From a virus (taxonomy: Duplodnaviria; Caudoviricetes): a DNA stretch of 64,000 bases. Below are positions 1 through 64,000 of this stretch, one piece after another. Below the pieces are notes generated by a model. It ran no database searches and was not told the DNA's origin. It saw nothing but the letters and a program-made list of their open reading frames with translations. The position numbers and the translations under genes are program-made. Position 1 is the stretch's first letter, and the number at the start of each line of letters is the position of its first letter. The DNA is taken from the IMG/VR virus record IMGVR_UViG_2931680285_000001, positions 1 to 64,000 of that record; one strand, given 5' to 3'.

Positions 1-498
1 TCAGGCGGCGCGGTGTGCCTGCGGGAAGCCGGTGACGATGCGGCGGCCCAGTTCGGTCACGTGGGGGGCGTACAGCGGGCCGCGTACGCCGTCGTCGCCG
101 TCAGTGGGGTACACGATGCCGTTGGCGTCGCGGTACTCGACCAGGCCGTCTCGGTGCAGCGTCCGTGCCGTCGGCCAGGCGGTGCCCTCCGGCAGTCGCC
201 CGTCCGGTCCGGCTTCGCGGAGCGCGGTGCGCCCGGCCTCGGTGAGGAGCGCGGCGCGCCCGCGCGAGTTGATCGAGAGGAACGTCGGGCCCTCGTACCC
301 GTGGAGCCGTGCGTTCCAGGCGGCGCGGCCGGTGTTGGTCACCTCGTTCACCCAGCGGGCGAGGTAGATGGCGTCGAGGACGCGGGTGCTGGTGTATTCG
401 GGGACGCGTCCCTTGGGGTCGGCGAGTGCGGCGAGCAGTGCGCGACGCTGGGCAGGGGTCGGGGTGGCGTGCGCCTTGCGAGCGAGGGTGGTGGTCAC
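1..498 (-). CDS. hypothetical protein (165 aa)
   Basis: GTG start after AAGGA RBS, GC3-rich frame VTTTLARKAH...QAHRAA, stop at 1-3. Confidence 0.7.
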   Translation of the reverse strand: MTTTLARKAHATPTPAQRRALLAALADPKGRVPEYTSTRVLDAIYLARWVNEVTNTGRAAWNARLHGYEGPTFLSINSRGRAALLTEAGRTALREAGPDGRLPEGTAWPTARTLHRDGLVEYRDANGIVYPTDGDDGVRGPLYAPHVTELGRRIVTGFPQAHRAA

Positions 499-520
499 GG
501 TGGATCCTTGCCGGTGAGGC

Positions 521-550
521 GGGCGCAGGGACGTATGTGCCCCTGCGCCC
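521..550. terminator. GC-rich intergenic hairpin
   Basis: GGGCGCAGGG-N10-CCCTGCGCCC perfect 10-bp inverted repeat between two minus-strand genes. Confidence 0.5.
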
Positions 551-563
551 TGGTGGGAGGGCG

Positions 564-983
564 TCAGAGGACGTCGGTGGCGTCGTAGAACGCGGCGAGG
601 CTGCTCGTGGACCTCTCCGGGCCGACGGGGAGGGAGGGGTTGGCGAACTCGGCGAGGACCTGTCGCTCGTACTCGGCGTCGCAGACGATGCGGGCGGTGT
701 GGTCGACCGTGCGGAAGCCGACCGTGGACCACTTCTCGACGGCGAACCGCTGGGACTCGGCGACGGGGTCGCGGTAGTCGAGGAGGCGGATGATCAGGAC
801 GGGGCCGGTCACGTCGTTGATGACGGACTCGCGCAGCGTGCGGCCACCCAGGATCTCGAACGAGTAGACATCGGCGTGCTCGGGCTGGATGCCGATGGGG
901 CCGGAGTCGGCGAGGACCGCACGGAGCGGGCCGCATATGGCGGTCAGTTCCTCGACGGTGGGCATATACAAGGCGACGGACAC
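564..983 (-). CDS. hypothetical protein (139 aa)
   Basis: GTG start just downstream of leader copy A (GAAAGG RBS); typical codon usage. Confidence 0.7.
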   Translation of the reverse strand: MSVALYMPTVEELTAICGPLRAVLADSGPIGIQPEHADVYSFEILGGRTLRESVINDVTGPVLIIRLLDYRDPVAESQRFAVEKWSTVGFRTVDHTARIVCDAEYERQVLAEFANPSLPVGPERSTSSLAAFYDATDVL

Positions 984-990
984 AGGAGTC

Positions 991-1068
991 CCTTTCGCTT
1001 CGGGTCGGTATTGGCGGCTGCTCTCCACCAACAAGGAAAATAGTACAGCAGGCGTCACCGCTGGTCTA
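991..1068 (-). promoter_or_regulatory. Repeated early promoter/leader, copy A
   Basis: TAGACC-17-TACTAT, spacer GACGCCTGCTG, hairpin TGTTGGTGG-AGAGCAG-CCGCCAATA, then CCGACCCGAAGCGAAAGG. Confidence 0.8.
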
Positions 1069-1118
1069 GTAATCCCAGATCAATAAGCCTCATGCGCCCC
1101 ATGGCGCCGCACGCTGTA

Positions 1119-2846
1119 TCAGTTGGTCATCTGGTTGTGCAGGTGAGGGCCGATGTACCCGACGACGAGTCGGCCGGCAGCCGCGCCCTCTGTGCTCTTC
1201 GCCCCGTCCAGGAAGTACAGCCGGGGTGCGACCGTGCCGCGTGCGCCCAGCTTGAGGTGGGCCTGCATCTCGACCCGGCGTCCGTCCGGGCCGGGGAAAA
1301 GGCGCTCGTGCCCGTACTTCTCCATCGTGGGCGGGCTTTCCGCCATCGCGACGTGCCGGACAGGGTAGGGACGGGCCCCGGGCGGTGGGGTCAGGCAGAA
1401 CTGGTAGAAGTTCCCGGTGAAACCGTCGGTGGCCGCCGCCGTGTAGGAGTCGAGGGCGCCCAGGGCCGTCCACGCCTTCGCCGCCCAGGTCCGCGCCTGG
1501 GGGTGAACGTCAAGCCCCAGGGCGGTGCGCCGGTCTGCGGTGACGAGCAGGCGATCCCACTCCTCCAGTCGCTGCCACAGCTCCTCGAACGAGCCAGGAA
1601 CGCCGGGGAGCCCCGCTCCGGCCTGCTCCGCCTCGTCATGGCGGTCCTGGCGCAGGAGCATCACCCGGAGCCGGTCCGTCTCCGCTCGGGCCTGCGACAG
1701 TGCGTCCAGGGTGGCGAGGTGGTCCTCGACCTCGGCGTCTCGCTCAGCGGCGACGGCAGCCAGCTCACTGCGGGCGGACAGGTGAGCTCGCTCGGTCAGG
1801 CCCTTGGCGCGGCCGAGCTCCGTCAGCTCCTCGTCGGCCTGACCCAGCAGCCCGTTCAGCAGGGTCACTTCCGCGCGGAGCTTCGTGAGCTGATCCTCGG
1901 GCTCGCCGGAGGGGGCGCTCGCGACCTGGCGGGCCTTGTCCAGGGTCTCCTGGCGCTCCTGGCGGTGCTGTTCGGCGACCCGGTTCGGGAACTCGACGGC
2001 CGCGAGCTGCTGCGGCATCGGCTGCTCCCGCGCGATGGAGAGGATGTTGGTGGTGATGCTGCGCCATGCCCGGTCTTCTGGGTTGGTCCAGCGGGGCGCT
2101 CCCAGGACACGGTGCCGGGCCCCGTCGGCTGCCCACGCAGGGTCGACGAGTGGTAGGTAGACGCGGACGGCACCAGCGTTGACGCGGTGGTCGTAGCCGA
2201 CGGCCTCGCGGAAGGCGTCGATGGCGGGAAGGTCCCACAGCAGGTAGGCCGAGGCGTCCCCGGAGACGGCGTGCACGGTGCCGGCCACGCGCTCCACCCA
2301 CAGCGGATGCCTCTGGGTGGGTCGGGCGGCGACGATCAGGGGCTTGTGCCGGTCGGGGGTGCGGAGCATGGTCACCAGGGCGGGAACCTGTTCCGCGGTG
2401 ACGCGCAGGGCCTCGGGGGTGAGCCGGGAGGGACCGTCGTACGCCTCCAGCTCGGTGACGAGCTCTCGGACGATCTTCGGCTTCGCGGTGCGCGGGGGGC
2501 GCTTGCTGCTGGGGAAGCATTCCAGGTCGACGCCGACCGTCCCCGGGCCGGTGGTGGATCGCACGGCGGTGATGGTGGTGCGCCAGGTGGCCGAGGGCTG
2601 GTATTCGCGGAGCTGCATTCGCGTGGCGTACTCGGCGCCGGTGTCGTCGTAGGCGGCTTCGGTCAGCAGGACCGTGCTGGGGGCGATGGTGTGCTGCCCG
2701 GTTCCGGCGGGAACAGCGCTCGAACCGAACTTGCCCTTCAGCCACTGGGCGGAGACCCAGCGGACGGTGTCGAGCATGGTGGTGGCGTCGGGGACGGTGA
2801 GGGTCGAGCGGTGGGCCAGGGTACGGGCGGAGCTGTCGGTGTTCAC
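1119..2846 (-). CDS. hypothetical protein with central coiled coil and possible RelE-like C-terminal domain (575 aa)
   Basis: Long GC3-rich ORF; heptad-rich middle; C-terminal HLKLG...RLYF...VVGYIGPHL pattern. Confidence 0.75.
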   Translation of the reverse strand: MNTDSSARTLAHRSTLTVPDATTMLDTVRWVSAQWLKGKFGSSAVPAGTGQHTIAPSTVLLTEAAYDDTGAEYATRMQLREYQPSATWRTTITAVRSTTGPGTVGVDLECFPSSKRPPRTAKPKIVRELVTELEAYDGPSRLTPEALRVTAEQVPALVTMLRTPDRHKPLIVAARPTQRHPLWVERVAGTVHAVSGDASAYLLWDLPAIDAFREAVGYDHRVNAGAVRVYLPLVDPAWAADGARHRVLGAPRWTNPEDRAWRSITTNILSIAREQPMPQQLAAVEFPNRVAEQHRQERQETLDKARQVASAPSGEPEDQLTKLRAEVTLLNGLLGQADEELTELGRAKGLTERAHLSARSELAAVAAERDAEVEDHLATLDALSQARAETDRLRVMLLRQDRHDEAEQAGAGLPGVPGSFEELWQRLEEWDRLLVTADRRTALGLDVHPQARTWAAKAWTALGALDSYTAAATDGFTGNFYQFCLTPPPGARPYPVRHVAMAESPPTMEKYGHERLFPGPDGRRVEMQAHLKLGARGTVAPRLYFLDGAKSTEGAAAGRLVVGYIGPHLHNQMTN

Positions 2847-2944
2847 GGATACCTCTTCGGGGTCGGGATGGAGGGGAGGTCCGGGCCCGCGCAGCGGTCG
2901 GCCGGCGCGGGGCCCGTCGTCCCCCGGAGGTCTGCGGAGGGGAG

Positions 2945-3457
2945 TCAGCCCCAGGGCGTCACAGCTGGACGCTTGATGCCGCGCGCGTGCCCGTACCAGC
3001 GCAGGAGGACGGCTGTCGGCTGTCGAGCGAGCCAGTCACGTCGTTCGGTGGTGGTGGCGGGCTCCCATTCGATGGCGGGCCCCGTGGGGTCGACGTGGGG
3101 CTGGAAGCCGGTCTCCAGGAGGACGTCGATGACGGTGGTGCGCTCCCGTACGGGCAGGGACAGGTCCGGCCAGTCGCTGCGCCCGACGCGGGTGTCGATG
3201 TGACGGACCAGCCAGTCGCGTTCGGAGATGTACGGGCCGACCTCTCCGGCAGCGGCTTGTACGGCGGACCGGCGGTCGACGGCCTGGACTTCGGTGGCCT
3301 TGAGCCCGCGGGCGAACATGTCCTGCCAGGCGGCGGCGTACGGTCCGAGCGATCCGTCCGGCTGGAGTTCGGCGCGTGCGGGGACGACGTGCAGCACTTC
3401 TCCGCGCTGGTGGAGGACGGTGAAGGTACGGAGGGGCTTGACGAGGTTGATGGGCAT
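2945..3457 (-). CDS. hypothetical protein (170 aa)
   Basis: ATG after GAAGG, MPINLVKPLR..., good codon bias. Confidence 0.65.
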   Translation of the reverse strand: MPINLVKPLRTFTVLHQRGEVLHVVPARAELQPDGSLGPYAAAWQDMFARGLKATEVQAVDRRSAVQAAAGEVGPYISERDWLVRHIDTRVGRSDWPDLSLPVRERTTVIDVLLETGFQPHVDPTGPAIEWEPATTTERRDWLARQPTAVLLRWYGHARGIKRPAVTPWG

Positions 3458-3525
3458 GGCGGACTGCCTTCTGCTGCTGGTGGGGTGGGTCGGCGCCCGC
3501 CTTCGTGGCGGGCGCCGGTGAGCGG

Positions 3526-3945
3526 CTAGGAGCCGAAGTGGCTGCGTCCGTCGCGGTTCACGTGGATGCCAGCCACGGAGAGGCTCCGGGCGACCTCGCG
3601 GTCCTTCCAGAAGCCGGTGGAGCAGTCCCAGCCGGAGATGCCGACGACGAAGCCGTAGAAGTAGCCGACCCCGTACCGGTCGAACTGGCGGACACCCGGC
3701 TCGTCGGGGTGGGAGTCGACGAGGGCCTTGAAGATGGCGCGGACGGCCCGCGTCTCGTACGAGTCGGCGGCGAAGCGGCGGGATTCGTGATGGCCGTATC
3801 CGTAGTCCCGTACCTCTTCGCAGGAGGCGGCGGCGAGCCGGGCGGCAACGGCGTCGGGCACTACCGCAACGGGACGGTCCCAGCAGTCGAGCGCAACGGT
3901 TACCTGCTCGGCGGTCAGTACCGGGGTGGTGATGGCCGTGGTCAT
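3526..3945 (-). CDS. hypothetical protein (139 aa)
   Basis: ATG after GAGGA RBS, MTTAITTPVL... Confidence 0.7.
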   Translation of the reverse strand: MTTAITTPVLTAEQVTVALDCWDRPVAVVPDAVAARLAAASCEEVRDYGYGHHESRRFAADSYETRAVRAIFKALVDSHPDEPGVRQFDRYGVGYFYGFVVGISGWDCSTGFWKDREVARSLSVAGIHVNRDGRSHFGS

Positions 3946-4060
3946 CAGGGGTCCTCACATGGGGGTGGAACGCGAGATTTCGCGAGTTTTGCGAGACCTC
4001 TACGCGCGCGCACGCGTAGAGGTGCTGGTTGGTCACGGGGCGCGGTGGCCCTGATGGGGC

Positions 4061-4294
4061 CTAGAAGTTGCGGAGGTCGTGGATGGTCTCCCAGCCCTCG
4101 GCGAGGTACGGCGTGGGGTTGGGCACGAGGGTTCGGACGCGCAGCTCCACGGCTCCTTCGGCGTTCCAGGCCCATTCGAAGTAGAACGGGCGGCCGTTGA
4201 TGTACCGCGTGTGGTCGGCCTGCCCACCGCCCTGGCCGTTGGCGTAGTGGTGGGGGTAGAGGCGGGGGCTGATGGTGAAGGTCGGGGTGGGCAT
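4061..4294 (-). CDS. hypothetical protein (77 aa)
   Basis: ATG after GAGGAG RBS, MPTPTFTISP... Confidence 0.65.
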   Translation of the reverse strand: MPTPTFTISPRLYPHHYANGQGGGQADHTRYINGRPFYFEWAWNAEGAVELRVRTLVPNPTPYLAEGWETIHDLRNF

Positions 4295-4416
4295 GGGGGT
4301 GCTCCTCTGCGAGGGGAGGGTCATGGGGTGCGGGGCGCCGGCATCGGGTGTTGGGCGCGCGGGATGGGGCCCGCCCCGCCGTGCGGGGCGGGGCGTGGCC
4401 GGGAAGCGCGGGAAGG

Positions 4417-4668
4417 TCAGGCTTCGGCGCGTTCGATGGCCTCGTTGATCGCCACGAGGCTGGCGTGGGCTTCGACGCCCTTACTGAAGGCTTCGTAGCG
4501 GTCGATCGCGGTCACCTCGTACACGTCGAGGCACAGGCCGAAGTGCGCCTCCAGGTACATCGCGTCGCGCTCGTCGTCGTCCTGGGGGGTGAGGGCGACG
4601 CCGAAGGGTGCTCCATCGACGAGGAAGACGGTGAAGGCGTAGGGGGTCTTGTCGAGGCTGACGGACAT
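4417..4668 (-). CDS. hypothetical protein (83 aa)
   Basis: ATG directly after leader copy B (GAAAGG), MSVSLDKTPY... Confidence 0.7.
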   Translation of the reverse strand: MSVSLDKTPYAFTVFLVDGAPFGVALTPQDDDERDAMYLEAHFGLCLDVYEVTAIDRYEAFSKGVEAHASLVAINEAIERAEA

Positions 4669-4675
4669 GGTGGTG

Positions 4676-4775
4676 CCTTTCGCTCTGGGTCGGTGCCCGG
4701 CTGCTCTCCGGGCGTTGTCGGCGACCACTTCCCGCCGACACAAAAAGAGTACAGCAGACGTCACGCGATGCGCAA
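4676..4775 (-). promoter_or_regulatory. Repeated early promoter/leader, copy B
   Basis: TTGCGC-18-TACTCT, spacer GACGTCTGCTG, hairpins TGTCGGCGG-GAAGTGG-TCGCCGACA and GCCCGG-AGAGCAG-CCGGGC, then CCGACCCAGAGCGAAAGG. Confidence 0.8.
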
Positions 4776-4834
4776 CATCACGACCATTTACTAAGCATTC
4801 AAGTCCAACAACACTCTCCAGCTCACTACCAAGC

Positions 4835-4918
4835 GACGCCTGCTGTACTTTTTCCTCATCGCTGTGTAGCGTTCGGAGCGCACCACCGGCCTGGAGAGCA
4901 ACCGGGCCCCCGACCCCC
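4835..4918 (+). promoter_or_regulatory. Repeated early promoter/leader, copy C (back-to-back with B)
   Basis: GACGCCTGCTG-TACTTT, hairpin GGCCTGG-AGAGCAA-CCGGGCC, then CCGACCC. Confidence 0.75.
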
Positions 4919-4935
4919 CTCTGGAGACAACTCCC

Positions 4936-5415
4936 ATGCGTTCATCGCGCCTTCGTCCCTACCTGCCGCGCCCCGCGGCGCTCCTCGTCGCCGTTGCGGC
5001 GGGCACGGTTCTCGCGCTCGCCTCGGCTTCGCCTCTCACCGAGGGCACCTCGCCCGCCGGGCGGGCGGGCCACCCGGTGGAAGTCGTCGCCGTTCCGCTG
5101 TCCGCCGAGCGCGGAGACGACAACCGGGACGGCCGGATCGACGAGGACGAGAGCGGCTGGGACTGCCGGACGATGGGCAACCGCATCTGCGGCCCGCGCA
5201 CGGTTCCTGCCGAGTGCAAGGGCGTCGGCTCTGCGATGGATCTGTGCGTAACGGTGGCCAGCCGCCCGCCGTACGGATGGACGAACGCCGACGGCTCCCG
5301 CACCGACAACCCGGACGGCCGCACGCTGATCGCCGACCTCGACGAGACGCCGGGCAGCCCGGAGTTCGAGAGCGCCTTGGTCGCGCTCGACGCCGAGTGG
5401 CGCCAGCAGCACTGA
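4936..5415 (+). CDS. putative secreted protein with Asp-rich Ca-binding-like loop
   Basis: Basic N-terminus + hydrophobic stretch (signal peptide-like); GDDNRDGRIDEDESGWDCRTMGNRICG. Confidence 0.7.
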   Translation: MRSSRLRPYLPRPAALLVAVAAGTVLALASASPLTEGTSPAGRAGHPVEVVAVPLSAERGDDNRDGRIDEDESGWDCRTMGNRICGPRTVPAECKGVGSAMDLCVTVASRPPYGWTNADGSRTDNPDGRTLIADLDETPGSPEFESALVALDAEWRQQH

Positions 5416-5428
5416 CCACCGTCACCCC

Positions 5429-5456
5429 GGGGGCGCAGCCGCGCCGCTGCGCCCCC
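5429..5456 (+). terminator. GC-rich intergenic hairpin
   Basis: GGGGGCGCAGC-N6-GCTGCGCCCCC. Confidence 0.5.
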
Positions 5457-5482
5457 GCCCACCCTGCCGGGAAGGACCCGCG

Positions 5483-6091
5483 ATGCCCACGTACTTCGAC
5501 CTCGACCCGACGACGCGCCCCGTCCTCCTGTCCGCGCGCCCGGCCGGCACTCACCCGTACGACTTCGACCCCGCCGCCGTGCGCATCGTGCGCGCCGACC
5601 GGGTCCGGCGCGGGGACGTTGTGCTCGGGGAGGTCTACGGCCACGACCCGGGCCACTCCGCCGGAGTCAGCTACCTGCCGTACGGCTGCGTCCCGTACGC
5701 CGCCCGGCCGCGCCCCCTCGACCCGGCGTGCCCGTGCGAGATGTGCGCCGCCGTCCGCTCGGACCCGTTCACGTACCTCACCGATCCGGTCGCGCTCACG
5801 GTCTGGCCGCGCGACGGCCTGGACCCGGTCTGCCAGCTCAACAACGCTGACGAACTTCTCGTGATCGTGCCCGCGTGGGCGAGGAACGGGGCGTTTCCGA
5901 CGCCCGTGCGGCGCTACTGCCGGGAGCGCGTCGAGCGGGCCGCCAACGACGCATTCGACCGCCTGTCGGCTTACTTCGACTTCGGCCAGCCGGACGACCG
6001 GCAGCTGTTCACGGGGGCGGTGCTCGCCTTCCTGGACGACCCGGACAGCCCTTTCCCGTACCGGAGCCACGAGCCCGACGACGAGTCGTGA
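5483..6091 (+). CDS. hypothetical protein, Cys-containing (202 aa)
   Basis: GAAGGA RBS; CxCxxC motif; similar to next gene. Confidence 0.7.
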   Translation: MPTYFDLDPTTRPVLLSARPAGTHPYDFDPAAVRIVRADRVRRGDVVLGEVYGHDPGHSAGVSYLPYGCVPYAARPRPLDPACPCEMCAAVRSDPFTYLTDPVALTVWPRDGLDPVCQLNNADELLVIVPAWARNGAFPTPVRRYCRERVERAANDAFDRLSAYFDFGQPDDRQLFTGAVLAFLDDPDSPFPYRSHEPDDES

Positions 6092-6131
6092 CCGGCCATC
6101 TCCCCACCCGCCAGACAGGATTGGAACCCCC

Positions 6132-6773
6132 ATGCGCTTGATGACGCTCGCCGACGGCACCGTGTCCCTTCACGTCGACGACCGGCCGACGGATGACGAC
6201 GAGTTCGACTCGCCGCTGCCCTACGGGCTCACGCTCGACGACGCGGTCGCCGTTCGGGCCCGGGAGGTGGAAGCCGGGGACCTTGTCGTCGCGTTCACCG
6301 ACGAGCAGTTCGGGGCGCGCCGCGTCGACCACTGCCCTCAGCCGTTCCCGGCCGCGCCCACCTCGCCTCCCGGGTGCGCTGGCAGGGCGTGTGAGGAGTG
6401 CGCCAAGTTGGAAGCGTGGACCCTGGCCGATCACGCTCGTGTTGCGGATCTCGCGTGGCGGTACGTGTGCCTGTCCCCGGCAGAGGCGGGCGAACCGTGC
6501 GTGATCGAGCGGGCCAACCTGCCCGTGATCGTGGTGCGCGCCGAGCGGGTGGAGCGCGCCAAGGCCGCGAGCGGGCCGGTCCGGCGCCCGTTCAGCGTGA
6601 CGTGGTCGGCGGACGTGGAGGCGGCCGACCCGGAGGAGGCGGCGCAGCTCGCCTACGAACAGGTTCGGGCGCAGGTGGAGGCCGCGACCGCGATGCGATG
6701 GGAGGTCTCGGAGTCGGAGGGCGAGGCTCGCACGGTGACCGCGCCCGTCGCCGCGACGGAGGTCGGGGCGTGA
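6132..6773 (+). CDS. hypothetical protein, paralog of 5483-6091 (213 aa)
   Basis: Shares VRAxxVxxGDxV and P(Y/F)xAxP...C..C segments. Confidence 0.7.
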   Translation: MRLMTLADGTVSLHVDDRPTDDDEFDSPLPYGLTLDDAVAVRAREVEAGDLVVAFTDEQFGARRVDHCPQPFPAAPTSPPGCAGRACEECAKLEAWTLADHARVADLAWRYVCLSPAEAGEPCVIERANLPVIVVRAERVERAKAASGPVRRPFSVTWSADVEAADPEEAAQLAYEQVRAQVEAATAMRWEVSESEGEARTVTAPVAATEVGA

Positions 6774-6994
6774 AGGGGCGGGACTGGCGGGAGATGACCC
6801 GGGCCGACTTCGACATGACTGCGCCGCTGCGCCTCCGACCTCCCGGGGGCGGTGGCCGCGTGCCGGCCGTGCCGGACTCGTACGGGACGGAGGCCCTGTT
6901 CGGTGACGAGGTGGGGGCGCCGCCCGCCCCGGGCAGGCGGGCGCGTGGGGCGGAGCCGCCGCAGGAAGACACATTGTTCACCCTGGATCTGTAG
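6770..6994 (+). CDS. hypothetical protein (74 aa)
   Basis: GTGA overlap with upstream stop, GGAGG RBS. Confidence 0.6.
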   Translation: MKGRDWREMTRADFDMTAPLRLRPPGGGGRVPAVPDSYGTEALFGDEVGAPPAPGRRARGAEPPQEDTLFTLDL

Positions 6995-7088
6995 ACACAG
7001 CAGCCGCCACCGACAGCCGTCCAGATCGGAGCCCAGCACAGGAACACGCAGGTAGATGACCCAAGTCGATCCGATCACCCTTCCCGGC

Positions 7089-7188
7089 TAGACACGTTGT
7101 GACGCCTGCTGTACTATTTTTTCTGTTGGTGGAGAGCAGCCGCCGACATCGCCCGGAGAGCAACCGGGCAACCGACCCGAAGCGAAAG
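7089..7188 (+). promoter_or_regulatory. Repeated early promoter/leader, copy D (two AGAGCAR hairpins)
   Basis: TAGACA-17-TACTAT; TGTTGGTGG-AGAGCAG-CCGCCGACA; GCCCGG-AGAGCAA-CCGGGC; CCGACCCGAAGCGAAAG. Confidence 0.85.
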
Positions 7189-7197
7189 AAGATCCCC

Positions 7198-7566
7198 ATG
7201 GCTTCCGCCAACGCCCGCCGCGCCGCCGCCGTCCTCCGTCACCGCGCCCGAGACAACCGCGCCGCACATCAGGCCGCGCAGGCCGTCTCAACCGGCGTCG
7301 CCGCCGTCTCCGCCCACCTGATCGCGGGCGGTCTCGACCCGGCCACCGCTCACCGCTTCTCCGGCGCCGTCACCCGCAAGGCCAAGGCCCTCGGTCACAC
7401 CCCGGCCGCCACCGGCACCAAGCGCAAGAAGCTCAAGGGCCGCGTCTCCAAGCTCGTCGAGTTCGCCCTGTGGACCCGGGCGCAGATCGCCGCCGTCCTC
7501 GCCGTCTACCGGCCGAAGGACAAGCAGGCCGCCGCCCTCTTCGCGCGCCTCGCTCTCGCCGCCTGA
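7198..7566 (+). CDS. basic hypothetical protein (122 aa), possibly nucleic-acid binding
   Basis: ATG after leader D; Lys/Arg/Ala-rich (TKRKKLKGR). Confidence 0.75.
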   Translation: MASANARRAAAVLRHRARDNRAAHQAAQAVSTGVAAVSAHLIAGGLDPATAHRFSGAVTRKAKALGHTPAATGTKRKKLKGRVSKLVEFALWTRAQIAAVLAVYRPKDKQAAALFARLALAA

Positions 7567-7626
7567 CGGACACAAGCCCCGGCCGGGGCGCACCCTCACG
7601 CCCCGGCCCAACCCCTGGAGAGACCC

Positions 7627-7839
7627 GTGTCCGACACCGTCCGCACCCTGGCCGACCACGCACGCCCCGCCTGGGACCTCTTCCGCGAGGCGTTCCCCGC
7701 CGCTGAGATCACCGACCTCATCACCGACCTACTCCACCTCGCTGACATCGACTCCGACACCGACGGCACCGACGTACTCGACCGGGCCACGCGCGACTGG
7801 GAGGCGGAACGCTCCGATCCCTCCTCCGCCGCTGGCTGA
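7627..7839 (+). CDS. acidic hypothetical protein (70 aa)
   Basis: GGAGA RBS, ITDLITDLLHLAD motif. Confidence 0.7.
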   Translation: MSDTVRTLADHARPAWDLFREAFPAAEITDLITDLLHLADIDSDTDGTDVLDRATRDWEAERSDPSSAAG

Positions 7840-7896
7840 TCGTCCACCATCCCCGCTGGGGCGCCCAGCGCCCCGGCCCCTTCTCCGGAGCACACC

Positions 7897-8574
7897 GTGA
7901 ACCTCTCCCTGCCTGCCCGTTCCGCCGTCGCGACCCGTGCCCGCGTCGCCGCCGCCGTCTGCCGTGATCGCTTCGCTCCGCCCGCGACGATGCGCGCGCT
8001 CCACTCGATCGCTGTCCACCTCGACGACGCCGCGTCAGCCTGTGGGGCCACCCCGTTCAACTTTCCGGCCGTCATGCGCCCGCTCGCCGAAGCTCAGAAG
8101 CTGATGGGGGCTCACCCTGACGCACGCCTGCCCCTCAGCGTCCTGCCGTACATCGTCGCCCCGTTCTCTCCGGCCGTCGCCCTGCCAATACCGGAGCCGC
8201 TGCTGCCCCTGATGGAGCGGCACGCAGCCGAGGAAGCCGCCCTTGTAGCGGACCTGGACCGGCTCCACGCCGACACGACCGCTGCCGCCGAGGACACCGA
8301 GACGTGGTTCACCGCCGTGCTCGGCGTCCTGGCGAAGTGGATGCGCCTGGCCGGTGAGGTCGACGTCGACAACCACCGCCCCGGCAACCGCCAGGCCGTA
8401 GTCGCCAAGCACGTCTCCTGCCCCAAGTGCTCCGGCCACGATGTCCGATTCAGCGTCCGTGAATGGGCGACCTGCTCGTGCGGCTACGGGGACCTGTGGG
8501 GCCAGTTCCTCGTCTGCTTCTGCTTCGGCTACGACTGCCCCGCCATCACCGCCCCTGCCGTCGCCGCAGTCTGA
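7897..8574 (+). CDS. hypothetical protein with C-terminal Zn-ribbon
   Basis: GGAG RBS; CPKC...CSCG...CFC...DC. Confidence 0.7.
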   Translation: MNLSLPARSAVATRARVAAAVCRDRFAPPATMRALHSIAVHLDDAASACGATPFNFPAVMRPLAEAQKLMGAHPDARLPLSVLPYIVAPFSPAVALPIPEPLLPLMERHAAEEAALVADLDRLHADTTAAAEDTETWFTAVLGVLAKWMRLAGEVDVDNHRPGNRQAVVAKHVSCPKCSGHDVRFSVREWATCSCGYGDLWGQFLVCFCFGYDCPAITAPAVAAV

Positions 8575-8585
8575 CCACCCCCCGG

Positions 8586-8609
8586 GGGGCGCGCCGCCGG
8601 GCGCGCCCC
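8586..8609 (+). repeat. 24-bp hairpin repeat, identical copy at 9331-9354
   Basis: GGGGCGCGCC-GCCG-GGCGCGCCCC in both places, each after TGACCACCC. Confidence 0.8.
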
Positions 8610-8613
8610 TTCC

Positions 8614-8651
8614 CGGCCGGAGAGCAACCGGCCGCCGACCCACCCGAAAGG
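8614..8651 (+). promoter_or_regulatory. Leader hairpin copy E (no promoter part)
   Basis: CGGCCGG-AGAGCAA-CCGGCCG then CCGACCCACCCGAAAGG. Confidence 0.75.
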
Positions 8652-8660
8652 CACCACCCC

Positions 8661-9323
8661 ATGACCACCGCCGTCGTCACCGCCTCCCAGCTCGCCGCCG
8701 ACGCCCGCGTCACGCACCGCGCCTACGCCGCGTTCCTGCACCGCGATCCGTCCGAACTCATCGACCGTCTCGACGAGATGTGCGACTACGCCGCTCCCCG
8801 CAGCTCGGAACAGCCCTGGGGCGTCGCGCTCCAGCGCCTGACCCGCGCTCTGCGAGCCGTCAGCCCGGCCCCGGCCCGCCCGACCACGTCCGGCCGCGCG
8901 GAGCACCAAGCGGCGACCACGGCCGCCCTGAACGCCATCGTCGCGTTCGAGGAGGCCGACGCGGTGACCGTGACGCTCCCCCACGACGAGCACGGCCGCT
9001 ACGTTCCCGCCCCTGGCACGGAGTACCCGTTCCATGTCTCGGACATCGGCCGCGCCGCCGTGCAGCTCCTCGGCTCCCACTGGCACGCCGAGTCCTTCTC
9101 CTTCGGCGTCGGCGCGCACCTGACGCGTACGGGCAGCGTGCGCGGCTTCGTGCTCGGCGTCGACGACGAGGGAGACCTGTTCTTGGAGGACGAGGACGAC
9201 AGCAGCCGCCGCAGCCACTTCCTGTACGCCTCCGCCGCCGACGGGCTGCTCCCCCTCGCGCACCTCGTCGCCGACAGGATTCGCGAGATCCGCGAGATGC
9301 GCCTGTTGAGCGCCGCCGCCTGA
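8661..9323 (+). CDS. hypothetical protein (220 aa)
   Basis: ATG after GAAAGG, MTTAVVTASQ... Confidence 0.7.
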   Translation: MTTAVVTASQLAADARVTHRAYAAFLHRDPSELIDRLDEMCDYAAPRSSEQPWGVALQRLTRALRAVSPAPARPTTSGRAEHQAATTAALNAIVAFEEADAVTVTLPHDEHGRYVPAPGTEYPFHVSDIGRAAVQLLGSHWHAESFSFGVGAHLTRTGSVRGFVLGVDDEGDLFLEDEDDSSRRSHFLYASAADGLLPLAHLVADRIREIREMRLLSAAA

Positions 9324-9330
9324 CCACCCT

Positions 9331-9354
9331 GGGGCGCGCCGCCGGGCGCGCCCC
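9331..9354 (+). repeat. 24-bp hairpin repeat, identical to 8586-8609
   Basis: Exact match GGGGCGCGCCGCCGGGCGCGCCCC. Confidence 0.8.
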
Positions 9355-9420
9355 ACACATCCCCGGGGCCGCACCGTTGCGGCTCCGGCCGGCTCACCCA
9401 CGACCACACCGGAGAACCCT

Positions 9421-9885
9421 TTGAACGCCGCCCTCGACACCGCTTCCGTCCCGGCTGTACCCGAGCTGTTCACCCGCACCCAGGTCAGGGAAGCGATCAG
9501 CGCGGGCATCGACCTGACCACCGACGAGGCGAACCGATCCGACCGCGAGGACCGCTTCGTGTGGGCATCGGCCGCCGTGCTGGTTCTGCTCGACGAGCCC
9601 GACGCCACGTGGGCCGCCATCCGGGAGCACCGCAACGGCACCCCGGTCACCCGCGAGGACGACGACGTCGCGCAGTTCACCCGCGACCAGGTGGCCCGCG
9701 CTGTCGACGACAGCGTGCGGCTCGTTGCCGGGGCCAGCCCCCGTCGTCTGCCCGACGACATCGACGACTTGATCGTGAACGCGACGCTGACGCTCCTCGA
9801 CAACCCCCGGGCCGACTTCGAGTCGATCGCCCGCGACAACTACGCCGTGAGCCCGCGCGAACTGCGCTCCTGGCTGCACGACTGA
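9421..9885 (+). CDS. hypothetical protein made of two tandem ~65-aa repeats
   Basis: FTRTQVREAI...LVLLDEPDATWAAI vs FTRDQVARAV...LTLLDNPRADFESI; TTG start after GGAGA. Confidence 0.7.
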   Translation: MNAALDTASVPAVPELFTRTQVREAISAGIDLTTDEANRSDREDRFVWASAAVLVLLDEPDATWAAIREHRNGTPVTREDDDVAQFTRDQVARAVDDSVRLVAGASPRRLPDDIDDLIVNATLTLLDNPRADFESIARDNYAVSPRELRSWLHD

Positions 9886-9995
9886 CACCCCGATGGCCAG
9901 GCCGCACGGTGCCGCCCATCCCTCCCTCCCGCCCGGTGAACACCGGGCAGCCCACGGCGAGAGGCGACGTAAGCCGCCTCCCGCCGCTCCACTCC

Positions 9996-10031
9996 CCGGC
10001 GAGAGCAACGCCGGTCGACCCGAAGAGAAGG
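9996..10031 (+). promoter_or_regulatory. Leader hairpin copy F
   Basis: CCGGCG-AGAGCAA-CGCCGG then TCGACCCGAAGAGAAGG. Confidence 0.75.
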
Positions 10032-10037
10032 AACCCC

Positions 10038-10883
10038 ATGAGCACCGTCATCGCCCCCGGGCACGCCGGACTGGCACTCGCCCACCGAATCGTCGAGCAC
10101 CTGCCGCACCGAGACGGCCACGCCTGGACCGCCGCCGCCTACTCGGCGTGGTGGACCACCCGTCCGGCCGCGCGCCTCACGCAGACCGGCCGCACTGGGG
10201 CCGTGATCGTGGCCGTTCAGGCGTGGCGCACCGAGCTCGCCTTCCAGCTCGACGGGCGGGAGCCGTACCGCCCCGACGCGGTCACGGACCGGCTCGCCCC
10301 GCAGCCGATCGCGCGGGAGATCCTGCGCCTGGTGCTGCCGCGCCTCGACGACGCGACCGCTCTCGCCGAGGCACCCGCGCCCGCCGACGCCGCCCCTGTG
10401 CGCCTGGCCCACCTCGGACTGATCGGGGCTGCTCTGCGCGCCCACGGCGCCGAGCCGGCCGAGCGCCGGGGACCGCTGCCTCACTCCGACTCTCTGGTCT
10501 GGCGCAGCGGGAGCGGCATGGAGTACCGGGCGACGCTGGTCGGCGCGAACCCGGCCGTCGACCTCGCGCTCTCGGGCCCCGTCCGGGAGGTGGAGGCCGT
10601 GTTGCCGCTGTTCCTGGACGAGCCCGCCAAACTGCCGCGCCGCGTCCGGGGGGTGAAGACCGCCCTGGGCCGCAGGCTCGCCGCGCACCTGACGCAGTTC
10701 ACGACGGTCGACCTCCTCGACGACGGTGGGCTGAGCGTCGGCACGGCGAGCGGCCCGTTCGGATACGTCGCTCCGCCCGCCGACCCGGGCGCGCCCGTCG
10801 GCGACAGCTCGCCGGTCGCCGCCGAGCTGCACGGGGTGGGCATCGACCACCTGATCAGCCTCGCGCCGCTCTTCGCCCGCTGA
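10038..10883 (+). CDS. hypothetical protein (281 aa)
   Basis: ATG after GAAGGA, MSTVIAPGHA... Confidence 0.7.
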   Translation: MSTVIAPGHAGLALAHRIVEHLPHRDGHAWTAAAYSAWWTTRPAARLTQTGRTGAVIVAVQAWRTELAFQLDGREPYRPDAVTDRLAPQPIAREILRLVLPRLDDATALAEAPAPADAAPVRLAHLGLIGAALRAHGAEPAERRGPLPHSDSLVWRSGSGMEYRATLVGANPAVDLALSGPVREVEAVLPLFLDEPAKLPRRVRGVKTALGRRLAAHLTQFTTVDLLDDGGLSVGTASGPFGYVAPPADPGAPVGDSSPVAAELHGVGIDHLISLAPLFAR

Positions 10884-10900
10884 CCCGCTCCGCCCCTTCC

Positions 10901-10928
10901 GCGCGCCCGGCCTATCCGCCGGGCGCGC
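10901..10928 (+). terminator. GC-rich hairpin
   Basis: GCGCGCCCGGC-N6-GCCGGGCGCGC followed by TTCT. Confidence 0.55.
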
Positions 10929-11030
10929 TTCTCTGCCCTTGGCCCCACCGACTGAGGGACAGGGGCCACCCCGCCAGAACCGCGCGCACAGCGCCAGCAC
11001 ACGTCACGAGCAACGCGCTTACCTGCACAT

Positions 11031-11131
11031 TCGACTTCACGGCGACGTCTGCTGTACTATTTTCTCTGTTGGCGGAGAGCAGCCGCCGACACCGCCCGGA
11101 GAGCAACCGGGCAACCGACCCAAAGCGAAAG
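11031..11131 (+). promoter_or_regulatory. Repeated early promoter/leader, copy G (two hairpins)
   Basis: TCGACT-18-TACTAT; TGTTGGCGG-AGAGCAG-CCGCCGACA; GCCCGG-AGAGCAA-CCGGGC; CCGACCCAAAGCGAAAG. Confidence 0.85.
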
Positions 11132-11141
11132 AGCATCCTTC

Positions 11142-12488
11142 GTGTCCGAGCTGACCGCCGCCGAAGAAGACTTCCTCGACACCGTCCTCCTGGACTACCA
11201 CTACGCCGACAAGCCCATCCCCGCGGGCGTCATGGCCGAGCTGGACCAGATCGCCGCGCCCTGGCCGGGCCGCTGGCTCCTCCCCTCCAAGCCTGGCGAC
11301 CGCAAGCGCGTCATCGAGCTCTGCGCCGGCCCCGGGGGCTGGGCGGAAGGACTCAAGACCGTCCTCGGCCTCACCGCCTACGACGTCGTCGGCGTCGACA
11401 TGAGCGCGGACGCCTGCGCCACCGCCGTCGCCGCCGGGCACGTCCGAATATGCGCCGACATCACGAAGCTCGATCCCGAGCACCCCGCGCTGCGCGAGAC
11501 CGTCGGCGTCATCATCAGCCCACCGTGCCCCAGCTTCTCCACCGCCGGGAAGCGTGCCGGACTCCTCCGCAGCAACATCTGCATCCTGCGCGACGCCATC
11601 GCCGCCGTCGGCGAGGCCGGGGGCTTCATCCGTCTCGACGAGGTCTGCTGCGACGAGCTGTACCCCGACCTCGAAGACGACTGCCCGCTGTGCGCCGATT
11701 TTGGCTACCACGAGGGCTACGCCCCCCGAAACGGGCAGACCTGGGACGACGTCCGCGCCATGCTCGACGGCCTCACCGACCCGCGCATCGGCCTCATGCT
11801 CGAAGTGGTCCTCTGGCCGCTCGCCCTGCAGGCCGCTGGTGCGCCCATCGAGTGGATGGTCATGGAGCAGTCGAACAACCTGCCCGAGGAGATCCTGGAG
11901 GAGCTGAGCGTCGAGTTCGGCGGCGCCGACTGGTTCCGCACCACATGGGCCATCCTGGAGGCCGCAGACCTCGGCGTCGCCTCCCGCAGGAAGCGAGCCT
12001 TCATGATCGCCTCCCGGTACCGCTGGGTCACCCTGGAGCCGCCGAAGGAGCCCCTGCCGACCACCACGATGGCCGAAGCACTCGGGTGGGACGAGGGCGA
12101 GCGGGTGAATACGCGCGGCCAGCGGCCCGTCGACCCGGCCACGGGGCGCGCCAAGGGCGGCAACACCTACTCGGCGGACAAGCCCTCTTGGTGCCTGACG
12201 GGCAAGACCCGCACCTGGGTCCGCGAGCGGGACGGACTGCGGCTCACGCCCGCTGAGGCCGGGGTCCTCGTCTCCTTCCGGGCGTCGTACCCGTGGCAGG
12301 GCTCCCGCTCCAGCCAGTTCCAGCAATCCGGTGATGTCGTATGTCCGGCCGTCGCCGCGTATGTCCTGGGGGTGCTCCACGGCGTGGACTGGGAACGCCG
12401 GGTCCGGGACTACCTGACCGGCCTGTACCACTACGACGACCTGTGGACCGACGAACCCTGGCCCGAGGAATACGACTTGGCGGTCTGA
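11142..12488 (+). CDS. orphan DNA (cytosine-5)-methyltransferase
   Basis: Motif I ELCAGPGG, motif IV SPPCPSFS, motif VI-like MEQS, motif VIII GVASRRKRAF, motif IX/X RLTPAEA...QQSGDVV. Confidence 0.85.
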   Translation: MSELTAAEEDFLDTVLLDYHYADKPIPAGVMAELDQIAAPWPGRWLLPSKPGDRKRVIELCAGPGGWAEGLKTVLGLTAYDVVGVDMSADACATAVAAGHVRICADITKLDPEHPALRETVGVIISPPCPSFSTAGKRAGLLRSNICILRDAIAAVGEAGGFIRLDEVCCDELYPDLEDDCPLCADFGYHEGYAPRNGQTWDDVRAMLDGLTDPRIGLMLEVVLWPLALQAAGAPIEWMVMEQSNNLPEEILEELSVEFGGADWFRTTWAILEAADLGVASRRKRAFMIASRYRWVTLEPPKEPLPTTTMAEALGWDEGERVNTRGQRPVDPATGRAKGGNTYSADKPSWCLTGKTRTWVRERDGLRLTPAEAGVLVSFRASYPWQGSRSSQFQQSGDVVCPAVAAYVLGVLHGVDWERRVRDYLTGLYHYDDLWTDEPWPEEYDLAV

Positions 12489-12594
12489 CCGGCGCTCTGG
12501 CGGCCGAGGGAGGTCAACTCCCCGGCCGCCGAAGCCAATGTGCCGGTCGGAAATCCTGGGGCGTTCCATCTGCTTCACGGAGATACTTCACTCT

Positions 12595-13698
12595 GTGACC
12601 GATCCTCAGCTCTGCTGGCCTCCAACCCTGTGGCAACCGGCCAGCGCGTCCCAGCAGCTCGTCTATCTCGACCTGTGCCACTGGATCAACCTGGCAAAGG
12701 CCGCTAAGGGGCTGGCCACTGGTACGGCGCATCGCGCCGCCTTGGAGGCATGCCGTGCTGCGGTCAGGGACCAACGGAGCCTGTTTGTGCTGTCGCCCGA
12801 GCTCTACAGGGAACTCGGGCAGGTGGAGGACCCCAAGCAGCGTCAGGACGTGACCTCGGTGATGGAAGAGCTCACCGGGTACGCCACCCTCCCACCGCGC
12901 AGTGCGGTGCTGGAACGGGAGATCGACGCCGCGCTCACTTCGCTGTTCGGTCCATCCGCGATGCCTCCGGCACCGATGAGCCTGGTGGAGATCGGCTTCG
13001 GCCACGCGCTCGGCGTGCCCGGCAAGCTGTCGGTCCGCGGCCCTCGTTCCACTGCCGACCTGGAAGAGCAGATCGGTGCTGCGAAGTTCCGCGCTCTGAT
13101 GTCCGATCTCCAGGGTGAGGTCGAACGCCGGATGCTCGCCGGCCCCGACGACGACGAAGCAGCCAAGCTGGCGGCGCGGGGATACGACCCGAAGTCTCTT
13201 GAGGTCCAGCAGGAACAGCGAGCGGAATCCGAGCGCGTCCTGCAAGGCTGGCTACGGGAGAACCCCAACCGGTTCAGGCGGCAATCCGAACTTCGCAACG
13301 TCATTGCGGGTCGCGAGCTCATCGTCGGGTTCTTCGACCAGTTGCTCGCGCAGCTGATCGCTAGGGGCCTTGCCCCCGATGCCGTCGACAAGGACATCGC
13401 CACGCTGAACGCCTTCGTGCTGTCCATGCCGAGCATGCGCGTCACCACGGTGCTCAAAGCCCGGATGCACAGCAACCGTACGAAGAAGTGGCTGCCCAAC
13501 GACATCTACGACATCGACGCCATGAGCCTTGCCGTGCCCTACTGCGACATCGTGGCTCCCGACAAGGAGTACGCGAATGCCCTGCACCAGGCGCACCTGA
13601 ACACCACCATGCACACCACGGTGGTGCGGAACTTGGGTCAGCTCGCGCAGACCCTGGTTCAACCGCGCATCCCTCACAGCCGCTCGGGGCGTTCGTGA
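12595..13698 (+). CDS. hypothetical protein, PIN-like nuclease pattern
   Basis: N-terminal VYLDxxxW, ELxxE, C-terminal NDIYDIDAMSLAVPYCD; slightly lower GC. Confidence 0.6.
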   Translation: MTDPQLCWPPTLWQPASASQQLVYLDLCHWINLAKAAKGLATGTAHRAALEACRAAVRDQRSLFVLSPELYRELGQVEDPKQRQDVTSVMEELTGYATLPPRSAVLEREIDAALTSLFGPSAMPPAPMSLVEIGFGHALGVPGKLSVRGPRSTADLEEQIGAAKFRALMSDLQGEVERRMLAGPDDDEAAKLAARGYDPKSLEVQQEQRAESERVLQGWLRENPNRFRRQSELRNVIAGRELIVGFFDQLLAQLIARGLAPDAVDKDIATLNAFVLSMPSMRVTTVLKARMHSNRTKKWLPNDIYDIDAMSLAVPYCDIVAPDKEYANALHQAHLNTTMHTTVVRNLGQLAQTLVQPRIPHSRSGRS

Positions 13699-13714
13699 AT
13701 CCGCGAGCCTGAAC

Positions 13715-14041
13715 CTACCGGTCCTGCTCCTCCGCCGGGGTCGGCTTCCGATGCCGCCCTCGGCCCCTGCCCATCGCGGGCCGGTCCCACTCGGCAGGCT
13801 TCTCCTGCTCGGGCGACGGCGGGTACAACAGGGCCTGAGCGGCGGCAAGGTCCTCGACGAGGCCAACCACCGTCCATTCCGTGCCGGTCCACTCCTCGAT
13901 CGCTCGTGGCGCGCCGGGGTCGACGTGGGCCCCGCGGTGAGGCCCCTCGCCGAGCGGCACCGCGCGCCTCTTGCCCTTCGAGGCGGCCTGGCGGGCGTCG
14001 CGCCGGCGAGCCCACTCCTCCAGCGGTTCGTCATCCTGCAT
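13715..14041 (-). CDS. DUF6087-like hypothetical protein
   Basis: DDEPLEEWARRR...GAHVDPGAPRAIEEWTGTEW. Confidence 0.6.
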   Translation of the reverse strand: MQDDEPLEEWARRRDARQAASKGKRRAVPLGEGPHRGAHVDPGAPRAIEEWTGTEWTVVGLVEDLAAAQALLYPPSPEQEKPAEWDRPAMGRGRGRHRKPTPAEEQDR

Positions 14042-14262
14042 CCGAGCATCGTGGCCGAGGGACAGGCGGGGCCGCCACCCTGTCGCTCGTACGAGTGATG
14101 ACACCCGTCGGGGCGCTCGGGGGCTGTTACGCTCGGCGTGCCCTGCGGGTTCGTGGGGTGGGCCGTGCGCAGGCCCGCGTGGTCGGCTCCGCTGACGCGC
14201 TCGGACAAGGTGCTCGGCGCCAGCGCATTCAGATCCCCCCTCTGGATGCCCATGGAGCTGCC

Positions 14263-14697
14263 ATGCCCGCTGACCACGCCCGCAAGGGCCCCGTACGTCG
14301 CCGCCAGTCGGCCACCGGAGAGTCGTACACCGAAGCCGCGACGGCCCTGCGCCACTCGAACAGTCCCGCCGCCTGGGACCCATGGGTGGCACCCCGCTGC
14401 GAGGAGGCCGACCCGATCCCAGGGCACGACTCCTGGCTCTCGGGTCCCTGCCCGGCAGGGTGCCCGACCCGGGAGCGCCCGGACTACCTCGCGTACCTGG
14501 AGACCCTGCCGCCGAAGGCTCGGCTGCCGCGCCCCCTGCCCGAGCGCGAGCCGTACGTGTGTCCGGGACCGTCCTCGTGCACTGACGACTGCTGTGACTG
14601 CAACTACATCCACCTGACGGTCTGCCGGGTCTGCGAGGCCGTCTACAGCCCGGGGCTCGAACTGCCCTGCCCGAACTGCGGGCGGCGCCCGGAGTAG
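14263..14697 (+). CDS. hypothetical protein, Cys-rich C-terminus
   Basis: GGAG RBS; RRRQSATGESYTEA N-terminus; several CxxC. Confidence 0.6.
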   Translation: MPADHARKGPVRRRQSATGESYTEAATALRHSNSPAAWDPWVAPRCEEADPIPGHDSWLSGPCPAGCPTRERPDYLAYLETLPPKARLPRPLPEREPYVCPGPSSCTDDCCDCNYIHLTVCRVCEAVYSPGLELPCPNCGRRPE

Positions 14698-14863
14698 ATC
14701 TACGCCACGGGTCGGGGGCCCTGCGGGTGGCTGCGGGCGAGGGTGACCCGTTTGAGCGGAACGCACGACACTAGCGGGCGACGTCCGAATGCTGCTCCTT
14801 CGTCCCTACACCTGCCGGGGCCAGCCCTTGTGGCTGCGTGCTCGGAGACCGAACGGAGCAGCC

Positions 14864-15361
14864 ATGCACGCCGATATCGCCGCCGCCATCGACTCCTGGG
14901 AGGAGCAGTGGAACGACGCCCTGGAGGCCGCCGTCGCCGCGCTGAAGACCGCCTTCCCGCCGCTCACCGACTACCCGCGGCCGGTCAGCCACCCCATCCT
15001 GCGCCTTGAGTACGAGGAGGACGGTCGCGGTGGCTGCGTGTGCGTGGACGAGGGGCGGGCGACCATCACGCTCGACCACATCCCGAACAAGGTGATCGCT
15101 CGGGCGGTCGACGAGATCGAGTTCCCGTACCTCGACTACGCCGACGGCCCACTCGCCGAGGCGCCGCCGGGCACGTACTCGTACGACTGCGAGGCGTCCT
15201 CGTCCCTCTTCGAGTTCACCCTCGGCGACCTCGGCCACGGGAAGGTGGACGTCTGGGGGGCGACGATCCCGGATGCCGTCGCGGTCCTGGACGCGGTCAA
15301 CCGGGCCCTGGAGGAACACGACGGTACGCCCTCGAAGCCCGGCGAGGAGCCCGAGACGTAA
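14864..15361 (+). CDS. acidic hypothetical protein (165 aa)
   Basis: GGAG RBS, MHADIAAAID..., strong GC3 bias. Confidence 0.7.
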   Translation: MHADIAAAIDSWEEQWNDALEAAVAALKTAFPPLTDYPRPVSHPILRLEYEEDGRGGCVCVDEGRATITLDHIPNKVIARAVDEIEFPYLDYADGPLAEAPPGTYSYDCEASSSLFEFTLGDLGHGKVDVWGATIPDAVAVLDAVNRALEEHDGTPSKPGEEPET

Positions 15362-15382
15362 GGCACGGCCGCCTTCCACTCT
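15354..15382 (+). promoter_or_regulatory. Putative late promoter upstream of HNH operon
   Basis: AGACGTAA-N15-CACTCT. Confidence 0.5.
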
Positions 15383-15455
15383 CCTGCCGCTCGCCCCGCC
15401 GGCTTCGCTCGGGCCGCACCCGCGGCCCGGCGGCGGGGCAGGACGGAGACCGATC

Positions 15456-15809
15456 GTGGCTCGACGGCGAACCGGACCGACGGACGAGGTCAAGGACCTC
15501 GTCCATCAGCGTGACGGCGGGCGGTGCGTGCGGTGCGAGCGGGCGTACGGGCTGACGATCCACCACCGGGTGAACCGCGGTATGGGCGGAGCTCGGGAGG
15601 GCTGGGTGAACGAGCCGCAGAACCTTCTCCTGGTGTGCACCTTGTGTAACGGGTGGTTCGAGGACCATCCGCAGCAGGCGTACGACGCGGGCTGGAAGGT
15701 GCGCCGGCCGCAGCGCCCTCAAGACGTTGAGGTCCTGTACGGCGGCGGGGGCGTCTACCGGCTGGCGGCGGACGGCGCGCGGTCCCTGGTGCGGGTGGCG
15801 GGCCGATGA
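15456..15809 (+). CDS. HNH endonuclease
   Basis: RDGGRCVRC...IHHRVNRGMGG...NLLLVCTLCN; GGAGA RBS before GTG. Confidence 0.8.
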   Translation: MARRRTGPTDEVKDLVHQRDGGRCVRCERAYGLTIHHRVNRGMGGAREGWVNEPQNLLLVCTLCNGWFEDHPQQAYDAGWKVRRPQRPQDVEVLYGGGGVYRLAADGARSLVRVAGR

Positions 15810-16096
15810 CGGAGGCGTCGTGGCTGCTCCCGCCGGTGTGGCATCGGTGGGGGCGCTGGGCAGTGAGCCGGTCGGGCGGCGAGGACTCGGGGACGCTGTT
15901 CTCGATCGGGTCTGTGCGTCGGTTCGGCGCGGCCTCGTACGAGCCGTGCGGGATGACGGTGAGCGTGGGGCGAAGGTCCTGGTCTGTGTTCGCCGTCTGT
16001 TCTCGGGCGGCGTACAGGGCGGGCGCGCCGTGGCGGCCGGAGAGCGAGGAGTTCAAGCCGCTGCGTCGTGCTGGGTACCTGGGGTGGTGGCGGTGA
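15806..16096 (+). CDS. hypothetical protein (96 aa)
   Basis: ATGA overlap with HNH gene. Confidence 0.5.
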   Translation: MTEASWLLPPVWHRWGRWAVSRSGGEDSGTLFSIGSVRRFGAASYEPCGMTVSVGRRSWSVFAVCSRAAYRAGAPWRPESEEFKPLRRAGYLGWWR

Positions 16097-16278
16097 TCCG
16101 GCTGCTCGGTCTCGGGCGGCTCAGGGGCACGGGCGGGCTGAGGGTGGGCCGGTTCGCGTTCACCGAGGAGTCGGGGCAGCCGAAGGGAAATACGGCAGGG
16201 GACGTCACCGGTCGAATGCTGCTGGTCGGAAGCCTCGGGTTTGCGGTGCTCAAGAGGAGCAAGCCACGGCCGCGGTGA
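16093..16278 (+). CDS. hypothetical protein (61 aa)
   Basis: GTGA overlap with upstream gene. Confidence 0.4.
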   Translation: MIRLLGLGRLRGTGGLRVGRFAFTEESGQPKGNTAGDVTGRMLLVGSLGFAVLKRSKPRPR

Positions 16279-16380
16279 CACCTCCACGCCGTGGGCTGTA
16301 CTATTTCCGTGTTCACTCGGCATGGGGTTGCCCCAGCCGTCGCCGGCACCGGCCCGGTGCCACATACGACGGAGGCCAAG

Positions 16381-17040
16381 ATGACCGACCACTCGCTCGG
16401 AACTGCCGACGGCTCGACCCCCCGTGTCGAGCCGCAGAGGTCCCAGAAGGGTGTTCACCACCTGCTGCGCATCCCCGACCACGCCAAGCTCCGTGCCGAT
16501 GCTGAGCTGGCCGTCAAGGAAGAGCTCGGGGAACTGGCTCGCACCGATGACCGGTTCAAGAGGGCCATGGACATCGTGCAGCAGGCCGACCTGGAGATCA
16601 CCGCGTACTCCGAGGAGCGCAACCAGGCAGCGCTGTCGCTGTTCTTCTACGACGGGGTCCGCGGCCTTGGCCGTGTCCTCGGCATGCTCCCCAACGCGTT
16701 CCGGCAGATGCGCACCCTCGCCCTGTACGGCAAGCGGACGGCCCCGCTGACCGCCGACGACGACGAGCGGATGTCCGCGGAGGAGCGTCGCGCGGCGGCA
16801 AAGAAGGCCGGCCTGCCGTACGTCGAGGGCGCGGCCGATCGGCTGCCGGACCTGTCCGAGACGGTGTCCGTGGCGACCGCCCGCAGGAAGGCCGCTCTGC
16901 CGTTCCTGCGGAAGGCGGCGCTTGCGCTCACGGAGGAGCCGTACTCCTGGCCCACTAGCAAGATCGCCGAGCTCGGAGGCGTCACGCCGAAGTACGTCCG
17001 CGACTTGAAGAACGCGGCGTCCAAGGCACGCACCCGCTGA
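16381..17040 (+). CDS. putative DNA-binding protein with HTH-like segments
   Basis: GGAGG RBS; GVRGLGRVLGM and WPTSKIAELGGVTPKYVRDL; upstream GCTGTACTATTT (16295-16306) matches early -10 element. Confidence 0.65.
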   Translation: MTDHSLGTADGSTPRVEPQRSQKGVHHLLRIPDHAKLRADAELAVKEELGELARTDDRFKRAMDIVQQADLEITAYSEERNQAALSLFFYDGVRGLGRVLGMLPNAFRQMRTLALYGKRTAPLTADDDERMSAEERRAAAKKAGLPYVEGAADRLPDLSETVSVATARRKAALPFLRKAALALTEEPYSWPTSKIAELGGVTPKYVRDLKNAASKARTR

Positions 17041-17072
17041 CCCGCGCTTCCCTGCCCGGCCCCGAAGCACCA

Positions 17073-17235
17073 CCGGGGCCGGGTTTTCAGTCTCCGGTGA
17101 CCGGGGCCTGAATTTCCGGCGCCGGTGAAACCGGACTCCGGCGGACCGGCTTCCGGTAGGTCAGGCGCCTTTAGTACCAACATCAAGTACCCCCATTAAG
17201 TAGTTACGGTGCCTTCGCTTCGCTCAGACACCGTC
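17073..17235 (+). repeat. 15-bp periodic CCGG-initiated repeats followed by an AT-rich tract (iteron/origin-like)
   Basis: CCGGGGCCTGAATTT / CCGGCGCCGGTGAAA / CCGGACTCCGGCGGA / CCGGCTTCCGGTAGG at 17101-17160, related unit at 17073, then TTTAGTACCAACATCAAGTACCCCCATTAAGTAGTTAC. Confidence 0.55.
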
Positions 17236-17321
17236 GGCATCCGGGAGGGATTAGGGTCAGCCGCATCGAGGCGCCTGGGCGGCGGCTGTCACAGAATCGA
17301 GCGGGTGACGTTCCACGAGGC

Positions 17322-17573
17322 ATGACGACTTCGATGCCGCCGCTGACCCTCGCCCGCCACTACTACGAGACCCGCCGGGAGGTGCTGGGCTCGGCCGGGC
17401 TCCGGACGAAGCCCTGGTTCCGGCTCACCGACGACGAGCGGGCCGTCGCCGTGGCGGAGGCGTCCCTGATCACCGAGGCGCTGCACCGTGCCGAGAAGGA
17501 GCGGCGGATGCTCCAGGACCTCGCCGGGACACTGTCGGCGCCGCGCCGGGTACGCCTCCTGCCTCTGGTGTAG
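17322..17573 (+). CDS. hypothetical protein (83 aa)
   Basis: GC3-rich ORF upstream of terminase. Confidence 0.6.
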   Translation: MTTSMPPLTLARHYYETRREVLGSAGLRTKPWFRLTDDERAVAVAEASLITEALHRAEKERRMLQDLAGTLSAPRRVRLLPLV

Positions 17574-17797
17574 CTCGGGCCGTGGTCGGCCGCCCGCCTG
17601 CGGCGGGGTGTAACAGGATTCGCCGCGCAACGTACTAGAGGGTGCCGAGGTCCTGCGCCCCCAGCCCATTCCCCCCGGAGGGGCGCGGGGCCTCGTGCGT
17701 GAAGACTTCCGGTGTCGCGTACAGGGCGCGGTTCGTAGTCACCGCCGGAAGCGCGTGGTCTGGCCGGGTGTCTGGGCATGGGCCCTCGGCCAGACCG

Positions 17798-17826
17798 CGA
17801 CGTAAGAACTGCCCGGACGGCACCTT
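17798..17826 (+). promoter_or_regulatory. Putative late promoter (leaderless terminase)
   Basis: CGACGTAA-N15-CACCTT, 7 nt before ATG 17834. Confidence 0.6.
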
Positions 17827-17833
17827 CCCGATC

Positions 17834-19627
17834 ATGTCCCGCACGCAGCCTGAACAGCCGAGAGCCACCCCCGTGGCCCCTCCGGCGTCCGCGCTGCGAT
17901 CGGCCCGTCCGGGTGTCGTCTCCCGCGACGCGGCGAACATCGCCGATATCCTCCTGCGCCTGTCGCCCACCGAGCGCCGCAACGCGTTCAAGCACCACCT
18001 GACGGCCCGGGAGCGGGCGGTGGTGATGACGGAGGTCGAGAGGGCCACCGGGTCGCTGTACGGCCTGTGGCGGGACTCCCCATCGGGCTTCGTCGAGGAC
18101 GTTCTCGGCGAGAGCCTGTGGTCGAAGCAGCGGGCCGTGCTCGACGCGATCGTCGGCCACAAGCGCGTCGCGGTCCCCGCGGGCTTCGGCGTCGGCAAGA
18201 CGCACCTCGCCGCCCGCGCGGCCGTCTGGTTCACCAACGTGTACCCGGTCGGGACCGCGCTGTGCATCACGACCGCGACGCGGTTCCGGCAGGTGCAGCG
18301 ACAGCTCTGGCCGCACATCCGGAAGGTCGTCCCGCGTGCCGGCTTGCCCGGCTACTGCGACACCGTCCAGTACAAGATGCCCGACCCGTACGGGAACGAC
18401 GTGGTTGCCGCGTACGGCTTCTCGGCCCCGGCCAACGATGAGGCCGCAATGCAGGGCATCCACATGCCGCACCTGCTGCTCATCGTCGACGAGGCGGGCG
18501 GCATCGCCCCGATGATCGGGCACGGCACCAACAACCTGCTCACCGGCGGCCACGCCGCCATGTTGGCCATCGGCAACCCGGCGATGGACGATCCGGCCTC
18601 GTGGTTCGAGGAGCTGTGCGTCGAGGGCGACGACCCGGCCGAGCCGACCACCGTCACGATCCCGATCTCCTCCCTCGACTCCCCCGCAATCACCGGGGAG
18701 CGCGCCCCGTACTGCACGGACTGTCCGGCCGGAGTGGAGCGGCACTCCCTCGCCGACCACATGCCCGACCAGGACTGGGTCGACCGCACGATCCGCTCGT
18801 ACGGCGAAGACCACCCCTATGTGATCGCGAAGGTTTTCGCCCGGTTCCCGAAGGGCGGTGGCGGCGTCGTCATCCCGCCGAGCTGGGTCGAATCGTCCAT
18901 GGCGTTCGAGGACCCCGTCGGCGACGGCTGGCGCCGGATCTGCGACCTCGGCCTGGAGGGCGAAACCGCCACGCACACGGTCCGCGACGGAGCGTGGGTC
19001 CGCCTCGGTGTAGACGTGGCCGCGGACGGTGGCGATGAGTTCACGGTCTACCGCGCGGTCGGGGACGCAGTCGAGTTCCGGCACGCCTCCGCCGGCGCGG
19101 CGAACGACAACCAGGTCTCCGTCGCGGAGAAGGTCTTGGAGGAGATACGGGCGGCGCAGCGGCTCGCCAACGCTCTCGGTTCACCGCACCCGGTCCGGGT
19201 CAAGGTCGACCAGAACGGCATCGGTCACGGTGTCGTCAGCATGCTCGAACGCTGGGCGGAGACCGGGCAGCACACGGCGCAGATCGTCGGCGTCATGGTG
19301 TCGGAATCGCCCAGCCAGGACGACCCCGGAGCGGTCATGCGACCGTGGCGGAAGCGAGACGAGATGTGGCTGGCCACCAGATCCCTGCTCCAGCCCGATC
19401 CGTCCTCGGGCCGGGGGCGGCTGCGGCTCCACGTCGACAAGAAGGCCGCCGCGCAGCTGTCGACGCCGAAGCTGCTGTCGACGACGAGCGGCTACACCCA
19501 GGTCGAGAGCAAGCGGGCCATGAAGGGGCGCGGTATGAAGTCGCCAGACCGAGCCGAAGCCGTCCTCCTAGCCTTGTACGAGCCCGAGCCCCTGCACAAG
19601 CCGCGTCGCCGCGGCCTGCTCAACTAG
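17834..19627 (+). CDS. terL: phage terminase large subunit
   Basis: Walker A PAGFGVGKT, Walker B LLIVDEAGG, coupling IGNP, RNase H-like LGVDVAADGGD ... KSPDRAEA. Confidence 0.9.
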   Translation: MSRTQPEQPRATPVAPPASALRSARPGVVSRDAANIADILLRLSPTERRNAFKHHLTARERAVVMTEVERATGSLYGLWRDSPSGFVEDVLGESLWSKQRAVLDAIVGHKRVAVPAGFGVGKTHLAARAAVWFTNVYPVGTALCITTATRFRQVQRQLWPHIRKVVPRAGLPGYCDTVQYKMPDPYGNDVVAAYGFSAPANDEAAMQGIHMPHLLLIVDEAGGIAPMIGHGTNNLLTGGHAAMLAIGNPAMDDPASWFEELCVEGDDPAEPTTVTIPISSLDSPAITGERAPYCTDCPAGVERHSLADHMPDQDWVDRTIRSYGEDHPYVIAKVFARFPKGGGGVVIPPSWVESSMAFEDPVGDGWRRICDLGLEGETATHTVRDGAWVRLGVDVAADGGDEFTVYRAVGDAVEFRHASAGAANDNQVSVAEKVLEEIRAAQRLANALGSPHPVRVKVDQNGIGHGVVSMLERWAETGQHTAQIVGVMVSESPSQDDPGAVMRPWRKRDEMWLATRSLLQPDPSSGRGRLRLHVDKKAAAQLSTPKLLSTTSGYTQVESKRAMKGRGMKSPDRAEAVLLALYEPEPLHKPRRRGLLN

Positions 19628-19671
19628 ATCGCGTCCCGGGCCGGCGCAACATCACAAAGCCGCCCTATCTC

Positions 19672-20352
19672 TCAAGAGCCGTCATCGAACTGCGCGCAGG
19701 CATCGTAGAACTCTTTCATGAATTCGCTATCCGCCTCAACCACACGAGACGGAATGCGCACTTTACAGGTGACCTTGACATCACCTTCCAAAGTAATCTC
19801 GAATTCACCGTCATCATAGTCTGGCGCGCGCCCTCCTTCCCTAACGCCAAAAATCCCCTTCTCTTGCTCCTTGACCTCGCGCGGCGCAGCAGGGAGTTCA
19901 CGGCGCGCGCCATCGTCGAACATGAACCCCAGGGGTGCGACTCCAGTCAAATTGTTCCAGAATTCAAGCAGACCCCCCACGGCAGCCGCTCCGATCAGAG
20001 CGGTAGACATGCCGCTCCGCAGGCGCACACGGAGCGAGCCTTCTTCGGTTCGAACGATGCGGAAGGTGAATTCCTTCGGCGACACAGGTTGCAGCAGCAG
20101 CAAGCGAGGCGGTCGACCGCCTGCGGAATCACGGGCCCGATCCAACGCGTAAGCCCAACGAAACCACATATCAATATCTTGCAGAGCGGGCCCCACACGA
20201 AAGGCAGAGGAGTCGTCGAAATGGATAACCGCCTCAATCTCGCGAACTCTGCGCCCTCCGCTCAAGCCGTCCATAAATGGAGCGACCGTTTGCGTGAAGT
20301 GCTCCCAGTACGCAGCGGGGAGCCGAACGTCTTCGTGTGAGCGATACGCCAT
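19672..20352 (-). CDS. hypothetical protein, low-GC moron-like gene
   Basis: 226-aa ORF with AGGAG RBS, visibly more AT-rich than flanks, one hydrophobic segment. Confidence 0.6.
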   Translation of the reverse strand: MAYRSHEDVRLPAAYWEHFTQTVAPFMDGLSGGRRVREIEAVIHFDDSSAFRVGPALQDIDMWFRWAYALDRARDSAGGRPPRLLLLQPVSPKEFTFRIVRTEEGSLRVRLRSGMSTALIGAAAVGGLLEFWNNLTGVAPLGFMFDDGARRELPAAPREVKEQEKGIFGVREGGRAPDYDDGEFEITLEGDVKVTCKVRIPSRVVEADSEFMKEFYDACAQFDDGS

Positions 20353-20649
20353 TCACCACTCCTTGGAGATAGGTGCTGCCCAGTAACACATGGCCATAAG
20401 CAAGTTGCCACACATGACGGGGATGACGGCATGCCGGAAGCGCCCGATCGGAGCATGGCATCCAGTACTCGGACCCAGGGAGACCCGGCTTCCTCCGGCC
20501 TCGCCGAGGCCGCCAAACGAGTCACCGGGGCCGGGTGGAGGCCGGTCCCGCGGGCGATACACGAGGCCGAACCGAGCCGCCGCCGGGCCAATCCCCTCGC
20601 CGCGGGCCACTGAACTGATCGAGCCACGAGCCGGAGTAGATTCGACAGC

Positions 20650-20868
20650 ATGAGCGACACCCCCCGACGACTGGACCCCACCACCGACGCCTCGTCGGCG
20701 GCGATCATCCTCGGATGCGAGCCGTCCCGGGTGGGGCCGTGCGCGCGGTGCCGGGGGCTGACGATCCGATATGGGGGCGGTATCCCGCGCGCCATGCCCG
20801 TCTGCCCCGCCTGCCAGGCAGAGAGCGAGGCGTCCGGGACGGGCAGCGCGGTGAGGTCCGGCAGGTAA
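20650..20868 (+). CDS. small Cys-containing hypothetical protein
   Basis: CxxC...CxxC; TAGATT -10 just upstream (leaderless). Confidence 0.5.
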   Translation: MSDTPRRLDPTTDASSAAIILGCEPSRVGPCARCRGLTIRYGGGIPRAMPVCPACQAESEASGTGSAVRSGR

Positions 20869-20910
20869 GCCGGGTGCTCACCTCGTAGTCCTGGCGGTAC
20901 GCTCCGTGCC

Positions 20911-21159
20911 ATGACGGACCCGTTCCTCACAGCTCTCGACCAGGCGACCCGCACCGTCATCGCGCGGGTTCGCGGAGAACTGCCCACCGCGACGTCCCCC
21001 TCGATCGCCCACACCTACTGCTGCGCACCGGAGCGGTCGCTGTGCGGGCTCGACCTCGCCGACGCGCCAGCCGCCGGCTGCGGAGGGGGCGGGGAGCAGG
21101 AGTGCGTGGTCTGCGTCGACCTCGAAGCCGTCGCGTGCCCTGACTGCGCAACGGCCTGA
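20911..21159 (+). CDS. small Zn-finger hypothetical protein
   Basis: HTYCC...LCG...CVVC...CPDC; TACGCT -10 upstream. Confidence 0.6.
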   Translation: MTDPFLTALDQATRTVIARVRGELPTATSPSIAHTYCCAPERSLCGLDLADAPAAGCGGGGEQECVVCVDLEAVACPDCATA

Positions 21160-21189
21160 GGCGGCGGTCCGACTCCGGGTCGCCTCTGG

Positions 21190-21411
21190 TCAGGCCGCCT
21201 CATACACGTGTGGCTCGCCTCCGCGCCACTCGATCAGCGTCGAGTCGCGGGCGACGAGTAGTTCGGGCTCATCGACCCCAGCCCCGCGCAGCAGCTCGAT
21301 GAGATCCCAGTCGTCGTAGGCGAGACCCAGGATCCTGTCGTGGAGCGTGATCCTGCGCCCGCCGGTCGGGCTCGGCCGGTGGACGACGATCGGAGCCTCG
21401 GTCTTGGTCAT
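21190..21411 (-). CDS. hypothetical protein (73 aa)
   Basis: PIVVHRPSPTGGRRI...LGLAY...WRGG pattern common in Streptomyces mobile elements. Confidence 0.65.
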   Translation of the reverse strand: MTKTEAPIVVHRPSPTGGRRITLHDRILGLAYDDWDLIELLRGAGVDEPELLVARDSTLIEWRGGEPHVYEAA

Positions 21412-21435
21412 CGCCCCTGGCGACTTCCCGCTCGG

Positions 21436-21864
21436 TCACATGTCCATTCCCAGGGCCACATCGGGGTGGCACTGATCGCAGGACCCGACGCCCCGTGTCA
21501 GCAGCTCGCGCGCGTTGTGGGCATCGACCAGGCGGGCCCTTTTCGGCCCCGGCCTCGGGGCGAAGATGCACGATGCCTCGTGGACTCGCTCTGGCACGGG
21601 TCCCTCAGGCGAGCGGCGCCACTCGATGGCGTACCCCTCCAGGGGTGCCGACGGAGCGCTGGCCACTGGCGGGCTCGGCCTGGCGCCCGATGGGAGTGCG
21701 AGCGGAGGAGCTGTACGTCCTCCGTGGCCGTTCAGGCGTTCGTCGACCTGCTGGATCTGGACGTCGAGGTAGGTCCGAATCGTCTCGGCCTCCGCCCGCT
21801 GCCGCGCCAGGTACGCCTTGATGATCAGTAGGCGTTCCCGATCAGGCGGCAAGATATCGAACAC
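21436..21864 (-). CDS. DUF6233-like protein
   Basis: LPPDRERL N-terminus; VHxxxC ... CxxCxPD C-terminus. Confidence 0.7.
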   Translation of the reverse strand: MFDILPPDRERLLIIKAYLARQRAEAETIRTYLDVQIQQVDERLNGHGGRTAPPLALPSGARPSPPVASAPSAPLEGYAIEWRRSPEGPVPERVHEASCIFAPRPGPKRARLVDAHNARELLTRGVGSCDQCHPDVALGMDM

Positions 21865-21872
21865 ATGACCGA
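21857..21872. promoter_or_regulatory. Possible LexA (SOS) box overlapping the start of the DUF6233-like gene
   Basis: TCGAAC-ACAT-GACCGA vs actinobacterial consensus TCGAAC-N4-GTTCGA (2 mismatches). Confidence 0.45.
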
Positions 21873-21874
21873 TA

Positions 21875-22048
21875 CTACTCGGGCTCGGGTAGACGGAGCG
21901 CGATGTCGGAGGCGAGCTGCTTCGCTCGGCGGCCGTCGCTGGTGTGGTCGCCGCCGAGGCTCAGGAGCAAGTCGACGGTCTCGCGGGCCTCGCTGAGGGT
22001 GATCAGCGGTACCCGCGGCTCGTTGATGTAAAGGCTGTCATCGTCCAC
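21875..22048 (-). CDS. hypothetical protein (57 aa)
   Basis: VDDDSLYINEPRVPLITLSEARE...LASDIALRLP; GC3-rich. Confidence 0.5.
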   Translation of the reverse strand: MDDDSLYINEPRVPLITLSEARETVDLLLSLGGDHTSDGRRAKQLASDIALRLPEPE

Positions 22049-22170
22049 ACAGTGAAAACCGGCATCTCCCGCCGCAGGACACGGGCGGAAAGCGGCAGGC
22101 GCAGATCGCGCGGCGTAATACGGAAGGGCCGCCGGACGCGGGGTCTGGCAGCCCTTCGGGGTGTTCAGGC

Positions 22171-22584
22171 TCAGGCGATGACGTACGAGCCGGAGACGGT
22201 AACGGTCTCCGCCTCGGCCGCGCCCTCGGCGTCGCCGTAGAAGTGGTTGATGTTCTGAAGGGCCGCGCCGTTGGTCGTGCCCGTGACACGCAGACGGTCG
22301 ACCTGCTTGCCGGTCGAGCCGGCGTGGATCAGCGCCTCGCCGGTCCAGATGCCGTGGTCGGCGTCGCGGCCGTCGAGGCTGAGCTGGAAGACCACGCGGG
22401 AGCCGGTGGCAGCGGGGACCGGCAGGGTCATGCCGAAGCCTGCGCCGTCCTTGGCGTTGGTCTCCTTGTAGGCGACGATCATGGCGTTGAAGGTGCAGAT
22501 GCCGTTCGAGACGGCGTAGTGGCCGGAGCCGCGGGTGCCGTCGGTGCCGGCGAAGTTGGTGAGCTTCGGGGTCCACGCGGTCAT
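22171..22584 (-). CDS. stand-alone beta-rich protein resembling a tail-fibre C-terminal (receptor-binding) domain
   Basis: WTPKLT...GxY...LPVPAA...TVSGSY pattern; AGGAGG RBS; late promoter motif upstream. Confidence 0.55.
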   Translation of the reverse strand: MTAWTPKLTNFAGTDGTRGSGHYAVSNGICTFNAMIVAYKETNAKDGAGFGMTLPVPAATGSRVVFQLSLDGRDADHGIWTGEALIHAGSTGKQVDRLRVTGTTNGAALQNINHFYGDAEGAAEAETVTVSGSYVIA

Positions 22585-22636
22585 GGGTGCTTCCTCCTGG
22601 ATGCTTGAGAAACTGCCTGGTCAGGCAGGTCCGCGC

Positions 22637-22665
22637 ACTGTGGAGGTCGAGCAGGGCTAGTGTCG
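22637..22665 (-). promoter_or_regulatory. Putative late promoter
   Basis: CGACACTA-N15-CACAGT on minus strand. Confidence 0.55.
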
Positions 22666-22755
22666 CGCGCTCCGGTGGGGCGCATGGTGGTGTTCGGCAC
22701 GGCAGAGCGCCCGGAAAGGCCACCCCCGGCACTCGGGGCGCCCTAGGGTGTGGAC

Positions 22756-23238
22756 ATGGTTCCTGATTTTGTGTCAGATCTTCGGCGGGCGGTCGGCCCC
22801 GACTGTCTGCTGTGGCTTCCCGGAGTGGTCGCGGTCGTCCGCAACGAGAACCGGCAGGTGCTGCTGCAACGCAGGTCGGCTGCCGGCCTGTGGACGCCAC
22901 TCAGCGGGATCGTAGAGCCGGGCGAAGCCCCGGCCGCCGCAGCGGCGCGGGAGGTGGAGGAGGAGACCGGAGTCCGGGTGGTGGTCGAGCGTCTGGCGGC
23001 GGTGACGCACTCCCCGCCGGTACAGCACGCCAACGGGGACCGGGCTCAATACTTGGAGATCGTTTTCGCGTGCCGCCCGGCAGACCCGGGCCAGGTGCCC
23101 CAGGTCTGCGATGACGAGTCGGTCGAGGTCGGCTGGTTCGCACTGGACGCCCTGCCGCCGATGAGCGAGCGGATGCAGCAGATCATCGCGATCGTCGAGA
23201 AGGACGAGCCCGCGGCATGGTTCATCCCGGCGCCGTGA
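22756..23238 (+). CDS. NUDIX hydrolase
   Basis: Nudix box GIVEPGEAPAAAAAREVEEETGV; TAGGGT -10 six nt before ATG. Confidence 0.9.
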   Translation: MVPDFVSDLRRAVGPDCLLWLPGVVAVVRNENRQVLLQRRSAAGLWTPLSGIVEPGEAPAAAAAREVEEETGVRVVVERLAAVTHSPPVQHANGDRAQYLEIVFACRPADPGQVPQVCDDESVEVGWFALDALPPMSERMQQIIAIVEKDEPAAWFIPAP

Positions 23239-23282
23239 CCGCGCGCCATCCCCGCTCGTAGGAGGCGGGTGGGCCGGGCCGC

Positions 23283-24563
23283 TCAGGCCGGCACGGCCCC
23301 TGTGCGGACAGCGAACTCCTTGAGTCCCGGGAGACGCGTCGGACCGTAGAGGAGGTTCGCCGTCAGCGCCCGCAGCGCGGGACGGCGGGCCTCCTGGGCT
23401 GCTTCCCGCTCGACGCGGCGCAGGGCGGCGAATGTCTGCTGCCCGTTGCCGAGCGCGTGCCACATCCGGGCCGTGTCGGTCCAGGCCCGAGCACGCCGTT
23501 CGGCAGTCGACATCAGGCCGATGTTCAGACCGCGTGAGAGCTCCACTGCCTCATCGGGGGTGCCGAGGGTGTTGTGGACGCCGATGCGGTAGACGTCGAC
23601 CTGCGTCTTGGTGGCCTCGACGGTGAACAGCCCGTCGGGGGCGGCGTGCGCGCGACGCTCAACGGACTCGTCGGCCTCGTCGAGCAGCGCGAGCGCCGTC
23701 GTGCGGTCGTGTCCAGCGGCTGCCGAGTAAGCCGCAGTGAGCAGCAAGGTGGTGCGTACGGCTCCGGCGCGCAGTTCGGCAGGGTCGAGCTGGGCCGCCT
23801 CGTGGGTGAGGAGACGGACGGCGGAGGCGCAACGGCCGGAGCGGCGCATGGTGATGGCGAGTACGCGGGAGGCTTCGCCGATGGGGATGGGCATGCCGCT
23901 GGCCCGTGCGGCGACGAGGGCGCGATCGGCCGCGACCCACGCGGTGTCCGAGTGCTGCTTCGCGGCGAGTTCGGCGGCCAGGACGTAGGCGCGGGCGAGG
24001 ATGCCGTTGGCCTGCTGCCGGGCCTGGCCGGCAGTGGCGTCCCTGGTTGCTTCGGCGGCGGCAAGGAGGCTGGGCAGGGCGTGGCTGAGGTCGCTGTACC
24101 GGGCGGCGCTGAACGTCTCCCGCGCAGCGGCCGTCGCGGAGGCCAGCGTCCGTAGCGGTGCAGGTCCGGTGTTCGGGAGACGGAACAGCGCGTCGTCCAG
24201 GTCCAAGACCGGCAGCGCCTCGGCCGTGCCCGTGCTGATGACGGCCGATGCTCCGGCGGCGAGCGCCCCCAGCAGTGTCGTCCTGCGTCGCATCGCGTCC
24301 TCCTCGTCCGACATCGGTACGTTGCCCACGGTATCGATCACCGGGCCTGCGGGGGCGGGGAACCCGCTGACCCGCTCAGGAGGGATGTGGAGCACCCGGG
24401 CCAGGCGCAGGCGGGTGTCGAGGTCGATGCGCATCCGGTTGCGCTCGATCCGCGAGATCGCCGACGCGGAGTAGCCGACCTCCCGACCGACCTCACCTTG
24501 TGTCAGGTCCAGGGCGCGGCGCGCGTCGCGGAAGATCTTGCCTAATTCATCGTTCGAGCCCAT
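23283..24563 (-). CDS. XRE-family HTH regulator with helical (TPR-like) C-terminus; TTA at codon 7
   Basis: FRDARRALDLTQGEVGREVGYSASAISRIER; AGGAGG RBS; MRRR linker typical of Streptomyces Xre proteins. Confidence 0.85.
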   Translation of the reverse strand: MGSNDELGKIFRDARRALDLTQGEVGREVGYSASAISRIERNRMRIDLDTRLRLARVLHIPPERVSGFPAPAGPVIDTVGNVPMSDEEDAMRRRTTLLGALAAGASAVISTGTAEALPVLDLDDALFRLPNTGPAPLRTLASATAAARETFSAARYSDLSHALPSLLAAAEATRDATAGQARQQANGILARAYVLAAELAAKQHSDTAWVAADRALVAARASGMPIPIGEASRVLAITMRRSGRCASAVRLLTHEAAQLDPAELRAGAVRTTLLLTAAYSAAAGHDRTTALALLDEADESVERRAHAAPDGLFTVEATKTQVDVYRIGVHNTLGTPDEAVELSRGLNIGLMSTAERRARAWTDTARMWHALGNGQQTFAALRRVEREAAQEARRPALRALTANLLYGPTRLPGLKEFAVRTGAVPA

Positions 24564-24646
24564 GGGCACCTCCTGCGCACCGACGGGACGCACGACACTA
24601 CTGCCTGTCGCCGCCCGACGGCAGGGCGTGCGGATGCACGCCGTGT

Positions 24647-24677
24647 GCCGGTCTCGCACACCGTGTGCGAGACCGGC
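24647..24677. promoter_or_regulatory. Perfect 15-bp inverted repeat (operator-like) between divergent genes
   Basis: GCCGGTCTCGCACAC-C-GTGTGCGAGACCGGC. Confidence 0.6.
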
Positions 24678-24779
24678 CGAAGCGGCTCCCCATCGGGTGC
24701 GCCAGGGCGGACGGTTGCGGGAGCAGGCGGACGGCACACGGGCCGGTCCGCCGCTCAACTCCTCTGCGGAGGCACCCCC

Positions 24780-25691
24780 TTGAACATCTTGATCACCGGC
24801 GGCGCCGGCTTCATCGGCTCGGCCCTCACTCCGGCGCTGCGCATCGCCGGTCCCACGGTCACCACCCTGGACAACCTGTCGGTCGACTCCCGGCGTCCGC
24901 GCCCGGCGGACCTCCTGGTCCGCGACGTACGGGAGCTGACCGCCCGGGACCTGGACGGCATCGACACGGTCGTGCACCTCGCCGCACTCAAGTCCGTCCC
25001 CGCCTCGTTCGAGGTCGGCAACTTCGAGCACAACACCGCCGTCGACCGGCACATGATCGACACCTTCGTCCGCTCGACCGCCGGGCGGCTGCTGATGGCC
25101 TCCTCGTGCGAGGTCTACGGCGAGCAGACCGGCCCGCTCGCCGAGAGCGCGCCGTACGCCCCCCGTTCCCCGTACGCGGCGGGCAAGGTCGCCACCGAGC
25201 AACTGGTCGGCGTCTACCGGTCCCTCGTGGAGGACGGGCGCCAGCTCGGCGTCGTGCGGTTCTTCAACACCTTCGGCCCCGAGGAGGACCCCGATGCCGT
25301 CGTCCCCGCCTTCCTCGACGCCGCCGCCGAGGGCCGCCCTCTGACGGTTGACGGCGACGGGAGGCAGGCCCGGGACCTGACGTACATCGACGACGCGATC
25401 ACCATGCTCACCCGAATTCTGGGCGCGCCCGCGCTGCTGCCCGTCGTCAACTGCGGCTCCGGCACGGCGGTGTCCGTCCTCGACCTCGCCCACGCGGTCT
25501 TGCGTGCCGCCGGGCGCGGCACCATCACCCACGCCCCCGCCCGCATGAACGAGATCAGCTCGTTCACCGCCGACCAGAGCCTGTTCACCCGCACGTACGG
25601 GCACGTCGACCGCATGCCCCTGGACAAGGCCCTGGCCGTCAGCTTCCAGACCCGCGCGCGCTCCCTGACGGCGGCCGGGCTCAGCCGCTGA
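24780..25691 (+). CDS. NAD-dependent nucleotide-sugar epimerase/dehydratase
   Basis: ILITGGAGFIGS, SSCEVYG, YAAGK (YxxxK), RFFNTFGP; TTG start after GGAGG. Confidence 0.9.
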   Translation: MNILITGGAGFIGSALTPALRIAGPTVTTLDNLSVDSRRPRPADLLVRDVRELTARDLDGIDTVVHLAALKSVPASFEVGNFEHNTAVDRHMIDTFVRSTAGRLLMASSCEVYGEQTGPLAESAPYAPRSPYAAGKVATEQLVGVYRSLVEDGRQLGVVRFFNTFGPEEDPDAVVPAFLDAAAEGRPLTVDGDGRQARDLTYIDDAITMLTRILGAPALLPVVNCGSGTAVSVLDLAHAVLRAAGRGTITHAPARMNEISSFTADQSLFTRTYGHVDRMPLDKALAVSFQTRARSLTAAGLSR

Positions 25692-25803
25692 GCGCCCCGC
25701 CCACCCGCGGGGCCACAAGCCCTGCCGCCCGCGGCCCCGGCGCTCCTCCTCGCCGGGGCCGTGCTCCCTCCAACGCGCCCCACATCACCAGGGGAAGGAA
25801 CCC

Positions 25804-27108
25804 GTGACCGAGCAGACCCTCCTGCCGTCCCTCACCGATACCCGCACCATCCGCGTGACCGGCGGCCACCGCCTTCAGGGCACGGCCTCGGTGCAGGGCA
25901 GCAAGAACTGCGCCTTGCACCAGTACGCCGCAGCCCAGCTCGTCGACGAACCGATGGTCCTCACCGGCATCCCGGGCATCCTGGACACCCAGGTCTGCGC
26001 GGAAATCCTCACCCACACCGGCACCCCGGCCAGGATCGTCGGCGACCGCTTCGAGATCACCCCGGCCACAGCCTGGCACCCGGTCATCCCTGACCAGCTC
26101 GGCAGCCGCATCCGCACCACCGCCGTCATGGCCGCCGGCTTGCTCGCCAGAGCCGGTCAGGTCCGCTTCCCCGTGCCCGGCGGCGATGCCTTCGCCCACC
26201 GCCTCATCGACCGGCACCTGGCCGCCATGGAAGCCGCCGGCGCCACCCTCGACGTCACCAGCACCCACATCGGCGCCCGCCTGCCCGGTCAGGACCCGCT
26301 GCCGTTCACCGTCGACGTGACGACCCAGCAGTGGGGGCCGAGCCTGGGGGCAACGGTCACCGCCATGCTGCTGGCCGCCCGCGCCCCCGGCACGTCCACC
26401 ATCCTCAACCCCAACACGGAGCCGGAAGTCCTGACGAGCGCCGCGATGCTCGCGGCAGGCGGCGTCGGCATCACGTGGGAGGGGGCCACTGCCCTCCACG
26501 TCACCGGTTCCGACCGCATCACCGGCGGGACCGTCCCCGTTCCACCGGATCGGCTGGAGGCCGCCACGCTGGCCCTGGCCGCCGCCATCACCGGTGGAAC
26601 GGTCCACCTCTCCAACGTGCCCATCGGCACGTTTCCCTCCGCGCTCGTGGTCATGCTCGCCGACGCCGGGATCGAGCTCGTCTCGTCGGACGGCGGCACG
26701 CTCGCTCGGTGCCCGGCCGGTCCCCGGCCCGTCCAGACGGCCACCGTCTCCGCGACCTGCACCGACGTCCAGCCGCAGCTGACCGCCCTCCTCACCCAGG
26801 CACCCGGCGTCTCGCGCATCGAGGAGCGGATCTACACCGCCCGGGACAGCCACGTCGGCCCGCTGCGCAGCTTCGGTGCCGCCGTTACCTCCGATGGGCC
26901 GACCATCACCGTGCACGGCCGGTCCCGTCTCACCGCTGCCCGCGTGGCAGGGCAGGACATTCGGGCGGTCGCCGCGCTGGTGATCGCGGCCCTCGCGGCG
27001 GAGGGCGTCTCGACGATCGAGGGCATCTACCACCTGCAACGCGGCTACGGCTCTCTGCTGCCCACGCTCTCGGCGCTGGGCGCCGAGCTGGAGGTCGCCC
27101 GCGAGTAG
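25804..27108 (+). CDS. murA: UDP-N-acetylglucosamine 1-carboxyvinyltransferase-like (MurA family, Asp at the catalytic Cys position)
   Basis: GSKN, PGGDAFAHRLIDRH, SLGAT, EPEV, PDRLEAAT, TDVQPQ, DIRA, HLQRGY. Confidence 0.85.
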   Translation: MTEQTLLPSLTDTRTIRVTGGHRLQGTASVQGSKNCALHQYAAAQLVDEPMVLTGIPGILDTQVCAEILTHTGTPARIVGDRFEITPATAWHPVIPDQLGSRIRTTAVMAAGLLARAGQVRFPVPGGDAFAHRLIDRHLAAMEAAGATLDVTSTHIGARLPGQDPLPFTVDVTTQQWGPSLGATVTAMLLAARAPGTSTILNPNTEPEVLTSAAMLAAGGVGITWEGATALHVTGSDRITGGTVPVPPDRLEAATLALAAAITGGTVHLSNVPIGTFPSALVVMLADAGIELVSSDGGTLARCPAGPRPVQTATVSATCTDVQPQLTALLTQAPGVSRIEERIYTARDSHVGPLRSFGAAVTSDGPTITVHGRSRLTAARVAGQDIRAVAALVIAALAAEGVSTIEGIYHLQRGYGSLLPTLSALGAELEVARE

Positions 27109-27217
27109 GAGCGCGGAAACGCCGAAGCGCGACCGCTTTGTACGGTCGCGCTGTCGGTGATCGTCCTCATGGGCTGCCCTCTGCCTCAGGACGGTGCCCA
27201 CGGGCTCGTGGGGTGAT

Positions 27218-27544
27218 TCATACGGTGGGCCAGAGCCCGCGTCCGGTTGCCGGAACAGGGCGGGGCCTGGGCTCCGATGTAGCGGCAGGGAGTTCGATGG
27301 GGGCCGGGCGAAGGGAGCGCTGGCAGTCCGGACACAGCCGGTTCTCGTCGAGAGGGCCGTGCCACGGCCGGACGCCGGGCGCTGTCTCGGGGTCGGGCCG
27401 GCACTCCAACGGCACGGTGAACATCGCGGCGGCCGGGAGCTTCACGGTCGCCGCGGCGATGTGGAGTTCCAGGCGTCCGGCTGCCCTGACGATGAGCCGT
27501 CCGGGGCCCGCCGGCACCGTGGACTCGACGGCGAGCGCGCTCAT
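27218..27544 (-). CDS. hypothetical protein (108 aa)
   Basis: ATGA-coupled to upstream gene; H...C...CPDC. Confidence 0.5.
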   Translation of the reverse strand: MSALAVESTVPAGPGRLIVRAAGRLELHIAAATVKLPAAAMFTVPLECRPDPETAPGVRPWHGPLDENRLCPDCQRSLRPAPIELPAATSEPRPRPVPATGRGLWPTV

Positions 27545-27834
27545 GCTTCGGTGCCGGTCCGGACTACCGGCAGGGGGAGTCGCATGATGAAGACGTGTTG
27601 GCGCTGGCAGGCTGATCCGGCGACGAGCGTCCGGGTGCCCAACCACCAGGACCGCGAGAGGCGGCCGAGGCCGCAGGCGGGGCAGGTCACAGCGTCGCGG
27701 ACCTTCACCGCCGTGTTCGGCAGCGGTGGCGGGAAGATCGGGAACCCGGCGGCGAGGGCCAGGTTCTCGGCGGCCGGGGCCTGGAGCCGGATGTAGACGC
27801 GCTCGTCCTCGACGGGGGCGAAGGCGGTTGTCAT
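27541..27834 (-). CDS. hypothetical protein with CxxC (97 aa)
   Basis: ATGA overlaps both sides; GGGAGA RBS. Confidence 0.6.
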   Translation of the reverse strand: MTTAFAPVEDERVYIRLQAPAAENLALAAGFPIFPPPLPNTAVKVRDAVTCPACGLGRLSRSWWLGTRTLVAGSACQRQHVFIMRLPLPVVRTGTEA

Positions 27835-28469
27835 CGGTCTCCCTGCTTAGAGGGCACGGTGATGTGCGGGCGGGCGCCCTCCGGCGGCGCGGGGTCGTCT
27901 GTACGGAGCCGGAAGAGCCACATGCCGTCGCGGTCGGGCTTGTCCTCGCGCCGGTAGCGGACGGTGCCGTGACTGAGATACGCGGTGTCTCCCCAGACGA
28001 TGGGGAAGACCGCGAAGGCGGGGGGTCCGGCAATCCACTGGCTGGTGGAGAGGTGCCCGAGCGGGTCGCCAGGGTCCGGGTACGGGACCGACGGACCGTC
28101 GAGGGCCATCTCGACGCCGCGATACGGGCCGTTGACGAACCGGACGGCGTAGGGCCTCTTCGGTGCACGGCACGCTGCGGCATGGGCGATGCGCTGCTGG
28201 TCCTGCCACTCCATGACCTCTCGGGCCGTCGGGGACGGGGAGAAGTCGAGGATGCTTCGCAGGGCCGCCACCGCAGACAGAAGTTCGTGGTAGGCGACGT
28301 GCGGGAAGCCGGCGCGGAACCGGTGCCGGATGAGGGAGCAGGCGGCGTTCTCGGCGACGTCGGCCAGGTGCAGGTCCAGGACTTCGGGGGCAACCTGCTC
28401 GCCGCCCCGCGCGTACGCGGTGACGGCAGCGAGGATCGCGGGCGGGGTGCTCGCGAGGGTGGTGCTCAT
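27831..28469 (-). CDS. hypothetical protein (212 aa)
   Basis: AGGAGA RBS; FVNGPYRG motif. Confidence 0.65.
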   Translation of the reverse strand: MSTTLASTPPAILAAVTAYARGGEQVAPEVLDLHLADVAENAACSLIRHRFRAGFPHVAYHELLSAVAALRSILDFSPSPTAREVMEWQDQQRIAHAAACRAPKRPYAVRFVNGPYRGVEMALDGPSVPYPDPGDPLGHLSTSQWIAGPPAFAVFPIVWGDTAYLSHGTVRYRREDKPDRDGMWLFRLRTDDPAPPEGARPHITVPSKQGDR

Positions 28470-28497
28470 GGGAGGGGCATCTCCTGTGTGGTTCGGG

Positions 28498-29373
28498 CTA
28501 CTTCGGGGTGGGGACCGGGGTACCGGGGCGCAGGACCAGGCGGGAGAGCTTCCGGTTGCCGCGGTGGGCGTTCCAGGTGGTCACGAGGTAGGCGAGGTGC
28601 CGGGCCCAGGCGATCTGCCCCTCCTTGGCGCGCTCGGAGGTGACGCGGGCGCGGAGGGCGAGTATGGCGTGGCCGCTGGGGAGTTCGGCGCCGTCGCCGA
28701 GGCGCTGGAAGAACCAGGTGGCGGCGGCCGGGTCGATCGCGTTGAACAGGTGGTGCGCGGTGCCGAGCGCCGACGGCGGGATGTGCGGGAAGGCGGTGTA
28801 GGTCCGCAGCGCGATCTCGGCGGAGCGCCGAATCTCGGGGTGCTCGGCGAGGAGCGCCGTGGACTCAGCGGTGGTGGGGCGGCTGCGGCGGGTGAACTTG
28901 CGGTCGCCCTGCTTCCAGCCCCATACGCGACCGAGGATGGCGGCGACGGTGGTGGAGTTGTCCTCGTCGACCAGGGACAGGGCGTCGGCCACGGTGCGGC
29001 GCCGGCCGGAGTCCATCGTGGCCTGGGTCTCCGTGGGCAGGCCGCAGGTCATGAACGTGGTGACCGGCCGCTGGGCCTTCACGATCGCGTGGAGGCGGTG
29101 CTGGCCGTCGAGGACGTTGCCGCGCACGTCGAGCTTGATCGCCTCGCCGTTGAGCAGCCAGGTGCCGGACTCGATGTCGCGGGCATAGTCCTCGACGGCG
29201 GTCTGGCGCAGGGGCCGGTTGTGCTTGTTGCGGCGCAGGAGCCGGGCGGCGAGCTGGGGGTGGAGCTCGATCACGTGGGCGCTGGGGCCGCTGGTGTTCG
29301 CCATCAGGGCGTCCAGCTCCGAGAGCGTCATCGGGGTCAGGTACGCGGGCATGGCGACAGCAAGAGCCGACAT
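28498..29373 (-). CDS. ParB/Srx-like N-terminal domain protein (DGQHR)
   Basis: NRPL...YARDI..G.W..NGEAI......LDGQHRL. Confidence 0.75.
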   Translation of the reverse strand: MSALAVAMPAYLTPMTLSELDALMANTSGPSAHVIELHPQLAARLLRRNKHNRPLRQTAVEDYARDIESGTWLLNGEAIKLDVRGNVLDGQHRLHAIVKAQRPVTTFMTCGLPTETQATMDSGRRRTVADALSLVDEDNSTTVAAILGRVWGWKQGDRKFTRRSRPTTAESTALLAEHPEIRRSAEIALRTYTAFPHIPPSALGTAHHLFNAIDPAAATWFFQRLGDGAELPSGHAILALRARVTSERAKEGQIAWARHLAYLVTTWNAHRGNRKLSRLVLRPGTPVPTPK

Positions 29374-29482
29374 AAGAGGGGCATCTCCTTGTGCGGGATC
29401 ACAGGGTGGGCCTCCGGGTTGGAGTCCCGCCGTCTAGTACGCCGTCTGCCGGAATCTGTTACACCGGTTGGAAACGTGCAGG

Positions 29483-30019
29483 TCAGGGCTCTATCGGTGT
29501 GAGTTCGACGATGACCAGGGACATGCGGGCCCCGCCGCTCGGGACGGGGGGCCCGATCTCTGGGTAGGGCCCGGCGAGGTGGGTGGAGTTGTCGTCCGGG
29601 AGGAGCCCGGCGTCCACCAGGCCGTCGACGTACGCCTTCGCGCTCACGGACCAGTTCCCCGGGTCGCGGTTCCTCTTGATCGGCCGTGGGTGGAGGACGT
29701 AGAAGATGGCGGCCCGCTCCAGCTTCGGCAGGCCGCGGGCCCGCGCGGTCTCTGCCGCTTCCTGCCGCAGGCGCCGCTGCGCCCGGCACGCCGCCATGTG
29801 GTGGAGCCGCTGGTTGCTGGTCAGCAGCTCCCCGTACGGCATCAGGAGGGTCCACGACCGGCCGGCATCAGGCATCCGGGCGACAGCCTCGCGGAGATCC
29901 GGTGGCTCGGGCACCGAGCTCGGCCCGAGCGCTGCCCGCTTCCTGACCGGGAGGGGCGGGGTCGCCGCCTTCCTGGCCAGCCGCGCCCGGAGGCCGGTGA
30001 ACTCGTCCGGTCGCGCCAT
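29483..30019 (-). CDS. RusA-like Holliday junction resolvase
   Basis: TSNQR...RDPGN...KAYVDGLVDAGLLPDD. Confidence 0.75.
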   Translation of the reverse strand: MARPDEFTGLRARLARKAATPPLPVRKRAALGPSSVPEPPDLREAVARMPDAGRSWTLLMPYGELLTSNQRLHHMAACRAQRRLRQEAAETARARGLPKLERAAIFYVLHPRPIKRNRDPGNWSVSAKAYVDGLVDAGLLPDDNSTHLAGPYPEIGPPVPSGGARMSLVIVELTPIEP

Positions 30020-30392
30020 GCCTGGCATACGGCCCCCCGTGATCGCTCTGCCTCCTGATGAGGGGAACGGCAAAGGAGCTGCGGCTGTGACAGACCGAAC
30101 GATCGGAGGCCAGACCTGGGCGGGAAACCGGTGGCCACCAGGCCACACGGACCGTAGGGTTCTACCGAACGCCCCGGGGACCGCCTCTCAATGCGATGCA
30201 CCCCGGGGCACGGCTATGTCCCGCCTTCCGCGCGGCGGGACTAGGACGAGCCAGGCAGCATCCGTGCGCACGCAAGACGAGGGGGCCGGACGTTCGCCCG
30301 GAACCGCGGCAGATCATTCGTGAGGGCGGCCCCCGCCCACCGGTCCAGGCCGGAGGAAGGGGCCGCCCTCAAGGCAGGCTCGGGATCAGCGT

Positions 30393-30632
30393 TCAGGCGC
30401 GGGGATCAGCCGCACCGTCGCCCACGGCTCCGACGAAGGCGCTGAACGCCTGCGGGGTGAACTTGAGTCGGGGTCCGGTCGGTACCTTCGAGTCCCGGAC
30501 ATGGACCGCAGCATGCGTGAGGAGCGTGTTGGCGACCTCGACGCAGTTGCCGGTGCCGTCACTGCTGTAGGACGACTTGACCCAGGTGAAGTCGGTGTCG
30601 GTGTTCGGCGTAGTGGCCGGGCTGGTGTTGAT
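30393..30632 (-). CDS. DUF397 protein lacking a canonical start (ATC) - possible pseudogene
   Basis: FTWVKSSYS..GNCVEVA...VHVRDSK...F..F; only ATC in frame after AAAGGA RBS. Confidence 0.7.
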   Translation of the reverse strand: MNTSPATTPNTDTDFTWVKSSYSSDGTGNCVEVANTLLTHAAVHVRDSKVPTGPRLKFTPQAFSAFVGAVGDGAADPRA

Positions 30633-30638
30633 GGCCGT

Positions 30639-31535
30639 TCATCCTTTTGCTAGTTCGTGCAGGAACTCGATGGTCTTTTCGACCCCGAAGGCCAGACCGA
30701 CCATCGTGTCGAACCGGCGTTGGAACCGGTCGACTTCTCGGGGCTTGTCCGTGGTGCTGATCGCACCCCATGCATTATCGATCTGAACGCGGCTGGGCAG
30801 CTCTCCCAGGTCCAGAATGGCGAAGTCATGGGTCGAGCGGTACCCCGGCCCGAAGGGCAGTACCTGGATGGAGACGTGGTCCAACTCCGCGAGTCGGATG
30901 ATCTCGCGATACTGCGCGCGCATCACCTCCTTGCCACCGTACGGGATCCGCAGGGCTGCCTCCCCCAGGATGATCCTCAACCGTGCAGGCTCACGGCCCG
31001 GCGGATGGAAGACTCGGTGCTTGCGCTCCATCCGCACTTCGAGCTTGTTCCTGACCGACTCGGCAGTCGTGTCCTCCACCGGGCGATGGGTCTCCAGGAG
31101 GGCCCGCGCGTACTCCTCGGTCTGGAGCAGCACGTAGACGAGCATCGGGTGGTAGGCGATGATCCCTATGGCCTCAGCTTCGAGCCCCAAGTAGTGCGGC
31201 ATGCCCGCGGGCAAGAAGCGTGTGTGCGTCGTAAGCCACTCTTCCTTGGGTGACTCCCGGTTCAGCTCGACGAGGTAGTCCTCCAGCTCGGGGTCCGTGA
31301 CCTCGTACCGCCTCAGGAGAGCCTTCAGGTCGCCGACATTGCGTCGAAAGTTACTCTCCCCGCCTTCGATCCGAGCGAGCTTGGCCTCCGACATCTCCTT
31401 GAGGCCCCGGATGGCTTCCTTCCGGGTCATGCCCTTGACTCGCCCCGGTTCGACCGGCGGACAGTTCTCGCGAAGCGTCCTGAGCTGAATGCCGAGTTCC
31501 AGCCGCCGGCCGCTGGGACCTACCTTCGCCGCCAC
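30639..31535 (-). CDS. XRE regulator with DUF5753-type C-terminal domain (WhiJ/Scr1-like)
   Basis: LGIQLRTLRE...SEAKLARIEGG; LLQTEEYARA; ILGEAAL; IQVLPF; GTG after GGAGG. Confidence 0.85.
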   Translation of the reverse strand: MAAKVGPSGRRLELGIQLRTLRENCPPVEPGRVKGMTRKEAIRGLKEMSEAKLARIEGGESNFRRNVGDLKALLRRYEVTDPELEDYLVELNRESPKEEWLTTHTRFLPAGMPHYLGLEAEAIGIIAYHPMLVYVLLQTEEYARALLETHRPVEDTTAESVRNKLEVRMERKHRVFHPPGREPARLRIILGEAALRIPYGGKEVMRAQYREIIRLAELDHVSIQVLPFGPGYRSTHDFAILDLGELPSRVQIDNAWGAISTTDKPREVDRFQRRFDTMVGLAFGVEKTIEFLHELAKG

Positions 31536-31817
31536 CTGCGCACCTCCCCATCCCTCTCGTGCATGCGCCATGCCAGGTTGAGCAGAGTCTGACACCTCGT
31601 GAGCATGTCGCCCAACCCCCTGTGCATGCCACTGCATATTCCATTTCGGGCCTCTACTGAATTTTCAGCGGAGTCTCAGTTGCACACCAACCTGAGTGCC
31701 CGACAGGCTAGTTCAGCAGGAAGTTGCACGGAACTCCGGCGAGCTTCACGAGGGTGGTTGCGCCCTCCTCAGGCGACGGGTTCCCTCCCCCCTCCCCCTG
31801 ACGAAGCCGAGGCCGAG

Positions 31818-32588
31818 ATGAGCCAGAGCACCACCCGAGGTCGGCCGACCGCCGCACGGTGGATTCCGTCGGACTCGAACTTCGAGCGCGACACGAACGG
31901 CCCCTCCAAGGCCAACCGCCCCGTCCACTCTCCCCCCGCCCAGGTCCTCAGCGCCTTCGTTGGATCCGCTGAACCGCGTCCCCTCAGCACGCGGCGAGGA
32001 GGGCCTGAAATGCGGCTCGGCGTCGCCCTGACGGAGTACCTGGACCGGGCCGCGCACCTTTACGACGTGCCGCTGCACCCGCCCACCCCCGCATCACGCC
32101 AGGTCCACAGCACACCGTCGTGGATGGACGCGGAGCGGGAGTTCCACACGCGGTGGTGGCCGGAGCGGCTGGGCACCCTGCCAGATCCCTTCGTCCGGAT
32201 CGCCGCCGCGCGTCGAGACGCCCTCACCCGGCGACTGGAGGAGATCGAAGCACGGCGCCGCGTCCCCCGCGTCTGCCTCTACGCCGCTGGTCCATCCAAC
32301 CCTGGCCAGCGTGAAGCGCTGGACGGCGCCCGCGAGTTCGTCAACGCCAGGGGGTGGCGGATGAAGGGCGAGTGGAGCACCGACGTGTACGGCACCATCC
32401 CGGCTGACCGTGCGGGATGGAGCGAGATCGTACGCAAGATTCGAGGATGCTTCCTTGATGGCGTCGTGGTGCCGGCGTACGACGAGATCAGCCCCTACGC
32501 GGGCGAGTATGAGGTCCAGCTCAGGCGGGTCGACAGCGTGGGCGGGTTCGTCGTCTTGGTGTCCCCGGAGACGGGAGGCACCCGATGA
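31818..32588 (+). CDS. hypothetical protein with degenerate serine-resolvase-like domain (alternative start 32010)
   Basis: RVCLYA...Q...GW....D......DRAGW..........DGVVV, but no RxS catalytic motif. Confidence 0.55.
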   Translation: MSQSTTRGRPTAARWIPSDSNFERDTNGPSKANRPVHSPPAQVLSAFVGSAEPRPLSTRRGGPEMRLGVALTEYLDRAAHLYDVPLHPPTPASRQVHSTPSWMDAEREFHTRWWPERLGTLPDPFVRIAAARRDALTRRLEEIEARRRVPRVCLYAAGPSNPGQREALDGAREFVNARGWRMKGEWSTDVYGTIPADRAGWSEIVRKIRGCFLDGVVVPAYDEISPYAGEYEVQLRRVDSVGGFVVLVSPETGGTR

Positions 32589-33010
32589 GCACCCTCACCC
32601 AGGTCAGCTTGACCAAGACGGCGGTGGCCGCCGGACGCTTCGAGGTCGCCATGACGCCCGGCCTGGGGCGACCGGCGCAGGCCCGGCGGATGATCGCCGC
32701 CCACGCCCGTCTCTGGCGGTTGCCCGACGTGGCCACGGACTCCGCGATGCTGATCGCCTCGGAACTCGTGACCAACGCCGTCGTCCACGGCAGGGGCAGC
32801 GTCGGCTTACGCGTGGCCCTCGCAGACGGTGAGCTGCGCATCGAGGTCAGCGACGAAAGCTCCGTGGAGCCGCGGCTCAAGACCGCTGCCGACGACGACT
32901 TGAGCGGGCGCGGACTGTTCCTCGTGGCCGTGACCGCGCGAGACTGGGGCGTCATCAACAACGGTCGCACCGTCTGGGCTGTCCTGCCCGTGAAGGGCGG
33001 GGGTCGATGA
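32585..33010 (+). CDS. ATP-binding protein (HATPase_c, RsbW/AbaA-like); contains TTA
   Basis: SELVTNAVVHG, IEVSD, GRGLFLV, WG...RTVW. Confidence 0.9.
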   Translation: MSTLTQVSLTKTAVAAGRFEVAMTPGLGRPAQARRMIAAHARLWRLPDVATDSAMLIASELVTNAVVHGRGSVGLRVALADGELRIEVSDESSVEPRLKTAADDDLSGRGLFLVAVTARDWGVINNGRTVWAVLPVKGGGR

Positions 33011-33444
33011 TGCTGCTCGCCAGTAGTGACGAGACCACCATGACGCGGCTCCTGGCCTGTCTCGCCCGTGACGTGGTCGCCGAGGGCGTCGGGGACGATC
33101 TCGTGGCGACCCTCGACGAGATCTTGGTGACCGGTGGCGAACCGCCGGCCCCGTCCCGCGGTGGCCTGCTCTCCCGGCTCCCCTATCGTTGGCGGCGCGT
33201 GCACAAGAGCGGCGCCTCGTTCTCCGAGGGCGACGCAGCTCGACTGCTGTTCGAGCTCCAGCGGTCCACGAACTCCTTCATCGCCCTCGCGCGGCAGCGG
33301 ATCCTGCCGGAGCCCACGGGCCTGTTTGACCAGTTGCGCGGGTTCCATGACGGCAAGGCGGAGCCGGGCGATCTGGCCGGCTACCTCCGCCGCTACGCCC
33401 TGGCCTTCGTCGAACTCCTTGACCTGCTGGGAGACGACGAATGA
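33007..33444 (+). CDS. hypothetical protein (145 aa)
   Basis: ATGA-coupled; GYLRRYA C-terminal helix. Confidence 0.6.
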   Translation: MMLLASSDETTMTRLLACLARDVVAEGVGDDLVATLDEILVTGGEPPAPSRGGLLSRLPYRWRRVHKSGASFSEGDAARLLFELQRSTNSFIALARQRILPEPTGLFDQLRGFHDGKAEPGDLAGYLRRYALAFVELLDLLGDDE

Positions 33445-34577
33445 CGCGTGCTCCCCTCCCGAACGTCGGACCGCGTCCCCCGACGGTCCGACCGCCCGTC
33501 CGGCGCCGAGAGAACACGCCCCTCCCCCTCCTCGCAGGGGCGAAGCGACTCGGTGCCGGACGCGGCACCCTCTTGATCCGCGCGATCGGCTCCCTGAGGG
33601 GAGCCCGGCGTCGCCCCAGCCCGTCCACTCTGCTCATGTACCGCATCGCACGAGCCGACGAAGCCGCGCTCGGCGCCTTATTCCAGAAGAAGCCCCGATC
33701 CGACCGAGGAGTCGCCCCCGTGACCGCGTTGTCCCTCCCCATCCGGCAGATCAGCCTTGCCGCTCGTGAACGCGAGGCGTTGATGGGCGTGGCGCAGGGC
33801 CTGGACGTCCCCGCTGTCGCCGCCTCGCTCGGGATCGCGGCGGGCACGGTCACCAGCTATTTGAAATCGGCGAAGGCCAAGCTCCACGGTGTCCGCGAGA
33901 TCCCCTTCGCGCTTGCCGTCGCGTACGCCACCGACTCGATTCCCGCGCCCCGGCTCCGGGATGAGGTGCTCGACCTCCCGGTGGAGCAGAGCGAACTGAT
34001 CCCGCTGCTCGCGCAGGGTATGAAGCCGGTGCAGATCGCGCGGAAGCTGAACCGCGTCAGCAAAGACGTCCGGCAATTCGCCGCAGAGCTGCTCGTTTCC
34101 CTGGGCGCCCGCAACTACGCCCACGTCGTCACCCTGGCCTGGGAGCACCGCCTCCTGACTGCCGCCGACGTGACCGCTTGGCTTGTTCCCTCCTCCCCGA
34201 CGAGCCCGGCTGGCGAGCTGCGCGAGCGACTGGGCAAGATCATCGGCTGGGACATAACGGGGTCTGGACTGCCGGAGACCTTGACCATCGTCTCCATGGT
34301 CAAGGACCTGGTGCGCGAGGGCATCGGGCTCTACAACGAGGTGTCCCAGCTGACCTCGTCTATCCCCCGGGACTCCAAGGCGGCGCTCGAAGCAGCGGTG
34401 GTACTCGGCGACATCCGCCGACTCAGGCACGTCCCGCGGCTCACCACGCAGGTCGACGCTGCCGAGTACGCGCAGAACGTCGCGCGCGAGGTGACCGCCC
34501 TCCTCCTCATCCTGGGGATGGTGCAGCAGGAGCACGCGAGGCGGTCATCAGCAGACCGGGGCCTTCACCGCTCGTAA
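33441..34577 (+). CDS. LuxR-family regulator with two HTH domains (true start may be 33636 or later)
   Basis: LAAREREALMGVAQG...VAASLGIAAGTV and second LLAQGMKPVQIARKL...LGARN. Confidence 0.75.
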   Translation: MTRAPLPNVGPRPPTVRPPVRRRENTPLPLLAGAKRLGAGRGTLLIRAIGSLRGARRRPSPSTLLMYRIARADEAALGALFQKKPRSDRGVAPVTALSLPIRQISLAAREREALMGVAQGLDVPAVAASLGIAAGTVTSYLKSAKAKLHGVREIPFALAVAYATDSIPAPRLRDEVLDLPVEQSELIPLLAQGMKPVQIARKLNRVSKDVRQFAAELLVSLGARNYAHVVTLAWEHRLLTAADVTAWLVPSSPTSPAGELRERLGKIIGWDITGSGLPETLTIVSMVKDLVREGIGLYNEVSQLTSSIPRDSKAALEAAVVLGDIRRLRHVPRLTTQVDAAEYAQNVAREVTALLLILGMVQQEHARRSSADRGLHRS

Positions 34578-34728
34578 CGGCGTGAAGGCGGCGTCAGCGG
34601 GCGCCTCGGCCGCTCTCCGTGGGGGAAGGGCGGCCGACCCATTCCTTCCCCTGTCCCTGCGGGCTCGCCACCGGAGTCCAGGCAGGGCCCCCAACGTTCA
34701 TCATCCAGTCCGACCACAAGGACCGCCC

Positions 34729-35172
34729 ATGCGAACGTCCACCGCCATCCTCATCTCTGCCGGCGTCAGCGCCATCGGCATCGCCTTCTCGCACGTCCAG
34801 CACAGGCAGCGCCTCGAACTGGGGACCGCCGAGCTCCACCAGAACATGCTGGCGGACACGCTGCGCGACCCCGACCTGCTGGAACTGTGGCGCACGAAGG
34901 ACGAGACCCTGGAGAAGTTCAAGCGCTCCGTCGGCGCGAACCGGCAGCTCTCCTTCACCGCCCTGAAGTACCGCCTGGGCCTGCTCTCGCCCGAGACCCT
35001 GCGCGTCCAGACCGACAGCCTGATGCACCGGCGCGGCGTCCGCGAGCACTGGGAGCAGCACCAGAGCTTCAGGATGGCCGAGGCAGGCAGCCGGCGGGAT
35101 CGCGAATTCCTGACGGCCCTCGCCGCCTCGCACCAGGCGACCCAGGAGCTGGCGCCGCCGCCCGTCGGCTGA
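34729..35172 (+). CDS. DUF6082-like protein
   Basis: N-terminal TM, LH...DPDL..LW...AN...REHW. Confidence 0.65.
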   Translation: MRTSTAILISAGVSAIGIAFSHVQHRQRLELGTAELHQNMLADTLRDPDLLELWRTKDETLEKFKRSVGANRQLSFTALKYRLGLLSPETLRVQTDSLMHRRGVREHWEQHQSFRMAEAGSRRDREFLTALAASHQATQELAPPPVG

Positions 35173-35285
35173 GCCTCCGTCTCCCCACAGTCAGCCCTCC
35201 GCGCGGCCTGCCCTCGACGGCGCCGTGCGGAGGGCCCCCAGCTCCGTTGCGGCCCGATGCAGGCCGTCTCGTCAGGGAGGTTGCA

Positions 35286-35447
35286 GTGACGCCTTGGGGT
35301 GCCGTCATCGCCTTGGGCCTGCTCGCCGCGTTCGCCTTTCTCGTCGAAGTCGGCCCTCGGCTACGTGGTCGGCCTCCCTCTGTCCCCCTTGAAGTGCCGC
35401 CCTCGACGGACACCTGCGCGCGCAGCGAGCAACGAGAGGAGTCCTGA
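35286..35447 (+). CDS. small membrane protein (53 aa)
   Basis: GGAGG RBS, one hydrophobic helix. Confidence 0.5.
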   Translation: MTPWGAVIALGLLAAFAFLVEVGPRLRGRPPSVPLEVPPSTDTCARSEQREES

Positions 35448-35449
35448 TC

Positions 35450-36100
35450 ATGTCCCCGTTCCCTTTGACGTACCAGGGCATGCCTGTGCCCCTGGTCGCC
35501 AGATGGACGACAGAGCGAGACGTCACGCCTCTTGTCGTGGCCCGTGACTTCGGCATCGGCTTCCGCGATGACCACGACGATCACATCTCGCGCGACCGCT
35601 GGCACGTGCTGTGGAAGCGGTGGACGGTCAGCCGGGGGGTGGGCCAGCCGGTCCTCAGCGGAGGGCACCCCTCCCGGCAGCGGCGCGCGATGCTCGACAT
35701 GCTCTGCCAGTTCTGCTTTCTGCCGGCAGAGGACACCATCCTCGGCACCCTGTTCCTCTTGGGCGATACCACCCGCTCGGGCCTCCGAGGCCCGGTAAGG
35801 GACGGCGAGATCACTTCGACCCCTCCCGTGCACCTGGCATGTGCACTCTCGGCGGTCGAGCTTTCTCCCGACCGGCTCAAGGGTCTTACCGCCGCGCGAG
35901 TGAAGGCAGCGTTGCCATGGGGGGTGATCGGCACCCGATACAAGATCGCCAGGCCCTTTCCGGTCGCGGAGCCGGACCTGACGTCGATGAGCTACGACAA
36001 CGACAACATCAGGTTCATGCTCGCCCAACAGGCGCTCGTGGAGCTCCATGGGTGCGAGCCGGTTGACCTCGTCGAGGAAGCCCGGAATGCCTGCCCCTGA
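35450..36100 (+). CDS. hypothetical phage protein
   Basis: GAGGAG RBS; HPSRQRRAM...LCQFC...PPVHLACA. Confidence 0.7.
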   Translation: MSPFPLTYQGMPVPLVARWTTERDVTPLVVARDFGIGFRDDHDDHISRDRWHVLWKRWTVSRGVGQPVLSGGHPSRQRRAMLDMLCQFCFLPAEDTILGTLFLLGDTTRSGLRGPVRDGEITSTPPVHLACALSAVELSPDRLKGLTAARVKAALPWGVIGTRYKIARPFPVAEPDLTSMSYDNDNIRFMLAQQALVELHGCEPVDLVEEARNACP

Positions 36101-36743
36101 TTTCGCACCGCCCAGTGAGCGAGATGATCGCTCCCAGCTCCGACCTGTGACCGGTCCAGATGAGCCGCTGCTCGTCGTCCTCCGCCAGGAACTGCGCGAC
36201 GGTACCTGGCGGGCGGGCACCGTCCGGACCCTTGCCGGGCTGCGAGACCGGTTCGGCACCGCGCAGCTCACTGTCCAGGCAGCGATCCGCGTGCTCCGCG
36301 GTGAGGGGCTGGTGGTGTTCGAGGGCTACAAGGCCGTACGAGCTGCCCGTCCTGGTACACGGCCCCCGATGGGCGCCCGCACCGTTTCCGACCTCATCGC
36401 CATGACGATCCGCAAGCGCATCGACGACCGCACGTATCCCCCGGACTCCCCCCTGCCCAGGCAGATGATCTTGGCCGACGAGTTCGACACTTCGCCGGCC
36501 ACCGTCCGCCTGCCGATCACCCAGCTTCTCCTGGAGGGCCGACTTCGTCGGCACCTGCCGTACGAGACGCCGGGAACGTACGTCGTCAACCACGAACGGA
36601 AGCAACGCGAGGACCGTCTCTTCGCCACGCTGCTCCAGACCCTTCAGACCGACGGCTGGAGCCGCAGCGAGTTCCCCGACGCCGTCGCCCACGCGATGCA
36701 CAACCTCCTGGGCGCTCCGCCCACGCCTGCGAGACCACGGTAG
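36087..36743 (+). CDS. GntR-family regulator with two winged-HTH domains
   Basis: LRDGTW...LRDRFGTAQLTVQAAIRVL and IDDRTYPPDSPLP...LADEFDTSPATVR. Confidence 0.75.
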   Translation: MPAPDFAPPSERDDRSQLRPVTGPDEPLLVVLRQELRDGTWRAGTVRTLAGLRDRFGTAQLTVQAAIRVLRGEGLVVFEGYKAVRAARPGTRPPMGARTVSDLIAMTIRKRIDDRTYPPDSPLPRQMILADEFDTSPATVRLPITQLLLEGRLRRHLPYETPGTYVVNHERKQREDRLFATLLQTLQTDGWSRSEFPDAVAHAMHNLLGAPPTPARPR

Positions 36744-36767
36744 AACCCCCGTCCCGGAGAGAGCACA

Positions 36768-37658
36768 GTGAACGAACTGCGAGTCCTGACCTGGAACATC
36801 ATGCGGGGGGAGAACCTGCGCCGCGTGATCAAGCACGTCAAGGACGTCCACCCGGACGTCTGGCTTGCCCAGGAGATTCAACCCAAGCACCACCGGCTTC
36901 TCGAACAGAAGACCGGTATGCGCTGCTACCCGGCGCCGCGCACCGCGAACAGCATCAACGACAACGCCATCTTCGTACGAGAGCGGGACGACAGCCCTCT
37001 CGTCGTGGAGGACGTCTTCGAGCACCCTCTCAACGGTTGGCACCCGCCCGCCAACGTGACCCTTGTTGACGAGCGCTTCCGCACGGAGCACGGCGCCCGC
37101 CCCCTCAGCCTGGTCAGTCACCACCTCTGCTATTTCTCCCCGGATCGACGGCTCGCCGAGGCTGAGTGGCTGACCACCCTGGCCAAGCCCGGCTGGCTGG
37201 CCTTCATCGGCGGGGACTTCAACAGCTACCCCGCCCGCGAGGCCCCGACCGACGAAACGTGGGCGGAAGTCCTGGCCGGGGACCACGCCGACCGCGCGTT
37301 CTACACCAACCGGACCCTCCTCTTCGGCGAACGCCGGATCAGCGACGTACGCCCCCACAGCACGCTCACCTCGGCCGGATTCGTCGACCTGGCTCTGTGG
37401 GCACGCGACCGCATGGGGCAGCCCTTCGCCGCCGAGCCGACGGCTGGCCACATGAATTCCGCGAGGCAGGGCGGCCAGTGGCGGATCGACTGGAACATCG
37501 CCAGTCGCGAGCTCGCGCCGGCCGTGCTCGATGTCGCCGTCGGGGAAGAGATGAAGCACGTTTCGGACCATCTGCCGATCGTGACCCGCCTCGACCTGGA
37601 CGCGGTCTTGGAGAGCATGCGCCCCGCTCTAACGGACTCCCTCGACGCCCAGGCGTAA
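36768..37658 (+). CDS. endonuclease/exonuclease/phosphatase family protein
   Basis: LTWNI, AQE, HHL, GGDFN, RID, SDHLP. Confidence 0.85.
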   Translation: MNELRVLTWNIMRGENLRRVIKHVKDVHPDVWLAQEIQPKHHRLLEQKTGMRCYPAPRTANSINDNAIFVRERDDSPLVVEDVFEHPLNGWHPPANVTLVDERFRTEHGARPLSLVSHHLCYFSPDRRLAEAEWLTTLAKPGWLAFIGGDFNSYPAREAPTDETWAEVLAGDHADRAFYTNRTLLFGERRISDVRPHSTLTSAGFVDLALWARDRMGQPFAAEPTAGHMNSARQGGQWRIDWNIASRELAPAVLDVAVGEEMKHVSDHLPIVTRLDLDAVLESMRPALTDSLDAQA

Positions 37659-37740
37659 CAGATCCCAGCTCTCCGACGTACGGCGAGGGGAGAGGTTACG
37701 GATTGCGTCAACCTCCCAGCGAATCGGCTTGGAGGAATGA

Positions 37741-38217
37741 GTGACGACCGCCACTGCTCCCCTCTTGCCGGCCACGGGCCGGGCCTTCTGGCAGGAATCC
37801 CTCTTCTCGACCAACCCCGTCTCCCCGCCTGTCGGACAGAGGGACCAGCCGGACCATTCCCCATCGTCCTCTGAGCCTCAGGACCTCACGCACACGTGGT
37901 TGGTCGCGGCCGAGATCCAGGTCGAACCGCGAGTCGCGAGCATCGCCGACTTCAGGGGCTCGTTCAAGGCCACCGCCGGGCAGCGAGTGGAAGCGCTGGA
38001 GGTCTACTGCAAGGGCTGCCGCCGCCCGTACGACGACGTGAAGGGCCGGCCCTGCGAGGAGAAGGTGGATAACCGCCACTTGATCGGCGGGGACCAGTCC
38101 ATCCGGAAGAAGCGGAAGCTGCCCCCGCCGCCGAAGGGCGTGCGGATCATCCCCGGTGAACGAATCCAGCGCCGGGGCATCGGCGCGTACATGGCTGGCG
38201 TCACCCGCCCGAGGTGA
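37741..38217 (+). CDS. hypothetical protein (158 aa)
   Basis: GGAGG RBS; H...CKGC...C. Confidence 0.65.
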   Translation: MTTATAPLLPATGRAFWQESLFSTNPVSPPVGQRDQPDHSPSSSEPQDLTHTWLVAAEIQVEPRVASIADFRGSFKATAGQRVEALEVYCKGCRRPYDDVKGRPCEEKVDNRHLIGGDQSIRKKRKLPPPPKGVRIIPGERIQRRGIGAYMAGVTRPR

Positions 38218-38234
38218 CCCGCTCGTCGAGCACG

Positions 38235-38263
38235 CGACAGTAGCCCCACCCCCCGCTCAGGGT
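38235..38263 (+). promoter_or_regulatory. Putative late promoter (portal operon)
   Basis: CGACAGTA-N15-CAGGGT, 7 nt before GTG 38271. Confidence 0.6.
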
Positions 38264-38270
38264 GCGCGCC

Positions 38271-38609
38271 GTGAGCACACCACCTGAGTCCCCCTCGACA
38301 GATCGCCTCGTACGAGAAGCCGCCGGCCTGCTCCTCGCCGCGATCGGCACGCTGCTCGTCCTCTTCTCGCTCGGGCTCATTCACCCGGTCCTGGGCAGCA
38401 CCGCCGCGACGGCAGCCGCTCTCGGCCTCAGCTACTTCGTCCTGCACCCCCGTGGTCGAGGCGGGCGGATCGCGGCACGGGTGCTCACCGGGACCACATC
38501 TCTGGCCAGCGGCGTGACGGCCTTCCTGTATGTGCCGCCGCTCGCGTGGGTGGAGATCGGCGCGGCGGCTGTGGCCGTAGGAGCGTGGCTCGCCAGCGAG
38601 GGGGCCTGA
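38271..38609 (+). CDS. membrane protein preceding portal (4 hydrophobic segments)
   Basis: Hydrophobic helices; TGATG coupling to portal. Confidence 0.7.
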   Translation: MSTPPESPSTDRLVREAAGLLLAAIGTLLVLFSLGLIHPVLGSTAATAAALGLSYFVLHPRGRGGRIAARVLTGTTSLASGVTAFLYVPPLAWVEIGAAAVAVGAWLASEGA

Positions 38610-41056
38610 TGCCGCGCGAGTTCCTGCCTGGGCTTCGTCGCCTCCTCACCTCCCGCCCGGCGCAGGTGGAGGTGGAGGAGAAGTCCGCGGCGATCGGATC
38701 GTCGTACGTGTCGATGACGTACGCCGGTACGACGACGGTGTGGGGCACGGAGAACCGCGGGGCCGGATGGGACCTGGACCGGGTCATCCAAGAGGGCTAC
38801 GAACGGAGCGTCTGGACCTTCAAGGCCGTCGAGGCGATCTCCAAGCACCCCGGCGCCCTCAGCATCGAGATCGGACGCGGCGGCGATGACCGGCAGTTCG
38901 CCGAAACCCTCACGGACCATCCCCTGCTGCGCGTGCTGAACGTCCGGGCGAACCCTCTAGAGACGGCAGCCGTCTTCAAGAAGCGGCTCTCAGCGCAGTT
39001 CCTGCTCTCGAAGAAGGGCGCGTTCGTCGAGATCACCCGCTCGCGCGCGGGCATGATCACCCGGCTCGATCTGCTGCCGCCCAACCGGGTCGAGCCGATC
39101 CCTGACCCGCGCGGTGACTACCTCAGCCACTACCAGTTCACGACGTACGACGGCAGAATCCGCGAGCTCGATCCCAGCCGCGTCGTCTGGCTGCGCGACC
39201 CCCACCCGACCGACCCCTACTGCGGCGTCACCCCGCTCGAAGCCGCCGGTCTGTCCGTCGACCTCGACATCAAGGCCCGGCTCTACAACATCGCCTTCAT
39301 CGACAACGACGCGAGGCCGAGCGGGATCGTGGCCATCGATGTCGACGGGCTGGACCAGCGGGAGATCGACCGCATCCAACAGCGTCTCGCACCCGGTGCG
39401 CAGCAGGCGGGCGAGACCGTGGTCGTCGGCAGCGGGCCGGGCGGCCTCAACTACGTGGACACCAGCACCCGGCCCCGGGACATGAACTACGAGTCCCTGG
39501 CCAAGGCGGCAAAGGACGAGATCTTGAGCGCCTTCGGGGTGCCGGAGAGCATCGTCGGAAACGCGTCCGAGAGGACTTACGCGAACGCGGACCGCGAGGA
39601 GTGGAACTACTGGCAGCACACCGAGCTGCCGCACCTGGGCCTGATCGCGTCCGCCTTCGACTTCGATCTCGACGACGGCTGGTCGATCCGCTTCGACACT
39701 AGCGGGGTCGAGGCGTTGGAGTTCCCCAGGCGGCAGCGTCGGGCGGAGGCCCGGGAAGAGTGGAACGCCGGTTTGATCACGGCCGACGAGTACCGGGAGA
39801 TCGCCGGTCGCCGGCCGTTCAATGTGCCTCACACCCGCGCCCTGTGGATCAGCCCCCAGAAGGCGCCCGTGCCTGCGAGCGAGGCTGACGCTGCCGCGCT
39901 CGGCGTTGCGCAGGACCCCGCAGCCGGTGGTACGCCGGGCCTGCCTGGGGCTGGAGGTCCGCCTGCACGGCCGTCGTCTGCCGGTGCCGGGTCGGCGGCT
40001 GCCGCTGTCGCCGAGCCCACTGGCGCCTCCGGGTCGTCAGCTGCCGAGGACGTGGCGGCGGCAAGGAGCATGCTGGATGCGCCCGCCCTCGGCTCGGCCG
40101 CCGAAGACGTAGTCGCAGCGCGCGAGAAGCACCCGCTTCGGATCGACGGCGAGGCGTCAGCCGACGTGGCGGCGGCCCGCTCCACCGCCACCGCAACGAG
40201 CTCGGGGGACGCGGCGACGGATGTCGAGGCCGCGCGTACTCCGCTGGAGGGCAAGTCCGCCTCCGGCGGCGGCTACGAGGTCACGGACTCCGATTTCGAC
40301 ACGGCGGTCTCAGCGGTCACGGCCGTGCTCGCCGCGCTCCTGGCTCGCCAGGAAGGCGTGATCCGGGCCCGGCTGCGCTCTCCGAAGCTGCGCAAGCACA
40401 CAAGGTACTGGTCCCCGGACGGAGACACCGATCTGCGCGGAGGGACGGCGGCGATCGACGGTCAGCGCGTCGTCGGTGCTGCCCGCTGGGAGGAGGAGGT
40501 GGCCTCCACCCTTGCTCCGGTCCTTCAGCAGACCGCGTCGTCCACCGCCCAGAAGGTGACCAAGCACCTGACGGGCGCTGGCAGCGTGCCGGCCGGTGCC
40601 GCCGCCGCTGCTCTCACCGCGGCTGCTGTGTCCGGGCGCGCCGTCCTCGCCCTGCTCGCGGATCTGGCTGACGCCCTGGACGCCGCCCAGAACGAGACGA
40701 CGACCCTCGCCGATCTCGACGAGGTGATCACCAGCTTCTTCGCGGACCGCGCCGCGCCGTTCATCAGCCACATCGCCGAGTCCTCTGCGGTGACCACCGT
40801 GAACGGAGCTGCCGACGCTGCCGCCGAGAGCATCGGGCCATCAGTCCTGCGTACCTGGGTGACGAGGCGCGACGGCCGCGTACGGCCGCAGCACCAGCAG
40901 CTCGACGGAATCACCCTGCCCACCGGCACCGCGTTCGAGGTGGACCGTGTCCGCCTGCGCTACCCCGGCGACCCATTCGCCCCAGCTGACCTCACCGCCA
41001 ACTGCCGCTGCCGGCTGCGGTACCGCACCGGCCCTGCTCCGAGGGAGACCCCGTGA
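38609..41056 (+). CDS. phage portal protein fused to MuF/head-morphogenesis domain (815 aa)
   Basis: Portal motifs (LLRVL..N, G.TPL, N.ARPSG, ILSAFGVP, TYAN, GLITADEYR); C-terminal WVTRRDGRVRPQH...RYPGDP...NCRC. Confidence 0.85.
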   Translation: MPREFLPGLRRLLTSRPAQVEVEEKSAAIGSSYVSMTYAGTTTVWGTENRGAGWDLDRVIQEGYERSVWTFKAVEAISKHPGALSIEIGRGGDDRQFAETLTDHPLLRVLNVRANPLETAAVFKKRLSAQFLLSKKGAFVEITRSRAGMITRLDLLPPNRVEPIPDPRGDYLSHYQFTTYDGRIRELDPSRVVWLRDPHPTDPYCGVTPLEAAGLSVDLDIKARLYNIAFIDNDARPSGIVAIDVDGLDQREIDRIQQRLAPGAQQAGETVVVGSGPGGLNYVDTSTRPRDMNYESLAKAAKDEILSAFGVPESIVGNASERTYANADREEWNYWQHTELPHLGLIASAFDFDLDDGWSIRFDTSGVEALEFPRRQRRAEAREEWNAGLITADEYREIAGRRPFNVPHTRALWISPQKAPVPASEADAAALGVAQDPAAGGTPGLPGAGGPPARPSSAGAGSAAAAVAEPTGASGSSAAEDVAAARSMLDAPALGSAAEDVVAAREKHPLRIDGEASADVAAARSTATATSSGDAATDVEAARTPLEGKSASGGGYEVTDSDFDTAVSAVTAVLAALLARQEGVIRARLRSPKLRKHTRYWSPDGDTDLRGGTAAIDGQRVVGAARWEEEVASTLAPVLQQTASSTAQKVTKHLTGAGSVPAGAAAAALTAAAVSGRAVLALLADLADALDAAQNETTTLADLDEVITSFFADRAAPFISHIAESSAVTTVNGAADAAAESIGPSVLRTWVTRRDGRVRPQHQQLDGITLPTGTAFEVDRVRLRYPGDPFAPADLTANCRCRLRYRTGPAPRETP

Positions 41057-41268
41057 TCTGGCCCACCGTCTGGTTCGTCTGGACCTGCATGTTCGCCGTC
41101 GCCGAGACCATCGCCCTGGTCAACCGGCGCGAGGGCGACACCCTGAGCGAAACCGTCCGGGCTCTGTTCCACACCCGCACCTCCAAGGTCGGACGGGCGG
41201 CGTTCGCCGTCGGGTGGGCCGGATTCTCCGTCTGGTTCGCGGTACACATCCTCACCGAGACGATGTGA
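41053..41268 (+). CDS. small two-TM membrane protein
   Basis: GTGA overlap; W..W...F...E..AL...DTLSE...W...H. Confidence 0.65.
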   Translation: MIWPTVWFVWTCMFAVAETIALVNRREGDTLSETVRALFHTRTSKVGRAAFAVGWAGFSVWFAVHILTETM

Positions 41269-41310
41269 GCCCGTCTCCGTAGAGGGCAGCCCCGCCGGAC
41301 AGGCAGGCCG

Positions 41311-41339
41311 CGACGCTAGGCCGTCGCGCTCTGCATCGT
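41311..41339 (+). promoter_or_regulatory. Putative late promoter (leaderless giant gene)
   Basis: CGACGCTA-N15-CATCGT, 6 nt before ATG 41346. Confidence 0.6.
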
Positions 41340-41345
41340 CCGCGC

Positions 41346-44300
41346 ATGCTGATGCGCACCGCCCCGACCGACCTGAGTCGCACCCTTGAGGCCAAGTCCG
41401 TACGACGGCCGTGGAACTCTGCCCTCCACCCTCGGGACTCGAAGGGCAGGTTCATCGAAACGGGAGGAATTGCCCGCCTTTGGTCGGGCAATCTCGCCCG
41501 CGTCGTGCGCGCCCTGCCTCGCGACCGCGTCCTCGTCCAGGACCGTGCGTCCGACGGCACCTACACGGGACGGCGGCACAGCACCAGCGCCAAGTGGATC
41601 ACCATGGTGGCGCGCCCCGACGGCTCCGCGCCGACCGCGAACCAGAAGAAGGTCGAGCAGGAGGACGCCCGCCGGGGCGCCGACGACCGTCGCGGCCTCG
41701 GGCTGTCCCGCGACGACCACGGTGACCCGGACACGCCGGACGAGCCACACGACGTCGACGACGAGGGCAACGCGATCGGCGACGATGAGGGTGACGCGCC
41801 GGAGGACGACGACCAGGACGAGCCGGAAGACGGCACCCACGACGTCGACACGGACACCCTGCCCAACCGGCAGGCTCTGCCCGGCAGCCGTTTCACGGAC
41901 ACGGCCGCCGTACGTCGGCACTTCCTGGAGCTGGCCGAGCAGCCCGGCACCAACTCGGCGGCCCTGCGACGTCTCGCGGGCGATGAGGACTTGCAGATCA
42001 CGCCGACCGGCGGCCTGGTCACCACCCGCGACGACGCCAACGGCCGCTGGTACCTGACCGCGACCGGCACCGGCGGCTACCTCGACGTCGGCGACTTCTC
42101 CAGTCGCAGCGAGGCGGAGGCCGCCGCCGACTCCATCCACGAGAACGTCCGCAACGGCCACATCATGCCGGGCGAGTTCAACCAGCCCATCGACTTCTCC
42201 GACCCGAAGATCGGGACCTGGCTCCAGGACTGGCGCTCCACCAAGGGCGAGGGCGCCGAGCAGGCGATCCGCCGTGCGGTCAGCGACTTCCGCGCCTCTC
42301 GCCACAAGGAGGGTTCCGCCTCGCGTCCGAAGCCGGTACGCCAGGCCGCTCAGCCGCGAGGCCGGTTCACCACCCTCCAGCAGGCGCGGGACAACTGGGC
42401 CCGGCGTGCCGCAGACCTGCGGGCCTCCGGAAGCGAACAGGACCGGGCTGCCGCTCGTGCTCTCGACGAGCTGATCAAGGAGCCGCGGCTCAAGCTCGTC
42501 GGCGACGGACAGTTCGTCACCCACCGCGTGGACGGCGACTGGTACCTGCACGCGACCGGCACCGGACAGCAGATGGGGTGGTGGTTCGACAAGCAGGCGG
42601 ACGCGAAGGGCTTCGCCGACCACATCGTTGGCACGCTGAAGGGCAAGGACGGCAAGCCGCTCGACTTCTCCGACCCCGCCTTCGCCGACTACCGGGGCAC
42701 GTGGCGTTCGGACAAGGGCCGCGACTACCACCAGGAGTGGACCGCCGCTCGCGCCCTGTGGGACCAGGAGCACCCGCCCAAGCACAGCATCGCCACCGAC
42801 CGGCTCGCCGAGACGCTGCGACGCCCGCCGTTCGGCGACCAGCCGACCCCGGACGACAAGGACGAACAGTCCGCTCCGCCGTCCCCGGCACCGGGCAACG
42901 ACTCCGAGAACGACGTCCCGGGGACCGACTCCGGCCAGTCCGAACCTGGCCCGGCAGGCGAGCAGCCGGAGCCGGAGCAGGCCCCCGATCCCGAGGAGGC
43001 ACCGGAGGAGAGCGACGACCGGCCGGCAGGCGTGCCCGCCGACGCCGAGCCCGTCGACGGCGTGCCCGGGTACTGGGCAACGTCCTGGAACCCCGGCCCG
43101 GTCACCGTGTACGGCCCGGACGGCAGCCGGATCGCGTCTGTCGAAGGCGGCTACAGCGACCGGCACGCGACCGTCGACGGCGTACGGCTCCCCATCGGCG
43201 GCCACCTCACCATCGCTGACCAGATCATCGCCCGCCACCACCTGGCCACCACCGACCCGTCCCAGGCCGACCGCGTCCACCTCGCGTGGACCATGCACAA
43301 GACCAAGCGCGTGGTCGCCGTACGCGGCACCGTCAAGGACGATCCGACCGACGACCGCGCCGTCAACGCGGCCGGCAAGCTCGCCTGGTCCCCGGTGCAG
43401 AGCGCGCGGATCACCGGCACCCAGTGGAAGCCGGAGACCCGCGACCGCAAGGCCGCCGACATCCTGGCCGCCTTCGTCCGCCAGGGCCGCAACGTCCGCT
43501 TCACGGACGAGACCACCCGCAAGTCCGATGCTCCAGAGCCGTCGCAGCCGCTCGACGAGGAGGACAAGAAGCTCCGCGTCATGTCCGAGACGGACCTGCG
43601 CGAGCACCGCACCAACCTCCAGTTCCACGCCCAGACGGCACGGTCCCCGCGCAGCAAGCAGCAGGCCCTCAACTCCGTGCGCAAGGTGGAAGCGGAGCTG
43701 GAGCGCCGTCGCGCCGTCGCCGAGGACGGCGAGCAGAAGACCCCTCAGGAGCGTGCAGCGGCCCTGAGCGATGTCGACCTCGCCCAGGCCATCAGTAACT
43801 CCGAGCGCGAGCGCGGCACCTACGGCTCGCGTCGCGGCGACAAGCTCAACGATGACGAACGGGCGCTGTACGCGGACCGCCGCCGCCGCTCCACCGAGCG
43901 GATCTCGCGCGTCGCGGCCCCGCAGGACCTCGACGACGACGCCCTCACCTCGTACATCCAGGACCTGGACCGGCTGAAGCGAGCCCACGACCCGGGCGGT
44001 TCGACTCACGAGGAAGACGACCTTGCCCCCGAGCGCGACCTCTGGGACGACGTCTCTTCCCGGCTCGACGATGCCCTGAAGGAGCAGAGCGAGCGGCAGC
44101 TCCGCCAGATCGAGCAGCGCCCTCCCGTGCAGGACCTCGACGACGAAGCCCTGGAGGCGGAGGCCGCCAGGCTCCCGGTACGCCTGCCGAAGCTGGACGA
44201 GGAGCAGAACAAGATCCTCTCTGCCCGCCGCAGAGCGGTGTACGAGGAGCGTCAGAACAGGAAGGCGGGGGTCTACCGGCGCCGGCCCGAGCCCTCCGGC

Positions 44301-47300
44301 CTCGAAGACGGCGATCTCGTCAAGGAGTTCCGCGAGCTCCAGAAGAACCGCAACCTGACATCCGGAGCCGAGCGCGAGGCCCTGGAGGAGCGCCGGCGGG
44401 CCATCTTCGACGAGCAGAACCGTCGCGGTGCGAAGGGCCACGAGGAGACCGTGCGGCGTGCCGAGACCCGCGAAGACCCGCTGAACGCGCACTACAACAT
44501 CTCGGTCCGGGTCGACGGCAACTCTTACGGCGAGGTCTCGTACCACGAAACCGGCTCCACCTGGGCAGGCGGCCCCAAGGCCGGATGGAACGCGAAGACC
44601 GACCGGTACGGGGGCGGCCTGGGCTCCTTCCCGAGCATGGTCGAGGCCCTGGCCGCGCTCGTCGAGAACTACGACACCGACCCCAACACCGAGCCGGTCC
44701 GCCTGTACGGCCGGACCCACCAGGTATGGGTGCCGAAGATGTTCTTCGAGCTGTACCAGTCCTCCCGGCGCGCGGACTCCTTCCCGTCAGCGACCAAGGA
44801 ACGCCAGACCCTCTACGGCCGGTTCAAGGGGCACGGCTACGGATGGTCGGACCGCACCAATCCGATCACCGGGAAGATCGGCAAGGGCGCCGTCCTGGAG
44901 ATCCCTGAGGGACTGCTCGCCGAGTTCCAGCGGGTCACCGAGGAACTGTCCCGGGAAATGATGCTGCGGTCCACCGACCGCGAGCTGGACTCGTCGGACC
45001 GTTCCAAGGCCCGTACTCGACTGGCCGCGATCAACGCGGCGCTGCACGGCATCGACGCCGCGCGCACGAATGTACGAAAGGATGGCGGGGACGACGACCG
45101 CAAGGTCATCTCCGCCAAGGAGATCGAGGCGCAGCAGGCAGCCCTGCGCGCCGCACTGAGTACGGATGAGAGGGCTGAGGATGAGCATCTACAGCCAGGT
45201 GGCCAGGGACCACTGGACGAAGCATCTGCCCAGGGAACTGGCGCAGATGGCCGACCCGGAGAAGTTCTTCCTGAGCAAGGGCAGGGAGATCGAGACGGCG
45301 ATTCTGGTGGCCGAGGAGGCGCTGGAGAAGACCGTGCCGGCGGCGACGGAGTACGAGCAGCGGGCGGGTCAGCTCAGGCAGATCAGGGCGACCGCGACCG
45401 AGATGGTGCTGCGGGACCTGCTGCCGGAGCCCGAGCCGGAGACCGAGGAGCTGCCGACCCTCACGCCGGAGATGCGGGATCTGCTGGCGATGAAGGACGA
45501 GGTGTACGACATGTAGGCCGGTTCCGGCCGGACCCGGCCGACGCCGCGACCCGCGGGCCCGTTCAGCGTGCTGCCGCGAACGTCGAGGCGATCCGGGTCC
45601 TGAAGCGGCTGGAGCAGGAGAACCGTCCGGCCACCGAGCAGGAGAAGCGCACCCTCGCCCGCTGGAGCGGCTGGGGCTCGGTTCCGATCATGTTCGCGTC
45701 GGAGCCGAACGAGAAGGAGCCGCGCTACCAGCAGGGTGGCGCGCGCTTCGGGAAGTTCACGCAGGACCACGCCCGCTGGGCGGAGTACACCGACCTGCGG
45801 GCCATGCTCTCGAACGAGCTGACGCCGCTGGAGTGGCAGCAGGCTCGACGCGGCACGCTGTCCATGCACTACACGCCTCAGGGCATCGCCGAGGCCATGT
45901 GGGACGGCCTCAAGGCCCTCGGGTTCGAGCGCGGCGACGTTCTGGAGGCCGGGTCCGGGTCGGGCACGTTCTTCGGTGTCTCCCCGCAGGACGCCCGCCT
46001 CACGGGCGTCGAGCTCGATCCGACCACGGCACGGATCGCGAAGGCGATCTACCCGGACGTCAACGTCCTGAACGAGAACTTCGCCGAGACGGACGCCCCG
46101 GCCGGAACCTTCGACGCGTCCATCGGCAACGTGCCCTTCGCCGCTGTCCCCTTCGGCGATAAGCGCTACCCGTCCGAGTCCCTGCACAACGGCTTCGTCA
46201 CCAAGGAACTGGCACTGACCCGCCCCGGCGGCGTCACGCTCCTCATCACCTCGCGCCACACCCTGGACTCCAAGGGCGACAAGGCCCGCAAGCAGATCGC
46301 GAAGTACGGCGACCTCATTGGCGCCGTCCGCCTGCCGTCCGGCGTCTTCAGCGACGCCGGCACCAGCGTGGTCGCCGACGTCCTCGTCCTGCGTCGCCGT
46401 GCCGACGGCCAGGAGCCGGGAGACACCTCCTGGCTGAACGCGCCCGAGCGGAAGGTCGGGGACACCCGAGAGCACGTCAACGCCTACTTCGCTCAGCACC
46501 CTGAGCACATCCTGGGCGACCTCACCACCGAGTCGTCGCCGTACGGCCCGCGCCTGACCGTCAAGGGCGATCCGGGCAAGGCGGCCGACCAACTCCGCGA
46601 CGCCCTTCGCGACATCGCCGAGAAGGCCAAGGAGGACGGCCGCGGCTACGAGCCGCACCCCGACGGAGACGACCGCCTTCCCATCCACCTCCAGACCGCC
46701 CGCGAGAAGCACGCCAACGACTGGACCGGCCGCCTCTACGAAGGCGACGACGGCCAGCTCTACCAGCACGTCAACGGCGGCAACCCCGTCGTAGTCGAGC
46801 CGTCCGACGGCCAGGCCGACCAACTCCGGGCCCTGATGCAGCTCCGCGACGTCGCCGCCGAACTGCGTGTCCTGGACCGCAAGCGGGAGGAGGACGAGCG
46901 GGCCGAGAAGCTGCGTGCCCAGCTTCGCGACCTGCACACCTCGTACGTGCAGCAGTACGGGCCGCTGTCCAAGCCGGGCCAGTTCCGCAGCATGAAGACC
47001 GGCGTCCGAGAGGACGGCACGGAGGAGCGCACCCCGACCGCCTGGGGCTACTTCCGCTCCGACCCCGACGCCGGGTCGGTCCTCGCACTGGAGCGCTGGG
47101 ACGCGGACAAGCAGGAGCCGGTCCTCTCCCGCGTCTTCACCGAGCGGGCCGCCGCCCGTCGGCAGCCGCTCGACCAGACCGACGACCCGAAGACCGCCCT
47201 GTCCGCGGTCGTCGCCGCCACCGGCGAGGTCGACCTCGGCGAGATCGCCCGCCTGCTGAACACCGACCCGCAGGACGCCCTGCGGGCCCTGGGCACCGAG

Positions 47301-50300
47301 GTCTTCACCGACCCGGTCACCGGGCGCCTGGAGCTGGCCGGCGCCTACCTCTCCGGCCCGGTCCGCGACAAGCTCGCCGACGCCCGCCGCGCCGCCGAAC
47401 GCGATCCTGCGTTCCAGGTCAACGTCGCCGCGCTCGAAGCCGTCCAGCCCACTGACCGCACGATCGGCGAGTTCACGCCCGAGATGGGCGCGCACTGGAC
47501 GCCGCCCGAGCTGCTTCAGGGGTTCCTGCGCGAGTACCTGGGCGACAAGACGCTCCGAGTCGCCCACGACGACCGCTACGGCTGGATGCTCTACACCGGC
47601 CAGGTCCCGAAGGCCAACAACGTCCTGCACGGCGTCGCGGCCAACGAGGAGAAGGGGACCAAGGGCAAGGGTGCGGTCGACATCGCCCGCGCGATCCTCG
47701 GCCACGGCTCGCTGACGATCTACCGCGACGACAAGCGGCGGGACGTCGACGAAGAAACGTCCCGCCTGGTGCGGCAGAAGGCCGACCAGATGCGGTCGGA
47801 GTTCGCGAAGTACGCCACGGCCAACGCCGACCGCCTCACCCGCCTGACCAACTCCTACAACACGATCATGAACGGGCACGTCGTCCGTTCGTACGACGGC
47901 ATGAGCCCGTCCCTGGACGGCTTCACCCCGGACCGCGACCCGCACCCGTGGCAGCTGTCCGGCGCCGCCCGCATGCAGTTCGAGCGGTCGGTGATCCTCG
48001 CCCACGAAGTCGGCCTGGGCAAGACCTCCACCCTCGTCATGGGCACCCAGGCCCTCAAGGGCTCCGGACAGATCGAGAAGCCGTTCGCCGTCGTCCCCGA
48101 CCACCTCGCACAGCAGTGGTACGACGAGGCCCGCTACCTCTACCCCAACGCCGAGATCCACCTGATCACGTCGGCCGACCTCGCCGACGGCCGCCGCGAC
48201 AGCACCCTGGAGTGGCTCCGCGCCAACAAGCCGGACCTCGTCATCTTCACCGAACCCGCTTTCGGGTCGATCAAGATGAGCCCGGAGGCGCAGGAGGAGT
48301 ACGAGTTCCGCGAGCTGGAGGCTCTGCGAGAACAGCTCGACCGGCAGTACGAGGACGCCACCAACCCGAACCACCCGTTCATCGTCGCCAAGATCGAGCA
48401 GCGCATCGCGACGGTCCAGAACAAGATCAGCAAGAACGCCGCGCCCATGCGCACCCCCGGCGCCACGTACTGGGACGACCTCGGGTTCGACTACGCCGTC
48501 GTCGACGAAGCCCACCGCTACAAGGGCGTCGGCTTCCGCTCCCGTGAGGGCGGCGGCGACCCCGCGTCCATCCGGGGCGTCGACCTCCACCAGAAGCTGA
48601 CCGACCTGCACCGGCGGCGCGCCGGCCGCGCCACCGTCACCCTGGCCACCGGCACGCCGCTGTCGAACTCGATCACCGAGCAGTACACGATGCTCGCCCT
48701 GGCCGCCCCCTGGGTCCTCGACTCCTACAAGGCCGGTGCCCCCGACCTGTGGGCCGCCACCTTCGGCCGCAAGACCCTCCGCGTCGAGAACGCGCCCGAC
48801 GGCTCGGGCCTGCGGGTCGTCGAGCGGTTCAGCGAGTTCCACAACAGGCGCGCCATGAAGACCATGTGGGGCCTGGTCGCGGACACCAAGCGCGCCGACG
48901 ACGTCGGCATCCCCCGGCCCAAGATCAGGGGCGGGCAGCCGAACCTGGTCATGGTCGACCCGACCAAGGACCAGACCGCCCGGCTGAAGAAGCTGGTCGC
49001 CCGTGGCCGCGCGATCCACAACGGCGAGGTCGACCGCTCCCAGGACAACATGCTCGCCGTGTCCAACGAGGGCACATCCGTCGCCCTGGACCCGCGGCTC
49101 GTCGACGCCAAGGCCCCGGCCGGCAAGAAGCTCGCCGCCGTCGCCGCCCGCCACGTCGAGCGCTACCACCAGCACAAGGACCGGGTCTACAAGACCCACT
49201 ACGGCAGCACGGAGGACCACCCGGTCCCCGGCGCCCTCCAGATGATCTTCCTCAACGAGGGCGTCCCGGGCGGCAACAACCGAGGCGACTTCGACGCGTA
49301 CGCCGAACTGAAGCGACTCATGGTCCAGGGCGGCATACCCGCCGACAAGATCGCCTTCGTCCAGGACGCCAAGAAGTCCGGCAAGCCCGAGCACCTGGCC
49401 GAGCTCTTCCGCCGCGCCCGGGACGGCGAGGTCTCCGTCCTCATCGGCTCCAGCAGCGTCGCCGGCACCGGCATGAACGCGCAGAACCGCATGGTCTCCC
49501 TCACCCACGTGGACCTGGACTGGGGCGCAGCGCAGATGGAGCAGCGCAACGGCCGCATCCTGCGCTACGGCAACCAGAACGACGAGGTCGAGGTCGACAT
49601 CTTCGCGACCAAGGGCAGCCTCGACGGCTGGAAGGCCGGATTCGTCGCCTCCAAGGCGGAGGGCCTGGTCGACATCCAGCGCCCTGAGATGGCCGACAGC
49701 GACACCCGCGACACCGTCACCGAACTCGACGTCGACTACCCCGACTACGAGACGATGGAAGCGGAGATCGGCGGCAACCCCTACATGAGCCAGCTCATGA
49801 AGGCCCGCCGTCAGCTGCGTGACCTGGAGATCGACCAGCACAACGAGGCCGCCGAACGCGTACGGCGCGCCGAGGCACTGGCAGAGCTGGAGCAGGAGAC
49901 CGCCGACACCCGGGCCGGCATCACCCGCCGCGAGGCGGCGCTGCCCCGCATCCGCGACGTACGCGGGACCTTCAGCATGGCCATCGGCGGCATGCCCTAC
50001 ACGGAGCGCGCCGACGCGGCGGCGGCCCTGCACCGGCAGGTGACCACCCAGCTCCTGGACCACGCCCACGAGGGCGTGAGCCCGTGGAAGACCGTCGGCC
50101 AGCTCGGCGGCCTGGACGTCGCCGTGCGAACGGAACGGCGCGCGGACGGGAAGCTCGTCGCCCATGTCGGCTTCCCCGACCTCGCCCGTTCCAGCTTCGA
50201 GCGCACCCCGGACGACCTGAAGAAGCGCGGCGCCGGGTCGGGCATGATCACCCGGCTCGCCAACGCGTTGGAGAAGGCCCCCGCCCTCCAGGAGGCCGAC

Positions 50301-53300
50301 CGGCGGCGGCTGCCGGAACTCGACGAGCAGATAGCCCTGCTCCAGTCCGCACAGACCGCTGCCGACCTCACCCCGCAGATCGAGCACGCCCGTGCCCGCG
50401 CCAACCTGCTCGACGACATCGTGGGACGGATCGCCGACCTCGACAAGCTGCCGGAGATCGACGAGGACGACCTCGACAAGAAGCTCACCGAGACCCAGCG
50501 GCGCAAGATCGTCGAGGAGCGTCGTACGGCCCGTGTACCCCTCCAGGGTGCCGTCGGTGCTGCCGTCCTGACCCTGGAGGAGTTCGACAAGAAGTTCCCC
50601 GAACCCGAGCGCCCGGAGCGCCCCCGCGACCGGGGGCAGGAGCAGGTACGGCTTCCGGCCGACGAGGTCGCTCAGGTCCTCGACGCGATCCGCCCCGAGG
50701 AGGGTGGTGCCGGCGAAAAGCCGACCGCCCCCGGGGACTCGGACGAGGAATCCCCGCAGCCCCTCGCGGAAGATCTCTCGGAGGAGTCCCAGACGGCAGC
50801 GGGCAGCGGTCTCATCGCGGGCCGCTTCCAGTTCGACGAGCCCGTCACCGACCTCGACGGCCAAGGGTGGTACGTCGGCAGCGAGAACGACGACGGCACC
50901 GTGAACGTCTCCAACGGCCCGAGCAGCGAGACGTTCCGGCCGGAGGAGCTGACCAGCGCCCGCCAGGACGCCCCGTCTGCCCCGAACGTGCCGGAGATAG
51001 CGCCTGAAGGACCCGACGACACGGTCACGCTCGACCGCGACGATGTCGAGCAACAGCTCGAAGCCCTCCGCCCCGCAGGCGACCGCGCACCGTCCTCGAT
51101 GAGCGAGCAGGAGATCACCGACGAGATCGTCTCCCTGATGGAACGGGAGATGCTGGAAGGTGAGCTGACCGGCGCCGACCGCACGCGAATGGCCGTCCTG
51201 GAAGCGGAGAACGACCGCAGAGCCGGGCGCGCCCCGAAAGCTGAGCCCAAGAAGCCCACCCCCGACCCCGTCGATGACGGGGGCCTCTTCGACGTCGCCG
51301 CACCCGCCCCGCAGGAGCCGGCCGCCGCCGACCCGGACAACCCGCTCGACCAGCCCGACGATCTGTACGGCACGCCGGACATGTTCGCCGACCACGAGGG
51401 CCGGGACACGAGCCGCCTGCGCCCCGTGCAGATGCGCAGCCCGGAGAACCTGTCCGAGGGCGACCGGTACACCGACGCCGACGGTCGTACGCACACGGTG
51501 GCCGAACCGCCCAAGCGCACCGGCCGAGGCCGGGTTCGCATCGTGACGGAGGGCGGCGAGGAGCACTTCTACAGCAGGGATGCCGAGCTCCGGCTTCGCT
51601 ACCCCGACGAGGAGATCGACGACGACGCCCAGGACTCGAACAGCCGGGATGCGTCCGACGAACCCGCCGCCGACGACGCCCAGGGCGGCGCCCCGAACAG
51701 CGACGAGAGCGACGAGAGCGACGAGAGCGACGAGGACGAACGACAAGGCCACCGTCGCCGTGACGGCGACCCCGACGGTGCCGCACCGGCCGATGCCCCG
51801 GCCGGTGGGTCCGGCGGTCCTTCGCAGCCGGACGTCGACCAGGACGAGGAGGACGACAGCAAGAACGAGGAGGACGGCGCCGACTCCGCAGAGAACAACG
51901 AGGAGGACGACGAGCGGCGTCGCCGACGGCGTCGTGGTAACCGCCGGTCCGATGGCCGGGGTCCGAACGGGCCGGGTCTGCCGGGGCTTCCGGGCATCCC
52001 GCATCTGCCCGATGTCGACTCGCGTGCCCCCGAGGACGGTGGCACGGCTTCGGAAGGGCCATCCCCCCGCAGGGCGCCTCGCGACGTGCAGGGCCTGCGC
52101 GCAGCGTGGAGGCGCGGCGAGGGCCTGATCGCCGAGGAGAACACCCCGGAGCGGCGGGCATTCCTTGCCCAGCTCGCCGACAACCCCACGTTGTCGCTCT
52201 CCTCGGGAGGGGGGATCGCCACCTGGACCGACGACACCGCTCCCGATGGGATGCGACGCTGGCACTTCGCCCAGGCGCGCAACGGCGGCCGGTTCGGGGG
52301 GATCACCCTCACCGCTCGTACCGCTGACGAGGCTCGGGATCTCGCGGACCTCTTCGAGATCATCACCAGTGCCGGCGGACAGCAGATCGACTGGCACCAG
52401 CCGCTCACGACGAGTGCCGTCGCCGGGTGGAGCGACCGCGACGGGCGGACGCTGCCGGAGGCCCTGCGGCACCTGCGCGACCTGTACCAGGACGGCGACG
52501 AGCAGGAAGCGGGACTGGTCAAGCCCCTGATCACGCTGCCGGAGGACCTGACCGACTGGACCGACGAAGACCTCGCCGATGCGTGGGGAGCGGGCCTGTC
52601 CCCGGCCGACCAGCAGCGCGTCACCGCGGAGATGGACCGGCGAGACGACGCCGACCAGCGTGTCCGTGACGCCCTCCCGGAGACTCCGGCCGCCGACGCT
52701 GACGAAGTGCGTCGCCGCGGTGAGGCGATGGACGCGGCGCTCGGGTTCTCTGGCGCCGACGCCACCCGCCGTCCGCTGACGCGCGAGGAGCGGATGCAGC
52801 AGGAGTTCGCGGACTGGGACGAGGCCCGCTACCAGGCCGCGATCGAGGCCACCAACGGCTACTTCTACAGCAAGAACAGCCGTCGTCTGCCGCGCGTGAA
52901 CGAGCGCGATCTGTTCTCCGGGGGCTCGCTCTCCAGGTTCGGTCGCTGGCGTGAGTACGCGAGCGAGGAGCTGATCGACTGGTACGACGCCAACGGAGGC
53001 CGCGTCACGTACAACGCCTTCAAGGCCCAGCGGCGCGCCCACGAGAAGATCGAGCGGGAGCAGTACGAGGAGCAGCGGCGCAACGCGAGTCCCATCCCCG
53101 AAACCTCGCCGGCTTCGTCCAGCCCTTCTCCGGCCGAGGGGCCGCGCGCGTCCGACGCTGACACCAGCAGCCAGATCGATGTCGACGACATCAGCTTGGC
53201 GTCGGCTTCTCCGGGCCGGGAGAGCGAGGAGGAAGGTGCCGCGCGCTTCGGCGGCCCCGAGCAGGTGCGGGCCTTCGTCGAGCGCGCCCAGATACGTGAG

Positions 53301-56300
53301 GGCGGCGGCGATGGCGTGTTCCAGGTGTGGATGGATGGCCGCAAGATCGGCCACGTCCGCCTCGTCGGCGGGAGCGCGGCCAAGGATTCCACCTGGGACA
53401 GCAGCCCCTCTCTCGTCCTTGGTGACGGTGGCATCACCCGTGCCGCGTCGAGGGACTTGGCCGTCGCTGCGCTCGTCGTGCGGGCTCTGCGTACTCCGGT
53501 CAGCGCTACCGACCCGAACGGGGACATCTGGGCGACCGTCAGGATGGATCTCGCCGGGCACTATCCGGAGCTTCCGGAGCTGCCCGCGCGGCTGGCCAAG
53601 GACCCGGCAGTGCGGGAGCGTTACGAGGGGATCGTCCAGCTCGTCGCGAACTTCCGCACCAGCGAGTTGGTCAGCGGCGACCTGCGCCAGGACATCGACC
53701 ACGCCAAGGGCGAGTTCGAATGGCTGAGGGACGTCTTGTCCACGCTTCCGGCCAAGCAGCAGAACCGTGACGTGCTCAGGGATCTGGACCGGCGCGTTCT
53801 CCTGGCTTCATGGCTCCGTGAGAGTCTGCCTCCCGAGGACCGCGATGAGGCGGGCCGCGCGCCCGACGGCCCCGGGGAGCCGGGCACCTCCCCGAGTAGC
53901 ACGGACTTCCCCGGAGAGACTACGGGCACTTCGCCGACGGACTCTGACGCCCCTGCCGGCGACATCGGCGAGCAGCGCCACCCGTCCGCTGACAGGACAG
54001 GTCGCAGCCGTCCCGAAGCGGAGCAGGGAACCACGCCCGAAGCGGCGCGCGAGGAGAGCGGTCAGGACGCGCGTGCCCGCCAGGACGACGAGGCCGAGGA
54101 TAGGACGGGGGGCTCGGAAGCGAAGCCCGCCGCCGATCCCGTGTCGAAGCCTGACGAGACCGAGGACCCGGGGGCCCGGCCCGAGCCGAGCGTCGAGCCG
54201 GAGCCGGTCGGTGGTCAGCCCGCTCATTGGGCCAGCATCGACCACCTGGCCCCAGGCGACATGGCTCGTATCGACGGGACCACCCGGCGCGGTCGTGCCA
54301 CCACGCTCGCCGGGTACGTGCTCGACTATCCGGAGCGGGTCACTGTGACCCGCCGGGGCCGCACCGAGGAGATGTGGCGCATCCGGATCGGCGAGTCCCC
54401 GGACAGCCTTTCCGGCTCCCGCAGTACCGTCTACACGCCGCTCACTGCCACGGCTGCCCGCGCCGAGGCGCCCGAGTCGTCCGCGCCGGGTACCCCAGTG
54501 AGCGGCGCCCAGGGCGAGGTCGCCAGCGGCGATCTTCCGGACCGTATCGCCACCGACTCCACCGGGGCGGGTCTCTTCCCCGGCAGCCACGTAACCGGCG
54601 CCGATGGACGCGACGGCACGGTCACGGGCGTCACCGATACCACCGCCAATGTCCGGTGGTCTGACGGCGACACCGATACGGGCGTCGCACCGGCGTCCCT
54701 GACCGCTGACGACGCGGACGACCGCCGCCCCGCCGGTTGGACCTCTACCGGCCAGCGGATTCGTCCGGGTCACCTCGTCGCTGACGACGGCGCGCTCCTC
54801 GGCCCCGTGGACGAGGCCGACGGAGATCGCATCACGGTCACCACCGCTGACGGCACGGTCACCCGCGATGCCTCGCGCCTGAGCGTGGTCGGCGAAGTCC
54901 GCGACGAGACCCCGCAAGAGGCGCCGGTCACAAGCGTCACCCCGCACACGGCTGGGGACACCTCCAAGGGCGACGTCATCGTCCTCGACCTCGACGGCTC
55001 CCTGATCACGGTGGAAGTCCGGGACGCGGACCGGGACGGCGACCGGGTCACCCTCGACTACGTCGACATCGCGACGGGCGAGCTCGGCGGTATCGAGATG
55101 GACGCCGCCACCGTCATCTCGAAGGCCGAAGGCCCCGACGGCAGCACCCCGGCATTCAGCAACACCGTGCCGGAGGCCGAGGGCGACTTGACCGTGCACG
55201 AGCCGCCCGCCGTCCTCGACCCCGTCGCCGGTCCGACCGTCGATCCGGACCTCACGCCGGCAGACCGAGACGTGATCGCCGACCACGGCTCCGCGCCGGA
55301 GGACGACCCCGACGCGCAGCAGGCCGTCGCCCGTATCGGGGCCGATCTGCCTGTGACGGACACCCAGGCCAGCGCGCTTGCCGCCCAGCTCCGGGCCAAC
55401 GGCAACCCCGCTACCCGAGACGGACGGGCGGCGCTGCGCGCCGCTGACCACCTGGACCCGGACAACGCTCCGGAAGGACTCGACCGTCCCCGGCCGTCCA
55501 CCGCCGCCCAGGTCGGCGAAGGCGACGTCATCGCAATACCCGACGAGCGTCGCGACAACGAGGTCCGCACCTACCGCGTCCTCGACGTCGAGGAGGCTCC
55601 CGGCGGCATGCGGAGTCTCTTGCTGGAGGACGAGGACCGGCAGTGGAAGCGTCGCATGGTCCCCGCCAGCATGCCCGTGTGGCAGTTGCCGGAGCCCACC
55701 CGCGCCGACGACAGCACCACCCCGGCCGCTACAGCACCGGAGACCCCTGCTCCGCGCGAGCCGAACCCCCCGCTGGCGTCTGTACGCCGCCAGATCATCG
55801 CCGAGCACGGCCGCATGATGGCCCTCCGCATCGTCGACGAGGCGGTGGCCGGCACGGAGCAGCCCGGGAGCGTCCACGCACTGCGCGAGCAGATCTCGCT
55901 TCGGCTCACGCCGGACGCTCTTCGCGATGCCCGCGAGCAGGCCCGCCGAGAAGCCGGCGCCGCGCTGGACGCCGCCGGGATCACGGGCCGGGACCGAGTT
56001 TCAGCTCAGCAGGCCCTTCGCCGTGCGCGGGACAAGGCTCACGACCGGACCGTCCGCGCCGCGCTCCGCACCATCAACGATCTCGAACCCCTCCCCGGTG
56101 AGCCTGACGAGGACCTGGCGCAGCGGGTCGCAGGTCTCCTCCGCCTCATCCCCGTCCCCGACGAGCCCGCGCCCGTCCGGCGCCGCAGCGCCCCGTCCGC
56201 GCCCGGCACCCGCGCCCAGGGCGGTGGGTCTTCGGAGGCGACGGGGCACGCCGATGACGCCGTGACGTCGCTGCTCCAGCACCTTCAGGACGGCGGCGTT

Positions 56301-57656
56301 GATCCGGCAGACCTCGATGCGCTGGCCGCATACCTGGCGCGTCAGCTCGACAACGGCAGGCAGGGGACGGCAGAGCGGATCGTCCGCCGTGCCGCGCCGG
56401 ATGCCTCGAAGCAGCCAGGACTCCTCGCCCGGGCCATGGGACTGCTCTGGCGCCTGGGCCGTCGGCTCGTCGAGCTGGTGAAGGCCGCGGCCCGGAAGAT
56501 CGCCGAGCTGTGGCGCAGCAGCCGTGACCGTTTGTCCCGTCTTCGGGCCTTCCTGAACCGCATGGTGACCCGTGTACGGGACTGGCCCGAGTCCCGGCGT
56601 CTGGCCCGCCTCCATGCCGCGCTGGATCTGCCGGACGTCGAGGGTGACTCGCTGGCCTCCCGCGTGTTCCAGTGGGCCAACTTGCTTCCGGAACCCGGTC
56701 AGTTCGGCCGTAGGGAGCGCAGTGCGTCGTGGTGGAAGCCGACCACGTGGGCGCAGCTTGCCGCTGGTCGGCTGCCCGGCCGTGCCACCGGCCGCCGCTC
56801 CGCGCCCGACCGGGCTTCCGACAACGGGCCGGGACTCGCCGCCCTGCGGCACCTCGCGGCCGTACGTGCTGCTGGCGCGGACGTCGACCGGGACGTGACC
56901 CGCCGCCTGTCCACCCTGCTGGGCGACGACTTCGGCGACGACCCGCACAGCACGCTCCAGCACGCGGACGACTACCTGACGGCCGCGGAGCACCGTCTGC
57001 TCAACCTTCAGGCGGCCCGGACCACGGCGCTGGACCCCGACGTCGAGGTAGAGATCGCTGCCGCGCGGATGGAGGTCGCCACCGCACGGCGCGAGTGGGA
57101 GGACCTGCGGCGCCAGTACGCCGCAGCGGTTCCCGAAGCGGTCGCCGGGGCGTTGGCCGGCATACGGGACCTCGGCCCTGAGGGCACGGCGGGGTTCGTG
57201 TTCGGTCCCGACACCGTTCCTGATGCCGAGCGCGCCGTCCGCAGGGTGCAGCGGCTTCTTCCTCGGGACTGGCTGAGCAATCCGGGTGTGCGACGTCTGA
57301 CCGCGACCAGCGGAGACGGCGGCCAGTACGAGCCCGGCGTCGGCCGCGCCACGGTCGCTGACCTCGGAGACGAAGGCAACGGCACGGCCGCTCACGCTCT
57401 GGGACAGCACCTGGTCGCGCACATCCCGGACCTGGAAATGGCGGCGCAGATGTACTGGTTCACGCGGACGCACTCGGGCCGCCCCGGTGCCCGCGTCCGC
57501 AACGCCTCGGGGCTCAGCCGTCTCCTGGCCGAGCAGCAGACGCAGAGGACCACGGGTGACACCATCGCTCGCTCGATGCAGGCCATGTTCACCGGGGACT
57601 GGTACGAGGACGACGACTTGAGGGCGTTCCTCCTTGGCCTGCTGGCCACCCGATAG
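41346..57656 (+). CDS. giant (5436 aa) DarB-like polyvalent protein: N6-adenine methyltransferase + SF2/SNF2 helicase + repeats
   Basis: MTase VLEAGSGSG (45939) and GNVPF (46125); helicase AHEVGLGKT (~48000), VDEAH (~48501), ATGTP, GTGMNAQ, QRNGRILRYGN; N-terminal HPRDSKGRF. Confidence 0.9.
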   Translation: MLMRTAPTDLSRTLEAKSVRRPWNSALHPRDSKGRFIETGGIARLWSGNLARVVRALPRDRVLVQDRASDGTYTGRRHSTSAKWITMVARPDGSAPTANQKKVEQEDARRGADDRRGLGLSRDDHGDPDTPDEPHDVDDEGNAIGDDEGDAPEDDDQDEPEDGTHDVDTDTLPNRQALPGSRFTDTAAVRRHFLELAEQPGTNSAALRRLAGDEDLQITPTGGLVTTRDDANGRWYLTATGTGGYLDVGDFSSRSEAEAAADSIHENVRNGHIMPGEFNQPIDFSDPKIGTWLQDWRSTKGEGAEQAIRRAVSDFRASRHKEGSASRPKPVRQAAQPRGRFTTLQQARDNWARRAADLRASGSEQDRAAARALDELIKEPRLKLVGDGQFVTHRVDGDWYLHATGTGQQMGWWFDKQADAKGFADHIVGTLKGKDGKPLDFSDPAFADYRGTWRSDKGRDYHQEWTAARALWDQEHPPKHSIATDRLAETLRRPPFGDQPTPDDKDEQSAPPSPAPGNDSENDVPGTDSGQSEPGPAGEQPEPEQAPDPEEAPEESDDRPAGVPADAEPVDGVPGYWATSWNPGPVTVYGPDGSRIASVEGGYSDRHATVDGVRLPIGGHLTIADQIIARHHLATTDPSQADRVHLAWTMHKTKRVVAVRGTVKDDPTDDRAVNAAGKLAWSPVQSARITGTQWKPETRDRKAADILAAFVRQGRNVRFTDETTRKSDAPEPSQPLDEEDKKLRVMSETDLREHRTNLQFHAQTARSPRSKQQALNSVRKVEAELERRRAVAEDGEQKTPQERAAALSDVDLAQAISNSERERGTYGSRRGDKLNDDERALYADRRRRSTERISRVAAPQDLDDDALTSYIQDLDRLKRAHDPGGSTHEEDDLAPERDLWDDVSSRLDDALKEQSERQLRQIEQRPPVQDLDDEALEAEAARLPVRLPKLDEEQNKILSARRRAVYEERQNRKAGVYRRRPEPSGLEDGDLVKEFRELQKNRNLTSGAEREALEERRRAIFDEQNRRGAKGHEETVRRAETREDPLNAHYNISVRVDGNSYGEVSYHETGSTWAGGPKAGWNAKTDRYGGGLGSFPSMVEALAALVENYDTDPNTEPVRLYGRTHQVWVPKMFFELYQSSRRADSFPSATKERQTLYGRFKGHGYGWSDRTNPITGKIGKGAVLEIPEGLLAEFQRVTEELSREMMLRSTDRELDSSDRSKARTRLAAINAALHGIDAARTNVRKDGGDDDRKVISAKEIEAQQAALRAALSTDERAEDEHLQPGGQGPLDEASAQGTGADGRPGEVLPEQGQGDRDGDSGGRGGAGEDRAGGDGVRAAGGSAQADQGDRDRDGAAGPAAGARAGDRGAADPHAGDAGSAGDEGRGVRHVGRFRPDPADAATRGPVQRAAANVEAIRVLKRLEQENRPATEQEKRTLARWSGWGSVPIMFASEPNEKEPRYQQGGARFGKFTQDHARWAEYTDLRAMLSNELTPLEWQQARRGTLSMHYTPQGIAEAMWDGLKALGFERGDVLEAGSGSGTFFGVSPQDARLTGVELDPTTARIAKAIYPDVNVLNENFAETDAPAGTFDASIGNVPFAAVPFGDKRYPSESLHNGFVTKELALTRPGGVTLLITSRHTLDSKGDKARKQIAKYGDLIGAVRLPSGVFSDAGTSVVADVLVLRRRADGQEPGDTSWLNAPERKVGDTREHVNAYFAQHPEHILGDLTTESSPYGPRLTVKGDPGKAADQLRDALRDIAEKAKEDGRGYEPHPDGDDRLPIHLQTAREKHANDWTGRLYEGDDGQLYQHVNGGNPVVVEPSDGQADQLRALMQLRDVAAELRVLDRKREEDERAEKLRAQLRDLHTSYVQQYGPLSKPGQFRSMKTGVREDGTEERTPTAWGYFRSDPDAGSVLALERWDADKQEPVLSRVFTERAAARRQPLDQTDDPKTALSAVVAATGEVDLGEIARLLNTDPQDALRALGTEVFTDPVTGRLELAGAYLSGPVRDKLADARRAAERDPAFQVNVAALEAVQPTDRTIGEFTPEMGAHWTPPELLQGFLREYLGDKTLRVAHDDRYGWMLYTGQVPKANNVLHGVAANEEKGTKGKGAVDIARAILGHGSLTIYRDDKRRDVDEETSRLVRQKADQMRSEFAKYATANADRLTRLTNSYNTIMNGHVVRSYDGMSPSLDGFTPDRDPHPWQLSGAARMQFERSVILAHEVGLGKTSTLVMGTQALKGSGQIEKPFAVVPDHLAQQWYDEARYLYPNAEIHLITSADLADGRRDSTLEWLRANKPDLVIFTEPAFGSIKMSPEAQEEYEFRELEALREQLDRQYEDATNPNHPFIVAKIEQRIATVQNKISKNAAPMRTPGATYWDDLGFDYAVVDEAHRYKGVGFRSREGGGDPASIRGVDLHQKLTDLHRRRAGRATVTLATGTPLSNSITEQYTMLALAAPWVLDSYKAGAPDLWAATFGRKTLRVENAPDGSGLRVVERFSEFHNRRAMKTMWGLVADTKRADDVGIPRPKIRGGQPNLVMVDPTKDQTARLKKLVARGRAIHNGEVDRSQDNMLAVSNEGTSVALDPRLVDAKAPAGKKLAAVAARHVERYHQHKDRVYKTHYGSTEDHPVPGALQMIFLNEGVPGGNNRGDFDAYAELKRLMVQGGIPADKIAFVQDAKKSGKPEHLAELFRRARDGEVSVLIGSSSVAGTGMNAQNRMVSLTHVDLDWGAAQMEQRNGRILRYGNQNDEVEVDIFATKGSLDGWKAGFVASKAEGLVDIQRPEMADSDTRDTVTELDVDYPDYETMEAEIGGNPYMSQLMKARRQLRDLEIDQHNEAAERVRRAEALAELEQETADTRAGITRREAALPRIRDVRGTFSMAIGGMPYTERADAAAALHRQVTTQLLDHAHEGVSPWKTVGQLGGLDVAVRTERRADGKLVAHVGFPDLARSSFERTPDDLKKRGAGSGMITRLANALEKAPALQEADRRRLPELDEQIALLQSAQTAADLTPQIEHARARANLLDDIVGRIADLDKLPEIDEDDLDKKLTETQRRKIVEERRTARVPLQGAVGAAVLTLEEFDKKFPEPERPERPRDRGQEQVRLPADEVAQVLDAIRPEEGGAGEKPTAPGDSDEESPQPLAEDLSEESQTAAGSGLIAGRFQFDEPVTDLDGQGWYVGSENDDGTVNVSNGPSSETFRPEELTSARQDAPSAPNVPEIAPEGPDDTVTLDRDDVEQQLEALRPAGDRAPSSMSEQEITDEIVSLMEREMLEGELTGADRTRMAVLEAENDRRAGRAPKAEPKKPTPDPVDDGGLFDVAAPAPQEPAAADPDNPLDQPDDLYGTPDMFADHEGRDTSRLRPVQMRSPENLSEGDRYTDADGRTHTVAEPPKRTGRGRVRIVTEGGEEHFYSRDAELRLRYPDEEIDDDAQDSNSRDASDEPAADDAQGGAPNSDESDESDESDEDERQGHRRRDGDPDGAAPADAPAGGSGGPSQPDVDQDEEDDSKNEEDGADSAENNEEDDERRRRRRRGNRRSDGRGPNGPGLPGLPGIPHLPDVDSRAPEDGGTASEGPSPRRAPRDVQGLRAAWRRGEGLIAEENTPERRAFLAQLADNPTLSLSSGGGIATWTDDTAPDGMRRWHFAQARNGGRFGGITLTARTADEARDLADLFEIITSAGGQQIDWHQPLTTSAVAGWSDRDGRTLPEALRHLRDLYQDGDEQEAGLVKPLITLPEDLTDWTDEDLADAWGAGLSPADQQRVTAEMDRRDDADQRVRDALPETPAADADEVRRRGEAMDAALGFSGADATRRPLTREERMQQEFADWDEARYQAAIEATNGYFYSKNSRRLPRVNERDLFSGGSLSRFGRWREYASEELIDWYDANGGRVTYNAFKAQRRAHEKIEREQYEEQRRNASPIPETSPASSSPSPAEGPRASDADTSSQIDVDDISLASASPGRESEEEGAARFGGPEQVRAFVERAQIREGGGDGVFQVWMDGRKIGHVRLVGGSAAKDSTWDSSPSLVLGDGGITRAASRDLAVAALVVRALRTPVSATDPNGDIWATVRMDLAGHYPELPELPARLAKDPAVRERYEGIVQLVANFRTSELVSGDLRQDIDHAKGEFEWLRDVLSTLPAKQQNRDVLRDLDRRVLLASWLRESLPPEDRDEAGRAPDGPGEPGTSPSSTDFPGETTGTSPTDSDAPAGDIGEQRHPSADRTGRSRPEAEQGTTPEAAREESGQDARARQDDEAEDRTGGSEAKPAADPVSKPDETEDPGARPEPSVEPEPVGGQPAHWASIDHLAPGDMARIDGTTRRGRATTLAGYVLDYPERVTVTRRGRTEEMWRIRIGESPDSLSGSRSTVYTPLTATAARAEAPESSAPGTPVSGAQGEVASGDLPDRIATDSTGAGLFPGSHVTGADGRDGTVTGVTDTTANVRWSDGDTDTGVAPASLTADDADDRRPAGWTSTGQRIRPGHLVADDGALLGPVDEADGDRITVTTADGTVTRDASRLSVVGEVRDETPQEAPVTSVTPHTAGDTSKGDVIVLDLDGSLITVEVRDADRDGDRVTLDYVDIATGELGGIEMDAATVISKAEGPDGSTPAFSNTVPEAEGDLTVHEPPAVLDPVAGPTVDPDLTPADRDVIADHGSAPEDDPDAQQAVARIGADLPVTDTQASALAAQLRANGNPATRDGRAALRAADHLDPDNAPEGLDRPRPSTAAQVGEGDVIAIPDERRDNEVRTYRVLDVEEAPGGMRSLLLEDEDRQWKRRMVPASMPVWQLPEPTRADDSTTPAATAPETPAPREPNPPLASVRRQIIAEHGRMMALRIVDEAVAGTEQPGSVHALREQISLRLTPDALRDAREQARREAGAALDAAGITGRDRVSAQQALRRARDKAHDRTVRAALRTINDLEPLPGEPDEDLAQRVAGLLRLIPVPDEPAPVRRRSAPSAPGTRAQGGGSSEATGHADDAVTSLLQHLQDGGVDPADLDALAAYLARQLDNGRQGTAERIVRRAAPDASKQPGLLARAMGLLWRLGRRLVELVKAAARKIAELWRSSRDRLSRLRAFLNRMVTRVRDWPESRRLARLHAALDLPDVEGDSLASRVFQWANLLPEPGQFGRRERSASWWKPTTWAQLAAGRLPGRATGRRSAPDRASDNGPGLAALRHLAAVRAAGADVDRDVTRRLSTLLGDDFGDDPHSTLQHADDYLTAAEHRLLNLQAARTTALDPDVEVEIAAARMEVATARREWEDLRRQYAAAVPEAVAGALAGIRDLGPEGTAGFVFGPDTVPDAERAVRRVQRLLPRDWLSNPGVRRLTATSGDGGQYEPGVGRATVADLGDEGNGTAAHALGQHLVAHIPDLEMAAQMYWFTRTHSGRPGARVRNASGLSRLLAEQQTQRTTGDTIARSMQAMFTGDWYEDDDLRAFLLGLLATR
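45181..45516 (+). CDS. nested 111-aa gene in the +1 frame of the giant ORF, TnpV-like small helical protein
   Basis: GC3-biased codons in this frame, AGAGGG/GAGG RBS, MSIYSQVARDHWTKHLPRELAQMADPEKFF...QRAGQLRQIRATATEMVLRDLL; host frame is low-complexity G/D/R/A here. Confidence 0.75.
   Translation: MSIYSQVARDHWTKHLPRELAQMADPEKFFLSKGREIETAILVAEEALEKTVPAATEYEQRAGQLRQIRATATEMVLRDLLPEPEPETEELPTLTPEMRDLLAMKDEVYDM
51699..51734 (+). repeat. 9-bp tandem repeat x4 (AGCGACGAG; SDE x4) in acidic linker
   Basis: Direct reading. Confidence 0.85.
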
Positions 57657-57667
57657 AAGGGGTAACG

Positions 57668-57901
57668 ATGTTGGTCACTGGTCGCTTTGATGATGGTTCC
57701 GCCTATCAGGTGCGGGTCACCGGAGACGCGGAGCGGCCGGTGATCGGCTCCGTGCGTGCGGCTGCGCTCGTCGAACTGCACGCGGGCAAGCCGATCCTGC
57801 TCACGCCCACCGGGCCCCAGCGCACCGTCGCCGGGAACGACGTCCAGTCGGTGCGCGCCGTGCTCGGGCGGCACACCACCGTGCTCGACTCCGCGCCGTA
57901 A
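57668..57901 (+). CDS. small hypothetical protein coupled to the giant gene
   Basis: GAAGGGG RBS; LTPTGP motif. Confidence 0.7.
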   Translation: MLVTGRFDDGSAYQVRVTGDAERPVIGSVRAAALVELHAGKPILLTPTGPQRTVAGNDVQSVRAVLGRHTTVLDSAP

Positions 57902-57921
57902 GGAGGTCCCTGGTGAGCGCA

Positions 57922-57950
57922 GGACACTAGGGGGCGGCCGTCCTCACCCT
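57922..57950 (+). promoter_or_regulatory. Putative late promoter (leaderless)
   Basis: GGACACTA-N15-CACCCT, 7 nt before GTG 57958. Confidence 0.6.
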
Positions 57951-57957
57951 GCCCGGC

Positions 57958-58539
57958 GTGATCAGATACGGATTCGCGATCAAGGCGCTCCCAAAAAGCG
58001 GCAAGCCGTTCGGCGACGAGGAGGACCAGGACGACACCCCTGAGCTGGAAAACGGCCCGCTTCCCGAGGACGGCGCGCCAGCGTCAGCCGGGGCCGCCGT
58101 GTCCGAGCCGAATGCTTCGTCATCGGGTGTGGAGGGCGACACAGAGGCAGCCGAGGAGCCGCCGCTCGACGAGACCGGACCCGAGCCGGACGATCGCTCC
58201 TCGTCGACGGACGGTGATGCCGCAGCCGGTCCCGAGAGCGACGCGCGCCCCTGGTCGGGCGATCCGTACGATGAAGGCGACGAGACGGACCCCGCCGATG
58301 CCTTCGCCGCGTACAAGGGCCCAGGCGGCGAGGAGGCATGGCTCGATCAGGCTCCGGACGGCACACTGACGGGGTGGGTCAGGGATGAGACTGGCCAGGT
58401 GTGGCGGTACACAGATCCGAGCGTGTGGGCCATCGACGTCGACGACGCCCCGATGACCCGCACCCACAGTCAGGCCACCGCCGGGCCGCCGCCGGACGAG
58501 CACGGCGGCCAAGACCCCCTGTTCCCGCCGACGCGATAG
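57958..58539 (+). CDS. acidic hypothetical protein with Trp-rich C-terminal domain
   Basis: D/E-rich disordered half; AWLD...TGWVRD..GQVWRY...W. Confidence 0.7.
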   Translation: MIRYGFAIKALPKSGKPFGDEEDQDDTPELENGPLPEDGAPASAGAAVSEPNASSSGVEGDTEAAEEPPLDETGPEPDDRSSSTDGDAAAGPESDARPWSGDPYDEGDETDPADAFAAYKGPGGEEAWLDQAPDGTLTGWVRDETGQVWRYTDPSVWAIDVDDAPMTRTHSQATAGPPPDEHGGQDPLFPPTR

Positions 58540-58551
58540 GAGCCCTCAGCA

Positions 58552-58764
58552 GTGCAGCTCAACCGCCAGACCGCCTGGAAGCTGATGCAGGAGGGGAAGG
58601 ACGCGTTCGCGCAGGGAGACCCGGGCGACGCCTGTCCCTACGACGCCCGCAGCGCCGACGCCGAGCAGCAGTTCGGCGCCTGGTACTGGAGCCGCGGATG
58701 GTCCGATGCTCGCACTGCCGCCGAAGCCGCCGTCCCGGAGTCAGACGTCGAAGTGGCTCGGTAG
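58552..58764 (+). CDS. Rmf/CrpP-fold small protein
   Basis: EGKDAFAQG....CPY...W.RGW..A pattern; AGGAG RBS. Confidence 0.65.
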   Translation: MQLNRQTAWKLMQEGKDAFAQGDPGDACPYDARSADAEQQFGAWYWSRGWSDARTAAEAAVPESDVEVAR

Positions 58765-58770
58765 AAGGGC

Positions 58771-59115
58771 TCACGCAGCCGGGGAGTGCCCGGCCGCCAT
58801 GAACCCCTTCCCGTCGGGCGCCCGCCGCAAAAGACCGCTCTCCTCCAGGCGCAGCACGCACACCGCCAGGCTCATCGCCTCCCGCACCGTGCCGATCAGC
58901 AGGAGCTCGCCGATCTCCTGCAGACGGGCAGGCGCGCCGGGCACGGTCCCGAGCATGCGCTTCACATCCTCGGTGTACGTGTACGAGGCGTTGATCTCGT
59001 GCTCCGTGAGCATGTCCTGCCAGTGGAAGCCGTCTTCGGCGGGCTCCTGGCTGCTGAGCTCGTCCCAGTCGCTGGGCTCGGGGGCGGTGTCGAGGCGGAG
59101 CATGTGCAAGCTCAT
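58771..59115 (-). CDS. hypothetical protein, possible winged-helix (114 aa)
   Basis: GAAAGG RBS; VLRLEESGLLRR..DG. Confidence 0.6.
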   Translation of the reverse strand: MSLHMLRLDTAPEPSDWDELSSQEPAEDGFHWQDMLTEHEINASYTYTEDVKRMLGTVPGAPARLQEIGELLLIGTVREAMSLAVCVLRLEESGLLRRAPDGKGFMAAGHSPAA

Positions 59116-59295
59116 GGTCGGGGTGGCCTTTCGGGTACGGGCGGACGGGTGCACACCATCGGAGCCGGTGCTTCTCGCACCGGGCTCGGGCGTGTCCAGT
59201 TGTTGCGATCCTCGGCCCGTACAGGCCGCCACTGCGGGGCTCGCCCCGCTGCGCACAGCCTAGTACGCGCAGGCCCGCGACGGCGGCGCACCGCA

Positions 59296-59324
59296 GGACA
59301 GTAACCAGGCCGGCACTGCACGGT
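59296..59324 (+). promoter_or_regulatory. Putative late promoter (protease)
   Basis: GGACAGTA-N15-CACGGT. Confidence 0.55.
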
Positions 59325-59364
59325 CCGCGGCGGCCATTCGTCCAGCCGCCGAAGGAACACCACT

Positions 59365-61293
59365 GTGCCGACCGCGCCCGCGCCCCGCGCGCCTGCGTCA
59401 CGTAAGGGCATCTGCCGCGCCATTTTCGCCGTGACCGGAGTCGTCGACGAGGTCGCCGACTTGATCGTTCCGGGAGCTTTCGCGCACACCCTGGCGACCA
59501 GACCTGTGAAAACGGTTTGGCACCACGCGTGGACGGACCCCATCGGCGTGGTTCTGGAGATCACCGAGTGGCGACCGGGCGATGCGCGGTTCGCCTCGAT
59601 TCCGAACTGGCCGGCGGAGGCCGGGGCGCTGGTCGCGACCATCCAGTTCAACCTGAGGACCCAGCGGGGCCGCGACGTCTACGAGCAGGTCCGCCAGTGG
59701 CACGAGCACGGCGAAGCCCAGTTCAGCATCGGCTACCGCGTGCCCCCGAGCGGAGCCACGAAGCGGTCGGACGGGGTTCGGGTGATCCACAAGCTCGACC
59801 TCTACGAGGTCTCCCCCGTCCTTCATGGCGCGCACCCGATGACCCGGTCCTTGGAGGTCAAGGCCGATGGTGGCGCCACGGAGTTGGAGCACAAGACGAC
59901 AGCGGGCGGGCACCTCGACTTCAAGGCCGCCGAGCGGCAGGTTGGTCGCGGGGCGATGGTCGCGCTGTACGTGCCTGGCGAGATCGCGGGCAGGATCGCC
60001 CACCCGGACGGCACCTTTGCACGGGACCTGCACATCACGCTGGCCTATCTCGGCGACGCCGAGCGGCTTCCCGGCCACCCTGACGACCTCGCCGACCTCG
60101 TGGCCGCAGCCCTTGAAGGCGCGAGCCCCGTGGAGGGGAAGATCGGGGGGATCGGCCGGTTCCCGGACACGGGCGACGGCGAGCCGGTCTTCGTGCCGGT
60201 CGACGTGCCGGGGTTGGCGTCGCTGCGCCAGCGGATCGTGGACGCGATCGAGTCGTCCCCGCTCGCTTCCTCGCTGAACGTCGACCACGACTTCACGCCG
60301 CACATCACGCTCGGGTACGGCCTGCCGCTGGACACCGTGCCCACCCCGTCCATCCCGGTCGCCTTCGACACCGTGCACGTCGTACGAGGACCGGACTCGA
60401 CTCCCATCCGCTTGCTCGGCCCTCTCACTGCCGATGCTCACACCGAGCCGACCGTGACAGAGCCACGTTTCGCCTCTCCGGCCCCAGCTGAGGAGAAGTC
60501 CGCGCACCAGGCCGTCCGCCAGGCTCTGGCTGCGCCCCGCTGGGCCCGCGCGAGCGCCCACGCCGCCGTCCTCGAAGCCAAGTCCCGTATCCCCACAGGA
60601 GTTCCCGTGTCGCCTCTCCAGCCTCTTCCCGCCTCCTACGAGGACATCCGCGAGCAGGTCAGCGATGCCGTCCACGGCCTGCTCGCCTCTGAGGACGGCA
60701 CCTGGTGCTGCGTCGAGGCGACCTACCCGGACCGGGTCATCGTCTCCGTCCACCAGGGTGACTCGGGCGCTCGAACCTACGCCGTCCCGTACAGCATGTC
60801 CGGCACGGAGATAGCCCTCGAAACGCCCCAGCCCGTCGCGCTGGCCACCGTGGTGATCCCCGACGAGGGATCGGTACGCCCTGCCGACAGCGCCGAGACA
60901 GCCGACAGCCTCCTCGTCCGCCCCACCCTGCGCGCGCTCGCGGAGGCGACCTCCCGCGTCCAGGCCGCGGACGCCTCTGAGCAACTGGAGCCCGTACGGG
61001 CCTCGGTGAGCAGCCTCCTCAGCGCCCTGTCCGCCAAGGGCCTCGACCTCACCGCCGAGGACGATGAGGAAGGCCCTGTCGGGGAACGGCTCCCCGCCAG
61101 CGGCTCGGCAGCCGTGGCCGGCAACGGCATCGACCTGTGGGACGACCCATACGACGAACCTCACGATGTCGACGAGGACGAGGACGAGTCCGAGAACGGC
61201 GACAACGCCGAGGAAGAGGTCGACGAGATGGGCGCGACCGTTCATCTCGACGCGACAGAGGTAAAGGCGCGCCTGGCCGCGATCCAGCTCTAG
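59365..61293 (+). CDS. HK97-type prohead protease fused to 2H phosphoesterase and acidic C-terminal region (642 aa)
   Basis: D.I.PGAF...WHH...PIG...FSIGY...LYEVSPV..GA; two HIT motifs LHITLAY (60031) and PHITLGY (60301). Confidence 0.85.
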   Translation: MPTAPAPRAPASRKGICRAIFAVTGVVDEVADLIVPGAFAHTLATRPVKTVWHHAWTDPIGVVLEITEWRPGDARFASIPNWPAEAGALVATIQFNLRTQRGRDVYEQVRQWHEHGEAQFSIGYRVPPSGATKRSDGVRVIHKLDLYEVSPVLHGAHPMTRSLEVKADGGATELEHKTTAGGHLDFKAAERQVGRGAMVALYVPGEIAGRIAHPDGTFARDLHITLAYLGDAERLPGHPDDLADLVAAALEGASPVEGKIGGIGRFPDTGDGEPVFVPVDVPGLASLRQRIVDAIESSPLASSLNVDHDFTPHITLGYGLPLDTVPTPSIPVAFDTVHVVRGPDSTPIRLLGPLTADAHTEPTVTEPRFASPAPAEEKSAHQAVRQALAAPRWARASAHAAVLEAKSRIPTGVPVSPLQPLPASYEDIREQVSDAVHGLLASEDGTWCCVEATYPDRVIVSVHQGDSGARTYAVPYSMSGTEIALETPQPVALATVVIPDEGSVRPADSAETADSLLVRPTLRALAEATSRVQAADASEQLEPVRASVSSLLSALSAKGLDLTAEDDEEGPVGERLPASGSAAVAGNGIDLWDDPYDEPHDVDEDEDESENGDNAEEEVDEMGATVHLDATEVKARLAAIQL

Positions 61294-61477
61294 CGCGATC
61301 CAGCTCCACGGTCCCTCGAACCCTCCACTGAAAGGAGTTTCCGCAGGTCAGACCCTTTCGACGCGACATTAGGGGCCTCCTCTCTCTCCAATACCCGGCG
61401 TTGTCGGGTCGTCCCGGTGCTGGCCGGGCGAGCGACGCACGTCAACCGCCCCCCAGCACGTGGAGAGAGCAGCCGAG

Positions 61478-62782
61478 ATGGCTGAGAGCAAGTCCCTGAT
61501 CAACAACCTCCGCCAGCAGCTCGCCGAGAAGTCGGCGGAGGCCGAACGAATCAGCCGCACCTTCAAGGTCGAGGACAACGGCGGCTTCGTCGTTTCGACC
61601 GAGCAGGCCACGGCCTTCAAGAAGATCTCCAACGAGGCAATGGAGCTCAAGCAGCTCCTCGCCGACGCGGAGGGTATGAGCGAGGTGAAGCAGTACCTCG
61701 ACGAGCCCGACGGCCCGTCCTCCGCCGGGCAGTTCTACGGCCAGCAGCCCGCGCACGGCGGCATGGAGGGCAAGAGCCTCGGTGACCTGTTCGTCGAGAG
61801 CGACGCGTACAAGAACGCGGCCCAGGCCGGCTTCCGTGACCGCCCGTATGTGAGGGCGGAGATGGAGGGGAAGTCGATCTTCAGCCTGTCTGGCGGCACC
61901 GTCACGCACCAGACGCTCGGGTCCGCGCAGAACCTCGGGATCGCCGAGCGCGAGTACCGCAAGATGCACATTCGGGATCTCTTCCCGAAGAGCTCCACCA
62001 AGCAGTCCGTCCTCTACGGAGCCCGCGAGACCGGGTGGACCAACAACGCCAAGCAGGTGAAGGAACGTTACGGCGCCGACGGCTCCAGCCCGGCGACCGG
62101 AGCGGACACCGACACCTGGGGCCGCGCACCGCGATCGAAGCTGGCCCTAGTGCCTGTCATGTACCCGATCAGCGAAATTGCCCATCTGCTCGACGCGCAT
62201 AAGAATATTCTTTCCGACGAGCCGCGACTGAAGACATTCATTAACTCTCGAATGGTTGAGGGTGTGAAGTATCAGGAGGACTGGGACCTCCTGCACTCTG
62301 TCGGTGACGGCCAGTCCCTGACGGGCATCTTCAACACGCCCGGGGTCCAGCAGTACCGAGGGCTCGCGACCGACAAGTACAGCGTGCAGATACGCCGCAG
62401 CATCACCAAGGCGCTGCTAGCCGAGTACGACCCCACGGGCATCGTCCTGTCTCCGACGATGTGGGAGCACGTGGAGGTGGAGGAGGACGACACGGGCGCT
62501 TTCCGCGTCGCCCTCCAGATCGCGGTCGGCGCGACCAAGCGCGTCTGGAGGCTGGACGTCGTCGAGACGACCGCGATGGCCGACGAGCAGTTCCTCGTGG
62601 GCGCCTTCGGTCTCGGCGCCCAGCTCCACGACCGGGAGTCCGTCTCTGTCACGGTCAGCACCGAGAACGGCGAGAACGTGGAGAAGGGCTTGGTGACGTT
62701 CCGAGCGGACGAGCGGGTCGCGCTCGAAATCCCTCGCCCGGAGAGCTTCGTGATCGGCACCTGGACCGCTCCCGCCGGCTGA
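61478..62782 (+). CDS. HK97-fold major capsid protein with N-terminal delta domain (434 aa)
   Basis: Coiled N-terminus, IRDLFP, Y.RETG, IAH...ILSDEP.L..FIN..M, GDG..LTGIFN, V.FRA.ER.AL...RPESFV. Confidence 0.9.
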   Translation: MAESKSLINNLRQQLAEKSAEAERISRTFKVEDNGGFVVSTEQATAFKKISNEAMELKQLLADAEGMSEVKQYLDEPDGPSSAGQFYGQQPAHGGMEGKSLGDLFVESDAYKNAAQAGFRDRPYVRAEMEGKSIFSLSGGTVTHQTLGSAQNLGIAEREYRKMHIRDLFPKSSTKQSVLYGARETGWTNNAKQVKERYGADGSSPATGADTDTWGRAPRSKLALVPVMYPISEIAHLLDAHKNILSDEPRLKTFINSRMVEGVKYQEDWDLLHSVGDGQSLTGIFNTPGVQQYRGLATDKYSVQIRRSITKALLAEYDPTGIVLSPTMWEHVEVEEDDTGAFRVALQIAVGATKRVWRLDVVETTAMADEQFLVGAFGLGAQLHDRESVSVTVSTENGENVEKGLVTFRADERVALEIPRPESFVIGTWTAPAG

Positions 62783-62794
62783 TCCCACCCGACA

Positions 62795-62830
62795 GAGGGG
62801 GCGCCGCACGGACTTCGTTGGCGCCCCCTC
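62795..62830 (+). terminator. hairpin after capsid gene
   Basis: GAGGGGGCGCC...GGCGCCCCCTC. Confidence 0.6.
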
Positions 62831-62870
62831 CTCGAACTCGCCCACATCAGCAACTCACAGGGGAACGCGC

Positions 62871-63146
62871 GTGTCGATCACCGCACTTGATGGCCTCGAA
62901 GCCGAACTCGCCGCTCTTCCGCAGGCATCGACTACTCGGAAGGGCCCGCCGTGCACCGTCGGGGCGACCCTGTCCAGCATCGCCCCCGAGACCGCAGAGA
63001 CGCTGCGCCGAATACTCGACACCGCCACCGTGACCTCGACCGCCATCGCGGCCGTCCTGAGCCAGCACGGTCCCGCCGTCGCCTCGAACACCGTGGCGCG
63101 GCATCGGCGCCGGGGCCAGCCGAACGGGTGCAGGTGCCCCCGATGA
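62871..63146 (+). CDS. small HTH/Zn-binding protein
   Basis: C...IAAVL.....V...TV.RHRR....CRC; ATGA-coupled to next gene. Confidence 0.65.
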   Translation: MSITALDGLEAELAALPQASTTRKGPPCTVGATLSSIAPETAETLRRILDTATVTSTAIAAVLSQHGPAVASNTVARHRRRGQPNGCRCPR

Positions 63147-64000
63147 CCCTCTCGCAGGACCTCACCGCACTGCTCCAGCCGGTCACCTCCGCCCAAGCCC
63201 GACCGAGCGAAGTGCTGCACCCTGCCGCGCCCGCTCCCCGCGGGTGGGAGGCGGGTGTGCGCTACGAGCCCGGCGGCACGATGGTCGTCACCGCCCCGCC
63301 GACCGAGCACCCTCCCAGCAATGCGGATGACTGGCAGACCCGAGTCGAAGACCTCGGGCTCGCCATCCCGGACGGCTGGCGTGTACGCCTCGTCGAAGCA
63401 CGTCACGACCCGGCAGCCTGGCACCGAGACAAGCAGGGAGACGACGCTGTCACCCGGCCCGTATGGAGATGCCGGTACGTAATCGAGCCCGCTTCCCCGT
63501 CGTGGATGTCCGCAGACGATGTCGATGCGCTCGTACGCGATGCGCTTCGCCGTCGCCGGAAGTCCCGTCCGAATGCTGATGCCGGCGAGCGTGCCCTCGT
63601 CGTGGTCTACGCCGACGCCCAGGCCGGCAAGGTCGGCAAGGATGGCGGAACGCCAGAGCTGGTCCGACGAGTTGCCGACCGACTCGACCGACTCGACGAC
63701 CACGTCCGCGACTTGAAGGCCATCGGCCAGGGACCGACGGCCGCCTACTGGATGGACGCCGGAGACTGCGTCGAGAACTACGAGAACACCGGCCAGCAGG
63801 CGTACACCAACGACCTGGCCATGACGGAGATGATCCGCGTACACAGACGGATCACCTTCGAGGGCCTGGACCGACTGGCCGGAAGGTTCGACCGGGTGGT
63901 GGCCGCTACCTGTGGCTCCAACCACGGCCGGGTGCGCCGCGGCCGGGAAGCTGTCGGCCCGCCGAGCGACGACTGGGGCATCGAGGTGATGTCGCAGGTC
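63143..64000 (+). CDS. calcineurin-like metallophosphoesterase / Mre11-like nuclease, truncated at window end
   Basis: YADAQAGK, DAGDCVE, GSNHG motifs. Confidence 0.75.
   Translation, partial: MTLSQDLTALLQPVTSAQARPSEVLHPAAPAPRGWEAGVRYEPGGTMVVTAPPTEHPPSNADDWQTRVEDLGLAIPDGWRVRLVEARHDPAAWHRDKQGDDAVTRPVWRCRYVIEPASPSWMSADDVDALVRDALRRRRKSRPNADAGERALVVVYADAQAGKVGKDGGTPELVRRVADRLDRLDDHVRDLKAIGQGPTAAYWMDAGDCVENYENTGQQAYTNDLAMTEMIRVHRRITFEGLDRLAGRFDRVVAATCGSNHGRVRRGREAVGPPSDDWGIEVMSQV

What the first reader, a model, noticed from the sequence alone, without database searches (positions are those of the whole stretch)
991..11131. Seven-copy structured leader with invariant AGAGCA(A/G) loop and covarying stems upstream of early genes
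Seen: copies at 991-1068(-), 4676-4775(-), 4835-4918, 7089-7188, 8614-8651, 9996-10031, 11031-11131. Nine hairpins keep the 7-nt loop AGAGCAR while stems change compensatorily (GCCCGG/CCGGGC, CGGCCGG/CCGGCCG, CCGGCG/CGCCGG, GGCCTGG/CCGGGCC, TGTTGGYGG/CCGCCRAYA) and tolerate G-U pairs; each is followed by CGACCC..GAAAG(G) running into the RBS. The loop is always on the sense strand of the downstream gene. Two copies occur mid-operon without the promoter part. Inference: an undescribed cis-regulatory RNA motif, e.g. a boxB-like antitermination or translational-control site for an element-encoded RNA-binding protein, coordinating an establishment regulon (functionally comparable to conserved upstream repeats of IncN plasmids).
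Basis: partly seen in the sequence, partly recalled or inferred. Interest (0 to 1): 0.82.

Follow-up and report, generated by a model that had tools for sequence, protein, structure and literature searches.

The report
Phage early-gene leader RNA hairpin
A family of large Streptomyces phages, some of which live as plasmids, puts the same small RNA hairpin (fixed tip, freely changing stem) just ahead of the ribosome-binding site of about fifteen early genes; it is an uncatalogued control tag, and what reads it is still unknown.

Summary
AGAGCAR-N5-14-CGACCC occurs 7 times against 0.08 expected. The element is a roughly 110-kb prophage related to Streptomyces phage Gilgamesh and to 125-130-kb circular Streptomyces plasmids. 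It carries 14 of the 15 covariance-model matches in the 8.75-Mb genome. The same leader occurs in 12 related loci and in 8 of 150 sampled genomes of the genus. Over 114 copies, 98.3% of stem cells pair (67.7% when shuffled) and five of six pairs change on both sides. The tip GG-AGAGCA(R)-CC is nearly fixed, and G-U outnumbers A-C 24 to 3, so the sense strand folds. A single-stranded box after the hairpin is uniform within a genome but differs between lineages. There is no Rfam match, and nothing turned up in the papers searched. My best reading is a post-transcriptional tag on early cistrons, including DpdA and a C5 DNA methylase, read by an unidentified factor. Antitermination, passive stabilisation and an antisense RNA remain open. 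This scan noted the same motif earlier on other DNA (e1-6158448, e1-5986453).

The parts
1037..1051 (-). Early promoter block (CTGCTGTACTATTTT, contains the -10-like TACTAT) of leader copy A
   Evidence: 0 mismatches
1009..1033 (-). Leader hairpin A: 9-bp stem TGTTGGTGG/CCGCCAATA, loop AGAGCAG; starts 6 nt after the -10-like hexamer
984..1008 (-). Single-stranded box CCGACCC..GAAGCGAAAGG (Shine-Dalgarno) of copy A, running into the GTG start at 983-981 of a 139-aa ORF (564-983) with no Pfam or PHROG match
4743..4757 (-). Early promoter block of copy B (1 mismatch)
4716..4740 (-). First hairpin of copy B, in the promoter-adjacent position but with a different loop (not AGAGCA)
4695..4713 (-). 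Leader hairpin B2: GCCCGG/CCGGGC, loop AGAGCAG; then ACCGACCC..GAAAGG and ATG at 4668-4666 (83-aa ORF 4417-4668)
4840..4854 (+). Early promoter block of copy C (1 mismatch), divergent from copy B
4888..4908 (+). Leader hairpin C: GGCCTGG/CCGGGCC (one G-U), loop AGAGCAA; then CCCGACCC and ATG at 4936 (159-aa ORF; PHROG families of unknown function)
7089..7120 (+). Promoter of copy D: TAGACA-17 nt-TACTAT (9 of 12 to the sigma-70 consensus), overlapping the conserved block
7124..7148 (+). Leader hairpin D1: TGTTGGTGG/CCGCCGACA, loop AGAGCAG
7151..7169 (+). Leader hairpin D2: GCCCGG/CCGGGC, loop AGAGCAA; box AACCGACCCGAAGCGAAAG up to 7197
7198..7566 (+). Gene for a 122-aa basic protein with an arginine-rich N-terminal helix (phrog_10890, function unknown). 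In every relative examined its gene directly follows a promoter plus leader hairpin.
8614..8634 (+). Mid-operon leader hairpin E: CGGCCGG/CCGGCCG, loop AGAGCAA, no promoter block. It directly follows a GC-rich terminator-like hairpin (8584-8611) and precedes CCGACCC..GAAAGG and ATG at 8661 (220-aa ORF)
9996..10014 (+). Mid-operon leader hairpin F: CCGGCG/CGCCGG, loop AGAGCAA, no promoter block; then TCGACCC..GAAGG and ATG at 10038 (281-aa ORF)
11049..11063 (+). Early promoter block of copy G (0 mismatches)
11067..11091 (+). Leader hairpin G1: TGTTGGCGG/CCGCCGACA, loop AGAGCAG
11094..11112 (+). Leader hairpin G2: GCCCGG/CCGGGC, loop AGAGCAA; box up to 11141
11142..12488 (+). C5 cytosine DNA methyltransferase gene (GTG start) served by leader G
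   Evidence: PF00145, E 1.5e-17

Best explanation
The unit is a portable mRNA leader of a phage or phage-plasmid family. It has three parts. First comes a short hairpin whose apex G-G-[AGAGCA(R)]-C-C is fixed while the rest of the stem is free to change as long as it pairs. Next is an unstructured C/A-rich box that is uniform within a genome but differs between lineages. Last is a uniform Shine-Dalgarno sequence (GAAAGG or GAAGGAAC) about 6-10 nt before the start codon. I propose that it acts in the RNA as a shared tag. A sequence-specific factor, probably encoded by the phage and not identified here, binds the exposed apex, perhaps together with the box, and sets translation initiation and/or mRNA lifetime of about 15 early cistrons together, for example switching them on at entry or off later. 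The hairpin would also cap the 5' end of each message, either at the transcription start for promoter-adjacent copies or after processing for mid-operon copies. Shown here: the structure, its strand, its conservation, its position and its restriction to this element family. Inferred: that it works in RNA rather than single-stranded DNA, that there is a trans-acting reader, and that the output is translation or stability.
For: Structure and selection. Over 114 model matches (113 distinct rows) from 15 of 24 sources, 98.3% of 666 stem cells form standard pairs, against 67.7% after shuffling and 29-56% with the partner slid by 1-3 columns. There are 179 cells changed on both sides against 66.8 shuffled (0 of 500 shuffles reach either value). 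Five of six pairs change on both sides (the smaller set is). Of 109 loops parsed from the 114 matches, 97 read AGAGCA, AGAGCAA or AGAGCAG and 107 keep GAGCA. The stems have about 29 different six-base 5' arms. Sense-strand folding: in 70 distinct hairpins there are 471 Watson-Crick pairs, 24 G-U, 3 A-C and 4 other interior mismatches. Position: every copy is sense to the next gene, and the hairpin ends 18-36 nt before the start codon. In the folds the loop is exposed and the ribosome-binding site is open. Element specificity: 14 of 15 matches in the 8.75-Mb genome lie in C5:323271-431947. In the genus sample, 142 of 150 other genomes have no match at E<=1e-4, and 6 have 6-13 clustered copies. 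The loop is not a generic stable loop of the host: 69 of 2823 AGAGCA sites genome-wide have a stem of 5 bp or more, 17 of these are the leaders, and the remaining 1.9% is about what random pairing gives. A genome-specific partner is suggested by the box: CGACCC in 14 of 14 own copies and 9 of 9 in L013; ACCAC in 9 of 9 (L001), 8 of 9 (L011) and 8 of 8 (L026); CCCGAA-type in 7 of 7 (L010), 9 of 9 (L014) and 8 of 8 (L015). Tagged genes include DpdA (E 1e-90) and a C5 methylase.
Against: No reader was found. The basic 122-aa protein next to a leader in every relative has no convincing fold match: best VIA Z is 5.3, the best Foldseek hits are ribosomal protein uS7 at E 0.06-1, and Atlas structural neighbours at TM about 0.5 are DNA-binding antirepressor families. 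Its similarity does not follow the box type: 85% identity between L001 (ACCAC) and L012 (CCCGAA), but 61% between L001 and L011, which both have ACCAC. Homologues at 47-49% identity sit in IMG/VR contigs that lack the motif. No expression data exist for this DNA, so transcription starts, processing and any regulation are unobserved. Gene orientation and side of the divergence point are confounded: in all 13 loci with both orientations, every minus-strand copy lies left of every plus-strand copy, so a strand-specific DNA role is not formally excluded. The alignments used for pair counts were fitted by the model, and the sequences are related, so the shuffle counts are not probabilities.
Confidence: 0.45

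Rival explanations
1. The leader is a nut-like processive antitermination site. The hairpin, as in boxB, is bound in the nascent RNA by a phage protein that modifies RNA polymerase so that it reads through the GC-rich hairpins that follow nearly every early gene. Mid-operon copies would reload the complex.
For: About half of the copies (49 of 109) lie within 45 nt of the early promoter's -10-like element, and the TGTTGGYGG-type hairpins begin 5-8 nt after it. Each early gene in the window is followed by a GC-rich hairpin without a T tract (no canonical terminators). A linear conserved box accompanies the hairpin. The first gene after one strong promoter plus double hairpin encodes a basic protein with a conserved arginine stripe on a long N-terminal helix. 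N proteins bind boxB through an arginine-rich N-terminal peptide (PMC11480772, passages read).
Against: There are 14-16 copies per element, each at a fixed short distance from a Shine-Dalgarno sequence and start codon, which antitermination does not need. The box lies downstream of the hairpin. The basic protein is predicted to be folded (pLDDT 88), matches no Pfam family at E<=0.01, and also occurs where the motif is absent.
Confidence: 0.15
2. The leader is a passive stabiliser and insulator. The hairpin only protects the 5' end of each message from 5'-end-dependent RNases and keeps the ribosome-binding site free of upstream pairing. The loop would be kept for folding reasons, not for a reader.
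For: Promoter-adjacent hairpins start about where transcription should start. The ribosome-binding site stays single-stranded in all 7 folds. Mid-operon copies sit right after terminator-like hairpins, which would leave each cistron flanked by two hairpins.
Against: A purely structural role does not explain an apex of about 10 nt kept across elements whose shared proteins are only 34-44% identical, while stems change freely. The host does not favour this loop in its own hairpins. Nor does a structural role explain a box that is uniform within a genome but differs between lineages.
Confidence: 0.15
3. The target is read by a phage-encoded antisense RNA. A small RNA with a complementary loop pairs (kisses) with the AGAGCA apex or with the box and shuts off the tagged messages together, as earlier notes of this scan propose for other Streptomyces phage-plasmid families.
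For: This is a lead only, from earlier unchecked notes on other families (e1-5958603, e1-5912584, e1-6113188, e1-5820919). A box that is uniform within a genome and differs between genomes would suit an RNA partner.
Against: In the own element I found no model match in antisense orientation and no tRNA-like gene. Outside the leaders there was no intergenic stretch of 9 nt or more complementary to the apex or box that looked like a hairpin loop; the hits were in coding sequence or on the opposite strand of variant leaders. Two antisense AGAGCA hairpins lie inside a gene and are conserved only in the 98%-identical relative. The search was by exact words in one element, so a short or imperfect partner would be missed.
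Confidence: 0.1
4. It is a DNA-level element: an operator for a dimeric DNA-binding protein, or a hairpin extruded in single-stranded DNA that serves replication, packaging or recombination between cassettes.
For: The promoter-adjacent class has conserved arms (TGTTGGYGG/CCRCCRACA) over +1 to +25, where an operator could sit. Copies switch strand at one point in all 13 loci that have both orientations. Repeated promoter-leader cassettes could drive gene shuffling, as PeSLs do in T4-type phages (PMC2839356, section 13 read).
Against: For most copies the arms vary and the spacer is fixed, the opposite of a dimer operator. G-U pairs outnumber A-C 24 to 3, so only the sense strand pairs well. The position is tied to start codons.
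Confidence: 0.07

Closest known systems
Lambda-type nut sites (boxB hairpin plus boxA, read by N protein)
   Same: Both are small hairpins in early phage transcripts whose loop, not stem, carries the specificity. Both are accompanied by a linear conserved box and lie downstream of early promoters. An arginine-rich N-terminal peptide reads boxB (PMC11480772, passages read), and a basic protein with an arginine stripe is encoded right after one leader here.
   Different: Here there are 14-16 copies per element, each 18-36 nt from a start codon, many of them mid-operon. The box is downstream of the hairpin and merges with the Shine-Dalgarno sequence. The loop has 6-7 nt. No N homologue was detected and no antitermination was shown. 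The usual count of two nut sites per genome is recalled, not from a call.
Start-associated sequences (SAS) and extended SAS of Cluster K mycobacteriophages (PMC3203893; passages read)
   Same: Both are actinobacteriophage-specific repeats present in 11-19 copies, in one orientation, in the non-structural half of the genome. Both sit within a few bases of start codons, include the Shine-Dalgarno core, are absent from the host, and have an unknown reader.
   Different: SAS is a 13-bp linear word (GGGATAGGAGCCC in that paper). ESAS has conserved 17-bp arms with a variable spacer, and the authors found no support for RNA pairing. Here the spacer (loop) is fixed, the arms vary, and the pairing covaries strongly.
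PeSL (promoter-early stem-loop) cassettes of T4-type phages (PMC2839356; abstract and section 13 read)
   Same: Both are repeated cassettes of early promoter, stem-loop and Shine-Dalgarno sequence upstream of ORFans in plastic regions, and both are possible substrates for modular shuffling.
   Different: PeSL stem-loops lie in or around the promoter and act as terminators for upstream transcription, and no conserved loop is described. Here the hairpin is downstream of the -10 element, has an invariant apex, has no T tract, and also occurs without a promoter.
Mu Com-mom and T4 RegA translational control
   Same: In both, a phage protein binds near the ribosome-binding site of phage messages to activate one (Com, on a DNA-modification gene) or repress many (RegA). 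This is the kind of output proposed here, and two of the tagged genes here are DNA-modification enzymes.
   Different: There is no sequence or structural relation. The Com target is a single site, and RegA sites overlap the start codon and are not hairpins. Nothing here was tested.

Membership tests
Any Rfam 15 family | Match to a curated covariance model | tested here: not met
   There were 0 matches at gathering score in the 64-kb window. Three weak matches at E up to 5 in 900-11300 were all away from the motif. The rest of the element gave only the host RNase P RNA.
Lambda-type nut site (boxA/boxB-N) | Small hairpin in the nascent early transcript with a sequence-specific loop | tested here: met
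   Covarying stem, near-invariant apex, sense strand.
Lambda-type nut site (boxA/boxB-N) | Few sites per genome, placed after early promoters and not coupled to ribosome-binding sites (the usual number is recalled) | tested here: not met
   There are 14 model matches in one element. Each ends 18-36 nt before a start codon. 60 of 109 have no -10-like element within 45 nt.
Lambda-type nut site (boxA/boxB-N) | N-type reader with an arginine-rich N-terminal peptide | tested here: inconclusive
   A basic 122-aa protein with conserved R7, R14, R16 and R21 on a predicted helix is encoded next to a leader in all relatives. It has no Pfam match or clear fold match, and homologues exist without the motif.
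Lambda-type nut site (boxA/boxB-N) | Read-through of downstream terminators | not testable with these tools
   No RNA run is listed for this DNA.
SAS/ESAS of Cluster K mycobacteriophages | 13-bp asymmetric word at the ribosome-binding site, 3-7 bp from start codons (PMC3203893) | tested here: not met
   The conserved box here is a different sequence and differs by lineage. Only the placement is alike.
SAS/ESAS of Cluster K mycobacteriophages | ESAS: conserved 17-bp inverted arms, variable spacer, no RNA covariation | tested here: not met
   Here the loop is fixed, the arms vary, and 98.3% of cells pair with 179 double changes.
PeSL cassettes of T4-type phages | Sigma-70-like early promoter joined to a stem-loop and a Shine-Dalgarno sequence upstream of ORFans | tested here: met
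   Five of 7 window copies carry the promoter block, and one scores 9 of 12 to the consensus. 11 of 15 tagged gene products scanned have no Pfam match at E<=0.01.
PeSL cassettes of T4-type phages | Stem-loop lies within or upstream of the promoter and acts as a terminator | tested here: not met
   The hairpins lie downstream of the -10 element, lack T tracts, and also occur without a promoter. Terminator activity itself was not testable.
Antisense-RNA-controlled leaders (P1/P7 C4 type; kissing loops) | A trans RNA encoded by the element with a loop complementary to the leader | tested here: inconclusive
   None was found by exact-word scans of the own element, by the model on both strands, or by ARAGORN. 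A short or imperfect partner would be missed.
5'-terminal stabiliser hairpins | [quoted passage not shown] | tested here: inconclusive
   TGTTGGYGG-type hairpins start 5-8 nt after the -10-like hexamer, so they should begin at about +1, but no transcription start was mapped.

The most novel reading that the evidence does not exclude
The leader is a two-part RNA address label of a phage-wide post-transcriptional regulon. A universal hairpin apex, GG-AGAGCA(R)-CC, is read by one conserved partner. A lineage-specific single-stranded box is read by a co-evolving, element-encoded partner, either protein or RNA. Together they give each phage-plasmid private, switch-like control over its entry and anti-restriction genes (DpdA, C5 methylase and a dozen unknowns). 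This would be comparable to N/nut or immunity specificity but would act at the ribosome-binding site of every tagged cistron.
Probability: 0.2. Interest if true: 0.8.

Novelty: new variant of a known kind. Interest (0 to 1): 0.55.

Why it matters
Streptomyces phage-plasmids of this family are almost entirely of unknown function. Of 20 window proteins scanned against Pfam, only the C5 methylase matched. The leader marks a set of about 15 genes per element that the phage treats as one class, and the two with known families are DNA-modification enzymes, which suggests that the rest are also entry or counter-defence functions. If a reader exists, it would be a new sequence-specific RNA recognition pair in actinobacteria. 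It would also be a compact, portable expression tag for Streptomyces engineering. Phage Gilgamesh, which carries the motif, was isolated on S. lividans according to its record, so the question can be tested at the bench.

Tried and rejected
Rfam gave no family.

RNA evidence: no RNA holder is listed for this DNA, and read laying was not used.

Loop pairing with 16S rRNA is rejected. The genome's 16S gene, located by its 3' end, contains no TGCTC.

Antisense or tRNA-shaped partner RNA: not found in the own element. The 12-nt complements at C5:425467 and C5:422537 turned out to be the opposite strand of variant leaders. The complement at C5:411684 and the GGTTGCTCT words lie in or beside coding sequence; one encodes a Walker A motif.

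The basic 122-aa protein as reader is neither supported nor excluded:
- The sequence search against solved structures gave a best E of 0.46.
- Foldseek's top hits were uS7 at E 0.06-1 with TM 0.25.
- VIA-align's best Z was 5.3.
- The Atlas gave only hypothetical clusters and antirepressor-like neighbours at TM about 0.5.
- Identity does not track the box type.

Pfam and PHROGs on the tagged genes returned mostly nothing.

Literature: searches for 'Streptomyces phage' + 'Gilgamesh' (0 papers), 'Streptomyces' + 'phage-plasmid' (59 papers, 15 listed, none on this motif by title or abstract), and 'Streptomyces phage'/'stem-loop'/'early promoter' found no description. Supplements were not opened. 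The IncN conserved-upstream-repeat papers were seen only as a listing.

A resemblance between the loop and a stretch of the neighbouring RNase P RNA gene was not pursued and is treated as chance.

Limits: the genome search scored only 150 of 17,524 first-look candidates in the own genome and 39 per genome in the genus sample, so the counts are lower bounds. Five of the 114 matches were dropped from the loop tally because my pattern did not find a loop.

Full report
WHAT IS THERE. The window has 70% G+C. Its left 12 kb holds two divergent sets of small genes. The nine hairpins with a 7-nt AGAGCAR loop are at 1009-1033(-), 4695-4713(-), 4888-4908, 7124-7148, 7151-7169, 8614-8634, 9996-10014, 11067-11091 and 11094-11112. 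AGAGCAR alone is hardly enriched (19 against 10.3 expected). AGAGCAR-N5-14-CGACCC occurs 7 times against 0.08 expected, always sense to the next gene. A 15-nt promoter-like block occurs 6 times at up to 3 mismatches against 0.11 expected. Five of these precede leader copies, and the copies at 8614 and 9996 lack it. One copy has TAGACA-17-TACTAT, 9 of 12 to the sigma-70 consensus. All seven leaders fold with the proposed hairpins, an exposed loop and a mostly unpaired ribosome-binding site. Whole-leader z-scores are modest, -2.4 to +0.2.

WHAT THE ELEMENT IS. The region resembles Streptomyces phage Gilgamesh (129 kb) and circular Streptomyces 'plasmids' of 125-130 kb. The window is C5:333457-397456 of an 8.75-Mb genome. 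A covariance model of the leader finds 15 matches there at E<=0.01, and 14 of them lie in C5:323271-431947 (only 150 of 17,524 candidates were scored). The host RNase P RNA gene lies just to the right, at C5:434197-434595. The element is therefore a prophage of about 110 kb from a family that also exists as plasmids and as a virion. Earlier notes of this scan describe its head genes, a late promoter motif and a Cas8e cassette; I did not re-test those.

THE FAMILY OF LEADERS. Model R1 was built from 11 own copies. It found 67 matches at E<=0.001 in 381 kb of related loci. Model R2, built from those matches, found 114 at E<=0.01 in 478,646 bases. Fifteen of 24 sources had matches. The nine without were the own flanks L029-L031, L019, two alphaproteobacterial loci (L020, L021) and three IMG/VR contigs (L023-L025). 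In a sample of the genus, 8 of 150 other genomes matched at E<=1e-4. Six had 6-13 clustered copies and two had a single match.

STEMS AND LOOPS. On the 114 matches, 98.3% of 666 stem cells pair, against 67.7% shuffled and 29-56% slid. There are 179 cells changed on both sides against 66.8, and five of six pairs change on both sides. The innermost pair is G-C in all 106 rows with letters on both sides, and the next pair is G-C in 107 of 111 such rows (for the 67-match set). These alignments are fitted to the model and the sequences are related. As an independent check I anchored on the loop by pattern alone. In 109 of 114 matches a loop was found: AGAGCA 57, AGAGCAA 32, AGAGCAG 8, T/CGAGCA(N) 10, and two single variants. 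There are about 29 different stem arms, and stems have 5 or more uninterrupted pairs in 96 of 109. Eleven of the remaining 13 have only 3 uninterrupted pairs; those I inspected are stems interrupted by a one-base bulge. In 70 distinct hairpins G-U pairs outnumber A-C mismatches 24 to 3, so the sense strand is the one that folds. Genome-wide, only 69 of 2823 AGAGCA sites have such a stem, and 17 of those are the leaders.

TWO FURTHER REGULARITIES. First, promoter-adjacent hairpins nearly always have the arm (T)GTTGGYGG and start 5-8 nt after the -10-like hexamer, which is about where transcription should start. Second hairpins and mid-operon hairpins have free GC-rich stems. Exceptions exist: a non-AGAGCA loop at 4716-4740, and a CTAGCTGGG stem with an AGAGCGA loop at L028 about 10540-10565(-). 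Second, the single-stranded box after the hairpin is uniform within a genome and differs between lineages. It is CGACCC in 14 of 14 own copies and 9 of 9 in L013. It is ACCAC in 9 of 9, 8 of 9 and 8 of 8 copies in L001, L011 and L026. It is CCCGAA-type in 7 of 7, 9 of 9 and 8 of 8 copies in L010, L014 and L015. [quoted passage not shown] Untagged cistrons in the same operons use GGAG-type sites (read).

WHICH GENES ARE TAGGED. Of 15 tagged gene products scanned against Pfam, two have a match above the curated cut-off: the C5 cytosine methylase (PF00145) and DpdA (PF23859, E 1e-90). One has a weak AAA_24 hit, one a weak HTH_1 hit, and 11 have nothing at E<=0.01. PHROGs gave only families of unknown function. 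Gilgamesh's annotated queuine tRNA-ribosyltransferase and DNA methylase carry the leader too.

WHO READS IT. I could not find out. The loop has no complement in 16S rRNA. I found no antisense copy, no tRNA-like gene and no convincing complementary loop in the own element. This was a lead from earlier notes on other phage-plasmid families.

One candidate protein is the 122-aa basic protein at 7198-7566. It has a predicted long N-terminal helix with conserved arginines. It is encoded directly after a promoter-plus-hairpin leader in all four annotated relatives, in the eight loci where one search shows that leader in front of it, and in all six multi-copy genomes of the genus sample. The evidence against it is substantial. 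It has no clear fold relative. Homologues occur in contigs that lack the motif and instead have three 12-bp palindromes upstream. Its similarity does not follow the box type. I keep it only as a weak candidate.

MECHANISM. The many copies, the fixed distance to start codons, the open ribosome-binding site, the fixed apex on free stems, the restriction to one element family and the lineage-specific box together fit best a post-transcriptional tag read by a specific factor that sets translation or stability of the early class (confidence 0.45). The rivals are nut-like antitermination (0.15), a passive 5' cap and insulator (0.15), an antisense RNA partner (0.10) and a DNA-level role (0.07).

COMPARISON WITH KNOWN SYSTEMS. 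The leader is like boxB in logic but not in number or placement. It is like the SAS of Cluster K mycobacteriophages in placement but opposite to ESAS in what is conserved (PMC3203893, passages read). It is like PeSL cassettes in modular layout but not in the position or role of the stem-loop (PMC2839356, abstract and section 13 read). It is not in Rfam 15. This scan recorded the same AGAGCA leader earlier in a ~126-kb relative (e1-6158448) and a GAGC-centred variant in another (e1-5986453). My searches agree with both, and add the strand test, the genus survey, the lineage-specific box and the negative tests of readers.

Noticed in passing
window 16293-16380 (+); L001 25060-25158 (+): A second type of early leader. 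The same -10-like block (GGGCTGTACTATTTC) is followed by a different conserved hairpin (GGCATGGGGTTGCCCCAG) instead of the AGAGCA hairpin. It is shared with the leader of Gilgamesh gene 155.
   Followed up: no
window 8584-8611 and 9326-9356 (+): Nearly identical GC-rich hairpins (GGGGCGCGCC-GCCG-GGCGCGCCCC) follow two successive early genes. Most early genes here and in Gilgamesh end with such T-tract-less hairpins, so the operons look punctuated.
   Followed up: partly
L028 10431-10590 (-) = C5:425430-425589: A variant leader that the model missed. It has the promoter block, then a hairpin CTAGCTGGG/CCCAGCTAT with loop AGAGCGA, then a long spacer before ACCGACCCGAAG and the start of a 188-aa ORF.
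   Followed up: partly
L027 10516-10532 and 10977-10993 (+) = C5:323972, 324433; L013 2868, 3327: Two 5-bp AGAGCA(R)-loop hairpins lie antisense inside the minus-strand coding region between the leaders at L027 9815-9864 and 11707-11758. In that mRNA they would show loops complementary to the leader loops. They are conserved only in the 98%-identical relative, so they are probably chance.
   Followed up: partly
L023 5750-5866, L024, L025 (IMG/VR contigs): Homologues (47-49% identical) of the basic 122-aa protein sit in a different small element without the AGAGCA leader. They are preceded by three copies of the 12-bp palindrome TTGTAGCTACAA, which looks like an operator array.
   Followed up: no
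L027 12367-13707 (-) = C5:325823-327163: A 446-aa protein that fuses an endonuclease/exonuclease/phosphatase domain to a methyltransferase domain, next to dpdA in the early-left arm.
   Followed up: no
L028 19198-19596 (-) = C5:434197-434595: The host RNase P RNA gene lies about 2 kb beyond the last leader copy, so the prophage's right end may be next to rnpB. The borders and the integrase were not mapped.
   Followed up: no
L028 4335-4350 (+) = C5:419334-419349: A perfect 12-nt palindrome GTTGCGCGCAAC in an apparently non-coding stretch after a terminator-like hairpin. Its function is unknown.
   Followed up: no
L001 16198-16250 (Gilgamesh): The annotated start of Gilgamesh gene 137 (DNA methylase, GTG at record 118223) lies inside the leader hairpin. 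The ATG about 40 nt downstream, after the box and Shine-Dalgarno sequence, looks like the true start.
   Followed up: no

Follow-up and report, generated by a model that had tools for sequence, protein, structure and literature searches.

Why should a capsid protein, a portal, a protease and a giant protein of one phage head module carry the same short motif, and what would a cut at that motif accomplish? The window, that is, the whole 64,000-nucleotide stretch analysed here (IMG/VR record IMGVR_UViG_2931680285_000001), most likely encodes an HK97-type (S78) prohead serine protease that reads a four-residue code, hydrophobic-Glu-x-Lys, the predicted cut following the Lys, with a small residue usually coming next. 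By this most likely reading, the shared motif at the joints of the four proteins directs predicted cuts that free enzymes inside the head. We consider it probable that the whole sequence of events holds, from reading of the code by the S78 protease and release of the products in the head to their departure with the DNA as anti-defence cargo.

Element and head module

Judged from its sequence, the window holds the head module of an integrated relative of the Streptomyces siphophage Gilgamesh (129 kb), in an element of ~130 kb that constitutes a large Streptomyces prophage. The gene order of the head module matches that of Gilgamesh, a phage on which our literature search found no paper. The position of the terminase gene shows that the phage region begins far upstream of the head module.

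17873..19624, + strand: large terminase homologue (tblastn with Gilgamesh TerL, 72% identity, 586 aa, C5:351329-353080)
40990..41268, + strand: small membrane protein, Gilgamesh gp47 homologue (translations compared by eye; start not fixed)
57668..57901, + strand: Gilgamesh gp49 homologue (translations compared by eye)
57958..58539, + strand: acidic protein, Gilgamesh gp50 homologue (translations compared by eye)
58552..58764, + strand: small ribosome-modulation-factor-like protein, Gilgamesh gp51 homologue (Pfam RMF 2.8e-05; 24.5 bits, below the cut-off of 27.9)

Inspection of the translations revealed no motif in the gp47 and gp49 homologues; the gp50 homologue likewise has none, and Pfam and PHROG searches with it gave no match. 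Gilgamesh gp51 is itself annotated as RMF.

A motif concentrated in four head proteins

The initial annotation had placed ten copies of [LMVA]ExK[SAT], and all ten coordinates proved exact: VEEKS (38672) and LEGKS (40244) in the portal, LEAKS (41385, residues 14-18) in the giant protein, LEVKA (59851), LEHKT (59884), AEEKS (60487) and LEAKS (60571) in the protease, and AESKS (61481), MEGKS (61763) and MEGKS (61862) in the capsid. Composition-preserving shuffles, used to obtain the chance expectation for each protein, give 0.085 motifs for the portal (2 seen), 0.07 for the protease (4 seen, a number reached in 0 of 2000 shuffles) and 0.13 for the capsid (3 seen); the giant protein is not enriched (1 seen versus 0.63 expected). 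Against a crude GC3-filtered ORF set covering the whole genome (5477 ORFs, 2,255,408 aa), which holds 197 matches at a rate of 0.087 per 1000 aa, the 10 matches in the 7510 aa of the four head ORFs compare with 0.66 expected (binomial P 1.8e-9), a ~15-fold enrichment over the rest of the genome. Of the 13 copies of the strict form [LM]ExKS in this set, 5 fall in the head module (0.043 expected), and no ORF has more motif matches than the protease. The ten sites use differing codons, and the signal thus resides in the protein rather than in the DNA.

Since the motif was chosen with the sequences already in view, the P values above err on the optimistic side, and conservation in relatives provides the independent test. 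The motif is indeed conserved in homologues: alignments show Glu and Lys in matching columns at nine of the ten sites, and in the protease, portal and giant protein both residues are retained in ~95-100% of 120-121 listed relatives (90%-identity cluster representatives, the best 120 listed of 294, 178 and 328 matches). Averaged over the Glu and Lys columns, the commonest residue reaches a frequency of 0.99, versus 0.54 in 78 other linker columns of these best listed relatives. ExK also marks the capsid, portal and protease of two distant myophages, Gordonia ChisanaKitsune and Brevibacterium Cantare, as well as the N-termini encoded by genes between their portal and protease. In class B prophages the protease domain is 43-45% identical, yet no shared ExK motif was seen.

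Capsid sites and the HK97 cleavage position

61478..62782, + strand: major capsid protein, HK97 fold, with N-terminal helical scaffolding (delta) domain (Pfam Phage_capsid 3.7e-26)
61763..61777, + strand: candidate site 1, MEGK/SLG, end of the delta domain (family alignment, model)
61862..61876, + strand: candidate site 2, MEGK/SIF, 33 residues past site 1 (HK97-equivalent spacing)

The capsid protein aligns with HK97 gp5 (BLASTP, 3e-34), and its AlphaFold2 model shows helices at residues 2-33 and 47-81 and an HK97-like body from ~160; the two conserved sites adjoin or fall in segments with pLDDT < 50. Site 1, which follows a low-confidence stretch (86-103), fits a family-wide K/S/T-[LIV]-G pattern with Ser or Thr after Lys; in its column, 136 capsid-family representatives have Lys in 94, Ser/Thr in 125, Gly at +3 in 118 and Glu at P3 in only 43, and ExK is present in 7/7 class A capsids. 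Site 2 lies inside the low-confidence stretch 133-153 and has ExK/S in 7/7 class A capsids only. It is 21 residues before G160, while HK97 K103/S104, a proven cut (PMC10275583), is 19 before the aligned G123, which by BLASTP spacing puts site 2 within two residues of the HK97 cut position. The HK97 site itself, FNK/S, has no Glu at P3; together with the 43 of 136 capsids this makes the Glu requirement a guess for the present lineage. AESKS at residues 2-6, directly behind the ATG at 61478, is not conserved, as relatives lack the site.

Sites in the portal-MuF fusion

38609..41056, + strand: portal-MuF fusion, 815 aa from the ATG at 38609 (Pfam Phage_portal 4.8e-50, Phage_Mu_F 1.5e-05)
38672..38686, + strand: candidate site VEEK/S, closing a ~25-residue portal leader (same column in listed relatives)
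40244..40258, + strand: candidate site LEGK/S at the portal/MuF joint, after an Ala-rich repeated linker (column conservation)

The Phage_Mu_F score (26.1 bits) is below the curated cut-off of 29.6; phrog_2662 spans both halves of the protein, and Gilgamesh gp46 is annotated as a 'portal and MuF-like fusion protein'. Both candidate sites are kept in 6/6 close relatives. Among the best 120 listed portals, the leader site has Glu in 115 and Lys in 116 (4 gaps), and the joint site has Glu in 119 (Gln in 1) and Lys in all 120, amid variable adjacent columns. The P1' residue is loose in these portals, being Asp in 70 and Ser in 39 of the leader sites and Glu in some joints.

A protease gene with an exchangeable enzyme

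59365..61293, + strand: prohead protease gene (Pfam Peptidase_S78 4.5e-11, 2_5_RNA_ligase2 7.1e-15, LigT_PEase 6.8e-07)
59851..59865, + strand: candidate site LEVK/A, end of the protease domain (Glu 119/120, Lys 120/120, best listed)
59884..59898, + strand: candidate site LEHK/T, linker 1 (Glu 120/120, Lys 120/120, variable flanks, best listed)
59932..60435, + strand: 2H phosphoesterase domain, residues 190-357, two H-x-T motifs (phmmer, Foldseek, pLDDT > 90)
60487..60501, + strand: candidate site AEEK/S, linker 2 (Glu 117/120, Lys 118/120, best listed)
60571..60585, + strand: candidate site LEAK/S, end of linker 2, ahead of the C-terminal domain (Glu 118/120, Lys 117/120, best listed)

The gene encodes, in order, the S78 protease, a linker, the 2H phosphoesterase, a second linker, a C-terminal domain, an acidic stretch and a terminal helix. 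The AlphaFold2 model is folded at residues 13-167, 190-357 and 420-560 with a helix at 630-641, and every candidate site of the protease falls in or at the edge of a stretch of pLDDT < 50, linker 1 (168-189) among them; linker 2 is of low confidence over residues 358-397. S121 and H54, the latter paired with a His of HK97 gp4 by alignment, are each invariant in 56/56 sequences. The best Foldseek matches of the 2H domain are drCPDase (5h7e) and Escherichia coli LigT (TM 0.6-0.69), and a phmmer alignment to 5h7e pairs both HxT motifs.

The best 120 listed protease relatives contain 726 hydrophobic-ExK motifs; the two linkers account for 694 and the C-terminal tail for 28, which leaves 4 for the folded protease and 2H domains. 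LEVK/A is kept in 7/7 close relatives, one with Gln at P3; a predicted strand (162-167) ends at this site, which may be hard to reach. The seven close protease genes carry either 2H (four) or NUDIX (three) between the same conserved sites; Gilgamesh gp52 is such an S78-NUDIX protein (5.1e-16).

The giant protein is a leader-tagged candidate

41346..57656, + strand: giant protein, 5436 aa (translation, phrog_10089, Pfam, alignment)
41385..41399, + strand: candidate site LEAK/S, closing a 17-residue leader (alignment of 121 giants)
41397..41468, + strand: invariant tag SVRRPWNSALHPRDSKGRFIETGG, exposed if the leader is removed (alignment of 121 giants)
45015..50411, + strand: DarB-like methyltransferase and SNF2-type helicase core, residues ~1224-3022 (PHROG match, tblastn)

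The giant protein consists of the leader, an invariant N-terminal module, the DarB-like core and a conserved C-terminal region of ~1850 aa; its conserved N- and C-terminal regions had no match in the libraries searched. It matches phrog_10089, 'DarB-like antirestriction' (3.6e-225), and Pfam SNF2-rel_dom, with ResIII and N6_Mtase below their cut-offs. A tblastn query with residues 1400-2700 aligns to the giants of Burkholderia phages DC1 and Bcep22 across 99% of its length (31% identity) and to P1 darB across 43% (26.8% identity, E 2e-15).

Among 121 listed giants the leader is variable (15-22 residues), and the column of the site has Glu in 114 (Gln in 5), Lys in 118 and Ala, Val or Ser at P1'. 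Directly behind it, W23, H28, P29, R30, D31, G34, R35 and F36 are each present in 119 of the 121. In the genome ORF set the pattern HPR[DG]..G[RK]F has a single match, and class B prophages bear related tags on five ORFs in cargo position. When the window's own ~590-kDa giant was searched with a profile of the protease tail peptide, no significant match emerged.

These observations revise two earlier proposals. The motif had been described as marking domain boundaries, which fits the portal, protease and capsid, whose sites fall in predicted flexible linkers, and does not fit the giant, whose sole site is N-terminal rather than at internal domain borders. Likewise, release of enzyme domains from polyproteins agrees with MuF and 2H, each bracketed by sites, and fails for the methyltransferase/helicase giant, which has no internal sites: its one site follows residue 17, and the 121 listed relatives average 0.84 sites per ~5000 residues. 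The giant is thus a candidate for leader-tagged cargo, not a polyprotein.

Proposed mechanism and alternatives

The idea that the sites are maturation sites is supported by the computation, with Glu (P3) and Lys (P1) near-invariant in variable, low-confidence linkers and a capsid site at the HK97 cut position. The putative code would be written twice at the end of the capsid helical scaffolding domain, after the ~25-residue portal leader and at the portal/MuF joint, twice right behind the protease domain and at least twice before its C-terminal domain, bracketing the folded 2H phosphoesterase, and once in the DarB-like giant (5436 residues), directly behind its 17-residue leader. Acting within the assembled prohead, the protease would remove the scaffold, detach MuF from the portal, free a 2H enzyme of about 200 residues (178-378) and trim the giant leader, exposing the invariant RRxWNxALHPRDSKGRF tag; the giant would undergo no internal cuts. 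Folded products are expected, from T4, to be too large to leave through the shell, and so would remain in the head and exit with the DNA at the next infection. The methyltransferase/helicase giant would then shield incoming DNA from restriction, like P1 DarB, and nucleotide signals, or RNA ends carrying a 2',3'-cyclic phosphate, would be destroyed by the 2H enzyme. Cleavage, head retention, ejection and anti-defence activity are all putative, and for packaging, release and injection we infer by analogy with T4, P1 and Bcep22-like phages. If true, this would be a variant of a known phage strategy of protease-released head cargo, with a hydrophobic-Glu-x-Lys code.

An alternative that we regard as unlikely is that the sites are genuine but serve only to clear out scaffold and protease, the 2H (or NUDIX) domain and the giant acting in the producing cell and not being injected; 2H could then, for instance, break down alarm nucleotides in late infection or repair RNA ends. 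HK97-type proteases do digest themselves, and the nearest folds of the 2H domain are LigT/CPDase RNA-end enzymes, with Acb1 ranking only 44th in Foldseek. According to a 2026 preprint, gp21, the prohead protease of T4, suffices on its own to set off CBASS signalling in vivo, and the authors propose that sensing of proteases is widespread (PMC12991175), so that a signal-degrading domain on the protease precursor would be sensible before assembly. However, sites that flank a well-folded domain in ~98% of the best 120 listed relatives, and the exchange of 2H for NUDIX between fixed sites, resemble a design for release rather than plain degradation. The giant leader site moreover implies contact with the protease, which is expected to be active inside proheads, and in JC1 and P1 the DarB-like giants form part of the virion.

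That the motif is instead a docking or targeting signal (for the capsid interior, the portal or a chaperone) with no scissile bond appears improbable. Its place in leaders and linkers recalls capsid-targeting sequences, and a conserved E-V-K lies inside the protease C-terminal helix, where a cut seems less obvious; nevertheless, capsid site 2 corresponds to the proven HK97 cleavage position, site 1 falls on a family-wide K/S-L-G boundary, and a four-residue signal repeated two to three times running in linkers is typical of protease sites. Still harder to sustain is cutting by a host protease, or another modification of the Lys, with the phage protease uninvolved: Lys-directed modification exists in actinomycetes, but nothing specific favours this reading, and both the concentration of strict motifs in the head module (5/13) and their tracking of the capsid maturation site oppose it. 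Chance, or the composition of Ala/Glu/Lys-rich linkers, is barely credible, for although the giant alone is not enriched and the motif was picked after inspection, the low genome rate and the near-invariant Glu and Lys amid variable neighbours in the best 120 listed relatives per protein contradict it.

Comparison with known systems

Release of cargo by the head protease, the reading we favour, resembles T4 (IPI-III and Alt, which have a capsid targeting sequence and are cut by gp21) and the giant phage SPN3US (gp245), where short N-terminal leaders ending in the protease consensus are cut off and one consensus is common to capsid, protease and packaged or ejected proteins (PMC7411985). The T4 gp21 motif is given as I/LxE (PMC12991175); here, by contrast, an HK97/S78-type protease is predicted to cut a hydrophobic-Glu-x-Lys code behind Lys instead of Glu, the capsid protein brings its own scaffold as a delta domain, one of the candidate cargo enzymes is encoded within the protease gene itself, and the main cargo candidate is a single protein of 5436 residues. 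With HK97 gp4/gp5 the system shares a TIGR01543-like S78 protease (44.3 bits, below the equivalog cut-off of 59), a delta domain on the capsid and, for the predicted cut at site 2, the spacing of the HK97 cut after Lys at the delta/N-arm border, HK97 differing in the P3 Glu. We know of no portal processing and no embedded enzyme or cargo in HK97.

The 2H domain shares its fold and two HxT motifs with the anti-CBASS nuclease Acb1, from which it differs in its nearest folds, and the Pfam Acb1 model does not match the protease-2H protein. The polyvalent proteins of phages and conjugative elements (Iyer, Burroughs, Anand, de Souza and Aravind 2017) are likewise giant multi-enzyme proteins of virion context; the available text describes 2H fused to MuF or portal, proposes packaging and injection, suggests that 2H may degrade nucleotide signals, and invokes self-processing through embedded zincin-like peptidases, 'prohead' appearing in it only in the reference list (PMC5512222). 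Unlike that proposal, as far as this text goes, the present one points to processing by the head protease at a defined four-residue code, with no splitting of the giant predicted. The Bcep22-like podophages share the 31% identity over a 1301-residue core and differ in head type and host, and the available accounts describe no leader or cut-site code for them; JC1 gp69, a DarB-like protein of 4515 aa, was reportedly found in purified virions by mass spectrometry (PMC9144972). P1 DarB, whose first 30 residues suffice for capsid targeting (PMC9024508), has a homologous methyltransferase and helicase core and a gene that adjoins portal and protease, whereas the giant described here is more than twice as long and its leader ends in the protease motif.

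Organization of the head module

The window has ~70% G+C and corresponds to G000:C5:333457-397456 of an 8.75-Mb genome; its head module comprises the following large genes.

38609-41056, + strand: portal-MuF fusion
41346-57656, + strand: giant protein of 5436 residues, with a match to phrog_10089 ('DarB-like antirestriction', 3.6e-225) over residues ~1224-3022
59365-61293, + strand: 642-residue protein with S78 prohead protease and 2H phosphoesterase domains
61478-62782, + strand: HK97-fold capsid protein

A large terminase homologue is found 19 kb upstream of the portal gene. The capsid gene is followed on its 3' side by a phosphoesterase/exonuclease-like gene, a TIG-domain protein, an adaptor-like protein and a second MuF-like domain, after which come the tail tube, tape measure and distal tail genes. 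The portal protein ends in MuF, with no further domain behind it, an arrangement unlike that of MuF polymorphic toxins, in which an N-terminal MuF precedes a C-terminal toxin.

Among named phages, Streptomyces phage Gilgamesh (129 kb; capsid identity 78.5%; host S. lividans according to its GenBank record) comes closest; it shows the same gene order: gp46 (portal-MuF), gp47 (a small membrane protein), gp48 (4624 residues, annotated 'hypothetical'), gp49-51, gp52 (annotated 'hydrolase') and gp53 (capsid). The small genes of the window correspond to gp47, gp49, gp50 and gp51; the counterpart of gp51 (58552-58764, between the giant and protease genes) resembles ribosome modulation factor (RMF), with a Pfam RMF score of 24.5 bits that falls below the cut-off. 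Gilgamesh also codes for an FtsK-like translocase and two tyrosine integrases. The contigs of many relatives measure 121-137 kb, near the Gilgamesh genome size, and some of these records are labelled plasmid. Gilgamesh-like elements may often live as episomes; the window's own element sits within a 461-kb contig.

Two further features concern MuF. The linker between portal and MuF (39950-40240) carries four to five tandem Ala-rich AAxDVAAAR units just ahead of the joint site, and these are kept in relatives. The second MuF-like domain belongs to a neck-region protein 2.7 kb past the window end (L001:4052-4693); it scores 2.3e-4 with Pfam Mu_F (22.3 bits, below the 29.6 cut-off) and 5.2e-11 with phrog_2662, and is devoid of the Glu-x-Lys motif (ExK) described below.

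A Glu-x-Lys motif is concentrated in four head proteins

The initial annotation had listed ten occurrences of the motif [LMVA]ExK[SAT] in the portal, giant, protease and capsid proteins, and all ten coordinates were exact on re-check. Shuffles of each protein gave expected counts of 0.085 for the portal (2 observed), 0.07 for the protease (4 observed), 0.13 for the capsid (3 observed) and 0.63 for the giant (1 observed). A crude whole-genome ORF set (5477 ORFs, 2.26 million residues) served as background: it holds 197 occurrences, ten of them within the four head ORFs (0.66 expected, P 1.8e-9), and 13 occurrences of the strict form [LM]ExKS, five of them within the same four. Since codons vary among the sites, the signal lies at the protein level, and a reading as a DNA motif was discarded. 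A further match, LEQKT at 36900, falls in an endonuclease/exonuclease/phosphatase-family gene (36768-37658) two genes upstream of the portal; it is probably due to chance, because Gilgamesh has no counterpart. As the motif was picked after inspection, its conservation in relatives is the real test.

Conservation of the sites in relatives

In Gilgamesh, the joint between portal and MuF reads LETK|T and the giant leader LEVK|A, the protease has four motif sites at matching places, and the capsid protein has IEEK|SLG and IEGK|SIF, as well as AEIKS at residue 53. Outside these head places, the 39 annotated genes scanned in the fetched stretch contain two matches, one in an integrase and one in the tape measure protein.

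Of 401 genomes of the family searched with the capsid, 31 gave a match; ten of these were fetched, and two groups of related prophages can be told apart. Class A prophages (capsid 57-77% identical among those fetched) have the giant gene and keep Glu-x-Lys in the same column in 6/6 portals at both sites, 6/6 giant leaders, 7/7 proteases and 7/7 capsids, one protease having Gln instead of Glu at one site. Class B prophages (capsid 45-48% identical) lack the giant gene, and their fetched loci show no common ExK; their sites consist of K|S-L-G in the capsid and a loosely similar L-D-x-K. The class B protease domain is 43-45% identical, and a joint change of protease and sites between the two classes is at most a possibility.

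Conservation extends to a collection of 5.8 billion proteins, from which the best 120 of 294 protease, 178 giant and 328 portal matches were analysed; these are 90%-identity cluster representatives, kin to one another rather than independent samples.

Residues at the Glu and Lys positions of the motif sites in homologues
Protease site 1 (LEVKA, 59851): Glu 119, Lys 120; n=120 (best 120 of 294)
Protease site 2 (LEHKT, 59884): Glu 120, Lys 120; n=120 (best 120 of 294)
Protease site 3 (AEEKS, 60487): Glu 117, Lys 118; n=120 (best 120 of 294)
Protease site 4 (LEAKS, 60571): Glu 118, Lys 117; n=120 (best 120 of 294)
Giant leader site: Glu 114 (Gln 5), Lys 118; n=121 (best of 178)
Portal leader site: Glu 115, Lys 116; n=120 (best 120 of 328)
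Portal-MuF joint site: Glu 119, Lys 120; n=120 (best 120 of 328)

Conservation reaches 0.99 in the Glu and Lys columns, compared with 0.54 in 78 other linker columns. The best 120 of 294 protease matches contain 726 hydrophobic-ExK sequences, distributed between the two linkers (694), the C-terminal tail (28) and the folded protease and 2H domains (4). The proposal that these sites are kept in homologues stands for the portal, the protease, the giant leader and, among class A capsids, the sites at 61763 and 61862, and fails for AESKS at 61481, which corresponds to capsid residues 2-6, is missing from relatives and was dropped as a site.

Capsid sites and the HK97 cut

The capsid protein matches HK97 gp5 by BLASTP (3e-34), and its model (pLDDT 84.5) shows two long N-terminal helices (2-33 and 47-81) followed by an HK97-like body. 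Capsid site 1 (MEGKS, 61763) comes directly after a low-confidence stretch of the model (86-103), and site 2 (MEGKS, 61862) lies within another (133-153). HK97 is cleaved at K103/S104 (PMC10275583). In the BLASTP alignment, which pairs window residues 160-437 with HK97 123-383, S104 of HK97 stands 19 residues before an aligned Gly and S139 of the window protein 21 before it. Site 1 fits a family-wide K|S/T-[LIV]-G pattern: among 136 capsid representatives, 94 have Lys, 125 Ser/Thr and 118 Gly, and 43 have Glu at P3, two positions ahead of the P1 Lys. Lys at P1 is therefore old, being widespread across the capsid family, unlike Glu at P3. From these alignments, a need for Glu appears to be a refinement of this lineage and, likewise, of a group of Gordonia and Brevibacterium myophages.

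An exchangeable enzyme domain in the protease

The S78 domain (Pfam PF04586, 4.5e-11) has a His, H54, aligned with a His of HK97 gp4; H54 and S121, which we take to be the catalytic residues, are invariant in 56/56 sequences. The AlphaFold2 model (mean pLDDT 75.8) is folded at 13-167, 190-357 and 420-560, ends in a helix (630-641), and drops below a confidence of 50 at 168-189, 358-397 and 413-418. These low-confidence stretches flank the 2H domain as two linkers, and each of the four protease sites thus falls inside one of them or at its edge.

Alignment of seven close proteases shows that the domain enclosed by the conserved sites is 2H in four (the window and the relatives' genomes G245, G272 and G216) and NUDIX in three (Gilgamesh, G293 and G229), Gilgamesh gp52 being S78 plus NUDIX by Pfam. 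A loci search with the protease C-terminal domain returned 5 loci only, with no additional kind of domain in this slot among them. The 2H domain retains both HxT motifs. Its closest Foldseek matches are Deinococcus CPDase (5h7e) and E. coli LigT; rotavirus VP3 and Acb1 (7t27, at rank 44) are far weaker, and Pfam gave no Acb1 match in the protein; the 2H fold is thus not closer to Acb1 than to cellular LigT/CPDase.

The C-terminal helix of the protease, TVxLDxxEVKxxLAAIQ (61218-61290), holds a conserved E-V-K and resembles two peptides of the giant, one at residue 3101 (about 50646) and one at residue 3227 (about 51024). A pattern derived from the three peptides themselves matches the giant at these two places, which is circular as a test of the helix as a loading signal. 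A profile built from 120 protease C-termini has no significant match in the window's giant; of 120 relatives, about a dozen show weak matches of about 11-25 bits close to residue ~3200. A role of the helix in loading is at most a lead.

Gordonia phage Dexdert (L063 4750-7587), of a different actinophage lineage, encodes, between MuF and capsid, a 945-residue head-module protein with 2H mid-protein; its two database annotations differ, one being 'RNA ligase' and the other 'head maturation protease'.

The giant protein has a leader, a tag and a variable middle

The giant had initially been read as a polyprotein cut at the motif. This reading does not survive, because its sole site is that of the leader, LEAK|S, after residue 17, and the mean of 0.84 sites per ~5000 residues in 121 relatives (best of 178) likewise corresponds to the leader site only. 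The leader is directly followed by RRxWNPALHPRDSKGRFIETGG, an invariant tag; in class B prophages, five ORFs in the cargo position begin with a related Lys-...-LHPRDGxGRF stretch. A tblastn search of the phage collection with the first 110 residues matched Gilgamesh alone.

Across 34 aligned giants, residues 1-310 and about 3580-5436 are conserved and the middle is variable: by precomputed Pfam labels, some giants have a DarB-like middle and others a UvrD-like one, and in many, the Gilgamesh type among them, it belongs to no family. These alignments make the giant resemble a carrier whose payload can be exchanged. In the window the gene, placed between portal and protease, encodes methyltransferase and SNF2 domains. 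Its core (1301-residue query) shares 31% identity with the Burkholderia phage DC1 and Bcep22 giants across 99% of the query, and 26.8% with P1 darB across 43% (tblastn, E 2e-15). The N-terminal 320 and C-terminal 1857 residues have no match in Pfam, PHROGs or NCBIfam, and their Atlas scores, at most 0.78, were not usable; scans of the same three databases revealed no embedded peptidase. A 4515-residue homologue of phage JC1 is present in purified virions (PMC9144972), and the first 30 residues of P1 DarB are enough for capsid targeting (PMC9024508).

A GC3 scan also picked out a 118-codon frame (45160-45516, GC3 0.94) nested in another frame inside the giant gene.

Discussion

In the mechanism that we propose, the protease, the scaffold-bearing capsid protein, the portal-MuF fusion and the giant would assemble into a prohead. 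From cleavage onward we infer that the protease would remove the capsid delta domain, free MuF from the portal and the 2H enzyme from its own polypeptide, and trim leaders, the folded products being retained in the head and leaving it with the DNA.

Several elements recall known systems. As in HK97, there is an S78 protease with conserved His and Ser and an HK97-fold capsid protein with an N-terminal scaffolding (delta) domain; by sequence position, the capsid sites would suit removal of the delta domain through cleavage behind a Lys where the N-arm begins. As with T4 cargo, the giant has a short N-terminal leader ending in the putative consensus of the head protease, and its core is homologous to P1 DarB, an N6-methyltransferase and helicase. 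Like the polyvalent proteins (Iyer et al. 2017), it unites several effector domains in one polypeptide among virion genes; a zincin-like peptidase for self-processing, frequent there and not obligatory, did not show up in its Pfam, PHROG and NCBIfam scans. The general idea is already established or proposed, through the leaders and protease motifs of T4 and SPN3US, the P1 Dar system and polyvalent proteins; for the last of these, fusions of 2H with MuF or portal have been described, and 2H has been suggested to degrade nucleotide signals (PMC5512222). The literature searched, mostly outside the subscription journals, yielded no paper on phage Gilgamesh, a Glu-x-Lys rule or protease-2H/NUDIX fusions, and in it we found no HK97-type protease with a hydrophobic-Glu-x-Lys rule common to capsid, portal, protease and cargo, no exchangeable enzyme slot within a protease gene, and no leader, tag and carrier layout like that of these giants.

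The main rival explanation keeps the cuts and has the 2H and NUDIX enzymes act in the producing cell. A 2026 preprint makes it somewhat more attractive by reporting that the prohead protease of T4 suffices for triggering CBASS (PMC12991175).

On a further reading, which we consider improbable, Gilgamesh-like Streptomyces elements would form an addressable capsid-cargo platform. Its parts would be a four-residue hydrophobic-Glu-x-Lys code that the head protease recognizes, a slot for an enzyme (2H or NUDIX) within the protease gene, and putative giant carriers with fixed N- and C-terminal parts and a swappable middle (DarB-like, UvrD-like or unnamed). In its boldest form, the slot enzyme would be an antidote to protease-sensing immunity: the protease would trip nucleotide-signalling defences such as CBASS and bring a signal-destroying enzyme, which the same cut would release.

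If the proposed mechanism is right, HK97-type phages would gain a simple, readable rule for head passengers and cut places like that of T4 and giant phages, and the sequences of hundreds of Streptomyces prophages and plasmid-like phages would allow their virion cargo to be predicted. A slot with flanking cut sites, holding 2H or NUDIX, would be a compact way to deliver or time a counter-defence enzyme, and a short leader with the invariant tag could load chosen proteins into Streptomyces phage heads.

Gordonia phage ChisanaKitsune (L004 11712-15709) and Brevibacterium phage Cantare (L005 7662-10784) are distant myophages with a related head module. Their genes between portal and protease begin with a short leader ending in ExK, followed by R-R/K-V-R...YGxPIG, and include an annotated ADP-ribosyltransferase toxin, a 1040-residue protein and a 969-residue 'HNH' protein that has this unit twice, at residues 10 and 469.

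What the first reader, a model, noticed from the sequence alone, without database searches (positions are those of the whole stretch)
45181..45516. A complete gene nested in the +1 frame inside the 16.3-kb giant ORF
Seen: for 336 nt the GC3 codon bias switches from the giant frame to the +1 frame, which has its own RBS, ATG and TAG and encodes a protein-like helical 111-mer; the giant frame stays open but reads as G/D/R/A low-complexity filler (DEHLQPGGQG...GVRHVG). The nested stop is followed at once by RFRP...ANVEAIRVLKRL...LARWSGWG, the usual beginning of DarB-like methyltransferase/helicases. From memory the small protein resembles TnpV-like proteins found directly upstream of such helicase genes in conjugative elements. 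Inference: a two-gene cassette (small partner + MTase/helicase) was captured inside a virion polyprotein, with selection keeping both frames open, so the partner (chaperone, inhibitor or regulator) is made separately. Standard annotators would miss it.
Basis: partly seen in the sequence, partly recalled or inferred. Interest (0 to 1): 0.85.

Follow-up and report, generated by a model that had tools for sequence, protein, structure and literature searches.

The report
Hidden gene nested inside giant gene
A small TnpV-like gene is written in a second reading frame inside the linker of a giant phage DNA-methylase/helicase gene, and relatives from Streptomyces to Listeria keep both frames open although annotation lists only the big gene.

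Summary
Over 45181-45516, GC3 of the giant frame falls from 0.90 to 0.38 and the +1 frame rises to 0.96. This is the only strong frame switch in the 16.3-kb ORF.

The +1 ORF (B, 111 aa) has a GAGGG Shine-Dalgarno, an ATG and a TAG. It folds confidently as a helical protein (pLDDT 89.8). It belongs to a large family of small proteins distantly related to Pfam TnpV.

The arrangement is not chance. Of 32 distinct homologues followed by the methylase/helicase module, 31 have no stop in the host frame across B. The exception has a separate start for the module. All 7 stand-alone paralogues carry 1-5 stops.

The same +1 nesting occurs in a 47%-GC actinobacterium, a Brucella plasmid, Listeria pLI100 and Campylobacter pTet. 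Chance openness there ranges from 0.03 to under 1 in 20,000.

The nesting predates the fusion into the giant protein. Expression of both products and B's function remain untested. First-stage notes of this scan flagged the same pattern in two other genomes.

The parts
41346..57656 (+). Giant host ORF (5436 aa, frame 0): N-terminal part of unknown family, linker, methylase plus SNF2 helicase module, long C-terminal part of unknown family
   Evidence: ORF list. GC3 0.88 overall. Pfam/NCBIfam find SNF2, Helicase_C and ResIII, and weak Erm-like methyltransferase and DrmD-like hits, only in 45516-51000.
41346..45179 (+). Part A of the giant protein; no family found. Its last ~50 residues (..DDDRKVISAKEIEAQQAALRAAL..) are conserved in related giants.
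   Evidence: No Pfam/NCBIfam hit. Host-frame alignment upstream of B.
45170..45174 (+). Shine-Dalgarno (GAGGG) for the nested gene, 6 nt before its ATG, lying inside giant coding sequence
   Evidence: Sequence. SD-like motif within -18..-4 in 41 of 43 distinct homologues. AAGGAG is present in the Campylobacter and Pseudomonas loci.
45181..45516 (+). Nested gene B: 111-aa acidic (pI 4.6) helical TnpV-like protein, in the +1 frame of the giant, with TAG stop at 45514-45516
   Evidence: GC3 0.96. Homologues in 22 actinobacterial plasmids and 25 of 401 Streptomycetaceae genomes. 1297 cluster representatives at E<=1e-3. AF2 pLDDT 89.8. dN/dS below 1 in all 12 pairs.
45180..45518 (+). Host-frame reading of the same bases: a 113-residue G/A/D/R-rich low-complexity linker between part A and the methylase module
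   Evidence: Translation and composition. In 12 of 12 pairs it is less conserved than B over the same bases. It is stop-free in 31 of 32 module-linked loci.
45519..49625 (+). Methylase/SNF2-helicase module (C). It starts with RFRP (45519-45530), then ANVEAIRVLKRL and WSGWG (45663-45677). No canonical start codon lies between B's stop and these motifs.
   Evidence: No frame-0 start near B's stop in the window (row L017).
38546..41056 (+). Context: phage portal protein with a C-terminal Mu F-like domain, directly upstream of the giant gene
   Evidence: Pfam Phage_portal 4.8e-50, Phage_Mu_F 1.5e-5.
59305..62782 (+). Context: prohead protease (S78, fused to a LigT-like domain) and major capsid protein, downstream of the giant gene
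   Evidence: Pfam hits.

Best explanation
Bases 45181-45516 encode two proteins on the same strand.

Ribosomes that start at the giant gene's ATG (41346) read this stretch in frame 0. There it gives a roughly 113-residue, glycine/alanine/aspartate/arginine-rich, presumably disordered linker. The linker joins the N-terminal part of the giant head-module protein to its DNA-methylase/SNF2-helicase module.

Other ribosomes start at an internal Shine-Dalgarno (GAGGG, 45170) and ATG (45181) in the +1 frame. They make a separate 111-aa acidic helical protein of the TnpV-like family and stop at TAG 45516.

The methylase/helicase module has no start codon of its own here. It can only be made by reading through the overlap, which is why selection keeps frame 0 free of stops. 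This nested unit (short host-frame leader, overlap carrying B, methylase/helicase) is old. It exists as a stand-alone gene and as a block inside giant polyvalent proteins of plasmids and phages in several phyla.

Shown: both ORFs, their conservation, stop avoidance, and purifying selection on B.

Inferred: that both products are made. Also inferred, with about even odds, is that B acts on or with the methylase/helicase in the donor cell. A small acidic helical chaperone or inhibitor is the sort of role I have in mind; the analogy to VirE1/VirE2 is recalled, not tested.
For: (1) Codon bias. GC3 is 0.96 in the +1 frame and 0.38 in the giant frame over exactly this span. It is the only strong switch in 16.3 kb.

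(2) B is a real protein family. It has 22 plasmid records, 25 of 401 Streptomycetaceae genomes and 1297 representatives at E<=1e-3, all 88-345 aa among the 150 listed. AF2 gives pLDDT 89.8. dN/dS is 0.06-0.94 in 12 pairs, and B-frame identity exceeds host-frame identity in 12 of 12.

(3) Own initiation signals. An SD-like motif is present in 41 of 43 and an ATG or GTG start in 43 of 43. In-frame stops lie 18-42 nt upstream of B's start in 6 loci plus the window.

(4) Stop avoidance. Of 32 distinct module-linked B sequences, 31 have 0 stops in the host frame. The one exception (L024, 8 stops) has an ATG for the module overlapping B's TGA. All 7 stand-alone 171-173-aa paralogues have 1-5 stops. 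Chance openness per locus is 0.11-0.51 with giant-gene codon usage and 0.24-0.73 with B-set usage.

(5) Lower-GC relatives in the same +1 relation:
- 47%-GC actinobacterial locus L044: P=0.0002, with 6.5 stops expected.
- Brucella plasmid L046, inside an annotated 'PLxRFG domain-containing protein' CDS: P=0.028.
- Listeria innocua pLI100, 37% GC: host frame open in 0 of 20,000 resamplings (8 stops expected); the nested frame opens with P=0.0066.
- Campylobacter jejuni pTet, 28% GC: host frame open in 0 of 20,000 (15.7 stops expected); the nested frame opens with P=0.00015.

(6) No separate start for the module. 20 of 32 loci have no ATG/GTG/TTG in the host frame from 30 nt before B's stop to the ANxxA motif. 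In 11 of the other 12 the candidates lie 42-93 nt downstream, inside conserved sequence. Short, non-giant genes have an ATG with SD in the host frame 52 nt (L037, L038, L041) or 85 nt (L039, L040) upstream of B.

(7) Twelve of the 16 plasmid regions fetched carry one annotated giant CDS across B, always with B in +1.
Against: No expression or protein data were obtained, so neither product has been seen.

In high-GC DNA the host frame would be open by chance in 11-73% of resamplings per locus. Related loci are not independent. The strongest statistics therefore rest on four lower-GC loci (L044, L046, L054, L055).

Homology of the Campylobacter and Pseudomonas nested ORFs to B is not established. 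hhalign gives E 0.16 and 0.81, hmmsearch gives 0.68 or nothing, and Pfam gives no TnpV hit. The Pseudomonas case is statistically weak (P 0.014 and 0.27).

The module can work un-nested. L024 has its own ATG. In Enterococcus faecalis pUK045_1 the B-like domain is part of a separate upstream 281-aa protein overlapping the methylase gene by 13 nt. Agrobacterium pTi and a Vibrio IncC-type plasmid have the module without any B.

Twelve of 32 loci do have some canonical start downstream of B's stop.

Ribosomes reading the host frame should hinder initiation at B's internal site. How much B is made is unknown.
Confidence: 0.85

Rival explanations
1. Termination-reinitiation. B is translated from its own start. 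Ribosomes that stop at B's TAG restart nearby to make the methylase/helicase as a separate protein. On this view the giant ORF is only formally continuous and its openness across B is incidental.
For: L024 shows exactly such coupling, with TGATG at B's stop. Enterococcus pUK045_1 has a 13-nt overlap between a B-containing upstream gene and the methylase gene. B's stop lies only 3-30 nt before the conserved FRP motif in most loci.
Against: 20 of 32 loci have no canonical start from 30 nt before B's stop to the ANxxA motif; the host-frame codon over the stop is GTA in most. This model gives no reason for host-frame stop avoidance across B, yet 31 of 32 are open. So are the low-GC loci, where 6-16 stops are expected. 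The one locus that does have a restart codon has 8 stops.
Confidence: 0.07
2. Annotation artefact of GC-rich DNA. A, B and C are three ordinary adjacent genes, and the 'giant ORF' is a shadow frame that happens to be open.
For: Very long chance ORFs are common here. Antisense ORFs of 2777 aa and 1134 aa overlap the giant. The host frame's first codon position is B's GC-rich third position, so stops are rare. Chance openness for this locus is 17-36%.
Against: Part A has no stop and the module has no start anywhere near B. GC3 of frame 0 is 0.90 right up to B and 0.89 right after it. The arrangement recurs in 31 of 32 loci, including 28-47% GC plasmids where chance is below 0.001. Stand-alone paralogues are interrupted in 7 of 7.
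Confidence: 0.03
3. Programmed ribosomal frameshifting. B is not a separate protein. It is entered by a +1 shift from part A (giving an A-B product) and/or left by a -1 shift into the module (giving B-C or A-B-C).
For: The module frame is B's frame minus 1 in every linked locus. That is the geometry used by many -1 frameshift systems (general knowledge).
Against: No shared slippery heptamer precedes B's stop; the last codons differ among loci. B-frame stops lie 18-42 nt upstream of B's start in 6 loci plus the window. An SD and a start codon are conserved in 41 and 43 of 43. Frameshifting would remove the need for an open host frame across B.
Confidence: 0.03
4. Sequencing or assembly error: two compensating indels in this assembly create the apparent frame switch.
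For: None specific. It is the generic worry for a frame switch of this kind.
Against: The same layout is present in 12 independently deposited plasmid records with annotated giant CDSs and in many other genomes. B has its own start and stop exactly at the switch points.
Confidence: 0.01

Closest known systems
Rz/Rz1 of phage lambda (spanin genes; recalled, not searched here)
   Same: A complete small gene with its own start lies wholly inside a larger gene, on the same strand, in the +1 frame. Both products are needed and work together.
   Different: Rz is a small gene and both products are lysis proteins. Here the host is a 5436-aa multi-domain protein. The host-frame reading is a low-complexity linker, and the nested product is a TnpV-like cytoplasmic helical protein. 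The arrangement spans several phyla.
comS inside srfAB of Bacillus subtilis (recalled, not searched here)
   Same: A small out-of-frame ORF with its own ribosome-binding site lies embedded in a giant multi-domain gene and is missed by size-based annotation.
   Different: comS is 46 aa, confined to close Bacillus relatives, and overlaps an enzymatic domain. B is about 100 aa, belongs to a family with 1297 cluster representatives, and overlaps a linker.
TnpV (Pfam PF14198; named after Tn4451)
   Same: Size, helical content and sequence profile agree. TnpV is the top Pfam family for 7 of 33 and 24 of 76 members. Nested relatives in Listeria pLI100 and L044 score 29.0 and 27.4 bits against a 27-bit cut-off. 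The nearest ESM-Atlas clusters are auto-named TnpV family.
   Different: The window protein itself does not reach any Pfam threshold. TnpV is described as a separate transposon gene 'postulated to be involved in excision' by likeness to lambda Xis (passage in PMC3158075). I found no mention of nesting.
Polyvalent proteins of phages and conjugative elements (Iyer et al. 2017, PMC5512222), including P1 DarB-like methylase/helicases
   Same: The host gene is a giant multi-domain protein with methylase and SNF2 helicase, encoded in a phage head module here and next to conjugation genes on plasmids.
   Different: A term search of that paper's main text finds 0 occurrences of TnpV, overlapping or frameshift. 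A second gene in another frame is not part of the published concept as far as I could see. Its supplements could not be opened.

Membership tests
Same-strand nested (overprinted) gene pair | A complete ORF with its own start signal lies inside another ORF in a different frame | tested here: met
   45181-45516 lies in +1 of 41346-57656, with GAGGG 6 nt before the ATG. SD-like motif in 41 of 43, start codon in 43 of 43.
Same-strand nested (overprinted) gene pair | Both frames are kept open across relatives more often than chance allows | tested here: met
   31 of 32 linked loci are open, against 7 of 7 stand-alone paralogues interrupted. In the low-GC loci P ranges from 0.028 down to 0 of 20,000.
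Same-strand nested (overprinted) gene pair | The nested product is under purifying selection | tested here: met
   dN/dS is below 1 in 12 of 12 pairs (0.06-0.94). B identity exceeds host-frame identity in 12 of 12. dS in B is lower than in the adjacent module in 10 of 12.
Same-strand nested (overprinted) gene pair | Both proteins are detected in cells | not testable with these tools
   Needs Ribo-seq or proteomics.
Pfam TnpV (PF14198) | The protein scores at or above the gathering cut-off (27 bits) | tested here: not met
   The window protein has no Pfam hit even at E<=1.
Pfam TnpV (PF14198) | Linked to the family through relatives | tested here: met
   TnpV is the commonest family among members: 7 of 33 (best 7.9e-6) and 24 of 76 (best 8.6e-6). 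Nested ORFs of L055 and L044 score 29.0 and 27.4 bits. L055 matches the B profile at hhalign E 8.8e-5 and hmmsearch 2e-7.
Polyvalent protein / DarB-like methylase-helicase | Methyltransferase and SF2/SNF2 helicase domains in one large polypeptide of a phage or plasmid | tested here: met
   SNF2-rel_dom, Helicase_C and ResIII pass the Pfam cut-offs. Erm-like methyltransferase and DrmD-like hits are weak. The gene lies between the portal and the prohead protease/capsid genes.
Polyvalent protein / DarB-like methylase-helicase | Direct homology to P1 DarB, and packaging into virions | not tested
   No DarB sequence was compared. Packaging needs experiments.
Programmed -1/+1 ribosomal frameshift site | A conserved slippery sequence at the frame junction and no independent start for the downstream frame | tested here: not met
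   The junction sequences differ among loci and no shared heptamer is present. B has a conserved SD and start.

The most novel reading that the evidence does not exclude
The TnpV-like gene and the linker of the methylase/SNF2-helicase gene form an ancient, obligatory dual-coding unit. It is spread across at least four bacterial phyla on plasmids, ICE-like elements and phages, which would make it one of the most widely conserved same-strand nested genes in prokaryotes. On this reading the overlap is functional, not just tolerated. It lets a two-protein system (enzyme plus small acidic chaperone or inhibitor made only in the donor cell) be moved and fused as one open reading frame into polyvalent proteins. 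Ribosome traffic in the host frame sets the ratio of B to enzyme.
Probability: 0.35. Interest if true: 0.88.

Novelty: new variant of a known kind. Interest (0 to 1): 0.78.

Why it matters
Long same-strand overlapping genes that are conserved beyond close relatives are very rare in bacteria and their elements, and their reality is often disputed. Here the comparative evidence is unusually clean. There is an internal control: stand-alone paralogues and an un-nested locus lose the second frame. There are also low-GC relatives where chance is negligible.

The finding means that a family of small proteins with 1297 cluster representatives is hidden inside annotated methylase/helicase genes. Examples seen here include Campylobacter pTet and a Listeria plasmid. 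The methylase/helicase module itself occurs on 1395 plasmid records.

It gives the uncharacterised TnpV-like family a fixed partner to test. It also suggests a rule for how multi-domain 'polyvalent' proteins can absorb two-gene systems: the partner gene is carried in another frame of a disordered linker.

Tried and rejected
Structure and family searches for B's function led nowhere.
- Foldseek against PDB: best E 4.3.
- VIA-align wide search: best Z 6.2, generic helical pairs.
- PDB sequence profile: best E 0.39.
- PHROGs: nothing useful.
- NCBIfam: nothing.
- tblastn of B against the phage collection: no match.

The Pfam TnpV model searched over 401 Actinomycetota genomes gave 2 sub-threshold places. 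One of them was a false hit inside rpoC (L045).

tblastn with the Brucella nested protein found only itself. With the L044 protein it found only the Brucella plasmid.

Sequencing runs: no RNA holder listed. I did not lay reads.

Literature. Eight searches and term look-ups in three papers found no description of a TnpV-like gene nested in a methylase/helicase gene. For PMC5512222, PMC3158075 and PMC9815147 I saw passages only. For the other papers I saw only search listings and starts of abstracts. The domain tables of PMC5512222 might bear on this and were not seen.

I considered and dropped the idea that B is a mobile insertion such as an intron or an IS remnant. It has no repeats or ends, and it is conserved in place next to the module.
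Full report
WHAT IS THERE. The window is 70% G+C. A 16,311-nt ORF (41346-57656, +, 5436 aa) lies between a portal/Mu-F gene (38546-41056) and the prohead-protease and major-capsid genes (59305-62782). It therefore sits in a phage head module. Pfam and NCBIfam recognise only an SNF2/SF2 helicase and a weak Erm-like methyltransferase signal, both in the stretch 45516-51000.

Inside the giant ORF, in its +1 frame, is an ORF with ATG at 45181 and TAG at 45514-45516. GAGGG lies 6 nt upstream of the ATG, and an in-frame TGA lies at 45157.

Third-position G+C tells which frame is the adapted one. The giant frame has 0.90 before and 0.89 after this span but 0.38 inside it, while the +1 frame has 0.96 inside. 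A sliding scan of the whole giant ORF finds no other strong switch. Over the overlap the giant frame reads 113 residues that are 80% G/A/D/R/E/P. Directly after the nested stop it reads GRFRP...ANVEAIRVLKRL...LARWSGWG.

THE NESTED PRODUCT IS A REAL PROTEIN FAMILY. I call the nested product B.
- tblastn finds B in 22 actinobacterial plasmid records and in no phage record.
- A profile finds it in 25 of 401 Streptomycetaceae genomes sampled, counting the window's own.
- It is found in 6 of 401 genomes sampled across the phylum.
- A HMMER search of 1.84 billion cluster representatives gives 1297 proteins at E<=0.001 and 754 at E<=1e-10. All of the 150 listed are 88-345 aa.
- AlphaFold2 with 33 homologues gives a confident helical model: pLDDT 89.8, with helices at 3-15, 17-22, 26-49, 58-80 and 96-109.
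- B is acidic, with pI 4.6.

The window protein itself hits no Pfam family. TnpV (PF14198) is nevertheless by far the commonest family among its relatives: 7 of 33 (best E 7.9e-6) and 24 of 76 (best 8.6e-6). The nearest ESM-Atlas clusters are auto-named TnpV family. No solved structure resembles the model.

In 12 pairs of relatives dN/dS of B is 0.06-0.94. The B-frame translation is always more conserved than the host-frame translation of the same bases (12 of 12). dS is lower in B than in the adjacent module in 10 of 12 pairs, as expected where synonymous sites carry a second message.

THE SAME LAYOUT IN RELATIVES. I fetched 16 of the 22 plasmid hits. I left out H6 and H17 (judged duplicates of H5 and H16 from identical scores, not fetched) and H19-H22.

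In 12 of the 16, B lies inside one annotated giant CDS of 10-37 kb, always in its +1 frame. One locus is cut by an IS5.

Three loci are annotated as a small gene plus an 'SNF2-related' or other gene: Ruania, Nocardioides pNOCA01 and Pimelobacter. In these, too, the module's frame is open from upstream of B. The conserved FRP...ANxxAI start of the module begins before the annotated start codon in the Nocardioides and Pimelobacter records.

I pooled these loci with 27 genomic places. Scripts then gave 43 distinct B sequences.
- 32 are followed in frame -1 by the module without a stop. Of these, 31 have no stop in that frame across B.
- The exception, L024, has 8 stops and an ATG for the module overlapping B's TGA.
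- Seven stand-alone paralogues of 171-173 aa that are not followed by the module all carry 1-5 stops.
- The remaining four unlinked sequences have 0 stops. They are the IS-cut locus, a contig end, a broken module and the first of a tandem pair.

Resampling synonymous codons gives chance openness of 0.11-0.51 per locus with the giant gene's codon usage. With the usage of the B set itself, which is conservative, it is 0.24-0.73. The loci fall into roughly 14 groups by my reading of the alignments and pairwise identities (no clustering was run), so the joint result is far from chance. Kinship nevertheless prevents an exact figure.

WHERE THE MODULE STARTS. In 20 of the 32 linked loci there is no ATG/GTG/TTG in the host frame from 30 nt before B's stop to the ANxxA motif. 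In 11 of the other 12 the candidates lie 42-93 nt past the stop, inside conserved sequence.

Short, non-giant versions show the true start. L037, L038 and L041 have ATG with a GGGGGAG-type SD 52 nt upstream of B's GTG. L039 and L040 have one 85 nt upstream. B is therefore nested in the 5' part of the methylase/helicase gene even where there is no giant. The giant genes carry this unit as an internal block, preceded by varying N-terminal parts.

The overlap was not produced by capture into a polyprotein. An already-nested unit was fused.

LOWER-GC RELATIVES REMOVE THE GC-RICHNESS CAVEAT.
- 47%-GC actinobacterial genome (L044). A 107-aa ORF that scores 27.4 bits on Pfam TnpV (cut-off 27) lies in +1 inside an ORF that runs into the methylase N-terminus. 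Chance openness of the host frame is 0.0002, with 6.5 stops expected.
- Brucella pseudintermedia plasmid (57% GC). A B-like ORF lies in +1 inside an annotated 'PLxRFG domain-containing protein' CDS. P = 0.028.
- Listeria innocua pLI100 (37% GC). A 114-aa ORF lies in +1 inside the annotated methyltransferase CDS. It scores 29.0 bits on TnpV and matches the B profile at 2e-7 and at hhalign 8.8e-5. The host frame is open in 0 of 20,000 resamplings (8 stops expected). The nested frame is open in 0.66%.
- Campylobacter jejuni 81-176 pTet (28% GC). A 159-aa ORF with AAGGAG 6 nt before its ATG lies in +1 just before the methylase N-terminus. The host frame is open in 0 of 20,000 resamplings (15.7 stops expected) and the nested frame in 0.015%. 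Its homology to B is only motif-level (E 0.16-0.68), so I count it as the same layout, not as a proven homologue. In another pTet-type record the listed annotation shows one SNF2-related CDS and no small gene. The table used may be incomplete.
- Pseudomonas putida plasmid. It has a similar +1 ORF with AAGGAG, but the statistics are weak (P 0.014 and 0.27) and homology is not shown.
- Further nested cases occur in two more actinobacterial families: L051, and L052 with an overlap of about 760 nt.

Against universality:
- In Enterococcus faecalis pUK045_1 the B-like domain sits in a separate 281-aa upstream protein whose gene overlaps the methylase gene by 13 nt.
- Agrobacterium pTi and a Vibrio plasmid have the module with no B.

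MECHANISM. The simplest reading that fits all of this is true dual coding. Frame 0 is translated from the giant's start through the overlap, as a linker, into the methylase/helicase. B is translated separately from its internal SD and ATG.

Termination-reinitiation after B, programmed frameshifting, a shadow-ORF artefact and sequencing error each fail on one or more of these points:
- the lack of start codons near B's stop;
- the conserved SD and start of B;
- stop avoidance in the host frame;
- recurrence in many independent records (see Rival explanations).

What B does is not shown. It is a small acidic helical protein that stays next to the module in every linked locus. This fits a dedicated partner made in the producing cell, such as a chaperone for packaging or transfer, or an inhibitor. 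I give this about even odds. The published idea for TnpV, an Xis-like excision role, rests on weak likeness (passage in PMC3158075) and does not explain the linkage seen here.

WHAT IS KNOWN. Nested +1 genes are known from lambda Rz/Rz1, and out-of-frame embedding in a giant gene from comS in srfAB. Both are recalled from general knowledge. The polyvalent-protein paper (PMC5512222) does not contain the words TnpV, overlapping or frameshift in its main text. Eight library searches found no description of this arrangement. Supplements could not be read. A preprint abstract notes that overlapping regions tend to encode disorder (10.1101/229690, seen in the listing). That agrees with the linker-like host reading here.

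First-stage notes of this scan record the same pattern in two other genomes and for this stretch in another window. They are unchecked notes and not independent evidence.

VERDICT. It generalises well beyond the window: a TnpV-like gene is carried in the +1 frame of the linker that precedes the methylase/SNF2-helicase module, in phage, plasmid and chromosomal elements of several phyla, and the annotations seen here list only the large gene. Direct evidence of translation and the function of B are missing.

Noticed in passing
L006:1342-1504, L010:5793-6000, L008:~5880-5900; also L054-L056, L058, L059 (host frame near the module's N-terminus): A short host-frame motif of the type (Q)xxLDLF/W recurs, for example QSLDLW, QLAFDLW, ALDLF, ELDLFAF, FTIDLFG and QMGLFFG. 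It lies upstream of B in some loci and between B and the methylase in others. In B-less genes it lies at the very N-terminus. From memory it resembles the beta-clamp-binding motif QL[SD]LF; this was not tested.
   Followed up: partly
B stop codons in 32 module-linked loci (window 45514-45516): B ends with TAG in 26, TAA in 3 and TGA in 3. From memory, TGA is the usual stop in GC-rich actinobacteria. The host-frame codon over a TAG/TAA stop is GTA. With TGA it becomes GTG or CTG, and the one un-nested locus uses TGA. Shared ancestry may explain part of this.
   Followed up: partly
window 59305-61293: The prohead serine protease (Peptidase_S78) is fused to a 2'-5' RNA ligase / LigT-like phosphoesterase domain.
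   Followed up: no
window 38546-41056: The portal protein carries a C-terminal Mu F-like domain. The giant gene follows 290 nt downstream.
   Followed up: no
L025:888-1211 and 1501-1773 (same place as L042): One Streptomycetaceae genome (G076) has two B-like genes in tandem. Only the second is followed by the methylase module.
   Followed up: partly
L023, L026-L031: Seven Streptomycetaceae genomes carry stand-alone 171-173-aa paralogues of B with a conserved C-terminal extension and no adjacent methylase/helicase. They served as the natural control for stop avoidance.
   Followed up: partly
window 45369-53702 (-) and 41316-44720 (-): Antisense ORFs of 2777 aa and 1134 aa overlap the giant gene. 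They are typical chance shadow frames of GC-rich coding DNA and a reminder that openness alone means little here.
   Followed up: no
literature: PMC9815147 (passages): In Streptococcus suis ICEs, integrative mobilizable elements that carry a tnpV gene insert specifically into the ICE's snf2 gene. This is another TnpV-SNF2 link, of a different kind. Whether it relates to the nesting is unknown.
   Followed up: no
L052 (genome G508): A much longer B-like ORF (the B-frame ORF is open for 324 codons; the protein is at least ~270 aa from the first Met) overlaps the host frame for about 760 nt before the methylase N-terminus, and both frames are open.
   Followed up: partly
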